Made by a program: the position numbers and the translations under genes
Part shown: positions 1 to 64,000 of the stretch, piece after piece
How the letters are laid out: the number at the start of each line of letters is the position of its first letter
Position numbering within the stretch: the first letter of the stretch is position 1
Notes under the pieces: generated by a model
Databases searched by the model: none
What the model was told of the DNA's origin: nothing
Seen by the model: only the letters and a program-made list of their open reading frames with translations
From: Patescibacteria group bacterium
GTDB taxonomy: Bacteria; Patescibacteriota; Patescibacteriia; Patescibacteriales; UBA12465
Reading direction: 5' to 3'
DNA: 64,000 bases
Assembly (NCBI GenBank): GCA_023229115.1
Contig: JALNZW010000002.1
Coordinates: 17,513 to 81,512 of the forward strand

Positions 1-608
1 AAAACGTTAGCATTTTGGAATCTGTTAGCTAAGAAAGCAACTTCATCCTCAATTAAACGATAGTTTGTACCATCGTAGTAATAAATACTATTTTCACCAG
101 ATTTCTTTACTAAAGAACCTACTGGAGTTTCGTTAGAAGCCAAAGGAGTTCCGATAGTATAGTTGGTGAAAAAAGAATCAGCTACGTCAATTACTCTTTG
201 TGCCCAGTTAGCACCGTATAAAGCAATAGCGTCAGCTTCTGTTTGTACCCATCTTAATGTGCCATTTGGTTCAACAGCATATACTTTTGGGTCTGTTGTA
301 ATTTTTACTAATTTTGTTCCAGGGCGAACTACAACGTTAGCTCCCAATGGGTAGCTAGCTAATTCATCAGCAGAAACAGTAACAACGCTCGAGAAGTCAC
401 TGTACCATGATTTAAATGTAGATTCGTTTGGAAATACGTATCTCTTTCCATCTTCACCTAGGTAGTAAACAGCTGAAAGACCATCTTTTTTGATTAAGTC
501 ACCAGCTTGTGCAGCAGCGTTAGCAACTGGAGCAACTAAAGCTCCACTCATAACAGCCACTGTCATTACCATAACGGCAGATGTAAAGATTTTTTTCAAT
601 CTTTTCAT
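1..608 (-). CDS. secreted repeat protein, C-terminal part cut off by window edge
   Basis: ATG at 608..606; reverse frame stays open to base 1 (absent from ORF track because it runs off the window). The N-terminus MKRLKKIFTSAVMVMTVAVMSGALVAPVANA looks like a signal peptide. The mature part starts a repeated unit (DLIKKDGLSAVYYLGEDGKRYVFPNE ... / SLVKKSGENSIYYYDGTNYRLIEDE). Confidence 0.6.
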   Translation of the reverse strand, partial: MKRLKKIFTSAVMVMTVAVMSGALVAPVANAAAQAGDLIKKDGLSAVYYLGEDGKRYVFPNESTFKSWYSDFSSVVTVSADELASYPLGANVVVRPGTKLVKITTDPKVYAVEPNGTLRWVQTEADAIALYGANWAQRVIDVADSFFTNYTIGTPLASNETPVGSLVKKSGENSIYYYDGTNYRLIEDEVAFLANRFQNANV

Positions 609-719
609 AACAATTTTGTAACATATTTCTAAATTTGTATATAAAGATACAATTATTTAGAAACAATTTTTAGTATTTCCACAAGAATTTTTATTACCTG
701 AAATTTTTGACCTCTAAAG

Positions 720-1010
720 ATCAAATGAATAAATCGATCAGGATCCCGCTCCCCCGCACACTCATAAAAACAAGTGAGATGTAGGGAAAAATTAATTTGC
801 TATAAGCATGAAACAGCAGGATAATTTTTCACAACTCCGACGCTAATTTTCATAAGCGTGCGGAGAAAAGCTTAACCGATCTATATAATTTAGATTTTGT
901 CGGCTAAATTTTTCAAGCTTTTTTTCTTCTTGCAGAAATATTTGGTTTTTAACATCCGCACCTTCCCCCTCGGGAATCGACCTTGCTGGCCACGGCGAAT
1001 CTCTACTAAT
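720..1010. other. GC-enriched, hairpin-rich intergenic block (possible unclassified structured RNA)
   Basis: Lies in a 460-bp ORF-free gap. C/G runs CCCGCTCCCCCGCACAC (745..761) and CCGCACCTTCCCCCTCGGG (956..973); local hairpins at 835..865 and 974..1001. Strand undetermined; I could not match RNase P, SRP, 6S or a riboswitch class. Confidence 0.3.
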
Positions 1011-1021
1011 AAATTAATAGG

Positions 1022-1058
1022 GATTGAAAGAAAGATAAAACTTACACTCCTCTCAATC
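1022..1058 (-). terminator. hairpin just downstream of the 1069..1947 gene
   Basis: On the minus strand GATTGAGAGGAG pairs with TCTTTCTTTCAATC (12 bp including 3 G-U), followed by a T-rich stretch; starts 11 nt after the stop codon. Confidence 0.4.
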
Positions 1059-1068
1059 GCTACTAAAA

Positions 1069-1947
1069 CTATTTAATCTCTTGTAATTTTAAAACAACCT
1101 CACTATATCTACCTTCATTAAATAATCTTTCAATTTCTTCAATTAAATCTTTTTTGTCTTTTTGTACTTCTTGATTATTTTCTAAATTTATCTGTTCACT
1201 CAATTCTTCAATTTGATCACCCAAGCTTTCAATTTCTAAACTTGTACTAGCAACATAATCCGTAGCTTCAACTGAAGTACTAGAAACAGAATCAGTCTCA
1301 TCAATTAAACTAGTGCTATTTAAAAAATTTTCTTCAGGAATACTAATATCAATTCCATTTTCATCTTTTAAATTACTAGCACTAAAAACTAAAGTGTCTT
1401 TTTGCTCTTCTATCTGTTTTTCCATTTCAGCTGTTTCTGTTTTTTTAACATTAACCCTCACCTTCTCAATCTCGCTTCTAAAGCTGGCCGACAACTTAGC
1501 AACCTCTTCTTTATTTTCTTCATTATTAAATTCAGGGTCCATCAATAAAGTAGCAATATCCTCGGCGTGTTTACTAGCGAACTCCATCTCTAATTTTTCT
1601 CTTTCAATATTATTAAAAACTGTATTCAGTCTAGCTCTCTCGCTAATAACTCTGGCAATATACAAAGAGTCATTTGGTTTAGAATCTTTGTAGAAATCGT
1701 TTCCTAAAAACAAAGAAGTCACTACAAATAAAAAAACACCGGATAAAACCATGGCCGGCTTAGAACTCATTGATAAGATATTTCTAAAATAAAAGAAAAA
1801 ATTATTAAAAGACTTAACTTCAAAATTATCTGAAATAGTATTAGAAATCTGAGTCATCAAAACTCTTTTGTTTGACTCTTTTAATTCTGAATCCATTTTA
1901 ATCGACTTCAGGGAATTAAGTTGTTTTAACAATTCTTTGTCAGTCAT
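1069..1947 (-). CDS. single-pass membrane protein, DUF5667-like (putative anti-sigma-type partner)
   Basis: 292 aa with one TM (PAMVLSGVFLFVVTSLFLG). After it comes PNDSLYIARVISERARL..EREKLEMEFASKHAEDIATLL, which resembles the DUF5667 pattern, then an acidic coiled-coil tail. Same strand and cluster as the sigma factor. Confidence 0.6.
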   Translation of the reverse strand: MTDKELLKQLNSLKSIKMDSELKESNKRVLMTQISNTISDNFEVKSFNNFFFYFRNILSMSSKPAMVLSGVFLFVVTSLFLGNDFYKDSKPNDSLYIARVISERARLNTVFNNIEREKLEMEFASKHAEDIATLLMDPEFNNEENKEEVAKLSASFRSEIEKVRVNVKKTETAEMEKQIEEQKDTLVFSASNLKDENGIDISIPEENFLNSTSLIDETDSVSSTSVEATDYVASTSLEIESLGDQIEELSEQINLENNQEVQKDKKDLIEEIERLFNEGRYSEVVLKLQEIK

Positions 1948-2059
1948 AAAATATATAAGGTTTTGTTTATTTTTAGCCTTACACTATAGTATACGTTTGA
2001 AAGTAGAAAAAGTTACAGTTAATATTCATATTGTTACTATTAATATTGCTCTTAATCAA

Positions 2060-2087
2060 CTTAAGTCCAGAAAATTCTGGACTTAAG
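2060..2087. promoter_or_regulatory. perfect 13+13 bp inverted repeat (operator-like)
   Basis: CTTAAGTCCAGAA-AA-TTCTGGACTTAAG. No flanking T-run, so not a terminator. On the minus strand it abuts a TTGATT -35-like hexamer upstream of the 1069..1947 gene. Confidence 0.5.
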
Positions 2088-2170
2088 TAGTGATAAGACT
2101 ACCACAGTAATAAGAATACAGCTACAATAAAAAAATAACAAGACAAACTAAAACAAATAAACATTCTAAC

Positions 2171-2201
2171 AAAAAAGAGAGGAATAAATCCTCTCTTTTT
2201 T
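2171..2201 (-). terminator. rho-independent terminator of the small pilin gene
   Basis: AGAGAGGA / TCCTCTCT 8-bp stem, 5-nt loop, with A-run and T-run on the two sides (bidirectional). Confidence 0.75.
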
Positions 2202-2215
2202 CGTATGAGATAAAA

Positions 2216-2674
2216 CTATTCAGCAACGTGAATAATTCCTCCTGGGGTTGCTTGCTTAAGACCAGCTTCTAAACCACCAGTTTGACCACCTAAACAAAAG
2301 TTGATTACATAAGATCCGTATCCAGAAGTACCAACTTGAGTTCCAGTTGCAACATAAGTATAGTTATTTTTAGTTCCGTCACAAACACCATCAGCTGGAG
2401 TTGGAGCAGTTGGAACAATGTTCATGTAAGTGATTCCATTGGTAGCAATAGTTCCTCCGGCTGTTACATTAGTTGTAAGAGGGTAGTATTGATTGTCATT
2501 AAAGTACAATTCCAATGCTGTTTGCATTTGACGAACGTCAGCGATTCTTTTTGCATCTCTAGCATTCTTTCTAGCTTGTTGTAAAGCAACAACAGCCAAA
2601 GTTGCCAAGATACCGATGATGGCAATAACCACCAATAACTCGATCAAGGTAAAACCTTTTTTCTTTGTGTTCAT
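2216..2674 (-). CDS. type IV pilin (candidate major pilin), 152 aa
   Basis: Canonical class III leader and N-terminal helix MNTKKKG|[28 protein letters not shown]. Short globular domain ending LKQATPGGI; own strong terminator. Confidence 0.85.
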
Positions 2675-2817
2675 AATTTTTTAAAAGTTTCATTTGTTAT
2701 AAATTGCAAATACAAGTTATAATAAATGTTTAAATTATTTAAATTAAATTTTTAATAAACATCTACTTATATTAACAATCTAGCATAAATATTTAAAAGA
2801 CACAAGAACAATAAAAA

Positions 2818-3387
2818 TTATTTATTGTCCATCACATCTTTTAAAGCTTTTAAAGCTCGATGTAACAAAACTCTAATATTCATTTTCTTTTTTCCGGTAA
2901 TTTCAGCTATTTCATCTAAACTCAATTCATTAACATATCTCATAACAACAATTTCCCGATATTCATTTTTAATTTCCATCATTTTTTTTGATAAAATTTC
3001 ATAATCTATTTGAGTAGAAATTTCCAACTCAATATCAATGCTATCATCAACTACGTCTATTTTATTTTCCTCATCATCTAAAGAAACATTTTCCTGTCGG
3101 CTACTTCGATAGTGATCAATAATAACATTCCTAGTTATTTTATAAAGTAAAGCCCTAAGAGTTTCTTTGTTGGACAAAGAATTCTTTTGAATATATTCCC
3201 AAGTCTTCAAGAAAGACAAAGAACAAAGATCGTTAGCATCTTCTTTTTTACCAGTTTTAAAAAAAATAAAACGATAAATATCATCGGCATTTTTATCATA
3301 TAATTCTTCAAAAGCCTTTTGATCTTTATTTTTAATTCTTTCTTTTAACTTCTTATCTTGAAAATTTTCTATTATACTTAAGCTCAT
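2818..3387 (-). CDS. RNA polymerase sigma factor, sigma-70 family, ECF-like (regions 2 and 4)
   Basis: 189 aa. Region 2-like DDIYRFIFFKTGKKEDANDLCSLSFLKTWEYI; region 4 HTH LSLDEIAEITGKKKMNIRVLLHRALKALK. Confidence 0.85.
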   Translation of the reverse strand: MSLSIIENFQDKKLKERIKNKDQKAFEELYDKNADDIYRFIFFKTGKKEDANDLCSLSFLKTWEYIQKNSLSNKETLRALLYKITRNVIIDHYRSSRQENVSLDDEENKIDVVDDSIDIELEISTQIDYEILSKKMMEIKNEYREIVVMRYVNELSLDEIAEITGKKKMNIRVLLHRALKALKDVMDNK

Positions 3388-3468
3388 TTCGTCTTTATCT
3401 CAATAATAAATTAAACAAAAACATAGAGATTTAACCTCTTTTCTACCATGTTAGCATAGCATAAAGAG

Positions 3469-3502
3469 CAAAAAAATACAAACCACAAAAGTGATTTGTA
3501 TT
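3469..3502 (-). terminator. hairpin plus T-run after pyk
   Basis: AATACAAA / TTTGTATT stem with inner CAC/GTG; the A-run on the plus strand gives a T-run on the minus strand. Confidence 0.55.
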
Positions 3503-3519
3503 AAATATTTAATATTTCT

Positions 3520-4569
3520 CTATTTCTTATAAATAATATCAGAATCTTCAAAATAATTACGGTTATTGAAATATTCGTTAGTCTTATTTATAACCTTGGT
3601 CATAATTTTAACAGCATCTATTGGGAAAAGGCCAGCGGCTGTTTCATCGGAAAGCATCAAAGCGTCAGCTCCATCAAAGATAGCATTGGCTACATCGCTA
3701 ACCTCGGCTCTAGTTGGTCGATAATGGTCAACCATAGAGGCTAACATTTGAGTAGCTACAATAGCTGGCTTATTGTGCCAATGAGAATGTCTAATTAAAT
3801 TTTTCTGAATTATTGGTAAATCTTCCATGGGCATCTCTATTCCCAAGTCACCACGAGCAATCATGATAGCATCTGATTTTCTGATTATATTATCAATATC
3901 ATCTAAGGCCACAGCTCTTTCTATTTTAGGAACTATTTTAATCTCATCATTTCCTAATATTTTTTTTAATTCATCAATATCACTACTGTTTTGCACAAAA
4001 GAAATAGCTAAATAATCAGGTTTTACTTTTTTGGCAAATTCAATATCAAGCAAATCTTTGGCTGTTAAAATTGGACGATTTAAAACTGTCTGAGGAACAT
4101 TCATTCCTTTTCTAGATAAAAGAAGACCCCCTCTTTCTACCTTAGCTAAAAATTTACCATTAATCAGATCTAATTCTTTCACGGTTAATTCAATTGAGCC
4201 ACTATCTAAATAAATTGGATGGCCTATTTTTAAATCTTGAATAAGCTCAGCATCATCAATAGGCACCTCCATATTGTCAATATTTCCTTTTTGAAACATA
4301 AAAGCATATGTCTCTCCCTCAACCATAGTAATTTCGTGATCTAATTTGCCAACTCTAATTCTTGGTCCTTGTAAATCAAATAAAATCTTAACATCTATGC
4401 CCGTTTCTTCTCTAATTTTATCGATGGAGCCTTTTACTCGATAATACTGATCATAGCTAGCATGAGAAAAATTCAAACGAACCATATTGGCCCCAGCCAA
4501 AACCATGGCCTTCAAGATGCTATAATCCTCCGACTTTGGACCAACAGTAATAATTATTTTTGTATTCAT
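3520..4569 (-). CDS. pyk: pyruvate kinase, short form (349 aa)
   Basis: MNTKIIITVGPKS..NMVRLNFSHAS..DLQGPRIRVG..MIARGDLGIEMP..ATQMLASM match pyruvate kinase A/B-domain motifs. The protein ends right after the A domain. Confidence 0.85.
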   Translation of the reverse strand: MNTKIIITVGPKSEDYSILKAMVLAGANMVRLNFSHASYDQYYRVKGSIDKIREETGIDVKILFDLQGPRIRVGKLDHEITMVEGETYAFMFQKGNIDNMEVPIDDAELIQDLKIGHPIYLDSGSIELTVKELDLINGKFLAKVERGGLLLSRKGMNVPQTVLNRPILTAKDLLDIEFAKKVKPDYLAISFVQNSSDIDELKKILGNDEIKIVPKIERAVALDDIDNIIRKSDAIMIARGDLGIEMPMEDLPIIQKNLIRHSHWHNKPAIVATQMLASMVDHYRPTRAEVSDVANAIFDGADALMLSDETAAGLFPIDAVKIMTKVINKTNEYFNNRNYFEDSDIIYKK

Positions 4570-4598
4570 ATTTTTTATTTAAAATTAGTTTTTAATTT

Positions 4599-5495
4599 TT
4601 AAATCTTCATTTCACGCAAAGCTTCAATTCTTTCTTCAACTGGAGGGTGAGTCATAAAAGCTTTAGCTAAAAATCCTTTTTTCTTTTCTTTTAAAGGTGA
4701 AGAAATATATAAATGAGCTGTAGCCTTATTAACCGCCCTTAATTGATTGGGGTCATGTGCTATTTTTTCTAAGGCACTAGCCAAGCCCTCAGGATATCTA
4801 GTAATCAAAGCCCCATCGGCATCGGCCAAAAATTCTCTTTTGCGAGAAATAGCAAATTGCATTAAGTAGGCAAAAAGAGGAGCTAAAATCGATATCAAAA
4901 CTGCCAATAAAACAAAAACTAAATTTGCATTTTTATTATCACTATTTCTAGAGCTATTTCTATACAAAAAAGATCTGCTAAGCATGTCAGATATAATAAC
5001 TATTGTTCCCACTAAAATAGTGGTTAAAGTAGCTATTAATATGTCATAGTTTTTAATATGAGAAAGTTCGTGAGCAATAACACCTTCTAACTCACTTTTT
5101 TCTAATTTTTGAATTAAACCAGTAGTTAGGGCTATAACTGCTTTTTCAGGGTTTCTGCCGGTAGCAAAAGCATTGGGAGCAAGATCGTTGATTATATATA
5201 TCTTAGGAAGAGGCATACCAACACTAATACAAAGATTTTCTACTAAACGATATATTTCTTTATTATCTTCAAATTTCAATTCATGAGCGTTGCTCATTGA
5301 TAAAACAATTTTATCGCTAAACCAATAACTAAAAATAGCTGAAAAAAAACTAATAAAAGCAGCAATATACAAAATAATTGGATCTTCAAAAAATACCGAC
5401 AAAACATATCCAACGCCTATTACAAAAATTAAAAAAGCTGATAATAAAAACCAGGTCTTTCTTTTGTTGCTGTCACTATGATTGTATAAAGTCAT
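4599..5495 (-). CDS. htpX: M48-family zinc protease HtpX
   Basis: 298 aa, N-terminal TMs, HELSHIKNYD (HExxH) motif, typical HtpX C-terminus MTHPPVEERI. Confidence 0.9.
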   Translation of the reverse strand: MTLYNHSDSNKRKTWFLLSAFLIFVIGVGYVLSVFFEDPIILYIAAFISFFSAIFSYWFSDKIVLSMSNAHELKFEDNKEIYRLVENLCISVGMPLPKIYIINDLAPNAFATGRNPEKAVIALTTGLIQKLEKSELEGVIAHELSHIKNYDILIATLTTILVGTIVIISDMLSRSFLYRNSSRNSDNKNANLVFVLLAVLISILAPLFAYLMQFAISRKREFLADADGALITRYPEGLASALEKIAHDPNQLRAVNKATAHLYISSPLKEKKKGFLAKAFMTHPPVEERIEALREMKI

Positions 5496-5580
5496 AAATT
5501 GGCTTAAAAATTATTAAAGCCTTGAAAGCTCTAAGCAACAAGGCATAATAATCTATAAATTTTAACGCCAAGCAAAAAGC

Positions 5581-5754
5581 TTAGTCAAAAAAAGTTTTAT
5601 AAGCAAAAAGGCCAGCAATACCAGCCACCACTAAAATGCCAGCTACAATCCAAAACAAAGTCATACTATCGCTCCCACCTGTCATACTAGCTTGAGGAGC
5701 AAATTCAGTTCCTAAACCAGCAGCTGACGCTTCTTTAATGATAAAACTAAACAT
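5581..5754 (-). CDS. unannotated 57-aa small membrane protein
   Basis: Below the ORF-track size cutoff. ATG..TAA frame MFSFIIKEASAAGLGTEFAPQASMTGGSDSMTLFWIVAGILVVAGIAGLFAYKTFFD with a C-terminal TM. Fills the lemA-htpX gap on the same strand and is followed by hairpin GCCTTG..CAAGGC. Confidence 0.4.
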   Translation of the reverse strand: MFSFIIKEASAAGLGTEFAPQASMTGGSDSMTLFWIVAGILVVAGIAGLFAYKTFFD

Positions 5755-5777
5755 ATTTATATATAAAATTATAAATC

Positions 5778-6341
5778 TTAAAATTTTACTTGAACATTTT
5801 GTCTTTCAACTGCTTCTTCTATCTCAAAAAACTTTCGAGATGTAAAACCTAATTGTTTAGCAATTAAATTTGTTGGAAATACTTGTAATTTAGTATTGAA
5901 GTCTCGAACATTTGTATTGTAAAATCTTCTTGATGCTTGAATCTTGTTTTCAGTATCAGATAACTCTCTTTGTAATTCCAAAAAGTTCTGGTTAGCTTTT
6001 AAATCTGGATAATTTTCACTTAAAGCAAAGATTGATTTTAAGGTAGATGATAAAGCATTTTCAGCTTTTAATTTCTCTTCAACATTGTCTGTGTTTTGTA
6101 AAGACATAGCAGCTGATCTAGCTTGAACCACTTTTTCAAAGGTTTCTTTCTCATGAGCAGCATAACCCTTGACTGTTTCTATTAAATTAGGAATTAAATC
6201 ATATCTTCTTTTTAGTTGAACATCAATATCACTCCAAGCTTCTTCAACTCTATTTTTAAGGCGAATTAAGCCATTATACATTGAAATAAGAGCTAAAATT
6301 AAAATAGCTAAAATACCTAAAACTATCCACAAAGCAGTCAT
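5778..6341 (-). CDS. lemA: LemA family protein
   Basis: 187 aa, N-terminal TM then NGLIRLKNRVEEAWSDIDVQLKRRYDLIPNL..RRFYN, typical of LemA. Confidence 0.9.
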   Translation of the reverse strand: MTALWIVLGILAILILALISMYNGLIRLKNRVEEAWSDIDVQLKRRYDLIPNLIETVKGYAAHEKETFEKVVQARSAAMSLQNTDNVEEKLKAENALSSTLKSIFALSENYPDLKANQNFLELQRELSDTENKIQASRRFYNTNVRDFNTKLQVFPTNLIAKQLGFTSRKFFEIEEAVERQNVQVKF

Positions 6342-6438
6342 AAATTTGAAAACTTTAATTTTTTTAAAAAAATTAAAAATTTATTAATTATCAATTCACT
6401 AAAAATAGTATAGCAAAAAATGAAGAAAAAAACAAGAA

Positions 6439-7659
6439 CTATTTCTTAGTTATTCTCACCTGTTTTATAACTTTATTCTCAAGTTTTTCTACCACACAAA
6501 CAAACCTGTCATTTTCGATGGTTGTTCCTTCGGTTGGAATTTTTTTTATAGTCTCTAAAACAAAGTCAGCCACTGTTTCTAGATCATCTTCTGATAAAGT
6601 AATGTTTAAAAAACGATTAATATCACGACACTCAACCGCCCCAGAAACAACTATTTCATTTTTACCAATTCTTTTTATAAAATTATCATCAATATCATGC
6701 TCATCAACTATTTCACCCACCAACTCTTCGATAATATCTTCTAGGGTTATAATACCCTCTGTTCCGCCATATTCATCCATCACAACAGCAATATGTATTT
6801 TTCTTTTTTGAAATTCTTTTAAAACACTATTAATTAACATCTGTTTCGGTACAAATATTATTGGTCGAATTAATGACTTAACCATCTCGCCCTCTTTATT
6901 ATTCCTGAAGGCCAACAGAACATCTTGAGCATGCACAAAACCCAAAACCTTATCAATAGATTCTTCGATAACCAAACAACGAGTTATACCATATTTTTCA
7001 ATTTCAATAGCCGTTTTTTCAATAGAATCAACCTCCTTAACATAAACAACCTCGACCCGAGGAGTCATAATATCTTCAGCTGAAATATCGTTAAATTTAA
7101 AAAGTTTTTCAATCATCAAACCTTCATTTTTTTCAATTGTTCCTTGTTGAACTCCAGCCATAGCTAAAGCTTTTAATTCTTCTTCACTAATTTCTTCTAT
7201 TTTATGACTACCAACTAAAATATTAGTTATTTTTTCCATTAACCAAATGATTGGCAAGAAAAACTTTTTTAAAAAAGAAATAAAAGGAGCAAATTGACGA
7301 GACAACCAAGGGGCATGAGAAGAGGCAAAAGACTTGGGTACTATTTCACCAAAAATTAAAATAATTATAGTCATTATACCAGTGGTTAATCCAATAACAG
7401 CTGAATCAAAATATTTAGCAAAAATAACAGTAGCCAAAGAAGCGGCGGCAATATTAACAATATTATTACCAATCAAAACTGTTATAAGTAAAGATCTGGG
7501 ATTTTCTTTCAACTTTTTAACTGTAAGAGCATTTTTCTTCTTAGCTTCAATCATGGCTACAATTTTAGCCTCACTTAAGCTTAAAAAAACAACTTCAGCC
7601 GAAGAAAAAAAGGCTGATAAAACTACAAGAATAAGTAAAAACAGAAGATCAGGGTCCAT
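6439..7659 (-). CDS. CNNM/HlyC-CorC family transporter (DUF21 + CBS pair + CorC_HlyC)
   Basis: 406 aa; four N-terminal TMs, a CBS region (DIMTPR..), C-terminal GGTEGIITLEDIIEELVGEI. Confidence 0.85.
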   Translation of the reverse strand: MDPDLLFLLILVVLSAFFSSAEVVFLSLSEAKIVAMIEAKKKNALTVKKLKENPRSLLITVLIGNNIVNIAAASLATVIFAKYFDSAVIGLTTGIMTIIILIFGEIVPKSFASSHAPWLSRQFAPFISFLKKFFLPIIWLMEKITNILVGSHKIEEISEEELKALAMAGVQQGTIEKNEGLMIEKLFKFNDISAEDIMTPRVEVVYVKEVDSIEKTAIEIEKYGITRCLVIEESIDKVLGFVHAQDVLLAFRNNKEGEMVKSLIRPIIFVPKQMLINSVLKEFQKRKIHIAVVMDEYGGTEGIITLEDIIEELVGEIVDEHDIDDNFIKRIGKNEIVVSGAVECRDINRFLNITLSEDDLETVADFVLETIKKIPTEGTTIENDRFVCVVEKLENKVIKQVRITKK

Positions 7660-7708
7660 AATATTGGGTTTTAGATTAATACTTTAAAGTATTAAAGATA
7701 ATAAATAA

Positions 7709-8887
7709 TTATAAAGTCAATTTCTTAAAATTAGCACTTCTTAGGCCCTTTGGCAAGTAAGCTTGCCCTTCATCATTTTCTTCGGGAGTATATTTGTAAT
7801 CTTTGCCATAGCCAATGTCTTTCATTAATTTTGTTGGTGCATTTCTTAAATAAACTGGAACCGACAAAGAGCCACTTTGATTAATTTCCTCCATGGTTAA
7901 ATTATAAGCTTTATAAACAGCAATACTTTTTTTAGATTTAGCTAAATAAATAACAGCCTGAGCCAAAGCTAAACTACATTCGGGCAAGCCTATTTTAGCA
8001 CAAGCTTCAAAGGCTTGATTAGCAATCATTAAAGCACTATTATTGGCTAGTCCAATATCTTCACTGGCAAATCTAATAAGTCTTCTGGCAATATATAAAG
8101 GATCTTCACCAGACTCAATCATTCTAACCAGCCAATAAAGAGAAGCCTTGGCATCACTTCCTCTAATTGATTTATGTAAAGCCGAAATTAAATTATAATG
8201 TTCTTCACCATTTTTATCATAAAAAAGTTGTGGTTTGTTGGCCAGTTTTTTTATTAAATCTAAATCCACTTTTTCACCTGACTTAAAAACAGCTTCTACG
8301 ATATTTAAAGCTCGGCGAGCGTCACCAGCGCTTAAATTAGCTATTAGTCTTTTTTCTCGAGCACCCATTTCTAATTTAAGTTCTTTAACGGCTCTATTAA
8401 TAATTTTTAATAAATGCTCTTCCTCTAGATTTTCTAAAATCAAAACTTTTAATCTAGAGAGTAAAGCGGAATTAACTGAAAAACTAGGATTTTCAGTTGT
8501 AGCCCCAATAAGTATTAACAACCCGTTTTCAATATGAGGAAGAAGGGCGTCTTGCTGAGCTTTATTCCAACGATGAATTTCATCAATAAATAATATAGTT
8601 TTCTTTTTAAATCTTCTGTTTTCTTCAGCTCTAGTTATTATTTCTTTCAAATCTTTAATACCACTACTGACGGCTGAAAGTGAAATAAATTCTGTTTTGG
8701 TTTCTTTGGAAATAATATGAGCCAAAGTCGTCTTGCCGACACCAGGAGGTCCCCAAAAAATCAAAGAAGTCAGTTGATCTTTTTCAATCACTGATTTCAA
8801 CCAAGTGTTTGGTCCGGCTATTTTTTCTTGGCCAACAAAATCATTTAGTTTTTGAGGGCGAAGGATGTGAGCTAGAGGAATGTCCAT
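7709..8887 (-). CDS. rarA: replication-associated recombination protein A (AAA+ ATPase)
   Basis: FVGQEKI..LIFWGPPGVGKTTLAHII..LFIDEIHRWNKAQQDALLP and MgsA C-terminal region YDKNGEEHYNLISALHKSIRGSD. Confidence 0.9.
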   Translation of the reverse strand: MDIPLAHILRPQKLNDFVGQEKIAGPNTWLKSVIEKDQLTSLIFWGPPGVGKTTLAHIISKETKTEFISLSAVSSGIKDLKEIITRAEENRRFKKKTILFIDEIHRWNKAQQDALLPHIENGLLILIGATTENPSFSVNSALLSRLKVLILENLEEEHLLKIINRAVKELKLEMGAREKRLIANLSAGDARRALNIVEAVFKSGEKVDLDLIKKLANKPQLFYDKNGEEHYNLISALHKSIRGSDAKASLYWLVRMIESGEDPLYIARRLIRFASEDIGLANNSALMIANQAFEACAKIGLPECSLALAQAVIYLAKSKKSIAVYKAYNLTMEEINQSGSLSVPVYLRNAPTKLMKDIGYGKDYKYTPEENDEGQAYLPKGLRSANFKKLTL

Positions 8888-8921
8888 ATAATATAATTAT
8901 AGCAAATTTATCAGTCAAAAC

Positions 8922-8946
8922 AAAAAAGACCGAAAAGGTCTTTTTT
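8922..8946 (-). terminator. terminator after the 717-aa pilin gene
   Basis: AAAAAGACC-GAAAA-GGTCTTTTT hairpin with A/T runs on both sides. Confidence 0.75.
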
Positions 8947-8968
8947 GAGAAGTAATTAAATATAAAAC

Positions 8969-11122
8969 TTATTTTAAATTAATAGAATCATCAATTGTAG
9001 ATCTTATCGCTCTGACTTTATTAGAGCTTCCCTTATAATATTCTGGAGGAGTTTCAGATAGAGCCTTAGCTTCATTTATAAATTTAAATCTTTTTGAATA
9101 AGAAGGCCTAATACCAGCTACCGCCGAAGAAACATCTAATTCCGTAGAAGACCAATAATAACTATTATAAATACTTAAATTAGTTAAAAGATAGTTCAGT
9201 TCATTGCTTGAGGGCAAATACCAGTCACTATAACCTCCACTCTGATAATCACTTGCTATTTGAGCAGCACTAGAATTACCACAAGGAAGAGACAATATAT
9301 TTGAAGTGTTGCTTGTCCCATCCACAATCGAAAAAGCTTCGGTAAGAACACCATCACAACCCCAAGAAGTTCCAGCACTTTGATCACTTGTTGCCGCTAC
9401 AAAAATTTTAGCTTCATCAGCAATTGTATACCCTTTATAAAAAACAACTCCCCCTCCGCAAGAATCACCTATTTCATTTAAATCCGTACATTCAGTATCT
9501 TGAACAATTGGCTCTTCGCCATCCTCATCTTCAGAGTTAGAAACCAATCTTCTTATAACCAAGGCATTCATATTCTCATTGTCTGGCGATTGATCTTCTA
9601 AAAACATTAAATAGATAATATTATTATCTATTAACATTGAAATGCTAGAAAATATTTCACTATAGGAAGCAATCGGTCCAACATTTTCCCAGGAAGAACC
9701 ATTAAATTTTTTTACCTCCACTAAACCAGGGTCAGTGGCTGGATTAGTAGCTGAGACGTTAACACCATTTTTATAGGCCACATAAGGAACTTCATTATAA
9801 ATATAAAGAGCTAATTGAGAGGCATGACCAACAGAAAAAACTCCATCATTTGGTCCAAGTGGTTGCCAAGAGGTTCCATTAAATTTTAAAGCTGTACCTC
9901 TTTCGCCAACACCTCCGCTTGCAACATCTACACCACCTTGGTAAACAACATATAAATCACCATTATTACTTATTTGAAAATCAGCATGACCAGAGTTTTC
10001 TGAATGAAGTATTTCTATTGGACTACCAACTTGATTCCAAGTAGTTCCATCAAATTTTTTAACCACCCATTTAGGTGACCCAGAATCACAATCTCTTCTA
10101 TACATAGTATAAAGCTCTCCATTATGAATTCTAAGAATTGGCTTGGTTCCTTTTTGACCATTGGAAACAGTTGGCCCAACTTGCTCCCAAGCACCATTTA
10201 CAAATTTGACTACATAAGTTTCCTCGGTAGAAGCTTTGTCCTTGTAAGCCACATAAGGAACATTATTATAAACAGCTAGAGAAGGGTGGCAAGCTATATC
10301 AAAAGAAGTATATTCACCTAAAGACTCCCAACTACCATTTACAAATTTTTTAGTTATAATCATTTGTGAATCATAATTATCTTTATAGGTTATATATGGC
10401 ACTCCATTGAAAACCTGCATGGAAGATTTTCCTCCACTTTGACTGTGAATTGTTGACCCTAAATTAGCCCAAGAATTACCACTTGATTTAGCCATTTTTA
10501 AATAACGACTTTCTGAACTATCTCGATAGGAGGCATAAAGTTCATTATTATAAACATCTAGATTAGAGCTACAACCCCGCTCAGATAAGACTGGAGATCC
10601 ATAGGTTTGCCAAATACAACTTGATGAATCAGCTAAACAATTATTTTCAGTTGAACCATCATCATCTCCCCCTCCTTCAATTCCGCAATCTTGATTTAAA
10701 ATGCCTCCTGGAGTCAAACACTTAAGACCAGAATCTAAATTGTTAGAATCTTTTCCTAAACAAAAAGACAAGAGATAAGTACGATCATTATTTTGAGGTT
10801 GATAGATATATGAGTTTTGTTCTTCGGTGCAAGCACCATCAGCTACAGCCGGAGCAGCAGGAATATTTTGCATATAAATACCATCAATCCCGGCAATTTG
10901 GCCAGAATTCCATTCTTCTTCCGTTGGATAACGATTATTTTCATTAAAAAATAATTCTAAAGCAGTTTGCAGTTGTTTAACATCTGCTAAGCGCTTAGAG
11001 TCGCGGGCGCGAGAACGGGCTTGTTGTAGGGCTACTACGGCTAAGGTGGCTAGTATGCCAACGATAGCTATTACTACCAAAAGCTCGATTAGGGTGAAAG
11101 CTTTTTGTTTTTGTTTGAACAT
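8969..11122 (-). CDS. type IV pilin-like protein with beta-propeller-like repeats and C-terminal DUF1566/Lcl-like lectin-fold domain (717 aa)
   Basis: N-terminus MFKQKQKA|[28 protein letters not shown] and a full pilin domain to ..LKCLTPGGI (aa 1-141). Six to seven ~50-aa repeats of YNNxPYVAYKD..VKKFNGxxWxxVG (aa 186-526, nt 9545..10567). C-terminal GGGVVFYKG..GGYSDWYLPSSNEL..YYWSSTE..KVRAIRS (nt 8999..9466). Confidence 0.85.
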   Translation of the reverse strand: MFKQKQKAFTLIELLVVIAIVGILATLAVVALQQARSRARDSKRLADVKQLQTALELFFNENNRYPTEEEWNSGQIAGIDGIYMQNIPAAPAVADGACTEEQNSYIYQPQNNDRTYLLSFCLGKDSNNLDSGLKCLTPGGILNQDCGIEGGGDDDGSTENNCLADSSSCIWQTYGSPVLSERGCSSNLDVYNNELYASYRDSSESRYLKMAKSSGNSWANLGSTIHSQSGGKSSMQVFNGVPYITYKDNYDSQMIITKKFVNGSWESLGEYTSFDIACHPSLAVYNNVPYVAYKDKASTEETYVVKFVNGAWEQVGPTVSNGQKGTKPILRIHNGELYTMYRRDCDSGSPKWVVKKFDGTTWNQVGSPIEILHSENSGHADFQISNNGDLYVVYQGGVDVASGGVGERGTALKFNGTSWQPLGPNDGVFSVGHASQLALYIYNEVPYVAYKNGVNVSATNPATDPGLVEVKKFNGSSWENVGPIASYSEIFSSISMLIDNNIIYLMFLEDQSPDNENMNALVIRRLVSNSEDEDGEEPIVQDTECTDLNEIGDSCGGGVVFYKGYTIADEAKIFVAATSDQSAGTSWGCDGVLTEAFSIVDGTSNTSNILSLPCGNSSAAQIASDYQSGGYSDWYLPSSNELNYLLTNLSIYNSYYWSSTELDVSSAVAGIRPSYSKRFKFINEAKALSETPPEYYKGSSNKVRAIRSTIDDSINLK

Positions 11123-11141
11123 ATTGTTTTATTACTACCAA

Positions 11142-11244
11142 TTGTCATCCCAGCAAGCCACTTCCTGTATGGCAAAATCTTGGACACAGCTTGGTTTGTA
11201 AAGATTAAACCGCTTCTGTCATCCCAGCGTAAGCTGGGATCCAG
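11142..11244. repeat. palindromic repeat units a (degenerate, 11142..11190) and b (11216..11244)
   Basis: Unit b = CTGTCATCCCAGC-GTAA-GCTGGGATCCAG. Unit a has the same left arm, a long loop and a decayed right arm. Same family at 11349, 34350, 55329, 55402, 55556 and 55595. Confidence 0.8.
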
Positions 11245-11298
11245 CTTGGTTAGTAAAAATAATTGAATTATATAAAATTACTAAATTAATTTATTTAA

Positions 11299-11327
11299 AT
11301 TATACTTATAATCCCTTTGTCAACCAA
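11299..11327 (-). promoter_or_regulatory. sigma70-like promoter of the 717-aa pilin gene
   Basis: Minus strand TTGGTT(11327..11322)-N17-TATAAT(11304..11299). Aligns without gaps to TTGTTT-N17-TATAAT upstream of the second cargo pilin. Confidence 0.55.
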
Positions 11328-11348
11328 TAGAGTACTTAGGTGTTTATT

Positions 11349-11377
11349 CTGGATTCCAGCTTTCGCTGGAATGACAG
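11349..11377. repeat. palindromic repeat unit c (inverted orientation relative to b)
   Basis: CTGGATTCCAGC-TTTC-GCTGGAATGACAG. Confidence 0.8.
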
Positions 11378-11415
11378 GGAATAATTCTATTATAACAAAA
11401 AATATAATTAAAAAA

Positions 11416-14409
11416 TTATTGTCTAAAATCACAGATATCTTTAAAATCACAAAAAGAACAATTAAAAGTTGAAGGCTTTGGTAAAAATTCTTTTTTATTT
11501 ATTTCCTCAATACTGTTTTTTAACCACTCTAGTGTTTTATCAATATCTTTTTCCTTAGCCTCAAAGCTGAGCTTATTGTTTGCCTCTAAATAATAATAAC
11601 TCATTTTTTCAACCTCTAAACTTAAAACACTTTCAATCATTATTTTATACAAAAGTAACTGCCGTTTGTCATCTGAACTTAGAGATTCTTTGGCATTACC
11701 AGTTTTATAATCAATAATTTCAAACTTACCATTTTCTAGCTTATCAATTCTGTCGATTCTACCAATTATAGTTTGATTATTAAATTTATATCTTAAATCT
11801 TTTTCTAAAAAGTATATTTGTGGCAATTTGCCAGAAAGTAAAGATTTGCAAAAATTTTTTAAAATATCCTTACCCTTTAAATTATATTCATTTCTAACTA
11901 ATTTATCCTCATAACCTTCGTCTTGCCAAAATTGACGATAAAGATCTAAAATTCTTTTTTCATTCAATTCTTTTGTATTTATTTTTTGATCAGAAAATAA
12001 ATCAGACTGCAAATTATTCCCACCTTGAAGTATTGGCAAAAGAAAATGATAAAGAGTATTGTGAATAACTTTTCCAAAGGTTAAATTATACTTTTCAGTT
12101 GGAACTGGAACTTTTAATAAATGAGCATATTTATATTGCAAGGGACATTTATCAAAAGAGGCAAACTGAGAATAAGAAAAATAAGCTGGCAGTTTTAACT
12201 CTTCCTTGGTTAGTAAAAACTCTCCAAAATTTTCATCAGAAATTGTTTTTAAATCTTTAAAAAAATCTAAATCATCAAAATTTATTTTTTCAGATATATT
12301 TAATTCCAATTTTGATTCTTTTATAAAAATAGAAGGTCTCTTTTCTCTAGCACCACCATAATCCTTAGAACAACTTAGATATAAATTTTCTTTAGCTCTA
12401 GTTAAGGCTACATAAAACAAACGTCTTTCTTCTTCGATATGAAAATTGTCAGAATTGCCAACTTTTTCTTTAACCAAAGTTTGAGGAACTGGAATTTTAT
12501 CCTTTCGATTATCACTAGGAAAACGTCTTTCCACCAAATCCACTAAAAAAACATGTTTAAATTCTAGGCCCTTGGCGGAATGAACGGTCATAACTTTAAC
12601 GGTATCAACATCAACGAAATCATTTTTCAATCTACCAAAATCACCAGACTCCAATTCAAAATCCAAAACTTCCAGAAAATCTTTCAATCTTAAATTTTCA
12701 TCATCTTCTTCAAATTTTTTTATTTTTTGATAAAACTGATTAATGTAAGAAAAAATCTCTTTATCTTTTTCATGATTTAAATTTTTTAAAATTTCACTAT
12801 CATAAACAAATTTAACAAAAACATGACTTGGTTTTTTATCACGAGCTAAAATGCTATGAGTTTCAATTAAATTCAAAAGCTTATTTATTTTAGGTAAAGA
12901 GACGGAACTGACTCCTTTTATTTTTTCAGCATTTTGCAAACCCTCAAATAAAGACCAATATTTTTTCTTAGACTCTTTAATTATATTTTGTAAATCAAGA
13001 TAGCTTATTTTAAATTCTTCCATGTTTAAAACCCGAAACAATGCTGATGATTCTCGATAATCGTCTAATAATCTAAAATAAGAAATTATATCTAAAATTA
13101 TTGGTTTATAATAAAGACCCTTAAGAGAAACAAAATGATTAGGAATGTTTAAACGACTAAGCTCTTTGGAGTACTTGTCAGCCGAATCGTTAGTTCTAGT
13201 TAAAATAGCAAAATCCAACCAATTACACCCTGGATCTTTTTTATAAATTTCAAAAATCTTGGAGCTAACAAAACTCATTTCATCTGATTCATTTAAAAAA
13301 TTAAAAGCTGATATGGGATTAGATTTTGAATTTTCTGATTCAAAATAAGATTTTAACTTTTTATCAATTCCCAATTTAATCTCTAAACGATTGGGATTAT
13401 TATGAGAAATAAAATTGTAAGCTAAATCAAGTATTTCCTGACGAGAACGATAATTGCGAGTCAAAACTATTTCTTTAGCCTGAGGATAATCATCTTTAAA
13501 CTGCATAATATTAGAAATAGAAGCTCCCCTAAATTTATAAATAGACTGATCATCATCACCAACCACCATCAAATTATTTTTTTTACCAGCCAAAATTTTA
13601 ATTAATTCATATTGAGAAAAATTAGTATCTTGAAACTCATCTAACATCAAATATTTAAATTTTGCTTGATAAACTTTTAAAATATTAGGTCTGGTTTTAA
13701 AAAGTTTAATAGTATAATTTATTAAATCAGCAAAATCTAAATTACCGTCCTCAAGCATGATCTTATTATAGACAAAAAAAGCTTCAGCCAATTCCTTGGT
13801 TTTTTTCAACTCTAAAGTATCTTCTTCACTAAAATCTTTTATTTTCTTAGATTTTTTCTCAAGTTCTATAGAATAATTTAAATATTCTTCTGCTAGAATA
13901 TTTTCATCTTTCAAACGAGAAAAATGGTTTAACAGTTCTTTAATAAATTTATTAGGGTTTCCAGCAGGAGCATAATAATCTAGCTTAAAGCTAGCTAAAT
14001 TCTTTTTTACAAAAATCCACTGAGCTGTCTCATCTAATAATTTAAAATCAGGATTTAAACCAATTTCTAAAGCATGATCACGCAAAACTCTTTCACCAAA
14101 GCCATGAAAAGTATTAATCCAGAGATCAATATAACCGTAGGGTAAAATTTTATCAGCTCTCTCAATCATCTCATTAGCAGCTTTTTCGGTAAAAGTAGCT
14201 AAAAATATTTCATCTGTTTTCACTCCTTCTTCTAAAATTAAATAGGCCAAACGATTGATTAAAACCGTCGTTTTGCCAGTACCAGCGCCAGCCACTACTA
14301 AAAGAGGCCCGTCTTTATGTTTAACAGCCTCTAATTGTTCCTTGTTAAGTTTTTTTAAATCTTCTTTAAACAAATTTAAATCATTTTGTATGTTTTTTTT
14401 GTTTTTCAT
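11416..14409 (-). CDS. UvrD/PcrA-type helicase fused to a C-terminal RecB/Cas4-like PD-(D/E)XK nuclease with a 4-Cys cluster
   Basis: 997 aa. Walker A AGAGTGKTT, DEFQDT, helicase motifs through VMTVHSAKGLEF and YVALTRAK. C-terminal domain FDKCPLQYKY ... GRIDRID..EIIDYKTG ... CSFCDFKDIC (C..C-x2-C-x5-C). Confidence 0.85.
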   Translation of the reverse strand: MKNKKNIQNDLNLFKEDLKKLNKEQLEAVKHKDGPLLVVAGAGTGKTTVLINRLAYLILEEGVKTDEIFLATFTEKAANEMIERADKILPYGYIDLWINTFHGFGERVLRDHALEIGLNPDFKLLDETAQWIFVKKNLASFKLDYYAPAGNPNKFIKELLNHFSRLKDENILAEEYLNYSIELEKKSKKIKDFSEEDTLELKKTKELAEAFFVYNKIMLEDGNLDFADLINYTIKLFKTRPNILKVYQAKFKYLMLDEFQDTNFSQYELIKILAGKKNNLMVVGDDDQSIYKFRGASISNIMQFKDDYPQAKEIVLTRNYRSRQEILDLAYNFISHNNPNRLEIKLGIDKKLKSYFESENSKSNPISAFNFLNESDEMSFVSSKIFEIYKKDPGCNWLDFAILTRTNDSADKYSKELSRLNIPNHFVSLKGLYYKPIILDIISYFRLLDDYRESSALFRVLNMEEFKISYLDLQNIIKESKKKYWSLFEGLQNAEKIKGVSSVSLPKINKLLNLIETHSILARDKKPSHVFVKFVYDSEILKNLNHEKDKEIFSYINQFYQKIKKFEEDDENLRLKDFLEVLDFELESGDFGRLKNDFVDVDTVKVMTVHSAKGLEFKHVFLVDLVERRFPSDNRKDKIPVPQTLVKEKVGNSDNFHIEEERRLFYVALTRAKENLYLSCSKDYGGAREKRPSIFIKESKLELNISEKINFDDLDFFKDLKTISDENFGEFLLTKEELKLPAYFSYSQFASFDKCPLQYKYAHLLKVPVPTEKYNLTFGKVIHNTLYHFLLPILQGGNNLQSDLFSDQKINTKELNEKRILDLYRQFWQDEGYEDKLVRNEYNLKGKDILKNFCKSLLSGKLPQIYFLEKDLRYKFNNQTIIGRIDRIDKLENGKFEIIDYKTGNAKESLSSDDKRQLLLYKIMIESVLSLEVEKMSYYYLEANNKLSFEAKEKDIDKTLEWLKNSIEEINKKEFLPKPSTFNCSFCDFKDICDFRQ

Positions 14410-14468
14410 ATACTAATATTATACACTATTTCATGCTTTAAAGTAAATAAAGCAACGAAAAAATCCAG

Positions 14469-14496
14469 TTGTAAAGCAAAAAAACTATGCTATAAT
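14469..14496 (+). promoter_or_regulatory. promoter placing the TSS at or next to the DUF368 start codon (leaderless candidate)
   Basis: TTGTAA(14469..14474)-N16-TATAAT(14491..14496); the ATG at 14503 is only 6 nt after the -10. Confidence 0.5.
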
Positions 14497-14502
14497 AAAA
14501 TC

Positions 14503-15372
14503 ATGAGTAAATACAAAGAAAAGATAAATATATTTTTAAAAGGCTTCGCTATGGGCGCCGTCGATATAATCCCTGGTATTTCTGGCGGAACCATGGCCTT
14601 AATTTTAGGTATTTATGAAAAAATAATACTAGAATTAAAAAAAATAAACTTTAAAAACTTAAAAAATTTATTATCAAAGAAACAAGAAAGTAAAGAAAAA
14701 ATAGATTTAAACTTCTTGATTTGGCTATTTTTGGGAATAATTACAGCTATAGTATCTTTAGCCAAATTGATACATTATCTTCTGCAAAACTATCCCAATC
14801 AACTTTATGGATTTTTCTTGGGATTAATATTGGCCTCTATTTTTCTTCTTTTGCCCAAAAACTTTTATAAAAACAAAAATTATTTCTTTCTAATTCCTGG
14901 ATTTATAATTGCCTGGCTGATTTCTTCATCAGGTAGCTTAAATTCTTCTAATACTTACTTCAACATCTTTTTAAGTGGTTTTTTGGCAATTTGTGCCATG
15001 ATACTGCCGGGAATAAGTGGTTCTTTTATACTTTTAATACTGGGAAAGTATGAATTCATGATATCTGTTTTAAAAAATCCTTTTATAAACAATAATCTCT
15101 TTTATATTTTAATATTTGCCTTCGGTTGCTTGCTAGGATTATTGTCCTTTGTAAAATTACTTGGCTTTCTGTTCAAAAAACACAAAGAACAATCTTTAGC
15201 CGTTTTAATCGGTTTTATGGCTGGAGCTTTAAAAAAAATTTGGCCGTTTCAAGAGCTAATTAATGAAAAAAATTTATTTATAAACATCACACCAATTCTA
15301 CTTCTTATAATCTTAGGAATAACAGCGGGAGTGCTTATACCAAAAATGGCCAAAACAAAAAACAGGGGTTAA
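14503..15372 (+). CDS. DUF368 family membrane protein
   Basis: Start moved to the ATG at 14503 (MSKYKEKINIFLKGFAMGAVDIIPGISGGTMALILGIYE, and a second PGISGSFILLILGKYE half). The track's upstream extension overlaps the divergent helicase gene. Confidence 0.8.
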   Translation: MSKYKEKINIFLKGFAMGAVDIIPGISGGTMALILGIYEKIILELKKINFKNLKNLLSKKQESKEKIDLNFLIWLFLGIITAIVSLAKLIHYLLQNYPNQLYGFFLGLILASIFLLLPKNFYKNKNYFFLIPGFIIAWLISSSGSLNSSNTYFNIFLSGFLAICAMILPGISGSFILLILGKYEFMISVLKNPFINNNLFYILIFAFGCLLGLLSFVKLLGFLFKKHKEQSLAVLIGFMAGALKKIWPFQELINEKNLFINITPILLLIILGITAGVLIPKMAKTKNRG

Positions 15373-15386
15373 ACCCCTGTTTTTTA
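15355..15386. terminator. bidirectional terminator
   Basis: ACAGGGG-TTAAA-CCCCTGT with A-run and T-run; the DUF368 stop codon lies in the loop. Confidence 0.75.
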
Positions 15387-15396
15387 ATTAGATATA

Positions 15397-15918
15397 TTAA
15401 GCTGCATTTTTATATTTATTTTCTATTTCAGCTCTACCCATTCGAGCTAATTCCATAATAAGTTCTTTCTTCCTGCGTAAAAGTTCTACTTTTTCGTTTC
15501 CTCTATCCATTTTAGATATCTTTTTATTAACATCCATTATTTCACTTAATTTATTTTTCAACTCTGGGGTTTTAGCACCAGCAGAATCAATTCCACTAGA
15601 AAAACTAGCGCCTAAATCCATAGAAATGCTAGCAGTATGAGTTAAGCTTCTAATCATCTTTTCTAAACTTTTTAAATCTTCTTCGTATTTTTCTTCTTTA
15701 GTTTTTTCTCTACCCTTAAACATTTCACCAATTTTACCAAAAATTGATTTTCTAGCTTTATTAAGCTCCTCACTAGCCTTTAAATCAGCTTCGGCTAAAT
15801 CTGAAGCAGTAACTTCACTCTTATCCTCAACTACTATTCTTTCATTCTTTTGGTCTTCACCTGTTTTAAGTTCTTCATTCTCGGCTTTTTTATCTAAAGT
15901 AGCGTTTTCAAAATTCAT
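15397..15918 (-). CDS. hypothetical charged/coiled-coil protein (173 aa)
   Basis: Long ORF on the locally dominant strand; no TM and no motif I recognise. Confidence 0.55.
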   Translation of the reverse strand: MNFENATLDKKAENEELKTGEDQKNERIVVEDKSEVTASDLAEADLKASEELNKARKSIFGKIGEMFKGREKTKEEKYEEDLKSLEKMIRSLTHTASISMDLGASFSSGIDSAGAKTPELKNKLSEIMDVNKKISKMDRGNEKVELLRRKKELIMELARMGRAEIENKYKNAA

Positions 15919-16077
15919 ATTTTTACAAATAACAGTTTATTTCTTGAAATAAACAATTATTATTAATTAATTTTTAAAATCTTAATTACTATAAGTTAAT
16001 TATATCACAAAAAACAAAATTAGTCAATAGCTATTTTGTTTAATAAAAAAGCCTTAAAATTACTAAAGGCTTTGTTT

Positions 16078-16344
16078 TTAATTTAAAAAAGACAACATTG
16101 GCACATAACAGCCAGTATAGTCGCTTTTTTTAGGTTTCTTTTTTTTGGAATAATAATACAAAAACAACTCATTCGCAATAATTGAATTATTGTCTATGAA
16201 ATCATAAAACACTTCTGTAATCTTATTCTGAGACTTAAAATCTTTTTCTATTTTTTTGATTCGCTTGTTAATTTCAGCCTCAGAATCAAAAAGCATAATA
16301 TGATTTGTAAGTACCCATCTATATTTATCGTCCTTAGTCATCAT
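16078..16344 (-). CDS. hypothetical protein (88 aa)
   Basis: ORF flanked by its own hairpin terminators (16384..16417 upstream, about 16045..16075 downstream); no recognisable motif. Confidence 0.45.
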   Translation of the reverse strand: MMTKDDKYRWVLTNHIMLFDSEAEINKRIKKIEKDFKSQNKITEVFYDFIDNNSIIANELFLYYYSKKKKPKKSDYTGCYVPMLSFLN

Positions 16345-16383
16345 TTTTATTTTTAAAATACTTCTAAAAACTTTAGCATAAAA

Positions 16384-16417
16384 TTAAAAAAAGTCAAGAC
16401 CCCGAAAGAGTCTTGAC
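16384..16417 (-). terminator. RNase J terminator
   Basis: AGTCAAGAC / GTCTTGACT 9-bp stem followed (minus strand) by TTTTTTTTAATTTT. Confidence 0.75.
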
Positions 16418-16443
16418 TAAACACAAAAATAAACAAATTTGTT

Positions 16444-18393
16444 CTAAACTTTAATAACTACCGGCAAAACCATTGGCCTTCTTTTAGTAGCGCCAAATAA
16501 AAACTGTCCAATTTCATTTCTAATTTTGTTTTTAATATAATCATCATCAGCTGGGGTTTCTGGGTTTTGATCTCTGACTATTTTTTTAACTCTATCTCTG
16601 GTTTTTTCTATTAAATCTCTATTTTCCTTCATGTAAATAAAACCTCGAGAAATTAAGTCAGGACTACCAATTAAAGCGCCAGATTTAGCATCAATAGTGG
16701 CAATAACAACAATCATTCCATCTTCGGCCATCATTCTTCTATCACGAAGAACTATACTAGAAACATCTCCAACCCCTAAACCATCAACCATTACATACTC
16801 TGTTGGAACTTTTTCTTTAGTTAAAGTTCCAATGACATTATATTTTTTATTAGCAATTATTTTTTCTCCTTTTTTAAATTCTACTACCTGACCATTATCA
16901 GCTACAAAAATATTTTCTTTAGGAATACCAATCTGTTCGGCTAAATCTGCATGAGCCTGAAGCATATAATGATTAGCCTCAATTGGCATAAAATACTGTG
17001 GTTTAATAAGTCTCATCATTAACTTTAAATCTTCTTGCTTGGCGTGACCTCCAGCATGAATGTCCATCATCTTATAATGAATTATTTTAGCTCCTTGTCT
17101 AACCACCATATCCATTAAATTTTGAATACTTCTTTCGTTCCCAGGAATGACTGAAGAAGAAAAGATGACAGTATCTCCCTGTTTTAAACTAATAGAACGA
17201 TGTTCTCCATTTACCACTCTTGATAAGAAAGCATTACTTTCTCCTTGAGCTCCGGTTCCAATAATAATAATCTTATCGTCTCTCACTCTGTTTAAATCAC
17301 GATCTTCAACTATAATTTTTGGGTCAAATTTCAAATAACCAATCTGATGTGCCACCTCAACGTTTTCATTCATACTTCTTCCTTGAAGAGATATACGACG
17401 ACCGTATTTAGTTGCTAAATCAAAAATCTTTTGAACACGACTAAGTTGTGAAGCAAAGGTTCCAATAATAATTCTGCCGGTAATTTTATCAAACAATTTA
17501 CCCATTTCATCTCCGATGGCTGATTCTGAAACTTGATAACCAGGATGGGTGGCATCAGTTGAATCTGACATTAAAAATAAAATATCATCTGAGCCAATTT
17601 GAGCTATACGATTTAAATCAGCTGGTTTATCATTTACTGGTGAAAAATCTATTTTAAAATCACCAGTATGCACTATTTTGCCAAGTGGTGTTGTAATAAT
17701 AGCTGCAAAACAATCAGGGATAGAATGATTAACTCTAAAAAATTCTATACTCAACTTATCTGATAATTTGATTTTATCATTTTCAGTTATTTCTTTTATT
17801 TTAAGAGTTGGCGCATCTCTGAATTCAACTGCTCTTTTTCTAACCAATCCAGCCGTCATTTTACCCATTAACATTGGAGGGTTGCCAATTTTACCCATAA
17901 TATGAGGAATTCCGCCAATATGATCATAGTGCCCATGAGTTATAAAAACAGCTTTAATCCAATCTTTTTTGTCTTCTAAATAGGAAACATTAGGAATAAT
18001 ATAATCAATACCAGGCATGTCTTCTTCTGGAAACTGCAAACCCATGTCAATAATTATTATTTCTTTTTCATACTCAACCAACATCATATTGCGACCAACC
18101 TCTTCCAAGCCACCTAGGGCCATTATTCTTAATTTACCGCTCAAATCTTTAGGCGCTAAATTAACAAATTGATCACGCGAATCATTACCTGAGTTAATCA
18201 TTTTCTTTCCATTAAATGGAGGTCGACGATTATAATTTGAAGATCTGTTATCTCTTCCTCTAAAACTCCTGCTAGGAGAAAAATCTTTTTTATTTGTTGT
18301 GTTTGTCCTTTTAACAAGATGACTACTTGTTTTTTCTGTATTATCTTTCTTTTCCGATGGAGAAGGTAATACTGATTTGTATTTTCTAATCAT
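16444..18393 (-). CDS. rnj: ribonuclease J (metallo-beta-lactamase / beta-CASP)
   Basis: FITHGHYDHIGG motif and RNase J-type layout; about 85-aa basic N-terminal extension (..RSFRGRDNRSSNYNRRPPFNGKK). Confidence 0.9.
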   Translation of the reverse strand: MIRKYKSVLPSPSEKKDNTEKTSSHLVKRTNTTNKKDFSPSRSFRGRDNRSSNYNRRPPFNGKKMINSGNDSRDQFVNLAPKDLSGKLRIMALGGLEEVGRNMMLVEYEKEIIIIDMGLQFPEEDMPGIDYIIPNVSYLEDKKDWIKAVFITHGHYDHIGGIPHIMGKIGNPPMLMGKMTAGLVRKRAVEFRDAPTLKIKEITENDKIKLSDKLSIEFFRVNHSIPDCFAAIITTPLGKIVHTGDFKIDFSPVNDKPADLNRIAQIGSDDILFLMSDSTDATHPGYQVSESAIGDEMGKLFDKITGRIIIGTFASQLSRVQKIFDLATKYGRRISLQGRSMNENVEVAHQIGYLKFDPKIIVEDRDLNRVRDDKIIIIGTGAQGESNAFLSRVVNGEHRSISLKQGDTVIFSSSVIPGNERSIQNLMDMVVRQGAKIIHYKMMDIHAGGHAKQEDLKLMMRLIKPQYFMPIEANHYMLQAHADLAEQIGIPKENIFVADNGQVVEFKKGEKIIANKKYNVIGTLTKEKVPTEYVMVDGLGVGDVSSIVLRDRRMMAEDGMIVVIATIDAKSGALIGSPDLISRGFIYMKENRDLIEKTRDRVKKIVRDQNPETPADDDYIKNKIRNEIGQFLFGATKRRPMVLPVVIKV

Positions 18394-18453
18394 AAAATTA
18401 CTAAAAAGCAGATAAAATCTGTTTTTTAAAAAAGTATTAAATTTTTATATATT

Positions 18454-20610
18454 TTAGAAGTTAATTCTTCGTTTAGTTTTTATATACCAAGAAGCAATAT
18501 CGCTAAATCTATCAGCTGGATCTGAAATGGCTGAAACGTCAAAACCTTTTATTTTTTTATCTTGAACATAAGTATAGTTAGGGAAATAAAGGAAAACTGC
18601 TGGCAAATCATTGTTTAATAATTCTTGAAATTTTTTATATTTTTCAATTCTATCGTTAATATTTAAACTCATTCTAGCTTCTTCTAATAACTTATCAACC
18701 TCTTTGTTTTTATAAGAAACAACATTTAAACCATTTTCACCTGATTGAGATGAGTGCCAAAACAAATAAGAATCTGGATCATTGCCGACTACTTGGCTTA
18801 AAAGTAAAATTTCAAAATTTTTATTTTTAATTATTTCACTTTGAATTTGATTGGAGTCTATAATTTTTACAAAAGTTTTAACACCAATAGCCTCCCAGTT
18901 AGATTTTATAAAATTAGCGACATCAATATTGTCAGATAAATTAACGGTAGTTAATTTCATAAATAAATATTCACTACCCTTAATTCTCCATGATCCACTC
19001 ATTTCATAATTTTCAGCCTCTACTTCGCTTAATATTTTTTTCTTAATTTGCCAATCATTAATTAACTCTACTTTTTCCCTGCTTGTTTTTAATTTTTCTT
19101 CATACTCCAAAACTAAAAGCTCATTACTGTCTGAAGCCTCTAACCCTTCAACTGTCTCCACTGACTCTTCTTCAGAGTTTTCCCCAGAATCGTCTTCAGA
19201 ATCTTCCTCAGACTTTTCTTTAATTTCAACTTTATTTTTTTCTAAGGTAATAAGATCTCTAATCAAGGAAACCTCCTCTTCACTGATTGTTATTTCTTGC
19301 CATTTTAAATCTTCTAATATTTTTTTAGCCTCCTCTGGATTATAATTATATTTTTCAATTTCATTATTATAGGCAAAATTATTAGGAAGAATTGGACCAT
19401 AAGCTAAACCAGCATTGGCTGAAAAAATATCATTGATTAAAGAATTCTTATCAACAGAAATAGTCAAGGCCTTTCTAATATCTTTATTTTGCAAAATTTG
19501 ACTATTTTTTTGATTAAAAAACAAAGAAGATATTTGTGGTAGATTCAATCTATGAAAATTCAAAGAATTTTGAGAAATTAAATTATCTTTCAAATTATTG
19601 GGCAAATAACTAATACCATCCACCAAATTGTTATTTAAAGAATCTATTAAGCTCTCAAAATAAGGAAAAAATTTGAAATTTAAATTTGTAATATAAGGAA
19701 CTTGACCATAATACTTATCGTTAGCTACCAAGGTCATTTCTTTTATTTCCCCGAATTTATTTTTAGCTAAAGACTTGAATTTGTAAGGACCAGATCCTAT
19801 TGGGTTTAAATTAAGTTCAGCTAATAAAGCATTTTTAGGTTCGACGCCAACCCACAAATTTTGAGGCAATATTCCAAAAGTTAACATCTCCAAGAAAGCA
19901 GCATAAGGTTCGGCCAAAATAAATTTAAAATTACTTTCATCTATCTTTTCTATTTCAACACCAACAAAAGAAGATCTAAGCGGAGATCCATACTCCTGGT
20001 TTTTAATAGCTTCAAAAGTAAAAACAATATCATCAACGCTTAATTTTTCATCATGATGCCAATAAATATTATTTTTAATTTTAAAACTATATTCTTTTCC
20101 ATCTTCACTTATTTCATATTTATCAACCAAATCATTAATCAGCAAACCATCAATATCTCTTTTAAATAAAGAAGAAAAAATAAGAGAGCTTAAATCACGA
20201 TCAACATCATTGGCTAGGTCATAAAGTGGATTTATGTTCTTAGGAAATCCAAGAAGAGCTTCAGAGTAAAGACCACCACTTTCTGGCACTATTTCTAGAT
20301 TTTTTTTATAAAATCTAAAACCTAAAAAAATCAAAGAAAACAAAATTAAAGATAAAGAAACATAAATAAATATTTTTTCTTTAAAGCTTAAAACTTTTTT
20401 AGTATATTTCATCTGTCTGAAGCTAGGAATTTTATGAGGCGACAAAGAATAAACCAATTTCTTGTCTAAATCTTCATAATTTTCTTTATAAACATCTTCT
20501 CCTTCTTCTTTTTTTCTTCTATTAAAAAAAGAAAAAAGATTAGAAATAAAAAATCGCTTGCTCTTTTTGAGGCCTTCTTTTAGATTTCTTTTTTGATTAA
20601 ATAAACTCAC
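18454..20610 (-). CDS. family-5 (peptide/nickel type) ABC substrate-binding protein homolog, membrane anchored, orphan
   Basis: 718 aa; N-terminal TM (IFIYVSLSLILFSLIFLGF); SBP_bac_5-like body (GSGPYKFKS, DPDSYLFWHS) with an acidic insertion. No permease or ATPase genes nearby. GTG start is uncertain. Confidence 0.7.
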   Translation of the reverse strand: MSLFNQKRNLKEGLKKSKRFFISNLFSFFNRRKKEEGEDVYKENYEDLDKKLVYSLSPHKIPSFRQMKYTKKVLSFKEKIFIYVSLSLILFSLIFLGFRFYKKNLEIVPESGGLYSEALLGFPKNINPLYDLANDVDRDLSSLIFSSLFKRDIDGLLINDLVDKYEISEDGKEYSFKIKNNIYWHHDEKLSVDDIVFTFEAIKNQEYGSPLRSSFVGVEIEKIDESNFKFILAEPYAAFLEMLTFGILPQNLWVGVEPKNALLAELNLNPIGSGPYKFKSLAKNKFGEIKEMTLVANDKYYGQVPYITNLNFKFFPYFESLIDSLNNNLVDGISYLPNNLKDNLISQNSLNFHRLNLPQISSLFFNQKNSQILQNKDIRKALTISVDKNSLINDIFSANAGLAYGPILPNNFAYNNEIEKYNYNPEEAKKILEDLKWQEITISEEEVSLIRDLITLEKNKVEIKEKSEEDSEDDSGENSEEESVETVEGLEASDSNELLVLEYEEKLKTSREKVELINDWQIKKKILSEVEAENYEMSGSWRIKGSEYLFMKLTTVNLSDNIDVANFIKSNWEAIGVKTFVKIIDSNQIQSEIIKNKNFEILLLSQVVGNDPDSYLFWHSSQSGENGLNVVSYKNKEVDKLLEEARMSLNINDRIEKYKKFQELLNNDLPAVFLYFPNYTYVQDKKIKGFDVSAISDPADRFSDIASWYIKTKRRINF

Positions 20611-20654
20611 AAAAAAATATATTAAGATTCACCTAGGAATCAATATAGAAGAAC

Positions 20655-20873
20655 CTATTTACTTAAAAGTAAATTGGCGATTGAATTGGCAAAAAACAAA
20701 ACTGCCAAAACTATAGTTAAAACAAAAAGCTTTTTTTCAATACCTCTTTTAGTTAAAAAGACGGCGCTATTTCCACCAAAAACACTACCTAAGGCCGCTC
20801 CTTTGTTTTGAAGTAAAATAACTATTATTAAAAGAATTGATATTACTATTTGACTGATTTTAATCCAAGACAT
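20655..20873 (-). CDS. secG: preprotein translocase subunit SecG
   Basis: 72 aa, two TMs, LLQNKGAALGSVFGG motif. Confidence 0.85.
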   Translation of the reverse strand: MSWIKISQIVISILLIIVILLQNKGAALGSVFGGNSAVFLTKRGIEKKLFVLTIVLAVLFFANSIANLLLSK

Positions 20874-20875
20874 AT

Positions 20876-21232
20876 TTATTTAATGTTTGATTTAACTTTT
20901 TCTACTATTAAAGCTAAAACTTTTTTATTATTAACAGCTAAATCGGCTAAAATCTTTCTATCAACGGCAATATTTTCTTTTTTTAAAGCTCCCATGAATT
21001 TTGAATAAGAAAGGCCATGGTCTTTTACAAAAGCACCAATTTTAATTTGCCATAAAGCTCTGGCTGTTCTTTTCTTTTTTCGACGATCAACAAAAGCATG
21101 AGCGCCAGCTTTAGTTCTAGCTGTTCTAGCTAGTTTTATAAGCTTTTTTCGTCCCCATTTATAACCTTTAACCTGTTTTAATACTTTTTTTCTTCTCTTG
21201 GAGTGCATTACTCCTCTTTTTACTCTTGGCAT
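20876..21232 (-). CDS. rplT: 50S ribosomal protein L20
   Basis: MPRVKRGVMHSKRRKKVLKQVKGYKWGRKK.. Confidence 0.95.
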   Translation of the reverse strand: MPRVKRGVMHSKRRKKVLKQVKGYKWGRKKLIKLARTARTKAGAHAFVDRRKKKRTARALWQIKIGAFVKDHGLSYSKFMGALKKENIAVDRKILADLAVNNKKVLALIVEKVKSNIK

Positions 21233-21283
21233 ATTATAGAAATGAAACTAAAAACGAAAGTTTTTTAAATTCAAAATTAATAA

Positions 21284-21481
21284 TTAACTGTACGGAGTTA
21301 ACCTTTTAACGGTTCTCTCTAATGTTTTAGACAAAGTCATATCTCTTCTTTTTTGTCTTGTAACGTTACCTGATTCACGAGAATTAAAGTGATCTTGTCC
21401 AGCCTTGCGATGTTTTACCTTGTCCTTAGCTGTCTTTGTAAAACGCTTAGTAGTTGCTTTATGAGTTTTTATTTTCGGCAT
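21284..21481 (-). CDS. rpmI: 50S ribosomal protein L35
   Basis: MPKIKTHKATTKRFTKTAKDKVKHRKAGQDH.. Confidence 0.95.
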   Translation of the reverse strand: MPKIKTHKATTKRFTKTAKDKVKHRKAGQDHFNSRESGNVTRQKRRDMTLSKTLERTVKRLTPYS

Positions 21482-21528
21482 ATTTTTAATTAAAAGCTAA
21501 AAAATCAGGCCTAAACCTGTTTTTTTGT

Positions 21529-22095
21529 CTATTTTACCTTATTAACTAATATTATACTAAAGCCTCCGGGCTGTTTTGTCAAGCCCTGCTCTTCTTCTAT
21601 GGATAATTCTGGCTTGCCCTTTAAACTAGAACAAAACTCTAGCATAAGTTCTCTAGCCTTATCAGCGTGTTGTTTTTCCCTACCTCGAAGATTTAAATCA
21701 ATTTTAACCTTATTACCTTTAATTAAAAATTTAGCAGCTTGTTCTACCCTAACATCAAAATCATGTTTACTTATTCTGAAAGTAAGTCTAATATTTTTCA
21801 TTTCTACTTTTTTCTGTAAAACCTTTTGCTTGTGCCTTTTCTTTTCTTGTTCGTACTTAAATTGACCCAAATCTAATATTTTAGCTACCGGCATATCAGC
21901 CTTAGGATTAACTTCTACCAAATCTAAACCAACCTCCTTGGCCATTTCAATGGCTTTGTAGGTTTCTATTATTCCAACATTTTCTCCGTCTTCATCAATC
22001 AAAAAAACTTTTTCAGCCTCGATTTTTTCATTAGACTTAAATTGTTTTTGATTTTTATTTTTATCAACCTTGGGGAATCTAAACTTTCTTCTCAT
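21529..22095 (-). CDS. infC: translation initiation factor IF-3
   Basis: VFLIDEDGENVGIIETYKAIEMAKEVGLDLVEV..KEQKKKQ-type linker..IKxRxxIxxHDF; conserved infC-rpmI-rplT order. Confidence 0.95.
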   Translation of the reverse strand: MRRKFRFPKVDKNKNQKQFKSNEKIEAEKVFLIDEDGENVGIIETYKAIEMAKEVGLDLVEVNPKADMPVAKILDLGQFKYEQEKKRHKQKVLQKKVEMKNIRLTFRISKHDFDVRVEQAAKFLIKGNKVKIDLNLRGREKQHADKARELMLEFCSSLKGKPELSIEEEQGLTKQPGGFSIILVNKVK

Positions 22096-22132
22096 TTTTA
22101 GTTAAATTTAATTTTAAAATAGAAATTAATTG

Positions 22133-22204
22133 AGCGGGTAAGGGGAATTGAACCCCTCTCTCGACCTTGGCAAGGTCGCATAATAGCCACTATACGATAC
22201 CCGC
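22133..22204 (-). tRNA. tRNA-Gly (GCC)
   Basis: GCGGGTA acceptor arm, anticodon arm CGACC-TTGCCAA-GGTCG, T arm AGGGG-TTCAATT-CCCCT; CCA not encoded. Confidence 0.9.
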
Positions 22205-22208
22205 AACG

Positions 22209-22292
22209 TGCCGCGGGGGAGAATCGAACTCCCACGATATTACTATCACTGGATTTTAAGTCCAGCGCGTCTACCAGTTCCGCCACCACGGC
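22209..22292 (-). tRNA. tRNA-Leu (UAA)
   Basis: GCCGTGG acceptor arm, anticodon arm CTGGA-CTTAAAA-TCCAG, long variable arm, T arm GGGAG-TTCGATT-CTCCC. Confidence 0.9.
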
Positions 22293-22307
22293 CTAATTTT
22301 TTGTTTG

Positions 22308-22690
22308 TGGAGATGACGGGAATTGAACCCGTGTCCAATAAGTTTTTTCAAATACTTTTACAAGATTATCTCAATTAATTGTTTCACTATTGTTTTTAAA
22401 AATTGAGCGAAAAAAAACAATAGCTATCTTTCTTTATTTTCAAGTTTTTGAAGAAAGATACCCAAAAACTCTATCCCTATAAATGACACCGGCGATTGGC
22501 TATAAGGAATTACCAGACCGATGGTTGAGCTAATTTATTAAGCTACAACAGGGGCGAAAGCTGGAACTTTCCATGAGAAAGCAGCCTTCTTTAAAGTGTT
22601 TTTTGCACTTATTTTTTTGAGCAGGTTAAGCGATGCTCAGCGCTCCTTGAATACTTGAAAATGATCTTAATGTCGAAGCCGATCATCCCC
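22308..22690 (-). ncRNA. ssrA: tmRNA (ssrA)
   Basis: 5' GGGGATGATCGGCTTCGACA and 3' tRNA-like end GGACACGGGTTCAATTCCCGTCATCTCCA. Internal tag frame 22606..22541 followed by TAATAA. Directly downstream of smpB. Confidence 0.85.
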
Positions 22691-22698
22691 AAAAAATA

Positions 22699-23172
22699 CT
22701 ACAAACTTGTTTTTAACTTACTTTTTAATAAAGTTTTTATCTGTCGATTTTCATCTCTTTTTTTAATACTTTCCCTCTTGTCATAAGTTTTTTTTCCTCG
22801 TCCAACTGCTATCTCTAACTTTATAAAACTGCCTTTAGTATATAACTTAACTGGAATAACTGTCAAGCCCTTTTCTTGTTTTTTAGAAAATAAATGGTCT
22901 AATTCTTTTTTCCTCAATAAAAGCTTACGATCTCTTTCAGCATTATAATCATCCATCTGCCCAGCAAATTTATATAAAGAAACATGACAGCCAATTAAAT
23001 AAGCAGCTATTTTTCCACTTTCATCAGGTTTGAAGGAAATATAAGCCCCCTTTAAATTAACCTGACCAGATCTAATAGATTTAACTTCATGCCCGAACAA
23101 AACCAAACCAACATCATAAGTTTCTAAAAACTCATAATCAAAGCTGGCTCTTTTATTTATTGCTAGAATCAT
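22699..23172 (-). CDS. smpB: SsrA-binding protein SmpB
   Basis: ILAINKRASFDYEFLETYDVGLVLFGHEVKSIRSGQVNLKGAY.. is typical SmpB; overlaps the tig 3' end by 20 nt. Confidence 0.95.
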   Translation of the reverse strand: MILAINKRASFDYEFLETYDVGLVLFGHEVKSIRSGQVNLKGAYISFKPDESGKIAAYLIGCHVSLYKFAGQMDDYNAERDRKLLLRKKELDHLFSKKQEKGLTVIPVKLYTKGSFIKLEIAVGRGKKTYDKRESIKKRDENRQIKTLLKSKLKTSL

Positions 23173-24460
23173 CTTTTAATATATTCCACTTTTTTAGAGA
23201 ATCAATTGTTTTTTGATTAAGCAAGCTATTTTCTAAGTAAGCTTTGTAATGAGGGCTTTCTATGTTCTTGATTGCCTCTGGGCTTTTTTCGTATTTTTTT
23301 CTAGTTACTTCAATCTCTTTACTCAACTCAGCTTCAGAAATATTCATTTTCTCCTCCTTGGCGATTTCTTTTAAAATTAAAGCACTCTTAACCCTTTTAG
23401 TGGCATTAGGCAATATTTCCAACATTAATTGATCTTGGCTCTTATTAATGCTCTGTAAATAATCAGCAAACTTACCACCCTGAGAAGCGATGCTACTTTC
23501 CATTTCTTTCATCATTAAGCTAGCTTCATTTTTAATTAAACTTTCAGGAATATCGCCAAACTTTGAATCGTCTACAATTTTTTCTAAAAGCTTAATTTCC
23601 ATCTTTTGATCATCCTCTCTTTGTTTCTGAATTTCAACTGTCTTTTGAATATTTTCTTTCAAAGCGGCTACATTTTTAAACTGAAAAATTTTAGCCAAAT
23701 CATCATTTAATTCTGGCAATTCTCTTCGATAAACCTCTTTAATTTCAACTTTAAAATCAACTAATTTACCAGCTAAATTTTTATTATAATGTTTTTCTGG
23801 ATAAACCAAATTAAACTCTTTTTTATCACCCTTTTTTAGACCAACAATATTTTTATCAAAGCCATCAACAAAATAATTCTTACCAGTTAAAATTGTAACC
23901 TCTGGATTTTGACCATCTTCAACCGGAACATTGTCAATAAACAAATTAACACTGGCGATAACCTTGTCGCCCTTTTCTATGCTCTTATCAGAAATAGTTT
24001 CCTTTGCTCTCATTTCCAATAAATCATTAATAATTTTATTGACCTCCTCTTCTTTGACCACAAGTTTTTCTTGCTTTAAACCTAGGTCTTTATATTTACC
24101 CAATTTTACTTCAGGTAAAATTGAAACTTTTATTTTATATTCAACCGGATTGTTAGGGGCTAGTTTTGTTATTTCTACTTCAGGCTGACCAACAACTTCT
24201 TTGTCCTTAAGATTTTCATCAATAATTTTGTAAATATTTTTATTCAAAGAAATTTTAACAGCCTCTTCCATGATAGCCAGTTCTCCAATTTTTTGTTTTA
24301 AAACACTTAAAGGAGCTTTGCCAGGACGAAAACCTTCTATTTTTACTTCCTTAGACAAAGATTCAGCACCTTTTTCCATTAAAGGAGTCATTTCTTCAAC
24401 GCTTAATTCAACGCTTAATTCAACTTGTCCTTTTTCTAAATCTTTTCTTGTAACATTCAT
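23153..24460 (-). CDS. tig: trigger factor
   Basis: 435 aa; N-terminal ribosome-binding region with GFRPGKAP motif, central PPIase-like region, helical C-terminal arm. Confidence 0.9.
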   Translation of the reverse strand: MNVTRKDLEKGQVELSVELSVEEMTPLMEKGAESLSKEVKIEGFRPGKAPLSVLKQKIGELAIMEEAVKISLNKNIYKIIDENLKDKEVVGQPEVEITKLAPNNPVEYKIKVSILPEVKLGKYKDLGLKQEKLVVKEEEVNKIINDLLEMRAKETISDKSIEKGDKVIASVNLFIDNVPVEDGQNPEVTILTGKNYFVDGFDKNIVGLKKGDKKEFNLVYPEKHYNKNLAGKLVDFKVEIKEVYRRELPELNDDLAKIFQFKNVAALKENIQKTVEIQKQREDDQKMEIKLLEKIVDDSKFGDIPESLIKNEASLMMKEMESSIASQGGKFADYLQSINKSQDQLMLEILPNATKRVKSALILKEIAKEEKMNISEAELSKEIEVTRKKYEKSPEAIKNIESPHYKAYLENSLLNQKTIDSLKKWNILKDDSSNK

Positions 24461-24533
24461 AAATATAAAAAATTAATTAATAATCAGTTTTTTTATTATA
24501 ACAAAAAAATATAAAAATAAAAGCCTTGTTTCT

Positions 24534-24564
24534 AAAAAAGCAAGGAAATAGTCCTTGCTTTTTT
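24534..24564 (-). terminator. terminator after the pyrophosphatase gene
   Basis: GCAAGG-AAATAGT-CCTTGC with A/T runs; a third CCTTG segment upstream allows an alternative pairing. Confidence 0.7.
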
Positions 24565-24588
24565 ATATTAGCAAATTTCAGCTAAGAT

Positions 24589-26574
24589 TTACAATAACAA
24601 TCCAATAATCAACAAAGCTACGATATTAATAATCTTAATCATTGGATTAATCGCTGGCCCAGCGGTGTCCTTATAAGGATCACCAACGGTATCACCAGTT
24701 ACAGCTGCTTTATGAGCATCTGATCCTTTTCCACCAAAATGACCTGATTCAATGTATTTTTTAGCATTATCCCAAGCACCACCGCCTGAAGTCATAGAAA
24801 TAGCTACAAAAATACCTGTGATAATTGAACCAATTAATAATCCGCCCAAAGCTTCTACTCCTAATAAAAAGCCAACCAAGATTGGGGCTACAACTGGAAT
24901 TAAAGCTGGAACAATCATGGCCCTTAAGGCTGATTTAGTTACGATATCTACTGTTCTGCCATAGTCTGGTTTTTGGCTTCCATCCATAATGCCTGGTTTT
25001 TCTTTAAATTGAGCTCTAACATCTTCCACTACTGAACCGGCTGATTTACCAACAGCTCTCATGGCCAAAGATCCAAAATAATAAGGAAGTAATCCTCCAA
25101 TAAATAAGCCAACTAAAACACTAGGATTATCAATAGCAAAAACATATTTTTCTCCAGCTCTATAAGTATAATCAGCAAATAATACTAAAGTAGCCAAGGC
25201 AGCACTACCAATGGCATATCCCTTAGTAACAGCCTTGGTTGTGTTACCAACAGCATCTAATGGATCAGTTATGTTTCTAATATCCTCTCCTAATTCAGCC
25301 ATTTCAGCAATTCCTCCAGCATTATCAGTAATTGGACCGTAAGAATCAATAGCGACTATAATACCAGCCATTGAAAGCATGGCCACCGCAGCAATAGCAA
25401 TACCGTATAAACCAGCCAAACTATAAGCTCCTAAAATAGCAGAAGCGATTACTAAAATTGGCAACATTGTTGATTCCATAGAAACAGCTAAGCCAGCAAT
25501 AACGTTTGTTCCATGACCAGTTTTTGAAGCTTCAGCAATATCTTTAACAGGACTAAATTTAGTTGAAGTATAATATTCAGTTATAAATACAATTAAGCCA
25601 GTAACCACCAAACCAATTAAAGCACTTAAATAAATATTTAAAAATGGGAAAACAGAATTATCAGCCATAAACCATTTAATAGCTGGGTAAAAAGCAATAG
25701 CTGAAATTAAACCAGAAGCTATCAAACCTTTATACAAAGCTTGCATGATGTTTTTATTTTTTCCCAATCTAATAAAGTAAATACCAATAATAGAAGAAAT
25801 AATTGAAATACCTCCTAGAAATAAAGGTAATAATATTTTGTCGCTAGAATCACCAAAAAATATTAAACCTAACACCATGGCAGCAATTGAAGTAACAGAG
25901 TAAGTTTCAAAAAGATCGGCGGCCATACCAGCACAGTCCCCAACATTGTCACCAACATTATCAGCAATAACAGCTGGATTTCTTGGATCATCTTCTGGAA
26001 TATCAGCCTCAACTTTTCCAACAAGATCAGCCCCAACGTCAGCTGCCTTAGTATAAATACCTCCACCTAAACGGGCGAAAATTGAAATTAAAGACCCTCC
26101 AAAACCAAAGCCGATTAAAGCATGTAAATCTCTAGTTATAAAATAAAAACCAGCAGTTCCCAATAAAGCCAAGCCAACAACCAACATACCAGTGATACTA
26201 CCACCTTTAACGGCCACATCTAAAGCCTTTTTTAGACCTCCACGAGCTGCTTCAGTTGTTCTAACATTAGCTCTAACACTAATGTGCATACCAATGTATC
26301 CTGCTAAAGCTGATAAAACAGCACCTGACAAAAAAGCCAAGGCAGTTATAATTCCCAAAGAAGGAACTAAAGCAATAATTACAAATAAAATTAAAGCAAC
26401 AATCGCAACCGTCTTATATTGACGATTTAAAAAAGCTTTGGCACCAGCCTGAATTGCACTGGCAATTTCTTGCATTTTTTCATTACCTTTAGGAAGTTTT
26501 AAAATCGAATTGATCAAAAAAGCCCCAAAGATTATAGCCACTAAAGAACTGGCGATAATAAAGATTTCAATCAT
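24589..26574 (-). CDS. hppA: membrane-bound (ion-translocating) pyrophosphatase
   Basis: 661 aa polytopic protein; [51 protein letters not shown] motifs. Confidence 0.95.
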
Positions 26575-26649
26575 AAATTTGATTATCTAAATAAACAAAG
26601 ATGATTATTTAGATTTTTTTATAATTATTTTTTTAATTTTTTATTTTAA

Positions 26650-28068
26650 TTATTTTTTCTCAATTTTCTTTTTAGACTCTTTTTTAGCTTCTTTTTTAAC
26701 AGGCTTTTTTTCTGTCTTAGCTTCTTTTTTAGGCTCAACCTCTTTCGTTTTTGCTTTTGTTTTTGTTTTCTTTTCTATCTTTTTTTCTGCTTTTACTTCT
26801 GTCTTTTCTTCTACATTTTCTTCTGCTGGCAAATTATTTTCTTGATCTTCCTCAATTTCTTTTACTATCTCTTCTGAACCATTGTCAATCTCTTCTTCTG
26901 AATTATATGGTAAAATATCTATTTTCCAACCAGTTAAACGAGCAGCTAGGCGAGCATTTTGACCAGCCTTACCAATAGCCAAAGAAAGTTTTTCAGGATC
27001 AACTTTAACTATGGCTCTCTTTAATTTTTCATCAGTTTTAATGCTTAAAATTTTAGCTGGAGCCAAAGCATTGGCAATATATTTGTTTGGATCTTCGTTG
27101 TATTCAACAATATCAATTTTTTCACCTCCAAGTTCATTAATTATAGTTTGAATTCTAACTCCCCTTTGACCAACACAAGAACCAACTGGATCAATATTTT
27201 CTGAATCAGTGTAAATAGCCACCTTTGATCTAGATCCAGCCTCTCTAGCAATACTTTTTATTTCAATTAAACCATTGGCCAACTCTGGAATTTCCATCAT
27301 AAAAATTTGACGGACAATCTCTTCTGATTTTCTAGATAAAACTATTTCAGCTCCTCTAACACCAGATCGAACTTCCTTAATATAAACTTTTATTCTTCCA
27401 CCAACATTATATCGCTCTCCATATATTTGTTCATCCATTGGTAAAATACCGATAGCCTTATCAAGATCAACAAAGACTAAACGACCCTCAACTCTCTGAA
27501 TAAGTCCATTAACAACACCACCCTCCTGATCTTTAAATTCATTAAAAATTGTTTCTTTTTCTATTTCTCTGATTTTTTGAACAATAACTTGCTTGGCTGT
27601 TTGAGCAGCCATACGCCCATAACCTTCTGGCTCTTCTAAGTCAAAAACAATTTCATCACCAATCTTAGCATCTTTTTTAATTAATAAAGCATCTTTTAAC
27701 TGAATTTCTGTTTTAGGATTAAATTTTCTTTCTTCTTCTCCAATTAAAGTTTCCTCTTCTTTATTTTCCATTAAATCGGCTCTTGGCTCTCTTTCTTTTC
27801 TGTTTATTTTTTGTTTTTTCAATTCTTCTATTTTTTGAAGCAAAGCTTCTTCTTCTTTTTCCGTCAAATCTTCAACCACAGTTTTAACATCAGAAATTTT
27901 TGATTGAGATGTCTCTGGGTTAAAAACAACTTTAATATTTTGCAGTTTATTACCGTAATCTTTACGATAAGCTGCGGCTAAAGCTGATTCGATAGCTGAA
28001 ACGACTAAATCATAATTGATTTTTTTTTCTTCACAAACCTGCTTAATAGCATTTATTAACTCCGACAT
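26650..28068 (-). CDS. nusA: transcription termination/antitermination factor NusA with Lys-rich C-terminal tail
   Basis: N-terminal, S1 and two KH domains (GSRSKVAIYT..DPVGSCVGQRGVRIQ..GKAGQNARLAARLTGWKIDI), then a tail of roughly 70 aa rich in K/E. Confidence 0.95.
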   Translation of the reverse strand: MSELINAIKQVCEEKKINYDLVVSAIESALAAAYRKDYGNKLQNIKVVFNPETSQSKISDVKTVVEDLTEKEEEALLQKIEELKKQKINRKEREPRADLMENKEEETLIGEEERKFNPKTEIQLKDALLIKKDAKIGDEIVFDLEEPEGYGRMAAQTAKQVIVQKIREIEKETIFNEFKDQEGGVVNGLIQRVEGRLVFVDLDKAIGILPMDEQIYGERYNVGGRIKVYIKEVRSGVRGAEIVLSRKSEEIVRQIFMMEIPELANGLIEIKSIAREAGSRSKVAIYTDSENIDPVGSCVGQRGVRIQTIINELGGEKIDIVEYNEDPNKYIANALAPAKILSIKTDEKLKRAIVKVDPEKLSLAIGKAGQNARLAARLTGWKIDILPYNSEEEIDNGSEEIVKEIEEDQENNLPAEENVEEKTEVKAEKKIEKKTKTKAKTKEVEPKKEAKTEKKPVKKEAKKESKKKIEKK

Positions 28069-28130
28069 ATTTTTGAATCTATTACTAAATTAATAAAATA
28101 GTAATAAAAAATTTATTAATACCTAAAATT

Positions 28131-28156
28131 AAAGCTAATTGATATCAATTAGCTTT
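28131..28156. terminator. perfect 26-bp palindrome (hairpin; probable terminator of the 142-aa gene, or an operator ahead of nusA)
   Basis: AAAGCTAATTGAT|ATCAATTAGCTTT with no spacer; weak T-rich tail on the minus strand. Confidence 0.45.
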
Positions 28157-28206
28157 ATAACTTCATTATAACAAAAATTTAAAAAAAGACAATACTTAAA
28201 CAGAAT

Positions 28207-28635
28207 TTATTCCCACTGATAATAACCAGCATTTCCATCTTCTATATATTTTTTATCTAATCTTCTTAAAACAAAAAGGGTGATAGACCAAGCAAAACTT
28301 ATTATAACCAAACCAATAATAGCATTTTTTAAAATAGCTTTAGAACTAGAAATAGAGTCTTCGTTGCCAGCCGAGGTCATCCATCTAAATCCAGCATAAA
28401 TCATTAAAATAACAGTAATAATACCCAATAAACCCAAAATAACGTTTATTATTTTAACAATTTGATATCTTATATCAGTTGGAGAACTTTTACTCTCTCC
28501 AAAAGCGGATTCTACCCCACCATCTAGTAAATCCTGTTGATCCCAAAGATTGGAAGCATGAGCGCCATTTGAGAAAGAAAATACTAACAATAAAGAAACA
28601 ATTAAAACATTTAAAAAATTTTTAGCTTTTTTCAT
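28207..28635 (-). CDS. small secreted 2-TM protein, VirB2/TrbC-like (T4SS-type pilin fold) candidate
   Basis: 142 aa: signal peptide (..FSNGAHA), then two TM helices separated by a short polar loop (ILGLLGIITVILMIYAGFRWMTSAGNEDSISSSKAILKNAIIGLVIISFAWSITLFV). Family assignment is from memory of the pattern, not from a search. Confidence 0.45.
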   Translation of the reverse strand: MKKAKNFLNVLIVSLLLVFSFSNGAHASNLWDQQDLLDGGVESAFGESKSSPTDIRYQIVKIINVILGLLGIITVILMIYAGFRWMTSAGNEDSISSSKAILKNAIIGLVIISFAWSITLFVLRRLDKKYIEDGNAGYYQWE

Positions 28636-28727
28636 AAAATTATGATAATATTTTTGTGAGCTCTTGGAGCACCAATTAATTTGATTATAATAATATTATA
28701 TATTATTTATTCTAAAAAAACAATAAA

Positions 28728-30170
28728 ATGGAATTAAAAAGAAAAATAGCCAAAAACACCTTAGTTCAAATAATCGGAAAAGTGCTTTCTACTATCTTGG
28801 GTATAATGTCTTTGGCGATAATGGCTAGATATTTAGGTACTAGTGGATTTGGAAAATACTCAACCATTATTACTTTTGTTTCTTTTTTTGCTATGTCAGC
28901 TGACTTGGGCCTAACTTTAATTAGTGCTCAAATAATAAGTCGCCCCGATGAAAACCAAAATAAAGCTTTAAGCAATTTATTTACTTTAAGACTAATATCA
29001 GCCCTAATTATTATTGGGCTAGCTCCCTTAAGTATTCTTTTTTTTCCTTATGCGCCTGAAATAAGAATGGGTGTTTTAATTTCAACTCTAATCTTTTTAT
29101 TTCCAGCCTTAAATCAAATTCCAACCGCTCTATTTCAAAAAAATCTAAAAATGGAAAAAGTGATGGCTTCAGAAGTTTTATCTAAAACCTTATTGGTTTT
29201 TCTTATTTTTTTAGCAGCTAAATTAGACAAGGGATTAAATGGAATGTTGTGGGCCTCTGTCTTTGGTTCTTTGTTTGGTTTTATGCTTCTCTGGTTCTAT
29301 AGTAAAAAAACATCTAAAATTACCCTAGAATTTGATTTTACTTTCTGGAAAAAAATAATTACAAAAAGTTGGCCACTGGCAATTACTATTATTTTGAATC
29401 TACTCTATCTTAAAGGTGATATTTTAATTTTATCTCTTTTTAAAAGCGAACAGGAAGTAGGAATATATGGAGCATCATATCGAGCCATTGAAGTTATTGG
29501 TACAATTCCCTATATGTTTGCTGGTATTATGCTTCCTATTTTTACCAAAAATTGGTTTTCCCAAAAAACTGATTTTTTAAAAAAACTCATGCAGAAATCT
29601 TTTGATTTTATGATTATTTTAGCCTTACCGCTAGCTATTGGCACTCAGTTTATAGCCACCAAAGTGATGACTGTAATAGCTGGACAAGATTTTAATGCTA
29701 GTGGAAGACCTTTACAAATATTAATATTATCAACTTCCATTTTATTTATTAGCTCTGTTTTTTCTCATATTATAATCGCTATCGAAAAACAAAAAAAAGT
29801 TATTGGACTCTATATTTTTACAGCTATCAGCTCTCTAATTCTTTACTTATTTTTAATTCCTAAGTATTCTTACCTAGGAGGAGCAATAGTTACTATCTAT
29901 AGCAATTTAGTAATTTTAATAGGAACTATCTGGGTAGTTAAAAAATATACAAATTTTCTGCCAAAAATACAAATATTATCTAAAACTTTTTTAGCGTCTT
30001 TAGGGATGGCTGCTTTGATGTTTTTAATTCCTCCTAGTTATTATCAAAACAATTTCTTGCTATTAATAAGTGTTTTTTTAGCAGCTATTTTTTATTTTTC
30101 TCTACTATACATTTTAGGCGGAATAAGTAAGGAAGATCTAAAAACATTTATGCCTCAAACAAAAAATTAA
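28728..30170 (+). CDS. polysaccharide/oligosaccharide flippase (Wzx/MOP superfamily)
   Basis: 480 aa, about 12-14 TMs, N-terminus KNTLVQIIGKVLSTILGIMSLAIMARYLGTSGFGKY typical of Polysacc_synt proteins. Confidence 0.8.
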   Translation: MELKRKIAKNTLVQIIGKVLSTILGIMSLAIMARYLGTSGFGKYSTIITFVSFFAMSADLGLTLISAQIISRPDENQNKALSNLFTLRLISALIIIGLAPLSILFFPYAPEIRMGVLISTLIFLFPALNQIPTALFQKNLKMEKVMASEVLSKTLLVFLIFLAAKLDKGLNGMLWASVFGSLFGFMLLWFYSKKTSKITLEFDFTFWKKIITKSWPLAITIILNLLYLKGDILILSLFKSEQEVGIYGASYRAIEVIGTIPYMFAGIMLPIFTKNWFSQKTDFLKKLMQKSFDFMIILALPLAIGTQFIATKVMTVIAGQDFNASGRPLQILILSTSILFISSVFSHIIIAIEKQKKVIGLYIFTAISSLILYLFLIPKYSYLGGAIVTIYSNLVILIGTIWVVKKYTNFLPKIQILSKTFLASLGMAALMFLIPPSYYQNNFLLLISVFLAAIFYFSLLYILGGISKEDLKTFMPQTKN

Positions 30171-30180
30171 TTTTAAAAAT

Positions 30181-31107
30181 ATGAATATTCAAATAATATC
30201 CGATCAAAAAGATTACCTAATAATAAATAAACCAGCTGGCTTAATTGCTCACGGTGGTAAGGGTATAAAAGAAAAAACACTAAGTGATTGGCTAATAGAA
30301 AATTATCCAGAAATTGCCAAAGTTGGCGATGACCCAGAAAGACCGGGCATAGTTCATCGCCTAGACAAAGAGGCTAGTGGTTTAATGCTTATACCAAAAA
30401 ATAATGAAGCTTTTGAATTTTTTAAAAATCAGTTTAAAAATAGAAAAATAAAAAAAGAATATCTAGCTTTAGTTTATGGAAAAATAGAAAAAGAATATGG
30501 AGTTATAGATTTTCCAATAAAAAGATCTTCTCAGGGGTTTAAAATGGCCGCCATCCCTTCTCCTAAAAATGAAAATGAATTAGAGCTACTAAGAAGTGGG
30601 AGAGGAGAATATGCTAATTATTTAGAAGAATACAATAAAATAAACCAAGAAGGTGAAACAAAAAACGAAGAAGAGGCAGAGATTAATAAAGAAAATAAAA
30701 CAGAAAAAGAAACAGAAGGGGCACAAGGTGATGTAGGAGAAAAAACAGAAGAAAAAAAAATGAACAATAGAGCTAGGGGCGGACTAAAAGCTCTGGAAAA
30801 ATCCAGACAAGCAATTACTGAATTTAAAGTTGTTAAAAAATTTATTAATTTTACTTTAGTTAGAGCTATAATTAAAACCGGCCGAACCCATCAAATTCGT
30901 GTTCATTTTTTTGCTTATGGTCATCCACTTTTGGGAGATAATTTATACAGTAATAAAAAATCAAAAATTAAAAATCAAAAAATAAAACCAGGGAGAATAT
31001 TTTTGATAGCTGACACTTTAGGCTTTAAGGATTTAAATGGAGATTGGCAAGAATTTAAAATTGAGATGGATGAAAATTTGGAAGGTATTTTGGATAGAAT
31101 TAAATAA
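30181..31107 (+). CDS. RluA-family pseudouridine synthase with a large internal insertion
   Basis: HRLDKEASGLMLI catalytic motif and GRTHQIRVH; an acidic/Lys-rich insert of roughly 90 aa lies between them. Confidence 0.85.
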   Translation: MNIQIISDQKDYLIINKPAGLIAHGGKGIKEKTLSDWLIENYPEIAKVGDDPERPGIVHRLDKEASGLMLIPKNNEAFEFFKNQFKNRKIKKEYLALVYGKIEKEYGVIDFPIKRSSQGFKMAAIPSPKNENELELLRSGRGEYANYLEEYNKINQEGETKNEEEAEINKENKTEKETEGAQGDVGEKTEEKKMNNRARGGLKALEKSRQAITEFKVVKKFINFTLVRAIIKTGRTHQIRVHFFAYGHPLLGDNLYSNKKSKIKNQKIKPGRIFLIADTLGFKDLNGDWQEFKIEMDENLEGILDRIK

Positions 31108-31126
31108 TTTTTAAAATAAGCTCAAA

Positions 31127-31156
31127 GAAAAAAAACCGCGAAAAGCGGTTTTTTTA
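31127..31156 (+). terminator. rho-independent terminator
   Basis: AAAAAACCGC-GAAAA-GCGGTTTTTTT. Confidence 0.8.
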
Positions 31157-31173
31157 TTTTATAAAACAATCTA

Positions 31174-31201
31174 TTAAAATCAGAAAATTAAAATCAGAAA
31201 A
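31174..31201. repeat. perfect 14-bp tandem duplication
   Basis: TTAAAATCAGAAAA x2, about 60 bp upstream of the LTD gene start. Confidence 0.9.
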
Positions 31202-31263
31202 TTTTAATAATTAATTATTTTTAGTTTAAGAAATTTTTATCTCTTATCTTTTATAATTATTCC

Positions 31264-32637
31264 ATGAAAAAAGTAATTATAAAAAAAATAATTTTATTAT
31301 TTTTAATTTTATTTCCTAAAATATCTTTAGCTCAAGACCTGCCAATTATTATTAATCAAGTTTTGATTGGTCAAAACGAAGAAGTAAAAAATGAATTTAT
31401 AGAATTATATAATCCCAACGACTCTCCATTAAACTTAGAAGGTTATAGCCTAAAAAAGAAAACTGCTGGCGGCACAGAATCCAATTTAGTTTCAACAAAA
31501 AATTTTCTAGGAATTATTCCGGCCAAAGGATTTTTTTTAATATCTAGCTTGGAATTTAAAGAAATAAAAGCAGATTTAAGTTATTCTAGCACCGCCTCTC
31601 TTTCCATTAATAATTCTCTTCTTTTATATAACCAAAATAAAGAAGTAATTGATAAAATTGGATGGGGAGGCTCTTCAGACTTTTATCAAAAACCAATAAT
31701 TAACCCCGAAAAAAATGAATCAATAAAAAGAATTAAATTTAATTATGACAAACCCAATAACGCCGAAGACTTTATAATAAATTCAGATTTAATTGAAATT
31801 AGAAATTCTAAAAATGAAATAATTACAATTAAAAATTATTTGGAAAATGCAGATAACATTGAAAAAGAAAGCACTAAAAAAGAAAATAATATTTATAAAC
31901 TAAAAATAAGTGAAATAAAAAAAGCAAAAAATAGAACAAAAATAAAAACCGAAGGAATAGTCATTAATCTTCCAGGAGAATTTGGCTCACAATATTTTTA
32001 CATTTTAGAAGAGACTGAAAATCAAAAAAATTATCTTGAGTGCATGCAAATATATAATTATTATAAAAAATTTCCCGATTTAAAAATTGGAGACAAAATA
32101 AAGGTCACGGGAGAACTGTCTATAAATGAGTCAGTAATTAAAATAAAAACAAAGGAAGCTCAAGATATAATAATATTGTCTTCTAATAATGATTGGCCAG
32201 AAATGAAAGAAACTCCAATATCATCTTTAAACGAATTACCAAATGATAGTTTGGTTAAAATCAAAGGAGAAATAAACCAAAACAGAGCTAACATGATCTA
32301 TATAGATGACGGAGAAAAAGAAATAATAATAGAAATTAAAAAAGGAACTAAAATTAATAAAAAAACATTAGAAGAAGGTAACTTTTATACAATCGAAGGA
32401 TTGTTAGTTAAAAAAGAAAATGAAATAGAAATATTACCACTTTCAGAAAAATCAATTAAAAATTTAAACCAAGTCGACAAAGAAAGTATTGGAGAAATAA
32501 TAAAAGAAAATCCTTTAGTACTTAAATCAGAAAAAAGGACAAAAGAAAAAATAATAATAAAATATTTTTTAATAACTACTGGCGGTATTGTTTTTTATTT
32601 TTTATTAGAGAAAAAAATAAAGAAATTTTTAAAATAA
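31264..32637 (+). CDS. surface protein: signal peptide + lamin-tail domain (LTD) + two OB-fold-like segments + C-terminal TM
   Basis: IINQVLIGQNEEVKNEFIELYNPNDSPLNLEGYSLKKK is an LTD signature. KTEGIVINLPGEFGSQYFYILEE and VKIKGEINQNRANMIYIDDG look like OB-fold nucleic-acid-binding modules. C-terminal TM IIKYFLITTGGIVFYFLL. Confidence 0.7.
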   Translation: MKKVIIKKIILLFLILFPKISLAQDLPIIINQVLIGQNEEVKNEFIELYNPNDSPLNLEGYSLKKKTAGGTESNLVSTKNFLGIIPAKGFFLISSLEFKEIKADLSYSSTASLSINNSLLLYNQNKEVIDKIGWGGSSDFYQKPIINPEKNESIKRIKFNYDKPNNAEDFIINSDLIEIRNSKNEIITIKNYLENADNIEKESTKKENNIYKLKISEIKKAKNRTKIKTEGIVINLPGEFGSQYFYILEETENQKNYLECMQIYNYYKKFPDLKIGDKIKVTGELSINESVIKIKTKEAQDIIILSSNNDWPEMKETPISSLNELPNDSLVKIKGEINQNRANMIYIDDGEKEIIIEIKKGTKINKKTLEEGNFYTIEGLLVKKENEIEILPLSEKSIKNLNQVDKESIGEIIKENPLVLKSEKRTKEKIIIKYFLITTGGIVFYFLLEKKIKKFLK

Positions 32638-32826
32638 AAAAAAGGAGCTAAGTTAGCCTCCCCATGTTTAATATTTTTTTATTGGTTTAAACCAAAAAAA
32701 TACATTTTTGTCAATATCTTGTTAAAAAACTCAATAATTGCTATTATTTATTTATATTTATCATTAATTTTTTAAATTTAATATAGTTTTTTGTTTTTAA
32801 ATTTCAAAACAAAAACTCCAAATTCT

Positions 32827-33297
32827 ATGGAAAAACACAAAGAGCATCATGAAAAACATGAAGAAAAAAAAGAAATTAAAACCGAAAAAATAAGTGAAGC
32901 AAAAAAACAACAACAAAAGACAGTTTTTGTAATTATTTCAGCTGTCGTTTTAGGTTTATTGGCTCTGTTAATTTTTAAATTCCCTCCAAAAGAGAAAGGA
33001 ATTTTAAGTATCGAAGAAGCCAAAACTAAAACAGAGACGTTTATTAACGAAAACTTAATGATGCCTGGAACCAAAGCAACTATTACTAACATCGAGGAAG
33101 AATATGGACTTTACAAAGTTTCAGTTGATGTTGGCTCTGGGGAGGTCATCGAATCATACATCGACAAAAAAGGAGTTCTTTTTTACCCTCAAGCACTTGA
33201 AATAGATAATTATGTTAACCCTTACTTGAGTGAAGAAACAATAAACATAGAAGACCTGGAAATGGCAAGTGGAAGTGAAGAAATTATAGTCGAATAA
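32827..33297 (+). CDS. membrane-anchored hypothetical protein (156 aa)
   Basis: Start moved to ATG 32827 (MEKHKEHHEKHEE..). One TM (VFVIISAVVLGLLALLIF), then a small extracytoplasmic domain. Confidence 0.6.
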   Translation: MEKHKEHHEKHEEKKEIKTEKISEAKKQQQKTVFVIISAVVLGLLALLIFKFPPKEKGILSIEEAKTKTETFINENLMMPGTKATITNIEEEYGLYKVSVDVGSGEVIESYIDKKGVLFYPQALEIDNYVNPYLSEETINIEDLEMASGSEEIIVE

Positions 33298-33310
33298 AAA
33301 TAAACAAACA

Positions 33311-33340
33311 AAAAACACCCTTAAAAGGGTGTTTTTTTTA
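33311..33340. terminator. bidirectional terminator
   Basis: AAAAACACCC-TTAAAA-GGGTGTTTTTTTT between convergent genes. Confidence 0.8.
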
Positions 33341-33357
33341 TTACCAAAACTTTAAAC

Positions 33358-34278
33358 TTATTTTTTTCTTTGTAAATAAGAAAAAATATCAAAAGCAGCC
33401 ACAGCACCCTCGCTACAAGCAGTAATAACTTGATTAAAATGATTAGAGTTAGTAGTTAAATCTCCAGCTGCCCAAAGACCTTCAATATTTGTTTTTTGCC
33501 CTTGATCAACTTTCAAAAAATTCCTCTTATTTTTCTCTACTCCCAATTGATCGGATAAAAAATTATCAGGATCAGTACCAATTTCGACAAACAAACCATC
33601 CAATATTAAAGAAGATAATTCTCCTTTTTTATCTAAATTAATCTCTGTTAACTTTGTTTCGCCTTTCAAATCTTTTACTTGAGTATTAAATAAAACTTCA
33701 ATTTTTTCATTTTTATTAACTTGATCAATCCAAGCAACCTCCCCATTAAATTTTTCTCCCCTAACCAACAAGTAAACTTTTTGAGCCACTTCGGCCAAAT
33801 ACAAAGCTGCCGTTAATGCGCTGTTTCCACCACCAACAACAGCCACAACCTTGTCTTTAAAGAACATAGCATCACAAGTGGCACAATAAGCCAAACCTTT
33901 TCCTAAATACTTATGTTCATTTTCTATATTTAAACTTCTATGCTTAGTTCCAGTGGCAAGCAAAATTGTTTTAGCTTGAAACGTTTTTTGACTTTCAGTT
34001 TCAAGCTCAAAAATTTCTCCTTCTTTTTTAATTTTAGCAATTCTTTCCATTGATAATATTTCAGCTCCTAAATGAACAGCATTGTTTTGCATTTTAGTCA
34101 TCAAATCAAAACCATTTATATCCATTTCAGTCGGAAAATTGCAAATACTATGAGCTTCAGTAATGAGACCCCCAGGTATTTCTCCAACAACCAAATGGTT
34201 CAACTTATAACGAGAAGCATAAATAGAAGCCGTTATGCCAGCCGGCCCAGCACCAATAATTATTAAGTCGTAAATCAT
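33358..34278 (-). CDS. trxB: thioredoxin-disulfide reductase
   Basis: YDLIIIGAGPAG FAD motif, redox-active CATCD, GGGNSA NADPH motif. Start set at ATG 34278; the track's GTG at 34314 is an alternative. Confidence 0.9.
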   Translation of the reverse strand: MIYDLIIIGAGPAGITASIYASRYKLNHLVVGEIPGGLITEAHSICNFPTEMDINGFDLMTKMQNNAVHLGAEILSMERIAKIKKEGEIFELETESQKTFQAKTILLATGTKHRSLNIENEHKYLGKGLAYCATCDAMFFKDKVVAVVGGGNSALTAALYLAEVAQKVYLLVRGEKFNGEVAWIDQVNKNEKIEVLFNTQVKDLKGETKLTEINLDKKGELSSLILDGLFVEIGTDPDNFLSDQLGVEKNKRNFLKVDQGQKTNIEGLWAAGDLTTNSNHFNQVITACSEGAVAAFDIFSYLQRKK

Positions 34279-34349
34279 ATAAAATATTTTAGTCCCGTCA
34301 TTCAAATAAATCACCTTCTAAATGATTCAATAAATCCAATTTACTTAAA

Positions 34350-34411
34350 CTAGATCCCAGCTTTCGTCGCGTAAACTCGCCTTGCTCGTACGCAACTCGC
34401 TGGGATGACAG
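34350..34411. repeat. palindromic repeat unit d with 37-nt loop insertion
   Basis: CTAGATCCCAGC-[37 nt]-GCTGGGATGACAG between gdh and trxB. Confidence 0.8.
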
Positions 34412-34425
34412 GGAAAGAGTATTAA

Positions 34426-35652
34426 TTACAAATTTCCTCTTAGTTTTTCGGCCTTAATTATTCTTTCTAAAGCAATAATATAAGCCGCTTTTCTAAGATC
34501 AATTTTTTTATCTAATTCTAAGTGTTTGTTATAAACGTTATGCCAAGATTTTATCATTCTTTCGTTTAGTAGTCCAGCTAAATAATTTTGATCTAAAATA
34601 TTACCAGTTCTATTTTGACTCCACTCGAAATAACTAACCAAAACACCACCAGCATTGGCCAAAATATCGGGTACAACAGTTATACCTTTGTCAAATAAAA
34701 CCTTATCAGCTTCATAGCTAATAGGGCCGTTGGCAATCTCAACCACCTGTTTAGCCTTAATTTTATCAGCATTATTTTCAGTAATCTGATTTTCCAAGGC
34801 ACTTAAAATCAAGATATCAACATCTAATTCTAAAAGTTCATCATTAGAGATGGCCTTGTAATCAGAAAAAGCGGATACAACCCCAAACTCTTCCTTGAAT
34901 TTTATCAATTCGTTAATATCGATTCCTTCTTCGTTATGAACTCCTCCTCGACTATCATTGGCAGCCACTATCTTAAAGCCATCAGCATAAAGCATCTTAG
35001 CAACATTAAGTCCGGCATTTCCGAAACCTTGGATGGCAACAGTTAATCCTTTTTCTGGAAGCCCTAAAGTTTTAACCATTTCCAAAATTACTAAATAAGC
35101 GCCCTTGGCAGTTGAATCACTTCGAAGGGCGATGCCACCTAGCTCAACTGGTTTACCAGTAATCATTCCTGGCTCATGGTGACCAATATTTTTTTCATAT
35201 TGATCAAGCATCCAAGACATAGTTTGAGGATTGGTATAAACATCGGGAGCTGGAATATCTTTATCTTGACCTAAAACTTTATAAAAAGAGTCTATATATT
35301 TACGAGAAACTTTTTCCAAAAATTTAGTATCATGTTCCTTGGGATTAAATTTAACCCCACCTTTAGCACCACCATAAGGAAGATCTAAAAGAGAATTTTT
35401 TAAACTCATCCAAAAAGCCAGAGACTTCACCTCGTCTTCACTAACCTCAGGATGAAATCTAATTCCACCCTTACCTGGACCTAAAGCACGATTAGAAATA
35501 ATTCTCCAGGCAGGAAATTTTTGACCATCAACTTCTAATTCAGCATGAGAAACTAATTTTGGTTCTAATAAATATTTAAGATCTTCATCTTTCAAATTTA
35601 TTACTTCCTTTAAATCTTCAAAACGTTTAATAACATTATCAAAAACAGACAT
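34426..35652 (-). CDS. gdhA: Glu/Leu/Phe/Val-family dehydrogenase (glutamate dehydrogenase-like)
   Basis: 408 aa; GPGKGGIRFHP..LPYGGAKGG catalytic region and GFGNAGL Rossmann motif. Confidence 0.9.
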   Translation of the reverse strand: MSVFDNVIKRFEDLKEVINLKDEDLKYLLEPKLVSHAELEVDGQKFPAWRIISNRALGPGKGGIRFHPEVSEDEVKSLAFWMSLKNSLLDLPYGGAKGGVKFNPKEHDTKFLEKVSRKYIDSFYKVLGQDKDIPAPDVYTNPQTMSWMLDQYEKNIGHHEPGMITGKPVELGGIALRSDSTAKGAYLVILEMVKTLGLPEKGLTVAIQGFGNAGLNVAKMLYADGFKIVAANDSRGGVHNEEGIDINELIKFKEEFGVVSAFSDYKAISNDELLELDVDILILSALENQITENNADKIKAKQVVEIANGPISYEADKVLFDKGITVVPDILANAGGVLVSYFEWSQNRTGNILDQNYLAGLLNERMIKSWHNVYNKHLELDKKIDLRKAAYIIALERIIKAEKLRGNL

Positions 35653-35763
35653 ATATTTATAAAGGATTATTAAGATTATTAGGAAATTTAAGATATTTAG
35701 GATAATTAAATCTAAGCTTTAAAAATCTTAATAATCTTAAAAATCATAAAAACCCTAAATATC

Positions 35764-36099
35764 TTATTTATTTAAGTGTGCATCAATATCATTTTTTAAA
35801 GAATCCTTTGACTTCATGCCGATAAACTCAGCAATAACCTTTCCATCTTTAAACAATTTCATATTAGGAATACTTTGAATTTGATATTCAATAGCTAATT
35901 CTTGATTAGCTGAATCTTCAGTGTTAACTTTAATAATTTTAACTTTTCCCTCTAAATCACCAGCTAATTCATCTAAAATAGGTGACATCATTTTACAAGG
36001 CATACACCATGGTGCCCAAAAATCTACTAAAACTGGAATATTTGATTCTAAAACTTCTTTAGCAAAATCATTTTTGCTCACATCTTGTGCTTTACTCAT
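35764..36099 (-). CDS. trxA: thioredoxin
   Basis: 111 aa, VLVDFWAPWCMPCK active site (CMPC variant of CGPC). Confidence 0.9.
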   Translation of the reverse strand: MSKAQDVSKNDFAKEVLESNIPVLVDFWAPWCMPCKMMSPILDELAGDLEGKVKIIKVNTEDSANQELAIEYQIQSIPNMKLFKDGKVIAEFIGMKSKDSLKNDIDAHLNK

Positions 36100-36166
36100 A
36101 ATTTTTTTAACTCTTTAAAAATATCTTGGAGATAATCTTTTAAAAGTTTTTATTTATTATTTTTAA

Positions 36167-36409
36167 TTATTTTTTTATAAATTCTGAAACAATTTTTTTT
36201 AAATTATCTTTACTGCTTGGACATTGTTTATCAAAACAAAGATTAAATTCTTCTTCTAAAATTTTATCCATCAAAGAAGCAACGCTTGATTTAACAGCTT
36301 TCAGTTGGACAACGGAATCAAAGCAAGTTTTGTTTTTTTGATTTAACATCTTCTTTATTCCTTCTAGTTGTCCAATTATGATATTTATTCTTTGTTCTGT
36401 GTTTCTCAT
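36167..36409 (-). CDS. CsoR/RcnR/CstR-family (DUF156) transcriptional repressor, Cys-x-Cys type
   Basis: 80 aa; RINIIIGQLEGIKKML.. helix-bundle pattern. Cys29 and Cys58 have the family 29-residue spacing, but Glu54 stands where Cu-sensing CsoR has His. Confidence 0.85.
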   Translation of the reverse strand: MRNTEQRINIIIGQLEGIKKMLNQKNKTCFDSVVQLKAVKSSVASLMDKILEEEFNLCFDKQCPSSKDNLKKIVSEFIKK

Positions 36410-36446
36410 ATTTCTTAAAAAATTGTAAAAATTTATTTATAAATAT

Positions 36447-36476
36447 ATTATAGCAAATACCCCTAGGGGGTGTCAA
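36447..36476 (-). promoter_or_regulatory. csoR-like gene promoter with embedded GC-tract operator
   Basis: Minus strand TTGACA(36476..36471)-N18-TATAAT(36452..36447). The spacer contains the near-palindrome ACACCCCCTAGGGGTAT (36473..36457), the C4/G4-tract type of CsoR-family operator. Confidence 0.65.
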
Positions 36477-36520
36477 GAGGCCAAGATATTAAGCTTTAAA
36501 TTATTCTCTTAAAAATAAAA

Positions 36521-36552
36521 ATTAAAAAAGCTTAGTTCAAGGAACTAAGCTT
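36521..36552 (-). terminator. terminator of the 254-aa orphan gene
   Basis: AAGCTTAGTTC / GAACTAAGCTT 11-bp stem followed (minus strand) by TTTTTTAATTTTT. Confidence 0.8.
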
Positions 36553-36580
36553 AAGTATAAAAGTTAAAGAGGTTCAAGAG

Positions 36581-37345
36581 TTAAGAAGCTACAGAACGGG
36601 AACGCAAGCCGTCGAAGTAAGAGCCAGAATCGTACAAATGGACAGAGAGCCCATCGTCGTCAGAGTACCAAAAAACGTTAGGAACACCGCCGTCAGAATT
36701 CCGCGAACCGGAGCATAGTGTCCAGTTGTCAGTGTCTAGGTGTTTTTTGGTCTCACTAAAATACAAGATCTCCAACAACAAACGCTCTAACAAGGTTATT
36801 CCTCTGTGCTCTTTTTTAGCAAGGTCATCCGCCGACACGTTTTTAAACTCTTCGTCGGCTTCAATATTGCGATTAAAAAGAATAAAATAATTTCCATCTT
36901 GAGAATTACGGTCATTTTTTGTAACATCAGAATCAAGATCCTCTGTGTATAAATACACTTTGAATCTTTCTCTCATAGCAGAAACAACAGCTTTCATAAT
37001 AATACCTTTGGCGACTAGCACTAAAAAATGTTTTTGGGGGTCATAATTGTCTGGAACTTTTAATCCAGAAACATTGATTTCCATACTGAACCACTCGTGA
37101 TAGATTTTTTTCCAGGGAGCAAGATAAATAGCATCAACACTTTCAGGCTGTAGCCTTGCTTTAATAAATTCAATCAATTCTTTGGCTAAATCCTTGTCCC
37201 CCTTAATGAGCTCTAAAAAAGACTCAAAGTCCAGGCCCTGTCTTTCAAACTCTTCAATCAAAAAAAAGATTCTCTTAAAATCTATTCCTCGTTTTTTAAG
37301 TTCGTCAATAAAAAAAGAAAGATCTTTTTCAAAATTTTTGTCCAT
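36581..37345 (-). CDS. hypothetical protein (254 aa), compositionally atypical
   Basis: Long ORF with its own promoter, GGAGG ribosome-binding site and terminator. The 3' 120 nt count about 50 percent GC by hand (28/60 and 31/60). No motif I can name. Confidence 0.7.
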   Translation of the reverse strand: MDKNFEKDLSFFIDELKKRGIDFKRIFFLIEEFERQGLDFESFLELIKGDKDLAKELIEFIKARLQPESVDAIYLAPWKKIYHEWFSMEINVSGLKVPDNYDPQKHFLVLVAKGIIMKAVVSAMRERFKVYLYTEDLDSDVTKNDRNSQDGNYFILFNRNIEADEEFKNVSADDLAKKEHRGITLLERLLLEILYFSETKKHLDTDNWTLCSGSRNSDGGVPNVFWYSDDDGLSVHLYDSGSYFDGLRSRSVAS

Positions 37346-37398
37346 TAGTTAATCCTCCATTATTAGTATTTATAATTAATATCAAAGTACAACTGGCT

Positions 37399-37427
37399 AT
37401 TCTAGTATATTTGAGTTATTTTGTCAA
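37399..37427 (-). promoter_or_regulatory. promoter of the 254-aa orphan gene
   Basis: Minus strand TTGACA(37427..37422)-N17-TAGAAT(37404..37399). Confidence 0.6.
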
Positions 37428-37589
37428 TTAAGCCAAAACAAGTATTCAGAACAAACCAACACTACTCAAAAAAATCAAGAAGTAATTATATTGTTATTTT
37501 TAAATAAATAATATAATATAAAGCAAGGTGTTTATATTTCCTAAATATCTCAATAATCTTAATAATCATAATAATCCTAATAAAATAAT

Positions 37590-38651
37590 ATGTCGCTATC
37601 TATCGGAATTGTTGGTTTGCCTAATGTCGGAAAATCAACCTTATTTAATATATTAACCAAGAAACAAGTAGAGGCTTCTAACTACCCTTTTTGTACTATT
37701 GACCCTAATGTAGGGGTGGTAAAAGTACCCGACGAAAGATTAGATAAAATAGCTCAAATTTCTCAACCAATTAAAATTATACCAACCTTTATTGAATTCA
37801 CTGATATTGCCGGTTTAGTTAAGGGCGCTCATGAAGGCGAGGGTTTAGGTAATCAATTTTTGTCACACATCAGAGAGTGCGATGCTATTTGTGAAGTAGT
37901 GCGTGATTTTAAAGATCCCAATGTTATTCATGTTAACGGCGAAATAGATCCAATGGGAGACCAAGAGACAATTAACATGGAATTAATTTTCGCTGATTTA
38001 AAAACAGTTGAAAAAAGATTAGAAAAAGTGGCTCGAGAAATAAAAAGTGGCGACAAAGAAATTGCCAAGCAAAAAGAAATATTAGAAAAAATAAAGACTT
38101 TATTAGACCAAGGAAAAGCCGCTAGAGAATTAGAGATAAAAGAAGAAGAAAAGGTTTTTATAAAAAGCTTAAGTTTACTGACCATCAAACCAATTATCTA
38201 CGCCCTTAATTCTGATGACACCGAAAAAAGTACCGATTTTAATTGGGATGGAGAAGCTATTAGAATTAATGTTAAAATGGAAGAAGAAATTGCTAAATTA
38301 CCAGAAGAAGAGCAAGCTGAATACATGAAAGAACTGGGAATAGAAAAAAGTGGTTTAGATAAATTAATTTCGGCTTCTTACAAACTTTTGGGTTTAGAAA
38401 CTTTTTTTACTACCGGTAAAGACGAAACCAGGGCTTGGACCATCAAAAAAGGATCTAAAGCTCCCCAAGCTGCAGCTGAAATTCATACTGACTTTGAAAA
38501 AGGTTTTGTTAGAGCTGAGGTTATAAATTGGGAAAAATTCATTGAAGCTGGCGGAGAAACAAAAGCTAAAGACTTAGGAATGATTAGAACTGAAGGCAAA
38601 GACTATATAGTGCAAGATGGAGATATTTGCAACTTCTTAATCAACAAATAA
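37590..38651 (+). CDS. ychF: redox-regulated ATPase YchF
   Basis: MSLSIGIVGLPNVGKSTLFN, DIAGLVKGAHEGEGLGNQFL, C-terminal TGS region. Confidence 0.95.
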   Translation: MSLSIGIVGLPNVGKSTLFNILTKKQVEASNYPFCTIDPNVGVVKVPDERLDKIAQISQPIKIIPTFIEFTDIAGLVKGAHEGEGLGNQFLSHIRECDAICEVVRDFKDPNVIHVNGEIDPMGDQETINMELIFADLKTVEKRLEKVAREIKSGDKEIAKQKEILEKIKTLLDQGKAARELEIKEEEKVFIKSLSLLTIKPIIYALNSDDTEKSTDFNWDGEAIRINVKMEEEIAKLPEEEQAEYMKELGIEKSGLDKLISASYKLLGLETFFTTGKDETRAWTIKKGSKAPQAAAEIHTDFEKGFVRAEVINWEKFIEAGGETKAKDLGMIRTEGKDYIVQDGDICNFLINK

Positions 38652-38692
38652 AAAATAAGTTCCAAAATACTTTTCAATAAATCTCGGGATAT

Positions 38693-38722
38693 AAAAAAAA
38701 TAGGTCGAAAGACCTATTTTTT
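38693..38722. terminator. bidirectional terminator (ychF / tRNA-Glu)
   Basis: AAAAAAAATAGGTC-GAAA-GACCTATTTTTT. Confidence 0.8.
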
Positions 38723-38727
38723 ATTTG

Positions 38728-38799
38728 TGACCCCTAGGGGAATCGAACCCCTATTGTCAGGATGAAAACCTGGTGTCCTAACCATTAGACGAAGGGGCC
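38728..38799 (-). tRNA. tRNA-Glu (UUC)
   Basis: GGCCCCTTCGTCTAATGGTTAGGACA..anticodon loop TTTTCAT..GGGGTTCGATTCCCCTAGGGGTCA; very similar to canonical bacterial tRNA-Glu. Confidence 0.9.
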
Positions 38800-39004
38800 T
38801 TATTGTAATTAAAACAAAAAGGCTTTTAGTCTTAGCTAAAAGTATCATTATTTTATATTTTTTAAAAACAATTGTCAAGAAAAGAAAATTATTTTATTTT
38901 TTCAAAAAAATATATAAAACCAAAAATAGTGAATATATAATAGAGAACAAAAAAGTCAACAAACAAGGGCAAAAATGAACAAAAACTAATTGTGGATAAC
39001 CCTA

Positions 39005-39033
39005 TTGACATTTTTTTTATTATATGATACAAT
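39005..39033 (+). promoter_or_regulatory. strong orphan promoter
   Basis: TTGACA(39005..39010)-N17-TACAAT(39028..39033). A perfect DnaA-box sequence TTATCCACA (complement of 38991..38999) lies 5 bp upstream of the -35. Confidence 0.6.
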
Positions 39034-39039
39034 ACTTGG

Positions 39040-39186
39040 TTGACAATTGATAAGATAAATTTTCAAAATCGGTTTAGGCGAGAAGGGCACGACAAGCATG
39101 GGACTTTCTTTTGGGGTTTCTAGGGCTAAGGCTCTAAAATTTCTAGAAGAGATTTTCTTGCCCGCCTCGCCTAAACTTATTTTTTT
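39040..39186 (+). ncRNA. candidate small RNA (promoter + long imperfect hairpin + U-tract), family unknown
   Basis: GTTTAGGCGAG(39072..39082) pairs with CTCGCCTAAAC(39166..39176), GGGCA(39085..39089) with TGCCC(39159..39163). Apical GGGC-TAAG-GCTC, then TTATTTTTTT. No plus-strand gene downstream. Confidence 0.4.
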
Positions 39187-39214
39187 CAGAAAACAAGAGT
39201 ATAATATTATTTCA

Positions 39215-39249
39215 ACAAAAAAGAGACTCCAGAGAGTCTCTTTTTTTTA
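39215..39249 (-). terminator. terminator of the VanW-family gene
   Basis: AAGAGACTC-CAGA-GAGTCTCTT with T-run on the minus strand. Confidence 0.8.
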
Positions 39250-39276
39250 TAACAGAATAATTTAATTTTCTATAAA

Positions 39277-41232
39277 TTATATATTTTCTATACTCCCAGT
39301 ATTTTCCGTGCTCTCTGTAGTTTCAGTGTTTACTGTGTTTTCTGTGCTTTCCGTGGTTTCTTCTTTTGGCTCTACACCAACTAAACAAACTTCTCTCCAA
39401 GGAACATACTTAGAATGAAACCTAGTTTCAACTTTATTTTCTAACTCTGTCCCTGGCTTATAGGTAACAAAATAATCAAAATAAGCCTCTGCTCCCGAAT
39501 GAGCTCTTTCAGTGCATTTCTTTTCACCTGGTTTTAAGTCGGTTGTCTCTATAATTTGAGTTGGACCTGGTTTAATAATATTATAAATAACTGGATAGGT
39601 CGTAGTGGCTAAACGGCCATCAGAAGTTCCCCAAAAATCAAAATACATATCATTAGCCCCCTCAAATCTAGCTTGAATTAATATATTGTGTTCAGTGTCA
39701 TTTTTAAATTTTAAATCAGGACGAGGACTATAAATAGTAGCATCTGTTCCAGCTGGCTCATAATAAGAAACGCGATAAGAATGATTTCGTCTTTCGGTAA
39801 TTGGCAAACCACTTCCTAAGGCAGATCTAAACAAAGTTGTAGCCACCTGACAAAGACCACCACCATATTCGGGCACAGTTTTATTACCTTTAATAACTAG
39901 CTCTGGTAAATATCCAGCCTCTCTAGTTGTTGGACCAAGAGCTGTTACCAGAGAAAATTCTTCTCCTGGCTTAATTATCAAACCATTTAATTTATCAGCC
40001 CCAACTTTAATATTATGTCTTCTATTGACTGATGATCCAGCAAAATTAGAATGACCACTACCGATTAACTCCTTAATTCCCATATCGTTTGTTCCATCAA
40101 GGCCATCTGTTTCAGAAACTTCAGTAATTAACAAAACTTGGTTAAAATCTTTCATTATAAAAGAATTCAAAAGATTGTTAAATGTTTTTTCTTTGTTTAT
40201 TTTTAAACCATTTTGTCCTGGAAAAAATAAAACAACTTTGTCGTCTTTAAATTCAAATTGAGGCTTAATTGGTTCTTTCTCAATTTCTGAAGCTACACTA
40301 TTGTCCAAGAAAGAAAAAAACTTTTCAGCATCCAAACCGACAAAAACATCTGAAGAATCATTATTCTTTTGCAACTTAAACCAAGTAGAAAAAATCTCTT
40401 TACTGATTGCAAAAGTTTTTTCATCTTCATTCTCTTTATAAATTAAATTAAAAGGAGCCAGTTCTAATAATTTATAAGCCTCCTCTTTTATTCCTGAGGC
40501 GTCAATAATCTTTATCTCTGGCGGACCATCAACAAGATTTAAATAAATATTATTATTTTTTAATTCAGCCAAATTATTTTTAAACTCAACAAAAAACTGA
40601 TCATAATTTATTTGCTTTCCATAAACCTCTGGACTTATAGAAAAAATTATTTCTGATTGATTTAGATTGTTATTCTCAAGAGAAATATTTTCATCTTGAT
40701 TATCAATAATTGTTGAATAATTACTAACAATATCAGCATTTTGAGCCAAAACAAGTGAGTCATCAAAACTATCATATAAATAGTTTTTTATTCTTTCCTC
40801 ATCTAAAACAAAGGAAAGGGGGATGTTTCTTTTTAAAAAAACAGAAGAAACTTTAAAATAAAAATCATTAAAAATATTGTTGCTTCGACCCAACAAAAAA
40901 GCCTCATCTAAGGTTTTATTGACATTAAAGAAAACTGTTTGAGAAACTAAATCAGGATCAAAAGCAAAAATATTCCTTCTCCACAAAAGCTCTTCTTTAT
41001 CACTTAATATTTTAACACCAGAAGAATCAAAATCTTCTATCTTTTTTTCTAATACCTCTTTAGCCTCTTCAACGGTTAACCCACCCAAATTAGAGCCATT
41101 TAGATAAACATTAGGATAAATTTTATTATCAAAGCGCGCCTCAAAAAACAAATAAAAAACTAACAAAAAAATAACCAAGAACAACAAAATATCAGAAACT
41201 AAAAATATAGCTTTTTTAAATTTAACACTCAT
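39277..41232 (-). CDS. VanW-family protein, membrane anchored (651 aa)
   Basis: N-terminal TM. VanW core GGGLCQVATTLFRSALGSGLPITERRNHSYRVSYY. C-terminal tandem ETTESTENT repeats (repeat DNA at 39290..39360). Confidence 0.85.
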   Translation of the reverse strand: MSVKFKKAIFLVSDILLFLVIFLLVFYLFFEARFDNKIYPNVYLNGSNLGGLTVEEAKEVLEKKIEDFDSSGVKILSDKEELLWRRNIFAFDPDLVSQTVFFNVNKTLDEAFLLGRSNNIFNDFYFKVSSVFLKRNIPLSFVLDEERIKNYLYDSFDDSLVLAQNADIVSNYSTIIDNQDENISLENNNLNQSEIIFSISPEVYGKQINYDQFFVEFKNNLAELKNNNIYLNLVDGPPEIKIIDASGIKEEAYKLLELAPFNLIYKENEDEKTFAISKEIFSTWFKLQKNNDSSDVFVGLDAEKFFSFLDNSVASEIEKEPIKPQFEFKDDKVVLFFPGQNGLKINKEKTFNNLLNSFIMKDFNQVLLITEVSETDGLDGTNDMGIKELIGSGHSNFAGSSVNRRHNIKVGADKLNGLIIKPGEEFSLVTALGPTTREAGYLPELVIKGNKTVPEYGGGLCQVATTLFRSALGSGLPITERRNHSYRVSYYEPAGTDATIYSPRPDLKFKNDTEHNILIQARFEGANDMYFDFWGTSDGRLATTTYPVIYNIIKPGPTQIIETTDLKPGEKKCTERAHSGAEAYFDYFVTYKPGTELENKVETRFHSKYVPWREVCLVGVEPKEETTESTENTVNTETTESTENTGSIENI

Positions 41233-41234
41233 AT

Positions 41235-41453
41235 TTATTCAACATTTAATATTTCATTAAGAATATCCTTGGCCTTTTGTTTTCTTAGAGAATCATCAAA
41301 ATCTGAAGATGAAATCAAAAAATTTAAATATTCTCCCTCAGAAATTCCTTCGGGTAATTTATCTTGAGGCCATAAAACTTCATGATCACCATTATCCATT
41401 TTCAAAACAGCTTGGCCATTTTTAATATTAATAAATTTTAACTTTATTTCCAT
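41235..41453 (-). CDS. DUF3006-like small protein (72 aa)
   Basis: Pattern KNGQAVLKMDNGDHEVLWPQDKLPEGISEGEYLNF resembles DUF3006 (from memory); tightly packed between hsp20 and vanW. Confidence 0.5.
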   Translation of the reverse strand: MEIKLKFINIKNGQAVLKMDNGDHEVLWPQDKLPEGISEGEYLNFLISSSDFDDSLRKQKAKDILNEILNVE

Positions 41454-41456
41454 ACT

Positions 41457-41885
41457 CTAAGATTTTATTTTTACTTTTATTTCTTTACTTTTATAAATTC
41501 TATCCAAAGAAATAGTTAAAACTCCATTTTCCAATACAGCATCAATTTTTTTAGAATCTACTTCTTCTGGCAAAATAACTGTTCTAGAAAAAGAACCCCA
41601 ATAACATTCTTGCATCAAAGGCTCACTTTCATTTAACGAGCGGTCATATTCTCTTCGTCCTTTAATAGTCAACATGTCATGATTTAAAGATATAAATAGG
41701 TTTTCTGGTGAAACACCAGCCATAGTTGATTTAACCACTATTTTATCATCAGTTTGATAAACATCTAATAAAAGCTGTCCTTCTGGCAAATTATCATCTA
41801 GCCACTCAGGAGAAAAACCATCATCTTCTTCGTGAGTCTCTACTTTGTTCATTTTTTGATGCTTATTTTTAAAAAGATTTATCAT
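41457..41885 (-). CDS. Hsp20/alpha-crystallin small heat-shock protein
   Basis: LDVYQTDDKIVVKSTMAGVSPENLFISLNHDMLTIKGRRE..FSRTVILPEEVDSKKIDAVLENGVLTISL. Confidence 0.9.
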   Translation of the reverse strand: MINLFKNKHQKMNKVETHEEDDGFSPEWLDDNLPEGQLLLDVYQTDDKIVVKSTMAGVSPENLFISLNHDMLTIKGRREYDRSLNESEPLMQECYWGSFSRTVILPEEVDSKKIDAVLENGVLTISLDRIYKSKEIKVKIKS

Positions 41886-41995
41886 AAATTTAAGTTAAAT
41901 TTTTATTGTTTTTAGCTAAAATAAACAAATATTAGCAATATGATTATATAATATTTTTTAATAATTAACAAACCCTTAGTGGGTTAATCTAAGAA

Positions 41996-43090
41996 ATGAC
42001 TACAGAGAAAAAAATGGCTATAGCTTTCAACCATTTAATAAACTTTAATAATTTTAAACTTCAAACAATTTTAAAAAATTTTTCTAGCTTAGAAAAGGCT
42101 TATTATGCCAGTGATTTAGAGCTCTATAAACTGCCCTGGAGAAAAAAAATTATCGAGACATTCCTAAATAATAGAAAAAAAATAAAGATTGAAAAAATAA
42201 TAAAAGAAATAGAAGAACAAAAAATAATGGTTTCTTATATCAAAGAAGATTCTTATCCAGAACTATTAAGAAATATCTATGATCCGCCACCAATACTATA
42301 CTATTGGGGCGACTTGAAAATTGACTGGAATAAATCACTGTCAGTTATTGGCTCTCGTCATCCTAGTTCTTATGGACAAAGAGTTGTCAAAAACATAATA
42401 ACCGAACTTAGCGATAGTGGACTGAATATAATTAGTGGTCTAGCAATCGGCATTGATTCCTTGGCTCACGAAGAATCTCTTTTAAATAACTTAAAAACTA
42501 TTGCCGTTTTAGGTTCTGGTTTAGGCCAAGAAGTTATTCATCCCAAATCAAACCGACGATTAGTTAGAGAAATAATTGATAATCAGGGATTGGTTGTATC
42601 CGAATTCTCACCCCGAACACCTCCTTGGCCACAAAATTTTCCTCAAAGAAATAGAATAATAGCTGGATTATCAAATAAAACCCTAGTAATAGAGGCTGGT
42701 GAAAAATCAGGCTCATTAATAACCAGTAAATTAGCCCTAGAGGAAGGACGTGATGTTTTAACAATAGTCGGTGACATTTTTAGCTTAAACTCTAAAGGCA
42801 CCAATGAATTAGCCAAAAATGGTGCAATAATTGTAAATCAGGCAGAAGATATTTTAAATTTATTTAATATAGATAGCAAAAAATTATTTCAAAAATCAAC
42901 AACAAAGATTAAAACAGAAAATAAGATTGAAGAAAAAATTATTGAATTATTAAAAAAAGAAAAGAAAAATATTGAAGAAATAATTGCCGAATTACAAGAA
43001 AATATATCAGAAATTCTTACTGCCATAAATTCTTTAGAGATAAAAGGATATATAAAAGATTTGGGAGGAAAAAACTATGTTTTAAGATAA
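41996..43090 (+). CDS. dprA: DNA-processing protein DprA
   Basis: SVIGSRHPSSYG, GLAIGIDSLAHEESL, SEF..PQNFPQRNRIIAGLS, C-terminal winged-helix-like tail. Confidence 0.9.
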   Translation: MTTEKKMAIAFNHLINFNNFKLQTILKNFSSLEKAYYASDLELYKLPWRKKIIETFLNNRKKIKIEKIIKEIEEQKIMVSYIKEDSYPELLRNIYDPPPILYYWGDLKIDWNKSLSVIGSRHPSSYGQRVVKNIITELSDSGLNIISGLAIGIDSLAHEESLLNNLKTIAVLGSGLGQEVIHPKSNRRLVREIIDNQGLVVSEFSPRTPPWPQNFPQRNRIIAGLSNKTLVIEAGEKSGSLITSKLALEEGRDVLTIVGDIFSLNSKGTNELAKNGAIIVNQAEDILNLFNIDSKKLFQKSTTKIKTENKIEEKIIELLKKEKKNIEEIIAELQENISEILTAINSLEIKGYIKDLGGKNYVLR

Positions 43091-43142
43091 ACGTTTGTAT
43101 TTTTTTCTTTTAAATACTATAATCTTTTTATAAATAAAAAAT

Positions 43143-45353
43143 ATGAATCTAATAATTGTTGAGTCCCCAACCAAGGCTAAAACTATCTCTAAGTTTCTAG
43201 ATAGTAATTATAAGGTCGAATCTTCTTTCGGCCACATTCGTGATTTACCCAAAAGTGAATTGGGTGTTGATTTAGAAAACAATTTCGAACCAAAATATGT
43301 TATTCCTAGCAAATCTAAGTCTAGAGTTAGTGAATTAAAAAAATTAGCTCAAAAGGCTGATTGCGTTATTCTAGCAGCTGACGAAGACCGCGAAGGAGAG
43401 GCTATTGCTTGGCATTTATTTACAGCCCTTAATCTTGATGAAAGCAAAATCAAAAGAATAGTTTTTCATGAAATAACTAAGGAAGCAATTCTAGAAGCAA
43501 TTGCTCACCCTCGTCAAATAGACCAAGAAATGGTCGATGCTCAACAAGCTAGAAGAATTTTAGATCGTCTAGTTGGCTATAAACTATCTCCTTTTTTATG
43601 GAAAAAAGTAGCTAAGGGCTTATCAGCTGGCAGGGTTCAGAGTGTAGCTGTTAAGTTAATAGTTGAAAGAGAAAAAGAGATAAAAGCTTTTATACCCCAA
43701 GAATATTGGGACATTGAAGCTAAACTTTCTAAAAATGATAACTTTTTTTATTCTAAATTACTTAAAATAAACAATAAAAGTGTTGGTAAATTTCAATTTA
43801 AAAGCAAAGAAGACACCGAAGAAACAGTTGAATCACTAAAAAAGGGTGGATGGTTAATTAGCAAAATTGAAGGAAAAGAAACAAAGAAAAGCCCCCTACC
43901 TCCTTTTATAACCTCTTCTTTACAGCAAACCGCCAATCGTCATTTTGGTTTTAGTGCCAAACAAACAATGACTATTGCTCAGAAATTATATGAAATGGGC
44001 CATATCACTTACATGAGAACTGATTCCCTTAACCTTTCCTCTAAATTTAAAGATGAAGCCTCCAAATACTTAGAAGAGACTTATGGAAAAAATTATCTTA
44101 AATCAGGAGGAAGGTCTTTTAAGGTTAAAAGTAAAAATGCTCAAGAAGCTCATGAAGCAATCCGTCCAAGTAAAGTTTACAATTCCCCTGAAAAAATAGA
44201 ATCAAAGTTAGACAAAACTCAATTTAAGCTTTATCAATTAATTTGGCAAAGAGCCTTAGCTTCTCAAATGTCAGAAGCTATGTTAGACACAGTTAGTGTT
44301 GATATTATTGCTGGAGAAAAAAAAGAATGCATCTTCAGAGCTAATGGACAAACAGTTAAATTTAAAGGCTATTTGGAAGTATACCCAGAAAAAGTCAGCG
44401 AAAATGAACTGCCCCCAATTGAAGAGAATGAAGAATTAAAATTAGAAGATTTAATAAACAAGCAACACTTCACACAACCACCGGCCAGATATTCTGACGC
44501 TGGCTTAGTGAAAGAAATGGAAAAACATGGAATTGGCAGACCATCAACTTACGCTCCAACCATTTCCACTATCATTGACAGAAACTATGTTAATCGTGAT
44601 GAAAAAAAGAGACTATTTCCAACTGACATTGCTTTTATTGTTAATGATCTTTTATCTCAACACTTCAAAGATATTGTTGATTACAAATTTACAGCTGAAA
44701 TGGAAAACAATTTAGACGAGATATCTCACGGAAAAAAAGAATGGCAACCAGTTATTAAAAATTTCTGGGATCCATTTTATAAAAACTTAGAAGAAAAATA
44801 TCAAGAACTAGATAAACAAAAATTTTCCCCGGAAGAAGAAAGCGATGAAGTTTGTGATAAATGTGGAGCTAAAATGATTATTAAAACTGGACGCTATGGC
44901 AAATTTTTAGCTTGCAGTGCCTTTCCAGAATGTAAAAATATAAAATCATTAAAAAAAGAAGGGGAAGAAATTAGAAAAGAAGATAGCCCAGAAATGTTAG
45001 AATTAAAAGAAAAATATAAAGACGAAAAATGCGATAAATGTGGTTCAGACATGATTGTTAGAAATGGAAAATTTGGACCATTCTTGGGTTGTAGTAATTA
45101 TCCTAAATGTAAAAACCTCAAAAATATAGAAAAAAACGGTGAAAAAGGAATTGAAATTAAATGCCCTAAATGTGAAGAGGGAAAAATAGTCAAAAAATTT
45201 AGTCGTCGAGGAGTTTTCTACGCTTGTAGCGCTTATCCTAAATGCAAAAATGCTTATTTTGCCAAACCAACCGGAGAAAAATGCTCTAAATGCGGCAGCT
45301 TAATGATTGAAGATAAAAATGGACCTAAATGTTCAAATAAAGACTGTGAATAA
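43143..45353 (+). CDS. topA: DNA topoisomerase I with four C-terminal Cys4 zinc ribbons
   Basis: MNLIIVESPTKAKTISKFL, TOPRIM DEDREGEAIAWH, active-site region GHITYMRTDS, four CxxC..CxxC fingers. Confidence 0.95.
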   Translation: MNLIIVESPTKAKTISKFLDSNYKVESSFGHIRDLPKSELGVDLENNFEPKYVIPSKSKSRVSELKKLAQKADCVILAADEDREGEAIAWHLFTALNLDESKIKRIVFHEITKEAILEAIAHPRQIDQEMVDAQQARRILDRLVGYKLSPFLWKKVAKGLSAGRVQSVAVKLIVEREKEIKAFIPQEYWDIEAKLSKNDNFFYSKLLKINNKSVGKFQFKSKEDTEETVESLKKGGWLISKIEGKETKKSPLPPFITSSLQQTANRHFGFSAKQTMTIAQKLYEMGHITYMRTDSLNLSSKFKDEASKYLEETYGKNYLKSGGRSFKVKSKNAQEAHEAIRPSKVYNSPEKIESKLDKTQFKLYQLIWQRALASQMSEAMLDTVSVDIIAGEKKECIFRANGQTVKFKGYLEVYPEKVSENELPPIEENEELKLEDLINKQHFTQPPARYSDAGLVKEMEKHGIGRPSTYAPTISTIIDRNYVNRDEKKRLFPTDIAFIVNDLLSQHFKDIVDYKFTAEMENNLDEISHGKKEWQPVIKNFWDPFYKNLEEKYQELDKQKFSPEEESDEVCDKCGAKMIIKTGRYGKFLACSAFPECKNIKSLKKEGEEIRKEDSPEMLELKEKYKDEKCDKCGSDMIVRNGKFGPFLGCSNYPKCKNLKNIEKNGEKGIEIKCPKCEEGKIVKKFSRRGVFYACSAYPKCKNAYFAKPTGEKCSKCGSLMIEDKNGPKCSNKDCE

Positions 45354-45358
45354 TAAAT

Positions 45359-46348
45359 ATGAATAAAAAAATAAAAGTAGGTATATCTGAATTTAAACCA
45401 CTAATTATTAATTTGGCAAACAAATATACTGGTTTTGAAATTGAGTTATGGGAAATAATAGCCAATAAGCTAAATATAGACTTTCAATACAAAAAAATTG
45501 AATTTAATAATTTACTAGAAGAAACTAGCAAAGGAAACATTGATATAGCTATGGCCGGAATAACCAGGACCAAAAAAAGAGAAGAAAAGGTTAATTTTTC
45601 CTATTATACACTTAGGTCAGGCTTATCAATATTAATCTCTAAAAGATCTAAACTCAACATAACAACAACAATAAAAAATATCATAACAGAAAATTATAAG
45701 AAATCAATAAAATTTTTATTAATTTTTTCAGGATTTATATTTTTAATTTCTAACTTATTTTGGTTTTACGAAAAAATAAACCCTCAAATAAGTGATAATT
45801 ACAAACATGGAATTATTGACTCTCTTTGGTGGACGGTAACAATGATGAGCGGGGTTGGTAGTTTTTACCCAGAATCTCCAATGGGTAAAACCATAGGCTT
45901 TTTAGTAGTTTTTTTCGGAATAACTATTTTTGCTATATTTATAGCTAAAATAACATCAGTAGCAACAATCAATGAAGCTAAATACAAAATCAATAAACCA
46001 GAAGACCTTAGAAACAAGCTAGTGGCTACTAAAGAAAAAACAACAGCGGTTGATGAGCTTGAAAAATTAGGAGCTAAAATAATTACCAAGAAAAAAATAG
46101 AAGAAGCTTTTGAAGATTTAAGAAATAAAAAAGTAAACGCAGTAGTGTTTGACCAACCTGTTATCAAAAATTTTATTAAAGATGAAAAACAAGAAGAATT
46201 TATATTAACTGGAGAAACATTTGACAGACAAACTTATGGTTTCGCCTTCCCCCACGAAAGTCTTTTGAGAGAAAGAGTTAACAGAGAAATATTAGGATTA
46301 ATTGAATCTGGAGAATATAATCTTTTATACAAAAAGTGGTTTGAATAA
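45359..46348 (+). CDS. periplasmic-binding-protein (SBP_bac_3) domain split by a 2-TM pore module: GluR0-like ligand-gated channel homolog
   Basis: S1 lobe GFEIELWEIIANKLN..DIAMAGITRTKKREEKVNFSYYT. M1, pore helix and loop WWTVTMMSGVGSFYP, M2 (nt 45701..45967). S2 lobe EDLRNKLVATKEKTTAVDEL..VFDQPV..YGFAFP. No N-terminal signal peptide. Confidence 0.75.
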   Translation: MNKKIKVGISEFKPLIINLANKYTGFEIELWEIIANKLNIDFQYKKIEFNNLLEETSKGNIDIAMAGITRTKKREEKVNFSYYTLRSGLSILISKRSKLNITTTIKNIITENYKKSIKFLLIFSGFIFLISNLFWFYEKINPQISDNYKHGIIDSLWWTVTMMSGVGSFYPESPMGKTIGFLVVFFGITIFAIFIAKITSVATINEAKYKINKPEDLRNKLVATKEKTTAVDELEKLGAKIITKKKIEEAFEDLRNKKVNAVVFDQPVIKNFIKDEKQEEFILTGETFDRQTYGFAFPHESLLRERVNREILGLIESGEYNLLYKKWFE

Positions 46349-46351
46349 AAA

Positions 46352-47251
46352 ATGAATAAAATAAACATAAAAATCAGCAAAAGAATTATTATTAAAAAGA
46401 TATTTCAATCTTTATTCTTTATTTTTATTTTTTTCTTATTAGGCTTATTATTCTCCTATATATTTCCCGAAGAAAAAATAATAAGCAAAAATGTAAGGCT
46501 ACCTTTACAGAAAAGAGTAATGGCTAGTATTGGCGATTACACAATTAATAATCAACAAATAGCCAGATATATTAGCGAAGACAATCTAATAATAGAAGGA
46601 AAAAATAATATTTCCCTTAATGATTTAGAAAAATATTTATCAGAATTAAAAACCGGAGATATAATCTTTACTAATAGTGGTAAATATTTAAGCAGTGTAT
46701 TTATTCCTGGAAAATGGAAACATTCAGCTATTTATATTGGAAGTAAAAATCAACTTTCAGAATTTTTTACAGAAGAATCTGAGATATTTAAAAAGCTAGA
46801 AACATATTATCAAAACAATGAACAAAAACTAATAATAGATAGCAGCTCCGACGGCGTTCAAATTAGAGACATAAAAGAATTATCCAATCTTTCTCAATCC
46901 TCTTATTTAAAATCCTTTGCAGTTTTTAGAATAAATAAAAACAAAGAAAAAATTATTAATTTTTTGAAAAAAAGCAAAGAGCAAGTTGGAAAAGAATATG
47001 ACTATGACCTAATAACCGAAGATGAAAAAGAATTATATTGCTCAGAATTAATTTATCACTCTTTAAAAGAAATTGGATTTGAAATAAAAAGAGAAGAGTC
47101 TTTCGCTAGAGAAATGATCAGTCCCAATGACTTAGTCAATTACATGATTCGTAGTAATTATTTCTCTTTTATTATTTTTTTAGAAAAAGAAAATTATTCA
47201 ATCAAAGAATTGAATAAACTAGAATTATTAAAAGAAGTCTCTGCCTATTAA
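46352..47251 (+). CDS. YiiX/YaeF-like permuted papain-fold (C92) enzyme, membrane anchored
   Basis: N-terminal TM; GDIIFTNSGKYLSSVFIPGKWKHSAIYIG and later YDYDL..ELYCSELIYHSL (His-before-Cys permuted order). Confidence 0.65.
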   Translation: MNKINIKISKRIIIKKIFQSLFFIFIFFLLGLLFSYIFPEEKIISKNVRLPLQKRVMASIGDYTINNQQIARYISEDNLIIEGKNNISLNDLEKYLSELKTGDIIFTNSGKYLSSVFIPGKWKHSAIYIGSKNQLSEFFTEESEIFKKLETYYQNNEQKLIIDSSSDGVQIRDIKELSNLSQSSYLKSFAVFRINKNKEKIINFLKKSKEQVGKEYDYDLITEDEKELYCSELIYHSLKEIGFEIKREESFAREMISPNDLVNYMIRSNYFSFIIFLEKENYSIKELNKLELLKEVSAY

Positions 47252-47269
47252 ATTATTAGAAAAAGAAAC

Positions 47270-47301
47270 AAAAAAAAGACGAGAAATATTCTCGTCTTTT
47301 T
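47270..47301. terminator. bidirectional terminator
   Basis: AAAAAAAAGACGAG-AAATATT-CTCGTCTTTTT between convergent genes. Confidence 0.8.
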
Positions 47302-47314
47302 ATATATATTTTAT

Positions 47315-48310
47315 TTAGAAATAATCAATTCTCATTCCTTTTTTCACTTTTTTTAATATCTCACTCGCTTTAATCCTGGCCCTTTTAGTTCCGTCTTTAA
47401 CAATCTCCCTTACTAACTCTGGTCTATCTTGATAATATTTTCTCTTCTCTCTAATAGGTTCTAAATATTTTATAATATTTTCACTTAATTCTTTTTTGCA
47501 TTGAACACATCCCCTTGTCCCAGACTGACATTCATTTTTTATGTTTTCTAAATTATTCTTACTAAACATTTGATGATAATAATAAACCATGCAATCATCA
47601 GGATTTCCCTTGTCATCTATTTTTATTTTTTTAATATCAGTTAGAGCTTTTTTTACTTTTTGTTCAATAACTTCTGGTTCATCGGCTAAATAAATAGCGT
47701 TATTTAAGCTTTTGCCCATTTTAGAATTACCGTCTAAACCCTTAACTCGACCAATACTACCAATTAAAGCCTCTGGTTCTTTTAAAATATCACCATAAAT
47801 ACTGTTAAATTTTTTAACAATTTCTCTTGTTTGTTCAATCATCGGTAATTGATCTTCTCCAACCGGCACCAAATCAGCCCCAAAAACTGTAATATCGGCT
47901 GCTTGGCTCACAGGATAACCCAAAAAACCAAAAGTAACACTATCTTTAAACAACTCTTTTTTTTGTTTAATTTCTTCTTTAACGGTTGGATTTCTTTGAA
48001 GACGAGAGACGGTAACTAAATTAGAATAAAAAACTGTTAATTCTGCAATTTCTGGAATCATTGATTGAATAAAAATAGTTGATTTGTTCGGATCAACTCC
48101 TACCGCCAAATTATCCAAAACAACTTCAAAGGCATTGTCTCTAACCTTTTGGGGATTATTAAAATTATCGGTTAAAGCTTGGACGTCAGCTACCATAATG
48201 TGTGTGTCATATTCTTCTTGCAATTCAACTCGTTTTAAAAGAGAACCAAAAAGATGACCAATATGAAGCTGTCCGGTCGGCCTATCGCCTGTTAAAATTA
48301 TTTTTTTCAT
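47315..48310 (-). CDS. trpS: tryptophan--tRNA ligase
   Basis: GDRPTGQLHIGHLFG (HIGH) and KMGKS (KMSKS); C-x20-C-x6-C-x2-C insertion at aa 240-271. Confidence 0.95.
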   Translation of the reverse strand: MKKIILTGDRPTGQLHIGHLFGSLLKRVELQEEYDTHIMVADVQALTDNFNNPQKVRDNAFEVVLDNLAVGVDPNKSTIFIQSMIPEIAELTVFYSNLVTVSRLQRNPTVKEEIKQKKELFKDSVTFGFLGYPVSQAADITVFGADLVPVGEDQLPMIEQTREIVKKFNSIYGDILKEPEALIGSIGRVKGLDGNSKMGKSLNNAIYLADEPEVIEQKVKKALTDIKKIKIDDKGNPDDCMVYYYHQMFSKNNLENIKNECQSGTRGCVQCKKELSENIIKYLEPIREKRKYYQDRPELVREIVKDGTKRARIKASEILKKVKKGMRIDYF

Positions 48311-48315
48311 ACTTA

Positions 48316-48633
48316 TTATTTAGCCTTCTTAAAATTGCTTTCTTTATTAGTTCTTTCTTTTTTTTCTTTCATTTTTTCTCCAAAATAATCCATAGCTTTA
48401 TCAGCTAACTTAGAAAAAATAAAAAGATAAGAACCACTTTGCTTAATCTTGCTTTTAATTAAATTCAACAAGTTTTCAGTTTTATTTGCTATTCCTTGAG
48501 CCTGAGCTGTAATTTTATAAATTCTTTTAAAACTAATTACTAAATAAAACAACAACCAACTAAGAAAAAAAGCCACTACTAAAACAGCTAAAGAAATCGA
48601 AATATTTAAAATATCTCCGCTAGTTTCCATCAT
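48316..48633 (-). CDS. small N-terminally anchored membrane protein (DUF948-like?)
   Basis: Start moved to the ATGATG at 48633 so it no longer overlaps pheT. One TM (ISISLAVLVVAFFLSWLLFYLVI) followed by a helical, Lys-rich tail. Confidence 0.5.
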   Translation of the reverse strand: MMETSGDILNISISLAVLVVAFFLSWLLFYLVISFKRIYKITAQAQGIANKTENLLNLIKSKIKQSGSYLFIFSKLADKAMDYFGEKMKEKKERTNKESNFKKAK

Positions 48634-48658
48634 AAAAATATTATTAATTATAAAATAA

Positions 48659-51082
48659 TTAGAAATCTCTAACTTGAGCGCCAAATTTATCTTCTAGAAT
48701 CTTTATTAATTCTTTTTGGGCTACATCAATTTCTTCATTAGTTAATGTTTTTTCCAATGACTGATAGCTAATATGAAAAGCTAAACTTCTTTTATTCTGA
48801 CCTAAATTTTCACCAGAATAAATATCAAACAATTCTAATCCAACTATCAAAGGATTAAAGTCTTCTATTTCTTTTTTAATATCAATAAATAGAATATTTT
48901 GGTCAACTACAAAGGCCAAATCTCTATTTACAGCTGGAAATTTTGGAATTGGCTTGTATTGTTTTAAACCAAAGCTAGAAATAGCCTCTAGTAGCTTTTT
49001 TAGACTTATCTCCAAAGAAGAGGTGTCTTTTTTAATTCCATTTTTGGAAAGGATACTACCATCAACCTTGGCTAAAAAACCAATTTCCTCCCCGCCCAAC
49101 AACAAAAGGCATTTTTGATCTTTGTCTGCCCAAGAAATAATTGATTCTGTCGGTAAAAATTCAATCTCCAAACCGTTAGATAGTTCATAAATAAAATTAA
49201 AAACTAAATTCTTCAAAAATTGAAAACTATCTCCATTTGACTTAGCAGAAACGATGGCCAGTTTTTTCTCTTGGTAAGGTAGGCTTTCCAAAAAAGTATC
49301 ATCCTTGTTTAAGCCTCCGGGAATGTTTAAGAAAATATTGCCTATTTCAAAAATATCAATGTTCTCATATTTAGATTGATTGTTTTTTATATTTGCCAAT
49401 AAATTAGTACACAATGTTTGACGAAGAAGAGCGTATTGGCTGGACAAAGGATTTAATAGTTTAATATAAGCACTGTAATCTAAATTTAATTTTAAAAGTT
49501 GATCTTCACTAACAAAAGAATAATTATAAACCTCAGTTAATTTATAGCTAAGGGCTAAAATATTTTTAATTTTTTTCTCCATTTCCAATTCATAACTTTT
49601 TTCAGGAGGATTAATAGCAACTTCTGGTAAAGAAGCTTTAATGTTGTCATAACCAAAAATTCTAATTATTTCTTCTATAACATCTTCCTTAATTTTTAAA
49701 TCCTTCATCCTCCAAGAAGGAATAACTAGGCTCCAAACATTTTCGTTATTATTTTTTATCTTTATTCCCAAATTTTCTAATATTTTTTTTATTTCTTTAT
49801 CTTCTATTTTTTGACCAATTATTTTTTCAGCCCAAAGCAAATCTAGTTCTATTACTCTTTCTTCATTTTCAAAATCACCTTCAGAAACTAAAGGCAAATT
49901 AAAAGTGACTGTAGGGCAAACCTCTTTAATGATTTCAGCAACGCGATTTATGGCCAATAAACATAAATTAGGATCTAAGCCCTTCTCAAAGCGCATAGCA
50001 GCATCGGTTCTAGAATTAAGTCTTTGAGCTGTTTTCCTGACAGAAACGGCTTCAAAATTAGCAGATTCAACTATTATACTAGAAGTTGTATTGTTTATTT
50101 CACTATTTTTACCACCCATTACACCGGCTATAGCAATGGCTTCTTTGTTGTTGCAAATAAGTAAATCACTTTCATTTAAATTTTTCTCGATATCATCTAG
50201 AGTTATTATTTTTTCTCCCTTTTCGGCTGTTCTAACAATAATTTTATCAACCGAGTCGGCATCAAAAGCATGAAGTGGCTGTCCCAACTCAAGCATTACA
50301 TAATTGGTGGCATCAACAATATTATTAATTGATTTAGAACCTAGCGCCAAGAGTCTTTGTTTCAACCATTTTGGTGATTCTGAAATTTTAATATTATCTA
50401 TTTTTAAACCTATGTACTTAGAACAAAGTTTTTTATTTTTTATTTCAATTTCAATATTTTTAAGGGCTTCTTTTGATTTTTTAATTTTAATTTCTCTTGG
50501 TTTGTATTCTTTTAATTTAGAGCCAAATAAAACACTCAACTCTCTAGCTATTCCATAATGCCCCCAAAGATCTGGTCTGTTTGATATTGATTTATTGTCT
50601 ATCTCTAAAATAGTATCGGTTAAATCTAAATAATCGGAAAACTTTTGACCAATTTTAGCGCTTTTATCTAAAATCATTATACCGTCATGATTACTGCCCA
50701 AGCCTAGTTCATCTTCAGCACAAAGCATGCCGTTAGACTCTTCTCCTCTTATCTCAGCTTTTTTTATTTCTAAACCATTAGGTAAAATTGCTCCGATTTT
50801 AGCCAAGGGGACAAGCTGTCCGGCTTCAATATTGGGAGCGCCACAAACTATTTTAAGATTTTTTTCTTCACCATCATCAACCATAGCAATTTGAAGTCTA
50901 TCAGCCTTAGGGTGTCTCTGAACTTCTAAAATTTTAGCTATAACCACATTTCTAAATTTATCTCCTTGTTTAATTATTTGCTCAACCTCGACTGTATGCT
51001 TTGTTAATTTATCTTTGACATCTTCAACTTTCACGCCCGATAAACTTACAAAATCTTTTAACCAATTTAAAGATATATTCAT
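48659..51082 (-). CDS. pheT: phenylalanine--tRNA ligase beta subunit
   Basis: 807 aa; N-terminal tRNA-binding domain (HPKADRLQIAMVD..KIVCGAPN), B3/4, B5 and FDX-ACB-like C-terminus. Confidence 0.95.
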   Translation of the reverse strand: MNISLNWLKDFVSLSGVKVEDVKDKLTKHTVEVEQIIKQGDKFRNVVIAKILEVQRHPKADRLQIAMVDDGEEKNLKIVCGAPNIEAGQLVPLAKIGAILPNGLEIKKAEIRGEESNGMLCAEDELGLGSNHDGIMILDKSAKIGQKFSDYLDLTDTILEIDNKSISNRPDLWGHYGIARELSVLFGSKLKEYKPREIKIKKSKEALKNIEIEIKNKKLCSKYIGLKIDNIKISESPKWLKQRLLALGSKSINNIVDATNYVMLELGQPLHAFDADSVDKIIVRTAEKGEKIITLDDIEKNLNESDLLICNNKEAIAIAGVMGGKNSEINNTTSSIIVESANFEAVSVRKTAQRLNSRTDAAMRFEKGLDPNLCLLAINRVAEIIKEVCPTVTFNLPLVSEGDFENEERVIELDLLWAEKIIGQKIEDKEIKKILENLGIKIKNNNENVWSLVIPSWRMKDLKIKEDVIEEIIRIFGYDNIKASLPEVAINPPEKSYELEMEKKIKNILALSYKLTEVYNYSFVSEDQLLKLNLDYSAYIKLLNPLSSQYALLRQTLCTNLLANIKNNQSKYENIDIFEIGNIFLNIPGGLNKDDTFLESLPYQEKKLAIVSAKSNGDSFQFLKNLVFNFIYELSNGLEIEFLPTESIISWADKDQKCLLLLGGEEIGFLAKVDGSILSKNGIKKDTSSLEISLKKLLEAISSFGLKQYKPIPKFPAVNRDLAFVVDQNILFIDIKKEIEDFNPLIVGLELFDIYSGENLGQNKRSLAFHISYQSLEKTLTNEEIDVAQKELIKILEDKFGAQVRDF

Positions 51083-51092
51083 ATTTTTAGTA

Positions 51093-52121
51093 TTAAAATT
51101 GCTTCAAAAATCTAAGATCGCCGCTATTAAACAGGCGAGTATCGTCTATATTATATTTAAGCATTACCAAGCGATCAAAACCGAAGCCAAAGGCAAAACC
51201 AGAATATTTTTTAGGATCTATGCCTCCGTTTTTTAAAACATCAGGATGAATCATCCCACAACCTAAAATTTCTAGCCAACCAGTATATTTACAAACTCGA
51301 CAACCCTTGCCCGAACACAAAAAACAAGTATACTCACCATTGCTTCCTGGTTCTACAAAAGGATAATATTTTGGTCTCATTCTTAGTTTAGTATTGGGAC
51401 CATAAAGCTTTTTACCAACAGTTTCCAAAACACCTTTAAGATGTGAAAAATTAATACCCTTATCAATTACAATGCCTTCTAGCTGATAGAAAGTGTGTTC
51501 GTGACGAGCGTCAGTAGCCTCATTTCTAAAACATCTTCCAGGGACAATAGCCCTAAGAGGAGCTCCATATTTTTTCATAGCCCTAATCTGAACCGGAGAA
51601 GTATGAGTTCTCATAATCATGTCATACTGTTCATCTTTATTTTTCAAGTCAACAAAAAAAGTATCTTGCATTTCTCTAGCAGGATGATGTGGGGCAAAAT
51701 TTAAAGCAGTAAAATTATGGTAATCACTTTCCAATTCTGGGCCATCAATTACAGCAAACCCCATAGAATGAAAGAGGTCTTCTATCTCATTTCTAATTTG
51801 AGTTAAAGGATGAAGATGTCCTGTTTCTTGTTTTTGAGCTGGCAAGCTAGGATCAAACTTTTCTTTAGAAACTCTCTGTTTTTCTATGCTATTTTTAGCT
51901 TCTTGCAAGCTCAAAGTTAACTCTTGCTTAATACTGTTAGCTAATTGCCCAATATCTTTTTTTAAATCATCGCTCAAATCTTTAATTCCCTTAAGAATAA
52001 TATTAAACTCACTCTTACGATTAAAATACTTCTCCTCCAAATCTTTAAGGCCAGCAAGATCTTTGACTTCTAATAATTTATTGCTTATTTCTTCTTTTAG
52101 TTTTAAAAGTTTTTCTTTCAT
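51093..52121 (-). CDS. pheS: phenylalanine--tRNA ligase alpha subunit
   Basis: HPLTQ..., class II motifs (FRNEATDARHEHTFYQLEG, GFAFGFGFDRLVML). Contains a CFLCSGKGCRVC insertion. Confidence 0.95.
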   Translation of the reverse strand: MKEKLLKLKEEISNKLLEVKDLAGLKDLEEKYFNRKSEFNIILKGIKDLSDDLKKDIGQLANSIKQELTLSLQEAKNSIEKQRVSKEKFDPSLPAQKQETGHLHPLTQIRNEIEDLFHSMGFAVIDGPELESDYHNFTALNFAPHHPAREMQDTFFVDLKNKDEQYDMIMRTHTSPVQIRAMKKYGAPLRAIVPGRCFRNEATDARHEHTFYQLEGIVIDKGINFSHLKGVLETVGKKLYGPNTKLRMRPKYYPFVEPGSNGEYTCFLCSGKGCRVCKYTGWLEILGCGMIHPDVLKNGGIDPKKYSGFAFGFGFDRLVMLKYNIDDTRLFNSGDLRFLKQF

Positions 52122-52130
52122 ATTTTAAAT

Positions 52131-52502
52131 TTATTTTTCTGATATAAAAATATATTCTACAATCGACAAAATTAATATAACAATTATAATATTAAGCCAA
52201 GAAAAAATATTTTCAGCTAACATTACTAAAATAGCAATCAACAAGAAGGACAATAAAAAAGATTGTCTAAAGGATGAACGAACTGAATTAAATAAAAGAT
52301 TCTTTTTAGAAAATATTAATCTCAAAATAAAACCAAAAATAGTCAAAGTACTGCTTAAAGCAAAAAACAAGGTAATATAAAACAAAAAAAATCCAAGCCA
52401 ATTAGTGATTTCTGGATCAACAGAGTTAGCTATAAAAACAAAAACAGCCCAAAGCAGAAGGCTTAAAACGCTCATTGAAATAAGATATTTTCTAAGAGTC
52501 AT
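52131..52502 (-). CDS. hypothetical polytopic membrane protein (123 aa)
   Basis: Four hydrophobic helices; 9 nt upstream of pheS on the same strand. Confidence 0.6.
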   Translation of the reverse strand: MTLRKYLISMSVLSLLLWAVFVFIANSVDPEITNWLGFFLFYITLFFALSSTLTIFGFILRLIFSKKNLLFNSVRSSFRQSFLLSFLLIAILVMLAENIFSWLNIIIVILILSIVEYIFISEK

Positions 52503-52568
52503 ATGATTTTATATATTTTATACTAACAAAATTGACCTTTTTGGTCAAATAAAAGCCTTAAAACCGGG

Positions 52569-52597
52569 TTGACTAGCCTTAAAAATAAATATATAAT
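52569..52597 (+). promoter_or_regulatory. sigma70-type promoter of the DHH gene
   Basis: TTGACT(52569..52574)-N17-TATAAT(52592..52597); ATG 19 nt after the -10, so a very short leader. Confidence 0.65.
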
Positions 52598-52616
52598 AGT
52601 AAGTTAGTTTAATTTT

Positions 52617-53870
52617 ATGTTACCAACAAGTAGCCAATTTTTTAATTTAATAGAAAAATCAAAGAATATTTTGATTAGCTTTCCAATTGACTGGAATGGA
52701 GATGCCATTGCCAGCTCTTTGGCTATGTATCTATATCTAAAGAAATTAGGCAAAAACGTTGAAATCGGTGCAGAAAAAATGCAAAAAAATGACAATTTTA
52801 AAATGCCAGTCGAATCCTTTCGTTTTTTACCAGCATTTACTGAAATTAAAAGTTCTTTAGAAAATTTAATGAAATTTGTAGTTTCTCTTGATTTAAGTAA
52901 CACTAAAGTTAGTCATGTTAAGTACACAATCGAAGACAATAAGTTAAATTTTATAATATCCCCCAAAGATGGTTTTTTTACAAACAAAGACATTAAGTTC
53001 AGTATGTCTGGTTTTAAGTATGATTTAATAATAACTTTAAATACACACGACCTAGAATCCCTGGGAAGAATTTATGATAATAATATTGACTTCTTCTACA
53101 AAACAAACATTATAAATATTGACCATAGTCCAGAAAACGAAGAATTTGGTCAATTAAACATCATTGATCTCAATGCTGTTTCCGCCAGTGAAATTGTTTA
53201 TAAAATTTTCTCTGACCATAAAAAAGAATTAATTGATGAGCAAATAGCCACTTGTTTATTAACTGGAATAATTTTTAAAACAAAAAGTTTCAAAACTAAT
53301 AATTTGACCCCCCAAACACTGAAAACCAGTTCTGATTTAATAGAAATAGGAGCAAAAAGAGAAGAAATTGTTTCTAGCCTTTATCGCTCACGAAGCTTAA
53401 ATACCTTAAAGCTGTGGGGTAGGGTTTTAAATAATTTAATGTCAACCGAAAGAAATAGTGTAGTTTGGGCCACTCTTTTTAAAAATGATTTTAGAGAAAC
53501 TAAAGCTAATGAAGAAAACTTACAAGATATTATTGATGAATTAATAGTTAGTATTCCTAGCGCCAAAATAATAGCTATTTTCTATTCTATGTCTGAGCTT
53601 TCTATTTTAGATAATAATTATATTAGCGAAGAAGACAAAGAAGATTTTAATGATAAAACAATAATAGTCCACGACGAACAAAATAGTGAAATATTTCAAA
53701 CAAAAGTTATAATTTATTCTGTTAAAAATATAAGTTCGATTGAAATTTTAAAGGAATATTTTCCCGAAGGAACTAAAAAAATAGCCCAGGCCAATATTAA
53801 AAAACCAATAAAAGAAGTAGAAAAAATAATAATAAACAAGGTTAAAAAACGTCTTGAAAAAATATTTTAA
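52617..53870 (+). CDS. DHH-family phosphoesterase (NrnA-like), divergent
   Basis: NILISFPIDWNGDAIASSLAMYLYLKKLG, NIDHS (DHH position) and a DHHA1-like C-terminal half with insertions. Confidence 0.75.
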   Translation: MLPTSSQFFNLIEKSKNILISFPIDWNGDAIASSLAMYLYLKKLGKNVEIGAEKMQKNDNFKMPVESFRFLPAFTEIKSSLENLMKFVVSLDLSNTKVSHVKYTIEDNKLNFIISPKDGFFTNKDIKFSMSGFKYDLIITLNTHDLESLGRIYDNNIDFFYKTNIINIDHSPENEEFGQLNIIDLNAVSASEIVYKIFSDHKKELIDEQIATCLLTGIIFKTKSFKTNNLTPQTLKTSSDLIEIGAKREEIVSSLYRSRSLNTLKLWGRVLNNLMSTERNSVVWATLFKNDFRETKANEENLQDIIDELIVSIPSAKIIAIFYSMSELSILDNNYISEEDKEDFNDKTIIVHDEQNSEIFQTKVIIYSVKNISSIEILKEYFPEGTKKIAQANIKKPIKEVEKIIINKVKKRLEKIF

Positions 53871-53925
53871 TAGTGTTAAAATTATTTCAGCTAGAATAAA
53901 TCTAGTTTTTTTTCTTTACGTTTTA

Positions 53926-53999
53926 GGGCGTATAGCTCAGTTGGTTAGAGCGTTACGTTGACATCGTAAAGGTCTCCCGTTCGAGTCGGGATACGCCCA
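53926..53999 (+). tRNA. tRNA-Val (GAC)
   Basis: GGGCGTA acceptor arm, anticodon arm TTACG-TTGACAT-CGTAA, T arm TCCCG-TTCGAGT-CGGGA. Confidence 0.9.
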
Positions 54000-54005
54000 C
54001 TCTGA

Positions 54006-54079
54006 GGACATATAGCTCAGTTGGTTAGAGCACCGCCCTTATAAGGCGGGGGTCGATGGTTCAAGTCCATCTATGTCCA
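54006..54079 (+). tRNA. tRNA-Ile (UAU)
   Basis: GGACATA acceptor arm, anticodon arm CCGCC-CTTATAA-GGCGG (anticodon TAT), T arm GATGG-TTCAAGT-CCATC. The body closely resembles bacterial tRNA-Ile. Confidence 0.85.
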
Positions 54080-54082
54080 CAC

Positions 54083-54115
54083 AAAAAAAAGACGGAAATT
54101 TTCCGTCTTTTTTTA
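54083..54115. terminator. bidirectional terminator
   Basis: AAAAAAAAGACGGAA-ATT-TTCCGTCTTTTTTT between the tRNAs and the convergent pilin gene. Confidence 0.8.
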
Positions 54116-54127
54116 TTTAATATTGTT

Positions 54128-55276
54128 TTATTCAGTTCTCAGGCAACGAACAAAAAAACCTAAGGTCTTAGAGTTATTAACACGACTAATTGCAGAATGA
54201 GAAGAGCTCAAATAACGAGACCAAGCACCAGCAGAATAAATAGAAGATGACCAAGACCAAGTAACACTACCAATATTTGAAAAAGAGCCATCTCCGATTC
54301 GGCAGCCAGACGGTAAGGCTGAAAAATAGCTTTCTTCACAACCTAAGACATCGTTGCACCAAGCATGAGTACTTTCACTTTTTAAAGCGTCGCCCTCATT
54401 TGTCCCTGTATAGCCCACTGTTACGATGTCTTTCGGAAATTTTGTTTCACAATCAATATTTCCTAATAATACACAAACTGATCTTTCTAAGTCAGTGAAT
54501 TCGTCATGAGTTGGTACATGCCAACCTGTTGGGCAAATATATCCTTGATCTACCGCATACCAATTATATAGCACACCATAAGTAGAATAATTAGCTTGAG
54601 TTTTAGCCGTATTTACATCACTGCCATTATAATCATAAACACCATAACCTGGTAGTGAATTAATTCCTTGGGTTTCGAACTCTGTATTACTATGAACAGC
54701 TGGAAGATAGGCTAGGTTTTTGGCAAACCAACATTGTGTTCCTATTTGAACTGTTGGGTAAATATTACCATCTCTGGTGTCTGTAAAGTCATCTCCACAG
54801 GTCCAAACTGGAGTTTCTTCTCCGCCTAACTCACTACTACCAAAAATTATTCCACCTGGCGTCATTTGTTTAGCTCCTTCAGGTAGGTCTGATACTTGTT
54901 TGCCAGTACAGAAATTAATAGTGTAAGTAGCTCCATTATTTTGAGGAATATAAATATAAGTATTAGAAGAATCCAAACAATCACCATCAGCTGGAGTAGG
55001 GGCGCTTGGAATATTCTGCATAAAAATTATATTTTCAGTAGAAGAGCCAATAAAGCCTTGATTCCACTCTTCTGTTGTGGGATATCTCCCATACTTATTA
55101 GCAAATAATTCCAGAGCTGTATGTAATTGTTTCATATCAGCCATTCTTTTAGAGTCTCTAGCGTTTTGTCTGACTTGTTGTAAAGACACAACGGCTAGAG
55201 TTGCAAGGATACCAATAATGGCTATTACCACCAAGAGTTAAATAAGAGTGAAAGCTTTCTTTTTTTGTTTAAACAT
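54128..55276 (-). pseudogene. type IV pilin fused to a FISUMP-type (Fibrobacter succinogenes major paralogous) lectin-fold domain, interrupted by in-frame TAA at codon 13
   Basis: ATG 55276: [29 protein letters not shown].. with TAA at 55240..55238 where paralogs have GAG/GAA (Glu+5). Pilin domain to ..AKQMTPGGI. C-terminal CGDDFTDTRDGNIYPTVQIGTQCWFAKNL..YGVLYNWYAV..CPTGWHVPT..FFVRCLR (nt 54137..54799). Confidence 0.8.
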
Positions 55277-55328
55277 AGGTTTTTATTTGTTTTTTAAATG
55301 TCAGCGCAACGAGCGAAAACTAACTCAA

Positions 55329-55450
55329 CTGTCATCCCAGCGAGCCACATTTTACGTGGCGAAAGCTGGGATCCAGCTTAGTTAGTAAAAAATAATCTCC
55401 TCTGTCATTCCAGCGCCATGCCTAAGGCAGGCAAGCAAGCTGGGACCCAG
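55329..55450. repeat. palindromic repeat units e (55329..55376) and f (55402..55450)
   Basis: e = CTGTCATCCCAGC-[GAGCCACATTTTACGTGGCGAAA]-GCTGGGATCCAG; f = CTGTCATTCCAGC-[24 nt]-GCTGGGACCCAG. Each is followed by CTTAGTTRRTAAAAA, as after unit b. Confidence 0.8.
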
Positions 55451-55505
55451 CTTAGTTGATAAAAATAAATATACTGTATAATGATTATTAAATTAATCTA
55501 TTTTA

Positions 55506-55534
55506 ATTATATCTATAATTCTTTTTTTAAACAA
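55506..55534 (-). promoter_or_regulatory. sigma70-like promoter of the pilin-FISUMP gene
   Basis: Minus strand TTGTTT(55534..55529)-N17-TATAAT(55511..55506); homologous position to 11299..11327. Confidence 0.55.
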
Positions 55535-55555
55535 TACAGTGCTTAGGTATTTATT

Positions 55556-55617
55556 CTGGATTCCAGCTTTCGCTGGAATACAAGGGGCGTGGAGGCCAGC
55601 TTACGCTGGAATGATAG
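55556..55617. repeat. palindromic repeat units g (55556..55579) and h (55595..55617), inverted orientation
   Basis: CTGGATTCCAGC-TTTC-GCTGGAAT, a 15-nt spacer, then GCCAGC-TTAC-GCTGGAATGATAG. Confidence 0.75.
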
Positions 55618-55661
55618 ATAGCAATAAGATAATTCTATTATATAGAAAAAAATTGACTCAT

Positions 55662-56189
55662 TTAATCCATGTGTATAATTTCATCGGGATTATATTTTTG
55701 CTTTTTGCCAAAAACCGCTATACCATAATTAAAAAATTTATTATTTTTTTCTTTTGCGTGCCATCTGATTTCAAGCTCTTCATTTTCTAAAAAAGTTCTT
55801 TGGAGAGAATAGGGATCCTCAAAAATAATTTTATTAGAATCATAGCCAATAACGACCACCCAATGGCCATCATTAAAATCATTTTTATATTTAATTTCTT
55901 TTGAATCTTTCCAGGCCTGTAAAAGAATAATAACTGGAATCTCTCTATCAATATAGTCTTTCAAAATATTAATTGTCATTTCCTTAGCTTCAAATTTTAG
56001 CTCAAACTTATTTAAAACATCCTGTATTTTTTTTATTGATGTCCCTTCCTTTGAATTATTTTTTGCATATTTGATTAAAAGCTCTTCGCTAATTTCCACT
56101 CCATAATATTTTAAAACCGCCTGAAGAGATTTGGCTCCACAATCCCACTCATATGTTTGTCTTAATTCGGGAAATTCTAATTGCTTCAT
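55662..56189 (-). CDS. stand-alone C39-like papain-fold cysteine peptidase domain protein
   Basis: 175 aa; Q..YEWDCGAKSLQAVLKYYG (oxyanion Gln + catalytic Cys) and DGHWVVVIGYD (catalytic His); no signal peptide or ABC-transporter fusion. Confidence 0.7.
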   Translation of the reverse strand: MKQLEFPELRQTYEWDCGAKSLQAVLKYYGVEISEELLIKYAKNNSKEGTSIKKIQDVLNKFELKFEAKEMTINILKDYIDREIPVIILLQAWKDSKEIKYKNDFNDGHWVVVIGYDSNKIIFEDPYSLQRTFLENEELEIRWHAKEKNNKFFNYGIAVFGKKQKYNPDEIIHMD

Positions 56190-56207
56190 AATTATTTATA
56201 AATAAAA

Positions 56208-56744
56208 TTATACTTTTATCTCTTTAAAAATATTATTCAATTCTAATAATTCTTTTTCAGAAAATTTTTGTAAAACAAATTTATCTCCAGGAATATGTTT
56301 TCTAGCCTCATTGTTTATGCCTATTCTTATTCTCTTAAAATTTTTGGTTTTTAAATGATTAATTATTGATTGCACTCCATTATGACCGGCACTAGAAGCA
56401 TTTACTGAAACCTTATGTTTACCAAAATCAATATCCAGATCATCATGAACAACAGTTAAATCTTCGGACAAATCAACATCTTTTATAGCAAATAAGCCCA
56501 TTTTTTTAGGCAATAACTTATAATAATCCATAAAAGATCTTAGAGATAAGCCAGAATTGTTCATATAAGTTTTTGGCTTTATAAACCAAATACTATTACA
56601 AAAACAAATATCAGCATTAAATTTTTTATTAAACTCCCAAGGAATATCTTGGCCCAATAAAAAATCTAAAAAAAGCCAAGCCACATTATGCCTGGTTTTT
56701 TCGTATTCTTTTCCTGGATTACCTAGCGCTATTATTATCTTCAT
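56208..56744 (-). CDS. pth: peptidyl-tRNA hydrolase
   Basis: Start moved to ATG 56744: MKIIIALGNPGKEYEKTRHNVAWLF..; HDDLD and GHNG motifs. Confidence 0.9.
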   Translation of the reverse strand: MKIIIALGNPGKEYEKTRHNVAWLFLDFLLGQDIPWEFNKKFNADICFCNSIWFIKPKTYMNNSGLSLRSFMDYYKLLPKKMGLFAIKDVDLSEDLTVVHDDLDIDFGKHKVSVNASSAGHNGVQSIINHLKTKNFKRIRIGINNEARKHIPGDKFVLQKFSEKELLELNNIFKEIKV

Positions 56745-56764
56745 AATAAAATTATAACAAAAAT

Positions 56765-56802
56765 AAACAAAAAAGACGAGAATTTTATTTCCCGTCTTTT
56801 TT
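56765..56802 (-). terminator. hairpin plus T-run after rpoC
   Basis: Minus strand AAAAAAGACGGG-AAATAAAATT-CTCGTCTTTTTT. Confidence 0.7.
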
Positions 56803-56839
56803 ATGAAGTTTTTGACGAAAAAATTCGCCAAATATAAAA

Positions 56840-59800
56840 TTATTTATATATTTCTCTAGCCTTTTTACCCTTATATCCTGTTCCAGCTGGAATCAAACAA
56901 CCAATAATAACATTTTCCTTCAAACCTTCTAAATAATCTATTTTTCCACTTAAAGCAGCTTCTATTAGGACTCTTGGAGTCTCTTGGAAAGAAGCAGCTG
57001 ACAAGAAGCTATCAGTTGTTAAAGATGTTTTAGTGATACCTAAAAGTAATTTTTCTCCTTTAGCCTTATTTTTGCTATCCTTGTTAGCTTGATATAATAC
57101 CTCCTCTTCAACGGTCTCTCCTGGTAATAAATTACCATCTCCAGAATCTTTAACCATATAACGAGAAAACATCTGTCTAGCAATAATTTCAATGTGTTTA
57201 TCGTTTAAAGGTTGACCTTGAGAAGAATAAACATATTGAATCTCCTTAATAATATATTTCTGAGTTTCTAGTTGACCCCTTAGTTTGTATAATTCTTTCA
57301 AGTCAAAACTACCTTCTGTTAAACGATCACCGGGCTTAACCACGTCACCGTCTTTAACCCAAATCATAACTCCCTTAGGAATAGTAAATTCCTGAATCTT
57401 ATCCACCTCAGAAGAAATACTAATAAACTTATCACTAATTTTAACAATGCCTGAATCTTTAGCTTTAACATTTTTATTGGAAATAGAATAAAGCTCTGCC
57501 CCCTTAGAAACCTTGTCGCCATCCTTAACTTTGATTTTCGGAGCTGAATCTTTCTTAGCAATTTTTTCACCAGATAATTTAATTTCATTAACTAACTCTT
57601 TAAAGTAATATTTTTCACTATCTCTTCCTTTGTAAACTACTTTTAAAATCTTTTCTTGAGGATTATTAACTGTGATATCTTTTCCATCTTTATCCTTAAT
57701 TGTTCTTTGACCAAACTCTATTTTAATTTTACCATCTACTTCGGCCATTAAAGCTTTTTTCTTTGGAGTTCTATTTTCAAAAATTTCCTCTACTCTAGGT
57801 AAACCTTGAGTAATATCGTCAGCACCAACTACACCTCCAGTATGGAAAGTTCTCATAGTTAGCTGTGTTCCGGGTTCTCCAATAGATTGAGCAGCAATAA
57901 TACCAACTGTAGTGCCTATCTTAACTTCTTTGTTATAAGCCAAATCAACTCCATAACATTTAGCACAAACACCTTTGTGCAACTTACAAGTTAATACAGA
58001 ACGAACCCAAGCTTCTTCAATATCTTTATTTTTTATTTCCTTTACAAAATCTTCAGTTAATAAATTACCAGCTTCTAACAAAACCTTTCCTTTTTTGTCT
58101 GTTAAATCCTTAGCTAAATATCTACCAGAAATCTTTCGGAAGAAATCATCATTGTCTTTTTCTATTTCAGCTCGATTTATTAATAATCCCTCTTTTTCAC
58201 CACAATCTTCGTCCACTACTATTACATCCTGAGCTACATCAACTAAGCGACGAGTTAAATAACCAGCGTTAGCTGTTCTTAAGGCCGTGTCAGATAAACC
58301 TTTTCTGGTGGCATGGGTAGCTATAAAGTATTCTAATACCGAGAAACCTTTTTTCAAGTTTCCTTTAATAGGCAATTCGATAATAGCACCAGAAGGAGAT
58401 GTAACCAAACCTTTCATACCAATAATTTGAACCGGTTGAGCCCAAGAACCTCTAGCACCTGAATCAATCATAGAATAAACAGGTAAAGACTTTTTCAAGC
58501 CCTCCTTACATAATTCAGCAATTTTTTCTTTAGTGCTTGTCCAGGTTTCAATAACCTTGGTATATCTTTCGCTGTCGGTTAAAAGACCTTCCTCAAATTG
58601 CTCCCTGATTTGTTCCACCTGCTTATTAGCCTCATCAATTAACCTATCTTTTTCTGGTAATTCTGGAAGATCACCAAAGCTCCAAGATAAACCACTCTTA
58701 GTAATGTATTTGAAACTTAAATTTTTCAAATTATCAATAAATTTAACAGTCTCATTTTCTCCGTAAATGCTTAAACAATCTTTAATAATGTTTTTTATTT
58801 TATTTTTGCCTAGAACTTCATTTACATAAGCAATTTTGTCTGGCAATATTTTATTAAAAATTATTCGACCAACGGTAGTAGTCATCATTTCTTTTCCCAG
58901 TCTAACTCTTATTATTTCATGTAAATCAATCAATTTATATTCATAAGCCATTAAAGCTTCTTGACCATCAGAAAAATATCTATAATCTTCATCTTTTTCT
59001 TTTTCTCCATTTGGAAATTCCAATGTTAAATAATAAGCTCCCCAAACGATATCTTGATTAGGGGCAACGATTGGGTCTCCAGTGGCTGGTTTTAATAAGT
59101 TGTGAGTTGAAAGCATTATATCTCTAGCCTCAGCCACAGCCTCCTTAGTTAAAGGAACATGAACAGCCATTTGATCTCCATCAAAGTCAGCATTAAAAGC
59201 TGTACAAACCAGAGGATGAATTTGAATAGCCTTACCTTCGATAAGGATTGGTCTAAAAGCTTGAATACCAAGACGATGCAGGGTAGGGGCTCTATTCAAC
59301 ATCACATAAGCTTCTCTAATAATGTTCTCCAAAATATCCCAAACTTCATCATTTCCCATTTCTATATATCTAGAAGCACTACGAACATTATGAACTAATT
59401 CTCTCTTAATTAATTCAGCAATAATAAAAGGCTTAAATAATTCTAAAGCCATGATTTTAGGTAAACCACATTGATCTAAATTTAATTTTGGATTAACCAC
59501 GATAACGCTACGACCAGAATAATCAACTCTTTTACCTAATAAATTTTGACGGAAACGTCCCTGCTTTCCTTTTAAAGCATCAGCCAAAGATTTTAACTGT
59601 CTTTTTTGCCCGGTAGAAGCAGTAACCATTTTACTGTTTCTAGCTGAGTTATCAATCAAAGAATCAACAGCCTCCTGCAACATTCTTTTTTCATTACGAC
59701 AAATAACTTCTGGGGCATTAAGTTCTACTAATTGCTTTAAACGATTATTTCTATTAATCACTCTTCGATATAAATCGTTTAAATCCGATGAAGCAAAACG

Positions 59801-60763
59801 TCCACCATCTAAGGCCACCATTGGTCTTAAGTCTGGAGGAATTACTGGGATAATATCTAAAATCATCCATTCCGGACGCATTCCATTATTTTTAAGATTC
59901 TTTAAAACTTTTAATCTTTTAATCATCTTCTCTTTTTTAGCGTCAACTGCATCCACCAACTTCTCTTCAATGTTCTTGATGGTTTTTTCCAAATTTATTC
60001 TTCTTAAAAGAGTTTGAACAGCCCCAGCGCCAATTTCAGCTTCAAATAAATGACCAAATTTTAAACTCAAATTTTGATATTCTTGTTCAGTGAGAATTAA
60101 TAAAGGTTTTAGTTCTTTTAATTCTTTTTTTACTTTTTCATAATCATCTAAAAGCTTTTCTAGTTTTTCTTCTTTTTCTTTTTCTATATTTTCAATCTTA
60201 ACAGCCAAATCCTTGTCTTTTTCTTCGGCACTTTTAAGTTGGCTAACTCTGTTTTGAGTATCAGATTCAATGCTTTTAACTTTTCCTTTATATTCTTTTT
60301 TAATTATCTCTAAAGTTTCATTTTTAAGCTTTTCATCAACTTCAGTAACTATAAAATTAGCAAAATAAACAACCTTTTCTAAAGATTGAATGCTTAAATT
60401 TAAAATAAGACCAATCTTAGAAGAAAGACCTTTTAAAAACCAAATATGGGAACAAGGGACTTGAAGCTTTATATGGCCCATTCTCTCTCTTCTAACAACA
60501 CTTCTAGTAACTTCAACTCCACACTTATCACAAACAACTCCTTTGTATCTAATTTTTTTATACTTACCGCAAGAACACTCCCAGTCTTTAACTGGACCAA
60601 AGATCTTCTCGCAAAACAGACCATCTTTCTCTGGTTTTTGGGTGCGGTAGTTAATTGTTTCTGGCCTAACAACTTCGCCATTGGACCACTCCAAAATATC
60701 TGCAGGAGATGCCAATTTTAGTCTAATGGCATCAAAATCGCTTGTTTTTATGGGGTTTAACAT
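56840..60763 (-). CDS. rpoC: DNA-directed RNA polymerase subunit beta'
   Basis: 1307 aa; zinc-binding CSCGKYKKIRYKGVVCDKCGVEV, catalytic NADFDGDQMAVH, trigger-loop and bridge-helix regions. Confidence 0.97.
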   Translation of the reverse strand: MLNPIKTSDFDAIRLKLASPADILEWSNGEVVRPETINYRTQKPEKDGLFCEKIFGPVKDWECSCGKYKKIRYKGVVCDKCGVEVTRSVVRRERMGHIKLQVPCSHIWFLKGLSSKIGLILNLSIQSLEKVVYFANFIVTEVDEKLKNETLEIIKKEYKGKVKSIESDTQNRVSQLKSAEEKDKDLAVKIENIEKEKEEKLEKLLDDYEKVKKELKELKPLLILTEQEYQNLSLKFGHLFEAEIGAGAVQTLLRRINLEKTIKNIEEKLVDAVDAKKEKMIKRLKVLKNLKNNGMRPEWMILDIIPVIPPDLRPMVALDGGRFASSDLNDLYRRVINRNNRLKQLVELNAPEVICRNEKRMLQEAVDSLIDNSARNSKMVTASTGQKRQLKSLADALKGKQGRFRQNLLGKRVDYSGRSVIVVNPKLNLDQCGLPKIMALELFKPFIIAELIKRELVHNVRSASRYIEMGNDEVWDILENIIREAYVMLNRAPTLHRLGIQAFRPILIEGKAIQIHPLVCTAFNADFDGDQMAVHVPLTKEAVAEARDIMLSTHNLLKPATGDPIVAPNQDIVWGAYYLTLEFPNGEKEKDEDYRYFSDGQEALMAYEYKLIDLHEIIRVRLGKEMMTTTVGRIIFNKILPDKIAYVNEVLGKNKIKNIIKDCLSIYGENETVKFIDNLKNLSFKYITKSGLSWSFGDLPELPEKDRLIDEANKQVEQIREQFEEGLLTDSERYTKVIETWTSTKEKIAELCKEGLKKSLPVYSMIDSGARGSWAQPVQIIGMKGLVTSPSGAIIELPIKGNLKKGFSVLEYFIATHATRKGLSDTALRTANAGYLTRRLVDVAQDVIVVDEDCGEKEGLLINRAEIEKDNDDFFRKISGRYLAKDLTDKKGKVLLEAGNLLTEDFVKEIKNKDIEEAWVRSVLTCKLHKGVCAKCYGVDLAYNKEVKIGTTVGIIAAQSIGEPGTQLTMRTFHTGGVVGADDITQGLPRVEEIFENRTPKKKALMAEVDGKIKIEFGQRTIKDKDGKDITVNNPQEKILKVVYKGRDSEKYYFKELVNEIKLSGEKIAKKDSAPKIKVKDGDKVSKGAELYSISNKNVKAKDSGIVKISDKFISISSEVDKIQEFTIPKGVMIWVKDGDVVKPGDRLTEGSFDLKELYKLRGQLETQKYIIKEIQYVYSSQGQPLNDKHIEIIARQMFSRYMVKDSGDGNLLPGETVEEEVLYQANKDSKNKAKGEKLLLGITKTSLTTDSFLSAASFQETPRVLIEAALSGKIDYLEGLKENVIIGCLIPAGTGYKGKKAREIYK

Positions 60764-60787
60764 ATATGTATATAATTTAATTTATAT

Positions 60788-63700
60788 TTATTCTTTATTT
60801 TCGATCACAGGAAGAGAGCCTTCATTATAAATTTGCTCATCAGCATTATTTATTTTTTCAATATCATTATTATTTTTTACTTCTTCTTCTGGATCTTCTT
60901 CTATTTTTTGCCCCCCTAAAAGATCAACATTTAATCCCAAGCCTTTTAATTCTCTAATTAAAACATTAAATGATTCTGGCACGTTTAACTTCTGAATTTC
61001 TTCTCCTTTAATAATTGATTCATAAGCTTTACTTCTGCCAGTAACATCGTCCGATTTAATAGTTAACATTTCTTGTAAAGTATGAGAAGCACCATAGCCT
61101 TCCAGCGCCCAAACTTCCATTTCTCCAAATCTTTGTCCACCAAACTGAGCCTTACCACCCAAAGGTTGTTGAGTAATTAAGGAATATGGACCAATAGATC
61201 TTTGATGAATCTTATCTTCAACCATGTGATTAAGCTTCAACATATATTTATAACCAACAGTAACTCTATTTTCGTAAGACTCTCCTGTTCGTCCATCATA
61301 TAAAGTCACCTTGCCATCTTCGGCAAAGCCAGCTTTTTTTAATTCTTGTTTAATTTGTTCTTCGGTAATACCATTAAGAGCTGGAGTAGCAACATTATAT
61401 CCCAATGTCTTGGCAGCTAGACCCATATGAGTTTCAAGCAATTGCCCGAAGTTCATACGAGAAATAATTCCTAAAGGAGATAGAATAATATCAATTGGAG
61501 TTCCATCCTCCATATGAGGCATATCTTCAACTGGAACAATTTTAGAAATAACGCCTTTGTTTCCATGACGACCAGACATTTTATCTCCAACTTGGATTTT
61601 CCTTAAATTAGCAATAGATACTTGAACTGATTTTAAAACACCAGCCTCCAGTCTATCACCAGCATCACGTGAAAAAACTTTAACATCAATAACCTTCCCA
61701 TGTTCGCCATGCTCCAAATAAAGAGATGAGTCTCTAACATCTTTAGCTTTGTCACCAAAAATAGCTCGAAGCAATCTTTCTTCGGCACTTAATTTGGTTT
61801 CACCTTTAGGTGTAATTTTACCAACCAAAATATCGCCACTAGAAACTTCGGCTCCAATTCTAATAACACCATCTTCGTCTAAATTCTTTAATTTTTCTTC
61901 AGAAATGTTAGGTATATCATTAGTAATAACCTCTGAACCAAGTTTAGTATCACGAACATCAATCTTATAATTTTCAATTTGAATAGAAGAATAAACATCT
62001 TCCTTTACTAATCTCTCAGAAATAATAACAGCGTCTTCATAGTTATAACCATCCCAAGTCATAAAAGCTACCAAAACATTTTTACCCAAGGCTAATTCAC
62101 CATTACTAATGGCTGGACCATCAGTTAAAACTTGCCCTTTTTTTACTTTTTCACCTAAATCAACAATTGGTTTTTGGTTAATACAAGTTAGGAAGTTAGA
62201 TCTTAAAAACTTAGTTAAATTATATTTTTTTATTTTTCCTTTACTATTTTTAACTTCAATATTTAAAGAATCAACTTTTTCTATAACACCATCTTCTTCG
62301 GCAATGATAACGTGACCAGAATCAATAGCAGCTCGACGCTCAATGCCAGTACCAACAACTGGAGCTTCTGTTTTAACCAAAGGAACAGCTTGACGTTGCA
62401 TGTTTGTTCCCATTAAAGATCTTTGTCCATCGTTATGTTCCATAAAAGGAATAAGTGATGTCGCGATAGAAACAATCTGGTTAGGGGCAACACCAACAAA
62501 GTCAATTTCTTTCATGGTAACAGTTTCTGGTTTTCCGCCTCTTCTACCAGGATAAGTTTCAATTAAAAATTTATTATTATTATCAAGAGGAATGGTGGCA
62601 TCAACTACAACATATTTTTCTTCTTCAAAAGAATCCAAATAAACTATTTCGTCACTAACCACTGGGCCTTTTTTATCCTTAATAACTTTTTTATATGGAG
62701 CCTCTAAAAAGCCATAATTATTTAATCTAGCATAGCTAGCCAAATGACCAACTAATCCAATGTTTGGACCCTCTGGAGTAGCAATAGGGCAAATACGACC
62801 ATAGTGAGTAGTGTGCACATCTCTAACATCAAAACCAGCCCTTTCCCTGGTTAAACCTCCAGGACCCATAGCCGATAATCTTCTCTTATGTTCCAACTCA
62901 GCCAAAGGATTTGTTTGATCCATAAACTGTGACAATTGAGATGACATAAAGAACTCTCTTACCACGGCAATAACTGGTCTAGCGTTTATAAGCTTGTTAG
63001 GGTTTAAAGTTTCAATATCAGCGATACTCATTTTGTCTTTGATAATTCTTTCCATTCTAGCAAAACCAACCCTCAATCTATTTTGAACCAAGCCACCAAC
63101 AGCCCTCACCCTTCTGTTTCCAAGATGATCAATATCATCTTCTGGTTCTTTAGTTATATTTAATCTAATTATTTCTTTAACAATATTTAACAAATCTTCT
63201 TTTCTTAAAATTCTATTTTCTTTATTAATAGGTAAGTTTTCATCAAACCTCCTATTTAATTTATAACGACCGACTCTACCAAAATCATAACGATCGAAGC
63301 GAAAAAACATGTTTTCAATTAACTGTTTAACATTTTTATCATCAGCCAAATCACCTGGTCTTACTCTTCTGTAAACTTCTTGCAAGCCTTCAACTTGATT
63401 TTTAGCTAAGTCTTTTTTGATAGTAGCTTCTATATAACCAACTTCATCTTCACTTTTTACAAGATCAACGTCTTTAAAAATTTTTAACAATTCTTCATCA
63501 GTTTCATAACCAAAAGCTCGAAGCAAAGAAGTAACCGCCACTTTTCTTTTCCTATCTATTCTAACCCAAAGAACCTTATTTGCATCAGTCTCAATTTCTA
63601 ACCAAGCACCTCTATTTGGAATTATTTTTGCACCATAGTATTTTTTACCCTTAATATACTCAGAGGTAAACATAACTCCAGCACTCCTAATTAACTGAGA

Positions 63701-64000
63701 AACTACAACCCTTTCAATTCCGTTAATTATAAAAGTTCCCCTATTAGTCATTAAAGGAAAATCACCCAAATAAACTTCTTGAGATATTTCTTTATTATTT
63801 TTTTTGTTTTTTAAAATGGCCTTTACTCTAAGAGGGGCTTCATAGGTAATGTTTTTATCACGACTTTCAATTTCATCAAATTTTGGCTTATCTAAATAAT
63901 AGTCTCCAAAATAAAGCTCTAATTCACGATTATTAAAATCAATAATTGGTGAAATTTCATCAAGTAGTTCAGTTAAACCCTCTTTTAAAAACCAATTATA
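60788..64000 (-). CDS. rpoB: DNA-directed RNA polymerase subunit beta (N-terminus beyond window end)
   Basis: The frame stays open upstream of the track's TTG at 63769 (..APLRVKAILKNKKNNKEISQEVYLGDFPLMTNRGTFIINGIERVVVSQL..) to base 64000. Conserved motifs throughout (GRHGNKGVISK, NMQRQAVPL). Confidence 0.97.
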   Translation of the reverse strand, partial: YNWFLKEGLTELLDEISPIIDFNNRELELYFGDYYLDKPKFDEIESRDKNITYEAPLRVKAILKNKKNNKEISQEVYLGDFPLMTNRGTFIINGIERVVVSQLIRSAGVMFTSEYIKGKKYYGAKIIPNRGAWLEIETDANKVLWVRIDRKRKVAVTSLLRAFGYETDEELLKIFKDVDLVKSEDEVGYIEATIKKDLAKNQVEGLQEVYRRVRPGDLADDKNVKQLIENMFFRFDRYDFGRVGRYKLNRRFDENLPINKENRILRKEDLLNIVKEIIRLNITKEPEDDIDHLGNRRVRAVGGLVQNRLRVGFARMERIIKDKMSIADIETLNPNKLINARPVIAVVREFFMSSQLSQFMDQTNPLAELEHKRRLSAMGPGGLTRERAGFDVRDVHTTHYGRICPIATPEGPNIGLVGHLASYARLNNYGFLEAPYKKVIKDKKGPVVSDEIVYLDSFEEEKYVVVDATIPLDNNNKFLIETYPGRRGGKPETVTMKEIDFVGVAPNQIVSIATSLIPFMEHNDGQRSLMGTNMQRQAVPLVKTEAPVVGTGIERRAAIDSGHVIIAEEDGVIEKVDSLNIEVKNSKGKIKKYNLTKFLRSNFLTCINQKPIVDLGEKVKKGQVLTDGPAISNGELALGKNVLVAFMTWDGYNYEDAVIISERLVKEDVYSSIQIENYKIDVRDTKLGSEVITNDIPNISEEKLKNLDEDGVIRIGAEVSSGDILVGKITPKGETKLSAEERLLRAIFGDKAKDVRDSSLYLEHGEHGKVIDVKVFSRDAGDRLEAGVLKSVQVSIANLRKIQVGDKMSGRHGNKGVISKIVPVEDMPHMEDGTPIDIILSPLGIISRMNFGQLLETHMGLAAKTLGYNVATPALNGITEEQIKQELKKAGFAEDGKVTLYDGRTGESYENRVTVGYKYMLKLNHMVEDKIHQRSIGPYSLITQQPLGGKAQFGGQRFGEMEVWALEGYGASHTLQEMLTIKSDDVTGRSKAYESIIKGEEIQKLNVPESFNVLIRELKGLGLNVDLLGGQKIEEDPEEEVKNNNDIEKINNADEQIYNEGSLPVIENKE

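What the first reader, a model, noticed from the sequence alone, without database searches (positions are those of the whole stretch)
1..64000. TGA is never used: 0 of 53 stop codons and no in-frame occurrence
I read the stop codon at all 53 CDS 3' ends in the window: 44 TAA, 9 TAG (1069, 2216, 3520, 6439, 16444, 20655, 21529, 22699, 41457) and 0 TGA. The six-frame track uses standard stops and still returns full-length rpoC (1307 aa), pheT, topA, hppA and others. So TGA is also never in frame as a sense codon across roughly 19,000 codons, although the trinucleotide is common out of frame. From memory, AT-rich standard-code bacteria end on the order of a tenth of their genes in TGA. Zero of 53, with TAG at 9, is therefore unexpected. 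The pattern fits an unassigned or strongly avoided UGA (for example RF2 lost or dispensable). That is the intermediate state proposed by codon-capture models, preceding the UGA reassignments known in Mycoplasma (Trp) and in Gracilibacteria/Absconditabacteria (Gly).
Basis: partly seen in the sequence, partly recalled or inferred. Interest (0 to 1): 0.55.

Follow-up and report, generated by a model that had tools for sequence, protein, structure and literature searches.

The report
Rare TGA stops in AT-rich Falkowbacteria
The window comes from an AT-rich, uncultured Falkowbacteria (candidate phyla radiation) genome whose genes almost never end in TGA, but a close relative does end genes in TGA, so this is most likely strong avoidance of a working stop codon and not a change in the genetic code.

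Summary
The count is correct. The 53 genes end in 44 TAA, 9 TAG and 0 TGA, and none of the 19,024 sense codons is TGA, although TGA is common out of frame.

The organism is a 31% GC Candidatus Falkowbacteria (Patescibacteria/CPR) from metagenomes.

TGA is depleted against the window's own neutral baseline. It makes up 12-16% of stop triplets downstream, upstream and between genes, which gives P of about 3e-4 for 0 of 53. The depletion belongs to the whole genus-level clade, not to this window. About 241 gene ends from 17 lineages include only 5 TGA (about 2%), and at that rate 0 of 53 has P of about 0.3.

The five TGA ends are real stops at orthologous positions. Two are in L110, a sister lineage of the window species (about 80% protein identity, 30% GC), where all other lineages have TAA. 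TGA stops have therefore arisen recently next to the window lineage, so its recent ancestors could terminate at UGA.

"Strongly avoided" is supported. "Unassigned / RF2 lost" has no support, but I could not test it directly because no Falkowbacteria prfB locus could be reached. Reassignment to an amino acid is excluded for this window.

This is ordinary, of low interest. There is a residual chance of about 12% that RF2 was lost recently.

The parts
1..64000 (.). The set of 53 protein-coding genes (89% of the window) whose stops are 44 TAA, 9 TAG and 0 TGA. There are 19,024 sense codons with no in-frame TGA and 151 TGG. GC3 is 21.5% and intergenic GC is 26.7%.
   Evidence: annotation
1069..1071 (-). 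TAG stop of a 292-aa gene with no Pfam match
2216..2218 (-). TAG stop of a pilin-like gene (N_methyl, 152 aa)
3520..3522 (-). TAG stop of pyruvate kinase (349 aa)
6439..6441 (-). TAG stop of a CNNM/CBS/CorC gene (406 aa)
16444..16446 (-). TAG stop of RNase J (649 aa)
20655..20657 (-). TAG stop of secG (72 aa)
21529..21531 (-). TAG stop of infC (188 aa)
22699..22701 (-). TAG stop of smpB (157 aa)
41457..41459 (-). TAG stop of an Hsp20 gene (142 aa)
11105..11266 (+). 53-aa TTG-start ORF ending in TGA. It lies antisense in the repeated GC-rich leader upstream of a pilin-like gene and is judged spurious.
11317..11472 (+). 51-aa TTG-start ORF ending in TGA, in the same leader and overlapping the start of the AddA-like helicase gene. 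Judged spurious.
22132..22292 (-). tRNA-Gly(GCC) and tRNA-Leu(UAA). Neither has the anticodon UCA.
22307..22690 (-). tmRNA. Its tag reading frame ends in two TAA codons. smpB lies directly upstream at 22699-23172.
38727..38799 (-). tRNA-Glu(UUC)
53926..54080 (+). tRNA-Val(GAC) and tRNA-Ile(UAU). No UGA-decoding tRNA is present in the window.

Best explanation
The window uses the standard bacterial code. UGA is still a stop codon, but it ends only about 0-2% of genes in this AT-rich (31% GC, GC3 21%) Falkowbacteria clade.

Three things keep it rare. First, G-to-A mutation pressure turns TGA into TAA. Second, the usual preference for TAA applies, since both release factors read it. Third, there is extra selection against UGA as a primary stop, because canonical sites have far less TGA than neutral in-frame sites nearby. 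TAG is not affected by that selection and stays near its neutral level of about 17%.

With a clade-wide rate near 2%, a sample of 53 genes with no TGA is expected about one time in three.

Shown: the counts, the depletion relative to neutral sites, and working TGA stops in close relatives. Inferred: that RF2 is retained in the window genome itself, and the cause of the selection against UGA.
For: (1) Identity of the organism. RpoC is 96-82% identical to low-GC MAGs and 87% identical to Candidatus Falkowbacteria HGW-Falkowbacteria-1.

(2) There is no in-frame TGA in 19,024 codons, and all 151 Trp codons are TGG. All genes are full length.

(3) Clade tally. About 241 ORFs of at least 100 aa from 17 lineages give 201 TAA, 35 TAG and 5 genuine TGA, after removing two ORFs antisense to pgk.

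(4) The TGA ends are real stops.
- In L110 the pyrH-like kinase ends ...YGKK-TGA where L106 has ...YGK-TAA.
- In L110 GH57 ends ...HWSRN-TGA where L106 and L004 have ...HWSKR-TAA.
- The same GH57 TGA is seen in two further sequencing runs, L111 and L112.
- In L014, YceG and a Ham1-like gene end in TGA; in L018, a DprA-like gene does.

(5) Position of L110. Over APH+PHP+FtsK the identities are L004-L106 91%, L119 85-86%, L110 80-81%, L121 78% (82% to L110), L120 72-74%, and L114/L117 69-72%. L110 is therefore nested among lineages without TGA. At both of its TGA sites every other lineage has TAA, so TGA is derived there.

(6) Stop codons turn over. Of 38 ortholog families, 18 are TAA/TAG polymorphic and 4 carry a singleton TGA. 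That ratio of about 1:5 predicts about 3% TGA.

(7) General trend. TGA use falls steeply with GC while TAG stays near 20% (PMC8789281). Mycoplasmatota have particularly low TGA stop use, and a minority of them (mostly Acholeplasmataceae) retain prfB (PMC12421855).

(8) CPR relatives of the same class (ABY1, Uhrbacteria type) keep prfB with its CTT TGA autoregulatory frameshift.
Against: - I never saw prfB or prfA of the window lineage or of any Falkowbacteria, so retention of RF2 here is an inference.
- The depletion in the TGA-less lineages is extreme: 0/47 in the window plus 0/124 in the others, against 5/44 and 19/107 at neutral downstream positions.
- TGA use is heterogeneous among lineages (permutation p = 0.0025). 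That fits a discrete difference between lineages better than one shared low rate, although the genes are not independent.
- Patescibacteria have reassigned UGA several times independently, so the prior for loss of RF2 is higher in this phylum than elsewhere.
Confidence: 0.78

Rival explanations
1. UGA is unassigned in the window lineage. RF2 was lost, or became dispensable, after the split from the L110 lineage, and possibly several times independently in the clade. TGA has been purged from gene ends but has not yet been captured by a tRNA. This would be a natural codon-capture / unassigned-codon intermediate.
For: - The window species and its closest relatives (L001, L004, L007, L106) show 0 TGA in about 77 gene families.
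- All TGA-less lineages together show 0 of 171 gene ends against 11-18% at neutral in-frame sites.
- TGA use differs among lineages (p = 0.0025).
- There is no in-frame TGA, as expected before capture.
- The genome is AT-rich and small, and the phylum has at least three to four independent UGA reassignments. One genus mixes code-11 and code-4 genomes.
Against: - The sister lineage L110, and also L014 and L018, use TGA as a stop, and the L110 stops are derived from TAA. The common ancestor therefore had RF2 while its genes were already almost free of TGA, so lack of TGA does not indicate loss of RF2.
- Explaining all TGA-less lineages by loss would need several independent losses.
- At the clade rate of about 2%, 0 of 53 (P about 0.3) or 0 of 77 (P about 0.2) is unremarkable.
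- Code-11 genomes without prfB are rare in surveys: in one Patescibacteria comparison every code-11 genome but one had prfB.
- Absence of prfB was not shown here.
Confidence: 0.12
2. UGA has been reassigned to an amino acid (table 4, Trp, or table 25, Gly), as in other Patescibacteria, and the window happens to show no example.
For: Such reassignments exist in the phylum. No TGA stop occurs in the window.
Against: - There are no in-frame TGA among 19,024 sense codons, against 151 TGG and 1,127 Gly codons. In AT-rich code-4 or code-25 genomes TGA is a frequent sense codon (my own knowledge).
- No gene is split or extended at a TGA, and coding density is 89% under table 11.
- No tRNA(UCA) is among the 5 tRNAs in the window or the 12 found in related loci.
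- Close relatives use TGA as a stop.
Confidence: 0.01
3. Pure sampling accident. The genome ends an ordinary share of genes (about 10%) in TGA, and these 53 genes simply miss them, for example because the window is rich in highly expressed housekeeping genes that prefer TAA.
For: The sample is small, and the window holds rpoB/C, ribosomal protein genes, tig, nusA, infC and pheST.
Against: - P(0 of 53) at 10% is 0.004.
- The absence extends to about 25 further genes of the same or nearly the same species in another genome region (L004, L106) and to many related lineages.
- TAG is not depleted (17%), so a simple preference for TAA in expressed genes does not explain the asymmetry.
Confidence: 0.05

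Closest known systems
AT-rich standard-code bacteria with very low TGA use (general GC-TGA trend; Mycoplasmatota, some of which retain prfB)
   Same: - The GC content is low, TAA dominates, TAG stays near 15-20% and TGA falls towards zero.
- TGA is still a stop, as seen in close relatives here.
- Sources: PMC8789281 and PMC12421855.
   Different: - This is a CPR (Patescibacteria, Falkowbacteria) lineage.
- TGA at gene ends (about 2% in the clade, 0 of 53 here) is well below the level at neutral in-frame sites (12-18%). In the surveyed bacteria the trends of stop-triplet use with GC were the same at canonical stops and in 3' UTRs.
- prfB itself was not observed here.
Codon-capture / unassigned-codon intermediates (Osawa-Jukes model; unassigned CGG in Mycoplasma capricolum; code-11 Tapirivita with 9% UGA next to UGA=Trp Eggerthellaceae)
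   Same: AT pressure drives a G-containing codon towards extinction. No sense use of the codon is seen in the sample.
   Different: - The defining step, loss of the decoder (RF2), is not shown.
- Sister lineages have recently gained TGA stops, so the decoder was present in recent ancestors.
- The codon is rare in the clade, not extinct.
UGA reassignments in Patescibacteria (table 25 in Gracilibacteria/Absconditabacteria/JAEDAM01; table 4 in Minisyncoccia family JAKLIH01 and genus GCA-2747955)
   Same: Same phylum, small AT-rich genomes and no TGA stops in the sample.
   Different: - Those lineages have many in-frame TGA at conserved Trp or Gly positions, usually a tRNA(UCA), and no prfB.
- Here there is no in-frame TGA in 19,024 codons and no tRNA(UCA) in the sequence at hand.
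- Falkowbacteria are not listed among the recoded groups in those papers.

Membership tests
Standard bacterial code (table 11) with UGA = stop | UGA terminates bona fide genes | tested here: inconclusive
   This is not seen in the window or in the same species (0 of about 77 families). It is seen in the sister lineage L110 (2 of 11) and in L014 and L018 of the same clade, at orthologous stop positions.
Standard bacterial code (table 11) with UGA = stop | prfB (RF2) present | not testable with these tools
   - The window and 120 kb of related loci contain no release factor gene.
- The two RF2 searches reached only a Uhrbacteria-type RF2 cluster.
- Falkowbacteria do not keep the groEL-MamF-prfB arrangement of those relatives.
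Standard bacterial code (table 11) with UGA = stop | No in-frame UGA inside conserved genes | tested here: met
   0 of 19,024 sense codons. RpoC, PheT, TopA, HppA, NusA and the others are full length.
UGA = Trp (table 4) | In-frame TGA at conserved Trp positions; genes fragmented under table 11 | tested here: not met
   All 151 Trp codons are TGG and there is no in-frame TGA. Coding density is 89% under table 11.
UGA = Trp (table 4) | tRNA-Trp with anticodon UCA, or a UGA-reading variant of tRNA-Trp(CCA) | tested here: inconclusive
   The window has 5 tRNAs and related loci have 12 more; none has the anticodon UCA. No tRNA-Trp gene lies in the sequence available.
UGA = Gly (table 25) | In-frame TGA at conserved Gly positions; tRNA-Gly(UCA) | tested here: not met
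   There are 1,127 Gly codons and none is TGA. The only tRNA-Gly found has the anticodon GCC.
Unassigned codon / codon-capture intermediate | The codon is absent from both sense and stop positions genome-wide | tested here: inconclusive
   It is absent from 64 kb of the window and about 30 kb more of the same or a nearly identical species. The rest of the genome was not seen.
Unassigned codon / codon-capture intermediate | The decoder of the codon (RF2) is lost | not testable with these tools
   See the prfB row. Indirect evidence points the other way: derived TGA stops in sister lineage L110 require RF2 in the recent common ancestor.

The most novel reading that the evidence does not exclude
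The window species, and perhaps most lineages of its genus-level Falkowbacteria clade, has recently lost RF2 or made it dispensable. It would then live with UGA neither as stop nor as sense, while interleaved sister lineages (L110, L014/L018) keep UGA termination. That would be a natural, phylogenetically bracketed unassigned-UGA stage in a phylum that has reassigned UGA several times.
Probability: 0.12. Interest if true: 0.7.

Novelty: already known. Interest (0 to 1): 0.22.

Why it matters
If UGA were truly unassigned here, the clade would give a rare natural view of the step before stop-codon reassignment, with TGA-using and TGA-less sister lineages side by side. On the present evidence it does not. 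It is an extreme but expected case of TGA avoidance in an AT-rich genome.

The practical message is that a lack of TGA stops in a few dozen genes of a low-GC genome is not evidence for a code change. Table 11 is the right table for calling genes in this window.

A smaller point may be worth a genome-scale look. TGA is much rarer at gene ends than at neutral in-frame sites, and its use differs between closely related lineages. This suggests that UGA terminates poorly in many of these organisms.

Tried and rejected
(1) Looking for prfA/prfB in the window and in all fetched loci. Nothing was found except prfB in L028, a Uhrbacteria-like organism.

(2) The single metagenome scan, spent on GroEL of the window lineage. 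GroEL proved too conserved: most of the 80 loci were unrelated bacteria and none belonged to the near clade.

(3) Two protein searches for a Falkowbacteria RF2. The first used the L028 RF2. The second used a synthetic RF2 biased towards AT-rich amino acids, built from the first hits. Both returned the same tight cluster of about 140 Uhrbacteria-type sequences. No hit carried a Falkowbacteria name, and none sat on a contig with the length of a known Falkowbacteria contig.

(4) Synteny. prfB follows groEL-MamF in the Uhrbacteria-type relatives. In Falkowbacteria, including the TGA-using L014, groEL is followed by coaD-like, yceG, DUF3160 and rpoB. The missing prfB next to groEL therefore says nothing about loss.

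(5) The most AT-rich RF2 hit (P0116, locus L105). Its contig is short, has 1.6x coverage and shares nothing with Falkowbacteria loci.

(6) IMG/VR scans with the RF2 alignment, FtsK and RpoC. These found RF2-bearing contigs, most on large IMG/VR contigs, and a few unidentified ones, but no Falkowbacteria.

(7) My interim reading that the clade with RpoC identity of at least 82% is TGA-free. I dropped it after the FtsK-region look-ups showed TGA stops in L110.

(8) Two TGA-ended ORFs in L114 and L117. They are antisense to pgk and are artefacts of my greedy ORF caller.

(9) Literature. I found no paper on stop-codon use or RF2 in Falkowbacteria.


Full report
**1. The observation**

The window is 64 kb at 30.7% GC with a strong strand bias. 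I built my own gene set from the six-frame ORF list, choosing the longest non-overlapping ORFs and cross-checking them against called genes on identical metagenome contigs and against Pfam.

- The set has 53 genes.
- It has 19,024 sense codons, none of them TGA. All 151 Trp codons are TGG.
- The only TGA-ended ORFs of at least 50 aa are two TTG-start ORFs of 53 and 51 aa. They lie antisense inside a repeated intergenic leader and I take them to be spurious.
- TGA is abundant out of frame (298 and 1007 copies in the two off frames) and in intergenic DNA (166, against 210 TAG and 692 TAA).

**2. Is it more than chance?**

The answer depends on the baseline.

- Neutral baseline within the window. 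The first in-frame stop triplet downstream of each gene is TGA in 7 of 51 cases. The in-frame stop that bounds each ORF upstream is TGA in 6 of 52. TGA is 15.5% of the intergenic stop triplets. At p of about 0.14, 0 of 53 has P of about 3e-4. For ORFs of at least 100 aa, Fisher's test of 0/47 against 5/44 gives p = 0.023.
- TAG is not depleted: 17% at gene ends against about 20% at neutral sites.

So TGA is specifically under-used as a primary stop. Section 4 shows that this holds for the whole clade.

**3. What the organism is**

- Identical proteins occur only on metagenome contigs: ENA ERZ27250894, ERZ27247376 and ERZ27247346, JGI 3300015214 and a Logan run.
- In the GTDB species set, RpoC is 96, 94 and 92% identical to three unnamed MAGs. 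It is 87% identical to Candidatus Falkowbacteria HGW-Falkowbacteria-1, and 70-74% identical to other Falkowbacteria.

This is a Patescibacteria/CPR bacterium. Its gene content fits: many pilin-like genes, DprA, an H+-pyrophosphatase and few biosynthetic genes. The window has no release factor gene and no tRNA with anticodon UCA. It does hold tmRNA and smpB.

**4. Relatives**

*First pass.* A first tally suggested a clean split:
- Loci with RpoC at least 82% identical and GC 30-33% had no TGA stops.
- Outer Falkowbacteria at GC 35-43% had about 12% TGA. Those TGA ends coincided with the ends of full-length orthologues, so they are real stops.

*A second genome region.* I reached this through FtsK of L004. 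L004 is a contig of the window species: it carries the identical 292-aa protein and comes from the same sample as a contig with identical RpoC. Look-ups gave the same roughly 20-gene region, from a T4SS pilin gene through recA, ftsK and pgk, in seven lineages.

*Relationships in that region.* Identity over APH+PHP+FtsK orders the lineages as follows:

| Lineage | Identity to the window-species pair L004/L106 |
|---|---|
| L004 (window species) and L106 (genome of the 96% relative) | 91% to each other |
| L119 | 85-86% |
| L110 | 80-81% |
| L121 | 78% (and 82% to L110) |
| L120 | 72-74% |
| L114 and L117 | 69-72% |

*TGA stops in that region.*
- All these lineages have GC 29-35% and no TGA stop, except L110.
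- L110 ends the pyrH-like kinase and the GH57 gene in TGA. Both are at the position where every other lineage has TAA.
- The GH57 TGA is seen again in two other sequencing runs.
- Reading through those TGA codons gives only 9-12 more codons, which themselves contain further TGA triplets.
- L110 has no in-frame TGA inside its genes.

TGA is therefore a stop in L110.

*Elsewhere in the clade.* In L014, YceG and a Ham1-like gene end in TGA. In L018, a DprA-like gene does.

**5. Clade-level numbers**

- ORFs of at least 100 aa from 17 lineages give 201 TAA, 35 TAG and 5 genuine TGA of 241, about 2%. Two artefacts antisense to pgk were removed.
- At that rate 0 of 53 has P of about 0.3.
- Stop codons do turn over. 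Of 38 ortholog families, 18 are TAA/TAG polymorphic and 4 carry a singleton TGA. A ratio of about 1:5 relative to TAG changes predicts about 3% TGA, close to what is seen.
- Against neutral in-frame downstream sites, the TGA-less lineages other than the window show 0/124 against 19/107. Outer Falkowbacteria show 7/93 against 18/81. L110+L014+L018 show 5/29 against 3/25.
- The distribution of TGA over lineages is heterogeneous (permutation p = 0.0025). Orthologous genes are not independent, so that figure is only a guide.

**6. What this means for the interpretation**

*Sense reassignment* is excluded for this window. There is no in-frame TGA, the genes are intact, and coding density is 89% under table 11.

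*RF2 lost / UGA unassigned* is harder to exclude, because I never reached a Falkowbacteria prfB. The evidence nevertheless points the other way.
- The two TGA stops of L110 are derived from TAA, and L110 is nested among TGA-less lineages.
- The common ancestor of L110 and the window species could therefore terminate at UGA.
- Every sampled gene in that ancestor is inferred to have ended in TAA or TAG.
- So a nearly TGA-free gene set coexisted with RF2 in this clade, and lack of TGA is not a sign of RF2 loss.

The simplest account is the known trend: TGA use falls steeply with GC while TAG stays near 20% (PMC8789281). In this clade, additional selection against UGA as a primary stop amplifies that trend. 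Why UGA is disfavoured is inferred, not shown. Possible causes are leakiness through tRNA-Trp, low RF2 levels, or a UGA-reading tRNA-Trp variant of the kind linked to reduced UGA use in PMC13092985.

**7. What remains open**

- The heterogeneity among lineages, and the depth of the depletion (0 of 171 gene ends in the TGA-less lineages), leave room for a recent loss of RF2 in the window lineage. I put this at about 12%.
- Patescibacteria have reassigned UGA repeatedly: table 25 in Gracilibacteria, Absconditabacteria and JAEDAM01, and table 4 in JAKLIH01 and GCA-2747955. One genus mixes code-11 and code-4 genomes, so the idea is not far-fetched.
- It needs whole genomes. A six-frame search for TIGR00020 and TIGR00019, a genome-wide stop tally, a tRNA scan and Codetta or gTranslate on the window species, GCA_964572055.1 and the L110 lineage would settle it.

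**8. The search for RF2**

- The window and all fetched loci lack release factor genes, except L028, a Uhrbacteria-like CPR contig found through the GroEL scan.
- Its RF2, and a second composition-biased query, retrieved only a tight cluster of about 140 ABY1/Uhrbacteria-type RF2 sequences at 69% identity or more.
- In those organisms prfB follows groES-groEL-MamF and keeps the canonical CTT TGA frameshift site.
- In Falkowbacteria, including the TGA-using L014, groEL is followed by other genes. Synteny therefore says nothing about loss.
- IMG/VR scans gave no Falkowbacteria sequence.

**9. Verdict**

- "Strongly avoided" is supported. "Unassigned / RF2 lost" is not supported, but was not directly tested. 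Reassignment is excluded.
- The phenomenon belongs to a known kind, TGA avoidance in AT-rich standard-code bacteria. Interest is low.

Noticed in passing
window 54006-54080 (+), next to tRNA-Val(GAC) at 53926-54000; also L001, L007, L009, L010: A tRNA-Ile with anticodon UAU is conserved in the near clade. From my own knowledge, bacteria usually read AUA with a lysidine-modified CAU anticodon, and a UAU tRNA-Ile is uncommon and tends to go with loss of tilS. I did not look for tilS.
   Followed up: partly
window 11123-11415 and 55235-55661 (leaders of minus-strand pilin-like genes); one motif copy at 34398-34411: GC-rich hairpin elements repeat in otherwise AT-rich leaders upstream of pilin-like genes (the 717-aa N_methyl gene and the Fib_succ_major gene). 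The motifs are CCAGC-GAAA-GCTGG, AAGCTGGnTCCCAGCTT and CGCTGGGATGACAG. Two blocks are 76-84% identical between the two leaders. There is no Rfam match. They could be a regulatory RNA or a small repeat element.
   Followed up: partly
window 35711-35767 and 37542-37589: AT-rich direct repeats with a 9-nt period (TAATAATCTTAA-like) lie in the intergenic regions in front of the glutamate dehydrogenase gene and ychF. They may be binding sites for a regulator.
   Followed up: no
L015 about 19400-21300 (Candidatus Falkowbacteria ELA342), compared with L019 19149-21050: The lepA (EF4) gene of this outer Falkowbacteria MAG has a single in-frame TGA. It aligns with a Cys codon of the 94%-identical orthologue, and homology continues in the same frame. 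This could be a sequencing error, a fresh nonsense mutation or read-through.
   Followed up: partly
L028 12179-13265; L104 9965-11080; proteins P0001-P0140: RF2 of ABY1/Uhrbacteria-type CPR bacteria forms a very tight family. It has an unusual GGQ context (SGGKGGQSVNTTYSAVRIVH in place of the usual GAGGQHVNK, which I recall from memory). The arrangement groES-groEL-MamF-prfB-epimerase-Sua5/KsgA is conserved, and the canonical CTT TGA +1 frameshift site is retained.
   Followed up: partly
L004 (ENA ERZ27247376) compared with window 1069-3387: A contig of the same species carries the identical 292-aa gene (window 1069-1947). There it sits next to a different pilin gene, Mur ligase and FtsK, not next to the sigma factor and pyruvate kinase as in the window. 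This indicates a strain-level rearrangement at a pilin gene. Several contigs also break at this point.
   Followed up: partly
window 22307-22690 (-): The tmRNA tag peptide is AKNTLKKAAFSWKVPAFAPVVA and ends in VVA, where I recall ALAA as the common ending. Its frame closes with two TAA codons. smpB lies directly upstream.
   Followed up: no
window, all CDS: CGG is very rare: 6 of 666 Arg codons, against 411 AGA. This is another GC-rich codon pushed towards extinction by AT pressure. Low-GC lineages with rare CGG are where CGG reassignments have been reported (PMC8629427).
   Followed up: no

Follow-up and report, generated by a model that had tools for sequence, protein, structure and literature searches.

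Hairpin repeats of the SRM/NTS and CGTC-1 kind around a type IV pilin promoter region in a Patescibacteria group bacterium

Introduction

SRM/NTS hairpins, described by the SRM pattern HGTCWYN(0-2)YYVSBRHN(0-5)WNVSBRGN(0-2)RNCYNB, are targets of the GIY-YIG single-stranded DNase SsnA (Chenal et al. 2025, PMC11893778). CGTC-1 REPs have been reported from Proteobacteria, Chlorobi, Bacteroidetes, Spirochaetes and Thermotogae (Di Nocera et al. 2013, PMC3733652), and in Neisseria, NIME arrays consist of dRS3 units (ATTCCC-N8-GGGAAT) flanking RS spacers of 50-150 bp, with the silent pilS loci lying within such arrays (PMC1797815). Experimental characterisation of Ssn/NTS repeats is limited to Neisseria and Wolbachia.

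Ultra-small bacteria of the Patescibacteria are thought to use type IV pili as their organelle for DNA uptake and host attachment. In this work, we analyse 64,000 nt of a Patescibacteria group bacterium (assembly GCA_023229115.1, contig JALNZW010000002.1, forward-strand positions 17,513-81,512; hereafter the window), in which a first-pass annotation had noted a cassette of palindromic units around a promoter-like motif in the 293 bp upstream of a pilin gene, and a second copy before another pilin. We find that these hairpins are an already described kind of element, here in a phylum and setting new to it. The units are copies of a cross-phylum REP lying around the pilin promoter region, with the two loci probably alike through shared and exchanged pilin front ends.

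Two related cassettes upstream of pilin genes

The window carries units at three intergenic sites, with the following features (coordinates are those of the window).

8969..11122, minus strand: pilin 1, a type IV prepilin of 717 aa with a large C-terminal part (Pfam N_methyl, E 9e-9), the gene that cassette copy 1 serves
11142..11190, plus strand: unit a, decayed, with a long loop and a nested inner hairpin; its end lies 19 nt from the ATG at 11122
11216..11244, plus strand: unit b, a hairpin of the SRM/NTS type within the presumed 5' leader, in forward orientation on the strand that faces the pilin gene's sense strand
11245..11348, minus strand: AT-rich spacer (the core), 19% G+C, containing the putative promoter P2
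11299-11327, minus strand: P2, putative promoter TTGGTT-N17-TATAAT, inside the core
11349..11377, minus strand: unit c, a hairpin of the SRM/NTS type (CGTC-1 REP), in forward orientation on the sense strand of the pilin
11389..11397, minus strand: P1, putative extended -10 promoter motif TGTTATAAT, directly 5' of unit c
34282..34423, minus strand: insertion of ~140 nt in the interval between the glutamate dehydrogenase (GDH) stop and a thioredoxin-reductase-like gene, with a long-loop SRM unit (34350-34410) and an AT-rich segment
54128..55276, minus strand: pilin 2, with a Fib_succ_major C-terminal domain and an in-frame TAA at 55238-55240 (Glu+5 codon)
55277..55661, minus strand: cassette copy 2, with units and P2 at 55506-55534
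Copy-2 units: 55590-55616 (degenerate), 55556-55583 (head mutated), 55403-55450 (decayed) and 55330-55376

The coordinates and motifs that the first-pass annotation gave for units a, b and c and for TTGGTT-N17-TATAAT are all present in the sequence, and its block-for-block alignment of copy 1 (11123-11415) with copy 2 (55277-55661) holds over roughly 290 nt, AT-rich core included (blastn of the two upstream regions, 73.7% identity over 255 nt, E 4e-42). The likeness goes beyond the palindromic units, since the non-palindromic core aligns by itself (82% over 72 nt, E 5e-6 within the window; 84% over 103 nt without gaps), and homology between the loci begins directly past the stop codon of the upstream gene and extends into the pilin coding sequence. 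Copy 2 had been implied to hold three units; we count five, including the extra degenerate one at 55590-55616, and the head of its unit c is mutated.

Each unit is laid out as TGTCATYCCAGC-loop-GCTGGRATCCAG, and the half-site matches the window 16 times against 3.8 expected, a count reached in none of 100 shuffles. Units (46-60% G+C) alternate with spacers (11-34%) in a wave-like manner. Both complete cassettes fold much better than shuffles (z -5.1 and -7.7), and so do the single hairpins of unit c (-14.7 kcal/mol, z -4.8), which lies 38 nt past the stop codon of a UvrD/PD-(D/E)XK gene, and of unit b (-17.1 kcal/mol, z -4.8). Each window locus also has a decayed unit that folds no better than shuffles: in copy 1 this is unit a, whose left arm is mutated relative to copy 2 (z -0.9), and in copy 2 it is unit b (z -1.2). 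The predicted leader with units b and a folds somewhat better than shuffles (z -2.1). Copy 2 is 100% identical across seven contigs from five samples. At the third site, the unit sits between two unrelated metabolic genes, and the insertion resembles a unit followed by an AT-rich spacer and the remnant of a second head.

The units belong to a known cross-phylum repeat family

Judged by their motifs, the hairpins upstream of both pilins are CGTC-1 REPs, that is, the extended form of the Neisseria dRS3/NTS, an Ssn-related motif. The SRM pattern is matched by unit c (11349-11376, minus strand) and unit b (11217-11244, plus strand), two matches against 0.04 expected in simulated sequence. In its strict form it fits only these two of the eight or nine units, the rest having long loops or being decayed (unit a, the unit at 34350 and copy-2 unit b). 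Compared with the Neisseria NTS CGTCATTCCCGCGMAVGCGGGAATCYRG, units c and b show three differences, two of them in a compensatory stem pair, A-T here as opposed to C-G there. As in SRM/NTS, each is an oriented hairpin of 28 nt with a 5' (C/T)GTC tag, an 8-bp stem of the form ATTCCxGC, a 4-nt loop and a 3' CCAG, and it is directional, a semi-palindromic hairpin with non-palindromic flanks (CGTC/TGTC on the 5' side, C right past the stem). The units also cluster beside surface-protein genes, and the same unit brackets Ssn-type genes in other loci. The host differs, being a Patescibacterium of 31% G+C, a phylum unmentioned in PMC11893778, and the window is without ssnA; cleavage of the units here and an effect on transformation would be putative.

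The same units read TGTC-ATTCCAGC-GAAA-GCTGGAAT-CCA(G), which gives the TGTC variant of the tag, the 8-bp stem starting with AT, the 4-nt loop and the CCA tail of the CGTC-1 REPs, a family in which longer-loop variants exist and inverted dimers predominate (PMC3733652). The units are likewise a dispersed multi-copy family, mostly in inverted dimers: identical 28-mers turn up in over 118 stretches across many phyla (Patescibacteria, Chloroflexota, Proteobacteria, Nitrospirota, KSB1, Wolbachia and others), beyond the taxa of that paper, and neighbouring units in the loci from other phyla form 39 inverted against 7 direct pairs. At two of these loci (L012 and L003), two inverted units bracket a GIY-YIG gene of ~90 aa with invariant Y6, Y17 and E64, the equivalents of residues mutated in SsnA (PMC11893778); a unit is linked with an Ssn-type gene at L003, L012, L061 and L084. 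We had considered such unit-bracketed GIY-YIG genes as a new association and rejected this, as it was published in 2025. A tblastn search of the 64-kb window and the related loci returned no Ssn gene.

In its architecture and G+C wave the array is NIME-like, with hairpins alternating with spacers of 25-105 nt, unit number varying between close relatives, and adjoining genes that are unusually divergent and mosaic. It is no member of that class, because the literal dRS3 pattern is absent, ATTCCA-N8-TGGAAT standing in its place; it also has only three to five units in place of a long array, and no phage recombinase or silent-cassette system was identified. When the literature was searched with the repeat sequence and its translations, a gonococcal pilE construct was the sole result; gonococcal pilE itself has units of the SRM/dRS3 kind upstream.

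At gathering thresholds, an Rfam scan of the window reported only tRNAs and tmRNA. With permissive thresholds the sole meaningful match was a sub-threshold one to WsnRNA46 (RF02625), a Wolbachia small RNA that forms an inverted doublet: the segment from unit c through the core to unit b aligns to model positions 20-133 with both arms, at 42.2 bits (E 1e-7) against a gathering threshold of 65.3, below membership, with an unrelated spacer and no evidence here of a separate RNA. REPINs and MITEs likewise form inverted hairpin doublets whose presence varies from strain to strain. The tag here is TGTC and not the GTAG of REPINs, and Pfam scans and gene tables show no Y1/RAYT transposase. In annotation, such hairpins are better labelled SRM/CGTC REPs than riboswitch-like leaders, terminators or switch repeats.

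Promoter motifs in and beside the core

A promoter within the AT-rich core, as first proposed, is plausible. Motifs of the form TTG-N20-TATAAT occur nine times in the window against 2.4 expected, mostly close upstream of genes, and P2 is retained in copy 2 and in a sister species. P2 was missed by a standard consensus promoter scan, its -35 hexamer matching at only three of six positions; P1 and P2 were instead assessed by motif counts against shuffles. The motif TGNTATAAT occurs 12 times against 5.9 expected, mainly preceding genes, and P1 is kept at a third pilin locus of the genus (L228).

Turnover and mosaicism among relatives

Alignments with relatives show that units are gained and lost. 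Locus 1 of the sister species retains half of unit c and the core and lacks units b and a, the remnant of unit c deriving from the long-loop variant seen at L228, where the cassette is present; at its locus 2 the cassette is wholly absent. The difference at locus 2 is either a gain here or a loss in the sister species. Homologues of a C39 peptidase (73-78% identity) were examined as an outgroup for this locus; none was syntenic, and one locus was archaeal. In a relative with 86% UvrD identity, the pilin lacks units and no core can be clearly aligned, and in a more distant relative the syntenic pilin leader holds another family of G+C-rich palindromes. The insertion with the unit at 34350 is absent from sister contigs L120-L122, in which the neighbouring genes are 5 nt apart, and present in L123.

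The same alignments show mosaic recombination at both pilin loci. Pilin 1 is only 74-89% identical to the sister species at the nucleotide level, more divergent than its flanking genes; an exact look-up of this protein returned no record, and neighbouring proteins were used instead. Along locus 2, identity to the sister species changes in steps: it is 94-100% in the upstream gene, breaks off where the cassette and the initial ~42 codons have been replaced, reaches 99-100% over the following 300 nt and falls to 53-71% in the C-terminal domain. The copy-2 core is identical to the core at locus 1 of the sister species in 53 of 53 nt, as against only 80% for copy 1. The N-terminal variants MFKQK.. 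and MLNQK.. are both common among pilin homologues. One further pilin (P0112) joins the 5' part of P0102 to the 3' part of the sister species' pilin 2; this recombinant, at locus L230, could be a chimeric metagenome assembly. Break points of the mosaics lie at or beside the repeat array, and the window encodes DprA and type IV pilins (a competence context) as well as RNase J.

The in-frame TAA of pilin 2 is found in all seven contigs from five samples, and the sister orthologue is intact, with its first ~42 codons different. Recoding of this TAA was rejected because TAA terminates ordinary genes here, for example the UvrD-like gene.

Origin of the cassette

The 293 bp would be a small mosaic array in which oriented hairpin repeats and AT-rich spacers accumulated around a native cargo-pilin promoter region. 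Pilins of the genus appear to share and exchange a whole front end, and the two loci would look alike for that reason and not through an invertible or transposon-borne switch. This module would span the repeat-bearing intergenic region, the signal peptide and the opening ~40 codons, and would have been duplicated and swapped by recombination among at least three pilin loci and related species. Reshuffling of paralogous pilin 5' modules by recombination is the most likely origin. The presence of the cassette at three pilin loci and the conservation of the core over 53 of 53 nt would be compatible with selection for a regulatory function as well.

The first-pass annotation had suggested that the cassette may be a dedicated control module, retained at exactly two adhesin-like pilins. 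The cassette does recur upstream of cargo pilins, three paralogous loci of the genus rather than two. Read as a structured leader, its hairpins would act as RNA on the pilin mRNA, through RNase J-dependent stability, attenuation or translation. This is consistent with the presence of RNase J in the window, with a leader that folds somewhat better than shuffles and with the different G+C-rich palindromes in the syntenic leader of the distant relative; if P1 (TGTTATAAT) were used, unit c would lie within ~10 nt of the 5' end, where its hairpin could protect the mRNA. The sister orthologue of the pilin, however, appears to be driven from the same core with units b and a missing, the predicted fold leaves the ribosome-binding region and ATG unpaired, and no compensatory changes specific to these loci were seen. 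With one unit decayed at each locus, copy 2 preceding a gene with a premature stop codon, and the same unit lying between unrelated genes and in many phyla, gained and lost between sisters, we consider a dedicated leader unlikely. The units behave as an ordinary dispersed repeat in this respect; the cassette as a whole does not.

It had also been suggested that the promoter is carried by a MITE, and the segment from unit c through the core to unit b (11216-11377) could be a REPIN- or MITE-like insertion upstream of the pilins: c and b form inverted repeats of 29 nt, pairing in the minimum-energy fold with the core between them, units of the family are mostly arranged as doublets, and the WsnRNA46 match, the GDH/thioredoxin-reductase insertion and the relative with neither units nor a clearly alignable core all agree with a mobile doublet. 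Such an insertion is nonetheless quite improbable, as homology between the loci passes both of its presumed terminal units (on the left through P1, on the right through the leader and coding sequence), no target-site duplication was seen, and the sister species keeps the core with half of unit c and without unit b. Among ~1 Mb of related loci the core occurs solely upstream of pilins, and a metagenome scan with the unit-c/core junction CCAGAATAAANACCTAAGNACTNTATTG gave no match. A fimS-like switch, in which a recombinase encoded elsewhere flips the core between c and b, would account for inverted repeats flanking a promoter-like motif, yet it is very improbable. Core orientation is constant: it is identical in all nine independent assemblies (two for copy 1 and seven for copy 2, from at least six samples), although these are consensus sequences in which a rare, minority orientation would be hidden, and the same at sister locus 1 and at L228. 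In line with the caveat first attached to the switch, Pfam scans and gene tables show no recombinase encoded in the window; the repeats are also a general dispersed family, each unit being a palindrome by itself.

Possible roles and significance

As repeats around exchanged pilin front ends, the units would act as DNA and not as a promoter switch. Forward units are present on both strands, c on the sense strand and b and a on the opposite one, and where a genome encodes an Ssn GIY-YIG nuclease, single-stranded DNA hairpins of the SRM type are cut. In Neisseria, such cutting limits and shapes how transforming DNA integrates beside variable surface-protein genes; we infer the same action for this organism from that comparison. 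Any effect of the units on transformation, transcription or mRNA stability would likewise be conjectural. Unit c may serve the upstream gene as a 3' end hairpin or insulator, and units b and a may lengthen and structure the pilin leader while leaving the ribosome-binding region uncovered.

Taken further, hairpin arrays and interchangeable pilin modules could together form a Neisseria-like variation system, in which cut single-stranded DNA hairpins set the ends of recombination tracts, enabling swaps of modules or cargo between loci and strains and switching cargo pilins on or off during natural transformation, with the TAA-bearing pilin 2 as a case in point; we regard this as a long shot.

The finding places Ssn/NTS hairpins in an ultra-small, AT-rich Patescibacterium, directly before type IV pilin genes. 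The same association of mosaic break points with repeats underlay the proposal that NIME/NTS arrays shape the horizontal exchange of surface-protein genes in Neisseria, and if an Ssn nuclease is present, the organism would be an independent natural test of this idea. Two Ssn-like proteins (P0299 and P0317) bear Patescibacteria names.

A hairpin array upstream of two pilin genes

The window has a G+C content of 30.7% and encodes RpoB/C, RNase J, tmRNA, DprA and several type IV pilins, a gene set typical of a Patescibacterium; an identical protein is assigned in public records to a 'Patescibacteria group bacterium'. The 293-nt intergenic region before pilin 1 (717 aa, 8969-11122, minus strand), here cassette 1, is a small array of SRM/NTS hairpins (Ssn-related motif/Neisseria Transformation Sequence; CGTC-1 REP) around the pilin promoter region.

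Elements of cassette 1, listed in the sense direction of pilin 1 (minus strand)
11389-11397: candidate promoter P1, extended -10 motif, TGTTATAAT
11349-11377: unit c, CTGTCATTCCAGCGAAAGCTGGAATCCAG
11245-11348: AT-rich core, 104 nt, containing candidate promoter P2, TTGGTT-N17-TATAAT (11299-11327)
11216-11244: unit b, orientation opposite to c
11191-11215: spacer, 25 nt
11142-11190: unit a, long loop, oriented as b
11123-11141: leader preceding the pilin 1 ATG, 19 nt

Cassette 2 (55277-55661), upstream of pilin 2, has the same element order plus one additional degenerate unit. The similarity of the two cassettes described in the first-pass annotation holds for the whole regions (73.7% identity over 255 nt, E value 4 × 10−42), and the AT-rich core by itself is 82% identical over 72 nt (E value 5 × 10−6). 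The unit half-site occurs 16 times in the window, compared to 3.8 expected, and both cassettes fold far better than shuffled sequences (z −5.1 and −7.7). By unit, copy 1 forms strong hairpins at c and b and copy 2 at a (z about −4.8 to −5.0); decay has affected a in copy 1 (z −0.9) and b in copy 2 (z −1.2). A further unit lies at 34350-34410, between the genes for glutamate dehydrogenase (GDH) and a thioredoxin-reductase-like (TrxR) protein, and no cassette-like region was found upstream of the window's third pilin gene (2216-2674).

The array resembles those of Neisseria, and in gonococci units of the same family lie upstream of pilE. [quoted passage not shown]

The units belong to a known repeat family

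Scanning one genome per species with the pattern CTGTCATYCCAGC-N(1-31)-GCTGGRATCCAG, we found matches in at least 118 stretches; among the matches listed are Patescibacteria, Chloroflexota, Alpha-, Beta- and Gammaproteobacteria, Nitrospirota, KSB1, Ignavibacteria, Myxococcota, Wolbachia and others. The 28-mer is the same in almost all of those listed, which also have a GAAA-like loop, and their adjacent units form 39 inverted compared to 7 direct pairs. The unit agrees with the published definition of CGTC-1 tagged REPs (CGTC/TGTC tag, 8-bp stem starting AT, 4-nt loop and CCA tail), a family equated with Neisseria dRS3 (PMC3733652). The 28-nt NTS, CGTCATTCCCGCGMAVGCGGGAATCYRG, is an extension of dRS3 introduced in a 2025 study that also defined the degenerate SRM (PMC11893778). 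Units c and b match the SRM pattern exactly (2 hits compared to 0.04 expected) and depart from the NTS at three positions, of which two make up a compensatory stem pair. In Rfam, no family was found for the unit itself, and the c-core-b doublet resembles WsnRNA46, a Wolbachia RNA that is a doublet of such units, only below threshold (42 bits, gathering score 65). The element is of a known kind, in a phylum and gene context for which the literature searched gives no description of it.

At unrelated loci (window 34350-34410, L228:2707-2777 at a third pilin locus, and L141 at about 7005-7035), unit loops hold the same ~32-nt insert, AGTYGCGTAYGAGCRARGCGAGTTTACGCGAC, itself a hairpin, which marks a long-loop subfamily; hairpins nested in unit loops also occur in other phyla. 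Another Patescibacterium, unrelated to the window organism, has two 28-nt units as an inverted doublet within an outer 17-nt inverted repeat (L031:4975-5048), ~250 nt upstream of a three-pilin gene cluster.

Gain and loss among relatives

Among same-species contigs, which come from at least six samples, two include cassette 1 and seven cassette 2, each 100% identical, and all nine assemblies are collinear at the cassettes. The sister species, whose flanking genes have 85-95% nucleotide identity to the window, differs at three of three unit-bearing sites.

Unit-bearing sites in the window and in the sister species
GDH/TrxR site: window, ~140-nt insertion with the 34350 unit; sister, genes 5 nt apart
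Locus 1, after the UvrD-like gene: window, 293 nt with P1, c, core, b and a; sister, 160 nt
Locus 2, after the C39 peptidase: window, 385-nt cassette and pilin start MFKQKKKAFTLI*; sister, ~70 AT-rich nt and intact pilin MLNQEKNGF

At sister locus 1, a long-loop unit c is represented by its 3′ half and followed by a core that runs into the ATG, and units b and a are absent. More distant relatives have a pilin behind an 87-nt spacer without units (86% UvrD identity), no pilin (75%), or a syntenic pilin leader with different G+C-rich palindromes of the CCACGT...ACGTGG type (67%; L143:5203-5455, also L145). Hairpin repeats from more than one family seem to accumulate in the pilin leaders of this group. 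The third pilin locus, which follows a DUF3048 gene and comes from the same metagenome as the sister species, has a cassette made up of TGTTATAAT, a unit c with a long loop, the core and a single a-type unit. In a sample of ~1 Mb from related Patescibacterial loci, units are essentially confined to these unit-bearing sites.

The ~140-nt insertion (34282-34423; long-loop unit plus AT-rich segment), absent in the sister species, lies between the GDH stop codon and the downstream ATG. With it come an AGAAGG ribosome-binding-like motif and, in the reading frame of the gene that follows, alternative GTG/TTG starts.

A probable recombining pilin module

At locus 2, window and sister share a C39 gene at 94-100% identity, differ by replacement of the cassette and first ~42 codons, agree at 99-100% over the following 300 nt and fall to 53-71% in the C-terminal lectin-like domain. 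The sister locus-1 core is matched by the copy 2 core at 53 of 53 positions, whereas copy 1, its orthologue, reaches only 80% identity; among four cassettes, pairwise core identity is 75-88%, about equal to that of the first 60 coding nt. In the pilin P0112, residues 1-150 equal those of pilin P0102, and residue 43 to the end equals sister pilin 2 except for two substitutions; its 5′ half is thereby that of the DUF3048-locus pilin and its 3′ part that of the C39-locus pilin. Its gene (L230:2670-4334, compared with L228 and with the sister C39 locus L219) is set between flanks of these two loci, DUF3048 on one side and DHH/PheS on the other, and reflects either a real chromosomal rearrangement via the common pilin module or a chimera made in metagenome assembly across the shared segment. 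On these sequence comparisons, the simplest reading is that intergenic region and coding start form a paralogous module recombining among pilin loci and strains, inside which units are gained, lost and decay; the two window cassettes would match because the pilin front end is such a module.

The first-pass annotation had instead proposed an invertible, fimS-like switch, a MITE-borne promoter, or hairpins in the leader acting as a gate on translation or a barrier to RNase J. Inversion finds no echo in the data, as the core is inverted in none of the nine assemblies, related loci have the same orientation and no recombinase is encoded in the window. A MITE is also disfavoured: homology continues past both flanking units, no target duplication was seen and the sister has the core without unit b. 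Against a regulatory leader, one unit per locus is decayed and the sister does without b and a; the predicted leader fold leaves the ribosome-binding region unpaired. Were P1 used, unit c would fall within ~10 nt of the 5′ end, and the leader hairpins may still contribute weakly to mRNA structure.

In pilin 2, an in-frame TAA (55238-55240, minus strand) replaces the conserved Glu+5 codon (MFKQKKKAFTLI*LLVV...). It is present in seven of seven contigs from five samples, and the sister species has an intact orthologue. Pilin 2 is probably either a pseudogene that has become fixed or a silent copy. The C39 peptidase gene upstream (55662-56189; sister L219:5001-5438; also L224) is interrupted in the sister species by a stop or frameshift. 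Among the nearest full-length homologues of the peptidase (~75% identity) is one on a DPANN-like archaeal contig with neighbours eIF-6, PTH2 and Hjc, which suggests transfer between domains.

Link to Ssn nucleases

SsnA, a small GIY-YIG protein, binds and cuts the NTS hairpin only as single-stranded DNA; the motif often brackets ssnA genes, and in N. meningitidis SsnA and the motif lower integration of motif-bearing transforming DNA (PMC11893778). We fetched 119 unit-bearing loci (the 118 matches listed from the genome scan and one viral contig), six of which have a ~90-aa GIY-YIG gene. Two inverted 28-nt units bracket it in members of two unrelated phyla, an Ignavibacterium (L012:1332-1864) and an Acidiferrobacterales MAG (L003:5083-5510), with further gene entries in L061 and L084. 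The SsnA study (PMC11893778) mutated the residues that are invariant in this protein, Y6, Y17 and E64, and the arrangement in L003 and L012 is an independent recovery of the NTS-ssnA-NTS architecture published in 2025. Ssn-like proteins bearing Patescibacteria names exist, and no Ssn-type gene is encoded in the 64-kb window. By analogy with the literature, we infer that Ssn may act in the window organism; an effect on transformation would follow from such action.

Promoter-like motifs and other repeats

The assignment of P2 as a promoter is reasonable: TTG-N20-TATAAT occurs 9 times compared to 2.4 expected, mostly close upstream of genes, and P2 stands as a predicted promoter. The extended -10 motif TGNTATAAT (12 compared to 5.9 expected) is likewise mostly close upstream of genes. 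Sites near start codons include 8896-8904, 15999-16027, 24495-24503 and 28165-28173, and one site is separated from the MgsA ATG by only 9 nt, which may point to mRNAs that are very short or leaderless.

Two intergenic stretches 1.8 kb apart (35654-35767 and 37531-37589) contain runs of 9-nt phased AT-rich repeats (TTAAGATTA and TAATAATCT types), which are partly in opposite orientation to each other. The genes they flank encode a thioredoxin, a small protein resembling metal-sensing repressors and a 254-aa product with no Pfam match.

What the first reader, a model, noticed from the sequence alone, without database searches (positions are those of the whole stretch)
55277..55661. Second copy of the cassette, expanded by unit duplication and loop insertions
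The architecture is the same as at 11123..11415 but longer. Units g and h (55556..55617, split by a 15-nt GC-rich spacer) are followed by a promoter core TTGTTT-N17-TATAAT (55534..55506). Two full units f (55402..55450) and e (55329..55376) then sit in a predicted ~220-nt 5' UTR. Each is followed by the shared tail CAGCTTAGTTRRTAAAAA that also follows unit b at locus 1. The motif ATAATTCTATTATA beyond the outer unit is also shared (11381.. and 55630..). Unit stems are conserved (TCCCAGC/GCTGGGA) while the loops carry different nested mini-hairpins (4 to 24 nt here, 37 nt at 34350). Stem conservation with free loops suggests selection on structure, or on a stem-recognising protein, rather than on sequence.
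Basis: seen in the sequence. Interest (0 to 1): 0.55.

Follow-up and report, generated by a model that had tools for sequence, protein, structure and literature searches.

The report
Palindromic REP repeats around pilin promoter
The "cassette" is a cluster of short hairpin-forming repeats (REP elements of the same type as the Neisseria dRS3 repeats) packed around the promoter of a pilin-like gene in a Patescibacteria genome; this is an ordinary kind of feature, but following it up showed that such repeats regularly flank a small GIY-YIG nuclease gene.

Summary
Window 55330-55616 carries four to five hairpin units (e, f, g, h) with the same layout as 11143-11376, plus one more unit at 34350-34410 (11 pattern matches against 0.12 expected).

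The units are not a locus-specific device. They fit the CGTC/TGTC-tagged REP family 1 of Di Nocera et al. 2013: tag TGTC, 8-bp stem ATYCCAGC, 4-nt loop, tail CCA(G). Neisseria dRS3 and Rickettsia RPE-6 belong to this family. The exact motif occurs in more than 120 genome loci across many phyla.

Family-wide covariation supports selection on the hairpin. The two window loci are paralogous duplicates of the whole pilin upstream region (c~g, b~f, a~e). Sister genomes keep the promoter module but lack, truncate, reorder or multiply the REPs, so the units are dispensable. I found no evidence for promoter inversion, an Rfam family or an integron.

By-product: a ~95-aa Slx1-like GIY-YIG nuclease gene sits between such REPs. 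This held for 6 of 9 copies in REP-selected loci (P≈3e-17). Of 7 protein-selected loci, including Patescibacteria, 6 were flanked on both sides and 1 on one side. It is a candidate for the dedicated enzyme that CGTC REPs were reported to lack.

Verdict: new member of a known kind. Interest is moderate.

The parts
55330..55376 (+). REP unit e. TGTC tag, stem ATCCCAGC/GCTGGGAT, 23-nt loop holding a nested hairpin GCCAC..GTGGC, tail CCAG. Antisense to the pilin gene. Homologous to unit a.
   Evidence: In the RNA fold it extends into a longer hairpin with its flanks ACUAACU/AGUUAGU.
55377..55402 (+). AT-rich tail and spacer after e (CTTAGTTAGTAAAAAATAATCTCCTC). This is part of the 73-74-nt tandem repeat formed by REP plus tail.
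   Evidence: D1, D2; 27% GC
55403..55450 (+). REP unit f. TGTC tag, stem ATTCCAGC/GCTGGGAC, 24-nt loop, tail CCAG. It is the inner arm of the inverted dimer with g and is homologous to unit b plus a loop insertion.
55451..55555 (-). 105-nt AT-rich spacer (15% GC) of the f/g dimer. It is the conserved promoter/leader module, with -10 TATAAT at 55511..55506 and a -35-like TTGTTT at 55534..55529.
   Evidence: Conserved in 8 cassettes from 5 or more genomes. Not called by the consensus scan.
55556..55583 (-). REP unit g. Stem ATTCCAGC, loop GAAA, arm GCTGGAAT, tail CCAG when read on the - strand; the tag is degraded to TTGT. It is the outer arm of the dimer.
   Evidence: (I1, I7)
55593..55616 (-). 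REP unit h. A degenerate direct copy of g, with tag TATC, loop GTAA and 6 of 8 stem pairs. It starts 45 nt after the stop codon of the upstream C39 peptidase gene.
   Evidence: (D3)
55629..55642 (-). Shared outer motif TATAATAGAATTAT (gene sense), also present at 11381-11394 and in L146/L149. It contains a second -10-like TATAAT.
54128..55276 (-). Type IV pilin-like gene with a Fib_succ_major domain, served by the cassette. ATG at 55276..55274. In-frame TAA at 55240..55238 in place of the Glu5 codon.
11143..11376 (.). Paralogous cassette. Unit a 11143-11189 (+, degenerate right arm), b 11217-11244 (+), module 11245-11348 (-10 at 11304..11299), c 11349-11376 (-). It lies upstream of the 717-aa pilin gene 8969-11122.
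   Evidence: (I1: 29 nt, 90%)
34350..34410 (-). Solitary REP unit d with a 37-nt loop, 15 nt after the stop codon of gene 34426-35652 and upstream of trxB.
   Evidence: The same long-loop subtype occurs in L053/L148/L151, and a remnant in L147.

Best explanation
The interval is an array of repetitive extragenic palindromes (REPs) of the CGTC/TGTC-tagged family 1. This family includes Neisseria dRS3 and Rickettsia RPE-6. The array has settled around the conserved promoter/leader module of a type IV pilin-like gene in a Patescibacteria genome.

Anatomy. Each unit is an unpaired tag TGTC, an 8-bp stem ATYCCAGC, a loop (GNAN, or expanded with a nested hairpin), the complementary arm GCTGGRAT, and the tail CCA(G). 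Units f and g form the family's usual tails-facing inverted dimer, and the 105-nt AT-rich promoter module is their spacer. Unit h is a partial direct duplicate of g. Unit e is a second tandem copy of REP plus tail.

Origin. The whole region is a paralogous copy of 11123-11415, duplicated together with the 5' end of the pilin gene and then altered by local duplication and a loop insertion.

Shown:
- Family membership by sequence.
- Selection on base pairing.
- Extragenic location.
- Gain, loss and copy-number change of units around an otherwise conserved promoter in sister genomes.

Inferred:
- The units propagate or recombine as single-stranded DNA hairpins recognised by a structure-specific nuclease. 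The best candidate is the ~95-aa Slx1-like GIY-YIG protein, whose gene is itself nested between such REPs in many phyla, including Patescibacteria.
- At this locus the units act only passively as RNA hairpins. Units g/h (like c and d) would form a 3' hairpin or insulator just after the upstream gene's stop codon. Units e and f would form a structured 5' leader that may alter pilin mRNA stability or translation.
For: Family fit:
- Tag, 8-bp stem starting with AT, 4-nt loop and CCA tail match the published definition of CGTC-1 (PMC3733652).
- That paper equates CGTC-1 with dRS3, and NIME arrays of dRS3 sit next to surface-protein and pilS genes (PMC1797815).

Distribution:
- The exact 27-nt motif is found in more than 120 genome loci from Gamma-, Alpha- and Betaproteobacteria, Dehalococcoidia, Saccharibacteria, Daviesbacteria, Uhrbacteria, Cloacimonadota, Ignavibacteria and others.
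- It is also found in 18 IMG/VR stretches.

Structure, orientation and location:
- Covariation supports the hairpin.
- The tails-facing orientation dominates: 70 pairs, against 14 tag-facing and 31 in the same direction.
- Units are depleted from open reading frames.
- REP units are 46-60% GC; spacers are 13-37% GC in a 31% GC genome.

Dispensability and dynamics:
- L147 (ortholog of locus 1) has no REP in the UTR and only half of the upstream REP.
- L145 has the upstream REP only.
- L146/L149 (orthologs of locus 2) have the units in another order.
- L053 has 2 tandem units; L148 and L151 have 3.

Locus homology.

Nuclease candidate:
- Six of 9 GIY-YIG genes in REP-selected loci have REPs within 135 nt on both sides. 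The same is true of 0.083% of random segments and 0.28% of small ORFs (P=2.7e-17).
- Of seven loci selected by protein similarity alone, six are REP-flanked on both sides and the Nitrospira locus only upstream. Four of the seven come from Patescibacteria or Omnitrophota.
Against: - Only 64 kb of this genome could be examined. That gives 3 REP loci and 8 units, so genome-wide dispersal in this organism is not shown.
- Two of the three loci are at pilin genes, and an upstream REP accompanies the promoter module in all 8 cassettes (a truncated remnant in L147). That unit could therefore be functionally integrated rather than a passenger.
- Four of the eight units have loops of 17-37 nt, outside the published 4-5 nt range.
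- No GIY-YIG gene is present in the window or in the related cassette loci.
- The nuclease-REP link is an association only. No activity is known.
- No intrinsic terminator features were found, and no expression data exist.
Confidence: 0.8

Rival explanations
1. A dedicated cis-regulatory leader. The hairpins would be an operator or RNA structure bound by a pilin-specific regulator, or a riboregulator that controls pilin mRNA stability or translation. On this reading they are conserved because they are needed for pilin expression.
For: - Two of the three REP loci in the window are upstream of paralogous pilin genes.
- The 229-nt leader folds better than shuffled sequence (z = -4.26).
- In L146 the degenerate arm ACCUCGGC still pairs through G-U wobbles in the mRNA sense only.
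Against: - Orthologous and paralogous pilin loci L147 and L145 have the same promoter and N-terminal coding sequence but no REP in the UTR.
- The same units occur after unrelated genes (unit d) and in many phyla.
- No Rfam family matches.
- L151 has the module and three REPs with no pilin gene downstream.
Confidence: 0.08
2. A NIME-like recombination substrate. The REP array would have been co-opted to raise recombination or gene conversion at the adjacent pilin genes, diversifying surface proteins as proposed for dRS3 arrays next to pilS/tbpB in Neisseria.
For: - The repeat type and the GC-wave layout are the same as in NIMEs, and the array lies next to pilin paralogs that share the upstream region and about 120 N-terminal residues but have different C-terminal domains.
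- Unit order and number differ between close relatives.
Against: - There is no direct evidence of recombination break-points at the REPs.
- The third pilin gene (2216-2674) has no REP.
- The Neisseria proposal is itself a hypothesis.
Confidence: 0.1
3. An invertible promoter switch (inverton). Units f and g (and b and c) would be the inverted repeats at which a site-specific recombinase flips the 105-nt promoter segment, giving phase-variable pilin expression.
For: Inverted repeats of 29 nt and 90% identity flank a 104-nt segment containing TATAAT upstream of a pilin gene (I1).
Against: - Five assemblies of locus 2 and two contigs carrying locus 1 show one orientation each.
- In every related cassette that is followed by a pilin gene the promoter points towards it.
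- No recombinase was recognised among the ORFs of 110 aa or more in the 64 kb. This rests on reading the translations, not on profile searches.
- The "arms" are members of a cross-phylum repeat whose normal state is an inverted dimer.
Confidence: 0.02
4. Integron-type attC recombination sites, that is, imperfect palindromes with variable central parts.
For: Unit e is bracketed by AACTAAC ... GTTAGTA, which loosely resembles the attC R''/R' cores. Loop length varies while the stem is conserved.
Against: - The cores match the consensus poorly (6 of 7 and 5 of 7).
- There are no ORF cassettes between units.
- No integrase was recognised in the window.
- The units match the CGTC-1 REP definition exactly.
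Confidence: 0.01

Closest known systems
CGTC-1 REP family (Di Nocera, De Gregorio & Rocco 2013, PMC3733652)
   Same: - Unpaired tag CGTC/TGTC, 8-bp stem beginning with AT, 4-nt loop and CCA tail.
- Extragenic, and close to the 3' end of the upstream ORF.
- Mostly inverted dimers with 20-100-bp spacers.
   Different: - The host is a Patescibacteria genome. The paper lists Proteobacteria, Chlorobi, Bacteroidetes, Spirochaetes and Thermotogae.
- Half of the units here have 17-37-nt loops with nested hairpins.
- The dimer spacer is a promoter module.
- The paper states that the family has no dedicated transposase, whereas here a GIY-YIG gene is recurrently nested between the REPs.
Neisseria dRS3 repeats and NIME arrays (Parkhill 2000; Bentley 2007, PMC1797815)
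   Same: - A 20-bp palindrome ATTCCN-N8-NGGAAT.
- Arrays alternating GC-rich palindromes with AT-richer 25-105-bp spacers.
- Next to pilin and other surface-protein genes.
- Arrays vary in unit number between strains.
   Different: - The sixth stem base pair is A:T instead of C:G (a compensatory variant).
- The arrays here are short (3-5 units).
- No filamentous prophage or IS110-type integrase is seen.
- In 2007 NIMEs were thought to be restricted to Neisseria.
REPIN/RAYT systems and E. coli BIMEs (GTAG-tagged REPs)
   Same: - Inverted REP doublets with a spacer.
- Extragenic and multi-copy.
- The associated enzyme gene is itself flanked by REPs (a REPtron-like layout for the GIY-YIG gene).
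   Different: - The tag is CGTC/TGTC, not GTAG.
- The flanked gene encodes a GIY-YIG (Slx1-like) nuclease, not an IS200/IS605-type HUH tyrosine transposase.
- No mobility has been demonstrated.
Correia elements (CREE) of Neisseria and other promoter-carrying MITEs
   Same: A short inverted-repeat-bounded element upstream of genes that can contribute promoter sequence and RNA hairpins.
   Different: - The terminal repeats here are REP hairpins, not 51-bp terminal inverted repeats.
- No target-site duplication is seen.
- The promoter module also exists without one of the REPs (L145, L147).

Membership tests
CGTC-1 REP family | Unpaired terminal tag CGTC (TGTC or CCTC allowed) | tested here: met
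   TGTC is present in a, b, c, d, e and f. It is degraded in g (TTGT) and h (TATC).
CGTC-1 REP family | 8-bp stem with A-T and T-A in the first and second positions | tested here: met
   The stem is ATYCCAGC/GCTGGRAT in b, c, d, e and g. Unit f has 7 of 8 pairs (with one T·G), h has 6 of 8, and a has a degenerate right arm.
CGTC-1 REP family | 4-nt loop | tested here: inconclusive
   Units b, c, g and h have GTAA or GAAA. Units a, d, e and f have loops of 17-37 nt. Long-loop variants also occur in other taxa, and the paper notes variable loops in Bradyrhizobium.
CGTC-1 REP family | 3-nt unpaired tail, consensus CCA | tested here: met
   The tail is CCAG in b, c, e, f and g, CTAG in d and ACAG in a; h, a truncated copy, has no recognisable tail. 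It is CCAG in 199 of 238 family members.
CGTC-1 REP family | Multi-copy, interspersed and extragenic; inverted dimers predominate | tested here: met
   The window has three intergenic loci. The 120 genome loci hold 280 REPs: 70 tails-facing pairs, 14 tag-facing and 31 in the same direction. Units are depleted from ORFs. A genome-wide count for this organism could not be made.
Neisseria dRS3/NIME | 20-bp inverted repeat ATTCCC-N8-GGGAAT | tested here: not met
   The sequence here is ATTCCA-N8-TGGAAT or ATCCCA-N8-TGGGAT. The sixth pair differs by a compensatory change. The CCCGC variant does exist in other loci.
Neisseria dRS3/NIME | Arrays of palindromes separated by 50-150-bp repeat (RS) elements, with a GC wave profile | tested here: met
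   Spacers are 9-105 nt and 13-37% GC (the 9-nt g-h spacer is GC-rich, 89%), between units of 46-60% GC. The REP-plus-tail module is repeated.
Neisseria dRS3/NIME | Integration target of filamentous prophages through an IS110-type recombinase | not testable with these tools
   No such element is in the window and there are no experimental data.
REPIN/RAYT (GTAG REPs) | GTAG tag and a RAYT (IS200/IS605-like) gene flanked by the REPs | tested here: not met
   The tag is TGTC. No RAYT is in the window. The gene found between such REPs elsewhere is GIY-YIG, PF01541.
Invertible promoter (inverton, fimS-like) | Both orientations present in the population, and a cognate recombinase | tested here: not met
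   Only one orientation is seen in each assembly of the two loci (five of locus 2, two contigs of locus 1), and the promoter points towards the gene in every related cassette followed by a pilin gene. No recombinase ORF was recognised in the 64 kb by reading the translations. Raw reads were not available.
Integron attC site | R''/R' core sites, cassette ORFs and IntI | tested here: not met
   The core matches are poor. There are no ORFs between units and no integrase.
Any Rfam RNA family | A covariance-model match | tested here: not met
   Only tRNAs and tmRNA reach the gathering threshold in the window. In 55150-55750 nothing scores better than E = 0.67.

The most novel reading that the evidence does not exclude
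CGTC/TGTC-tagged REPs (the dRS3 family) may not be orphan repeats. They may instead be the recognition sites or non-autonomous partners of a minimal ~95-aa Slx1-like GIY-YIG nuclease whose own gene sits inside a REP pair. That would be a REPtron analogue built on a GIY-YIG enzyme instead of a RAYT, present from Proteobacteria to Patescibacteria and Omnitrophota. On this reading the pilin cassette is a REP dimer that carries a promoter as its cargo, in the position where the nuclease gene sits in the autonomous form.
Probability: 0.35. Interest if true: 0.75.

Novelty: new member of a known kind. Interest (0 to 1): 0.4.

Why it matters
For the window itself:
- The finding is explained. The hairpins are REPs of a described family.
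- The result extends that family to Patescibacteria and to several other phyla not listed in 2013.
- It also shows a Neisseria-like mosaic array next to pilin genes in a very distant lineage.

The larger point is the by-product:
- The enzyme that spreads or acts on dRS3/CGTC REPs has been an open question since these repeats were described. The 2013 survey states that they lack a dedicated transposase.
- The regular nesting of a minimal GIY-YIG nuclease gene between such REPs gives a concrete candidate that can be tested biochemically and phylogenetically.
- It also suggests a function for the bacterial Slx1-like UPF0213-type proteins (nearest solved structure 1zg2), for which I found no characterised function.

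Tried and rejected
- Rfam, gathering threshold on the window and permissive threshold on 55150-55750: no family matched.
- Inverton idea: rejected. Assemblies show one orientation and no recombinase was recognised.
- attC idea: rejected. The cores match poorly and there are no cassettes.
- My first reading of L053 was that a pilin start codon follows the REPs. This was wrong. The ATGTTCAAGCC belongs to the end of an inserted IS; L151 is the empty site.
- Peptide-string literature search (VIPAKAGIQ and similar): no papers.
- Literature searches for a GIY-YIG/REP link, or for REPs in Patescibacteria: nothing found in the held library. That library lacks most subscription journals.
- HMM search for the GIY-YIG gene in the window, the related cassette loci and the IMG/VR loci: none.
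- Suppressor tRNA that could read the in-frame TAA: none in the window.
- The L146 coordinates in alignment A3 were mis-set. That row is uninformative and was not used.

Full report
**1. Observation**

The region 55277-55661 is the intergenic space between a C39 peptidase-like gene (55662-56189, - strand) and a type IV pilin-like gene (54128-55276, - strand; Fib_succ_major domain). It contains these units:
- e, 55330-55376
- f, 55403-55450
- g, 55556-55583
- h, 55593-55616

Read with GTCAT first, each is built on TGTC-ATYCCAGC-loop-GCTGGRAT-CCAG. Units e and f lie on the + strand and g and h on the - strand.

The same motif occurs at 11143-11376 (units a, b, c) upstream of a paralogous 717-aa pilin gene, and once at 34350-34410 (unit d). 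The pattern gives 11 matches against 0.12 expected by chance.

Alignment A3 shows that the two pilin upstream regions are homologous from end to end. Unit c corresponds to g and b to f. Unit a corresponds to e; both carry the nested GCCAY..RTGGC hairpin. Locus 2 is longer because of the extra partial copy h and a ~20-nt insertion in the loop of f. The region is identical in five independent assemblies.

**2. What the units are**

ORFs that run through the units translate as VIPAKAGIQ or WIPAFAGMT. I recognised this from memory as the signature of a very widespread palindrome, and treated it as a lead only.

These came from Gamma-, Alpha-, Beta- and Zetaproteobacteria, Dehalococcoidia/Chloroflexota, Saccharibacteria, Daviesbacteria, Uhrbacteria, Cloacimonadota, Ignavibacteria, Acidobacteria and Verrucomicrobia. 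IMG/VR gave 18 further stretches. In these loci the 5' flank is usually CGTC or TGTC and the 3' flank CCAG.

This matches point by point the CGTC-1 family of Di Nocera et al. 2013:
- an 8-bp stem starting with AT;
- a 4-nt loop;
- a CCA tail;
- mostly inverted dimers with 20-100-bp spacers;
- a position close to the 3' end of the upstream ORF.

The paper equates CGTC-1 with Neisseria dRS3 and Rickettsia RPE-6. In Neisseria, dRS3 (ATTCCC-N8-GGGAAT) alternates with 50-150-bp RS elements in NIME arrays. These arrays show a GC wave, sit beside surface-protein genes including pilS, and vary in unit number between strains.

Here the units are 46-60% GC and the spacers 13-37% GC, in a 31% GC genome. 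The organism is a "Patescibacteria group bacterium" MAG. This phylum is not among the five listed for CGTC repeats in 2013. No paper in the held library pairs Patescibacteria with REPs.

**3.

*Compensatory change.* I collected 79 distinct 27-nt units anchored only on tag+AT and AT+tail, leaving the inner 6+4+6 positions free.
- 95.3% of cells pair, against 83.9% in shuffles (0 of 500 reach the observed value) and 11-45% when the partner column is slid.
- Six of 8 pairs show double changes.
- Pair 10-19 occurs as AU 37, GC 19, CG 13 and UA 3. Pair 7-22 occurs as UA 49, CG 18, AU 3 and GC 3.
- The set is partly biased, because retrieval required CCAGC/GCTGG in one unit per locus. The other stem types were by-catch and are unbiased.

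*Coding or extragenic.* In loci below 50% GC, only 11% of REPs lie in open frames of at least 200 aa, which cover 71% of the bases. Over all loci the figures are 32% against 79%. All eight window units are intergenic.

*Loop.* The loop consensus is G-N-A-N (GAAA, GAAG, GCAG and others). From my own knowledge, GCGAAAGC is a classic exceptionally stable DNA mini-hairpin. That hints at a single-stranded DNA form, but I did not test it.

**4. Are the units needed here?**

The best-conserved stretch of the two cassettes is the -10 box and the following leader. I used it (TATAATTWAAATARATTAATTTARTRAT) for the one metagenome scan. It returned six true relatives (sequences printed).
- L147 is the ortholog of locus 1 (same helicase gene end, same pilin). 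It keeps the module, has only the right half of an upstream long-loop REP, and has no REP in a ~60-nt leader.
- L145 is another pilin locus. It has the upstream REP only.
- L146 and L149 are orthologs of locus 2, with the Glu5 codon intact. They have the upstream REP and two leader REPs, but the simple-loop and long-loop units are in the opposite order from the window.
- L053 has two 53-nt REP-plus-tail repeats. L148 and L151 have three.
- In L151 no pilin gene follows the cassette.

So the promoter module is the conserved entity, and the REPs around it are gained, lost, duplicated and rearranged. This is REP behaviour, not that of an obligatory riboregulator. An upstream REP is present in all eight cassettes (a truncated remnant in L147), so it may be an integrated part of the duplicated block.

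**5. Orientation and the inverton question**

Units b/c and f/g are inverted repeats (29 nt, 90% identical) flanking about 104 nt that contain TATAAT. In the 120 genome loci this tails-facing arrangement is the norm: 70 pairs, against 14 tag-facing and 31 direct. Spacers are mostly 9-60 nt.

Every assembly and every relative shows the same promoter orientation. No recombinase was recognised in the window. I therefore reject an invertible switch.

The promoter rests on conservation only. A second -10-like box (TGTTATAAT / TATATAAT) lies upstream of the outer REP.

**6. Likely effect at this locus (inferred)**

Units c, d and g/h lie 15-45 nt after the stop codon of the upstream co-directional gene. 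They read tag-first with GNRA-type loops in that transcript. This is the position reported for "uni-REPs", and it suggests a 3' hairpin or insulator.

Units e and f would be transcribed antisense-oriented in the pilin leader. The 229-nt leader folds with z = -4.26, and unit e forms an extended hairpin with its flanks. Whether this changes pilin expression is unknown.

**7. By-product: a nuclease gene nested in these REPs**

In the REP-selected loci, inverted REP pairs 370-470 nt apart enclose a ~95-aa ORF. This occurs in Marilutibacter (L035), Acidiferrobacterales (L047) and Cloacimonadota (L090). The ORF is a GIY-YIG domain protein (PF01541, E = 4e-14 and 4e-16).

Profile and tblastn searches found nine copies in the 857 kb of REP-selected loci.
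- Six have REPs within 135 nt on both sides and seven have one on at least one side.
- The both-sides figure is 0.083% for random 290-nt segments and 0.28% for small ORFs (binomial P = 2.7e-17).
- Six of 12 REP pairs spaced 250-550 nt apart enclose this gene.

Reciprocal test. Homologues were found by protein similarity alone; each of two searches returned at least 7,900 proteins with E ≤ 1e-10, and both searches saturated. Their contigs were then fetched.
- Ca. Nitrospira inopinata: one REP 157 nt upstream.
- P0080 locus: REPs 59 nt upstream and 131 nt downstream, in a region holding 15 REPs per 6.3 kb with stem variant CCGGC.
- P0039 locus: inverted REPs 16 nt upstream and 105 nt downstream.
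- A Patescibacteria MAG, a Doudnabacteria, a Moranbacteria and an Omnitrophota genome: TGTC-tagged REPs end 4-12 nt before the ATG and start 0-8 nt after the stop. In the last three the element sits between housekeeping genes: transketolase/pfkB, PGM/trpS and argG/argH respectively.

The closest solved structure is 1zg2 (UPF0213 protein BH0048). This is the bacterial Slx1-like "minimal" GIY-YIG group.

Di Nocera et al. state that CGTC REPs are not associated with transposase genes. A GIY-YIG gene would not have been counted as a transposase in that survey. I found no paper in the held library that links GIY-YIG to REPs.

The link is an association. The nuclease might mobilise REPs, home into them, or simply tolerate them. 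No such gene is in the window.

**8. Verdict**

The finding is real and is explained by a known class, so it is a new member of a known kind. Its own interest is modest. The GIY-YIG association raises the value of following it up.

Noticed in passing
window 55238-55240 (- strand codon 13 of gene 54128-55276): The pilin-like gene behind the cassette has an in-frame TAA exactly where the conserved Glu5 codon (GAA) of the prepilin motif should be (MFKQKKKAFTLI*LLVV). The stop is identical in five independent assemblies. The orthologs L146/L149 and the paralog at 8969-11122 have GAA. No suppressor tRNA is in the window. The gene is either a pseudogene or is expressed from the internal TTG at 55234 without the leader peptide.
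   Followed up: partly
L035 5902-6425; L047 5084-5510; L090 3688-4212; L069 4356-4781; L089 1406-2684; L172 2962-3419; L182, L184, L187, L188 around 2380-2870: A ~95-aa Slx1-like GIY-YIG nuclease gene is regularly nested between CGTC/TGTC-tagged REPs in many phyla. The REP tail ends 4-16 nt before the ATG in most of these loci and a REP follows the stop codon. The element often sits between housekeeping genes. The published survey says this REP family lacks a dedicated enzyme.
   Followed up: yes
window 55556-55616 (g/h); L069 4733-4781; L116 7611-7656; L163/L166; L187 2793-2850; L146/L149 upstream REP: A recurrent motif in unrelated taxa: a half REP (tag plus left arm, sometimes with part of the loop), then 9-16 nt, then a full REP in the same orientation. 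The outer arms could pair to form a long-loop REP. It may be a footprint of how the units duplicate or insert. It remains unexplained.
   Followed up: no
L184, L188, L182, L069 (the REP immediately upstream of the GIY-YIG ATG): In the Patescibacteria loci examined, the REP next to the nuclease start codon is a subtype with a 5-nt loop CTTGA. Its inner stem positions co-vary (CCAAA/TTTGG, CCAGG/CCTGG, CCCGA/TCGGG).
   Followed up: no
L053 377-1700, L148; empty site in L151 ~12020-12060: An IS encoding a 433-aa DDE transposase is inserted directly after the last REP of the homologous cassette, with an apparent GAGTAT duplication. L151 shows the uninterrupted site.
   Followed up: partly
L151 ~11990-12090 (- strand), also L053 1690-1830: Downstream of the REP-module-REPx3 cassette there is no pilin gene. 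Instead there is a TTGCTATAAT promoter-like box, about 90 nt (ACAGACGAAGGGATATCCAAACGGCTAACTACCCAAGGAGACCC...) and a strong terminator hairpin. This may be a small RNA. There was no Rfam hit at the gathering threshold.
   Followed up: partly
L162-L171 (near-identical contigs from different samples): The number of REPs in the array just downstream of the GIY-YIG gene differs between samples, from 1 to 4 or more. This indicates recent array dynamics.
   Followed up: no
L034 3891-6554: IS30-like and IS5-like transposase ORFs lie between consecutive same-orientation REPs in a Dehalococcoidia chromosome. This suggests IS insertion into REP arrays.
   Followed up: no
L003, L004, L005 (Logan contigs): All three contigs end exactly 520 nt after the C39 gene, inside the conserved N-terminal pilin coding sequence shared by the paralogs. 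This is probably an assembly break at a repeat.
   Followed up: no
window 11394-11402 and 55640-55648 (- strand): An extended -10-like box (TGTTATAAT / TATATAAT) lies just upstream of the outer REP in both loci. TGCTATAAT is in the same place in L146/L149. Transcripts from it would begin with the REP hairpin.
   Followed up: no
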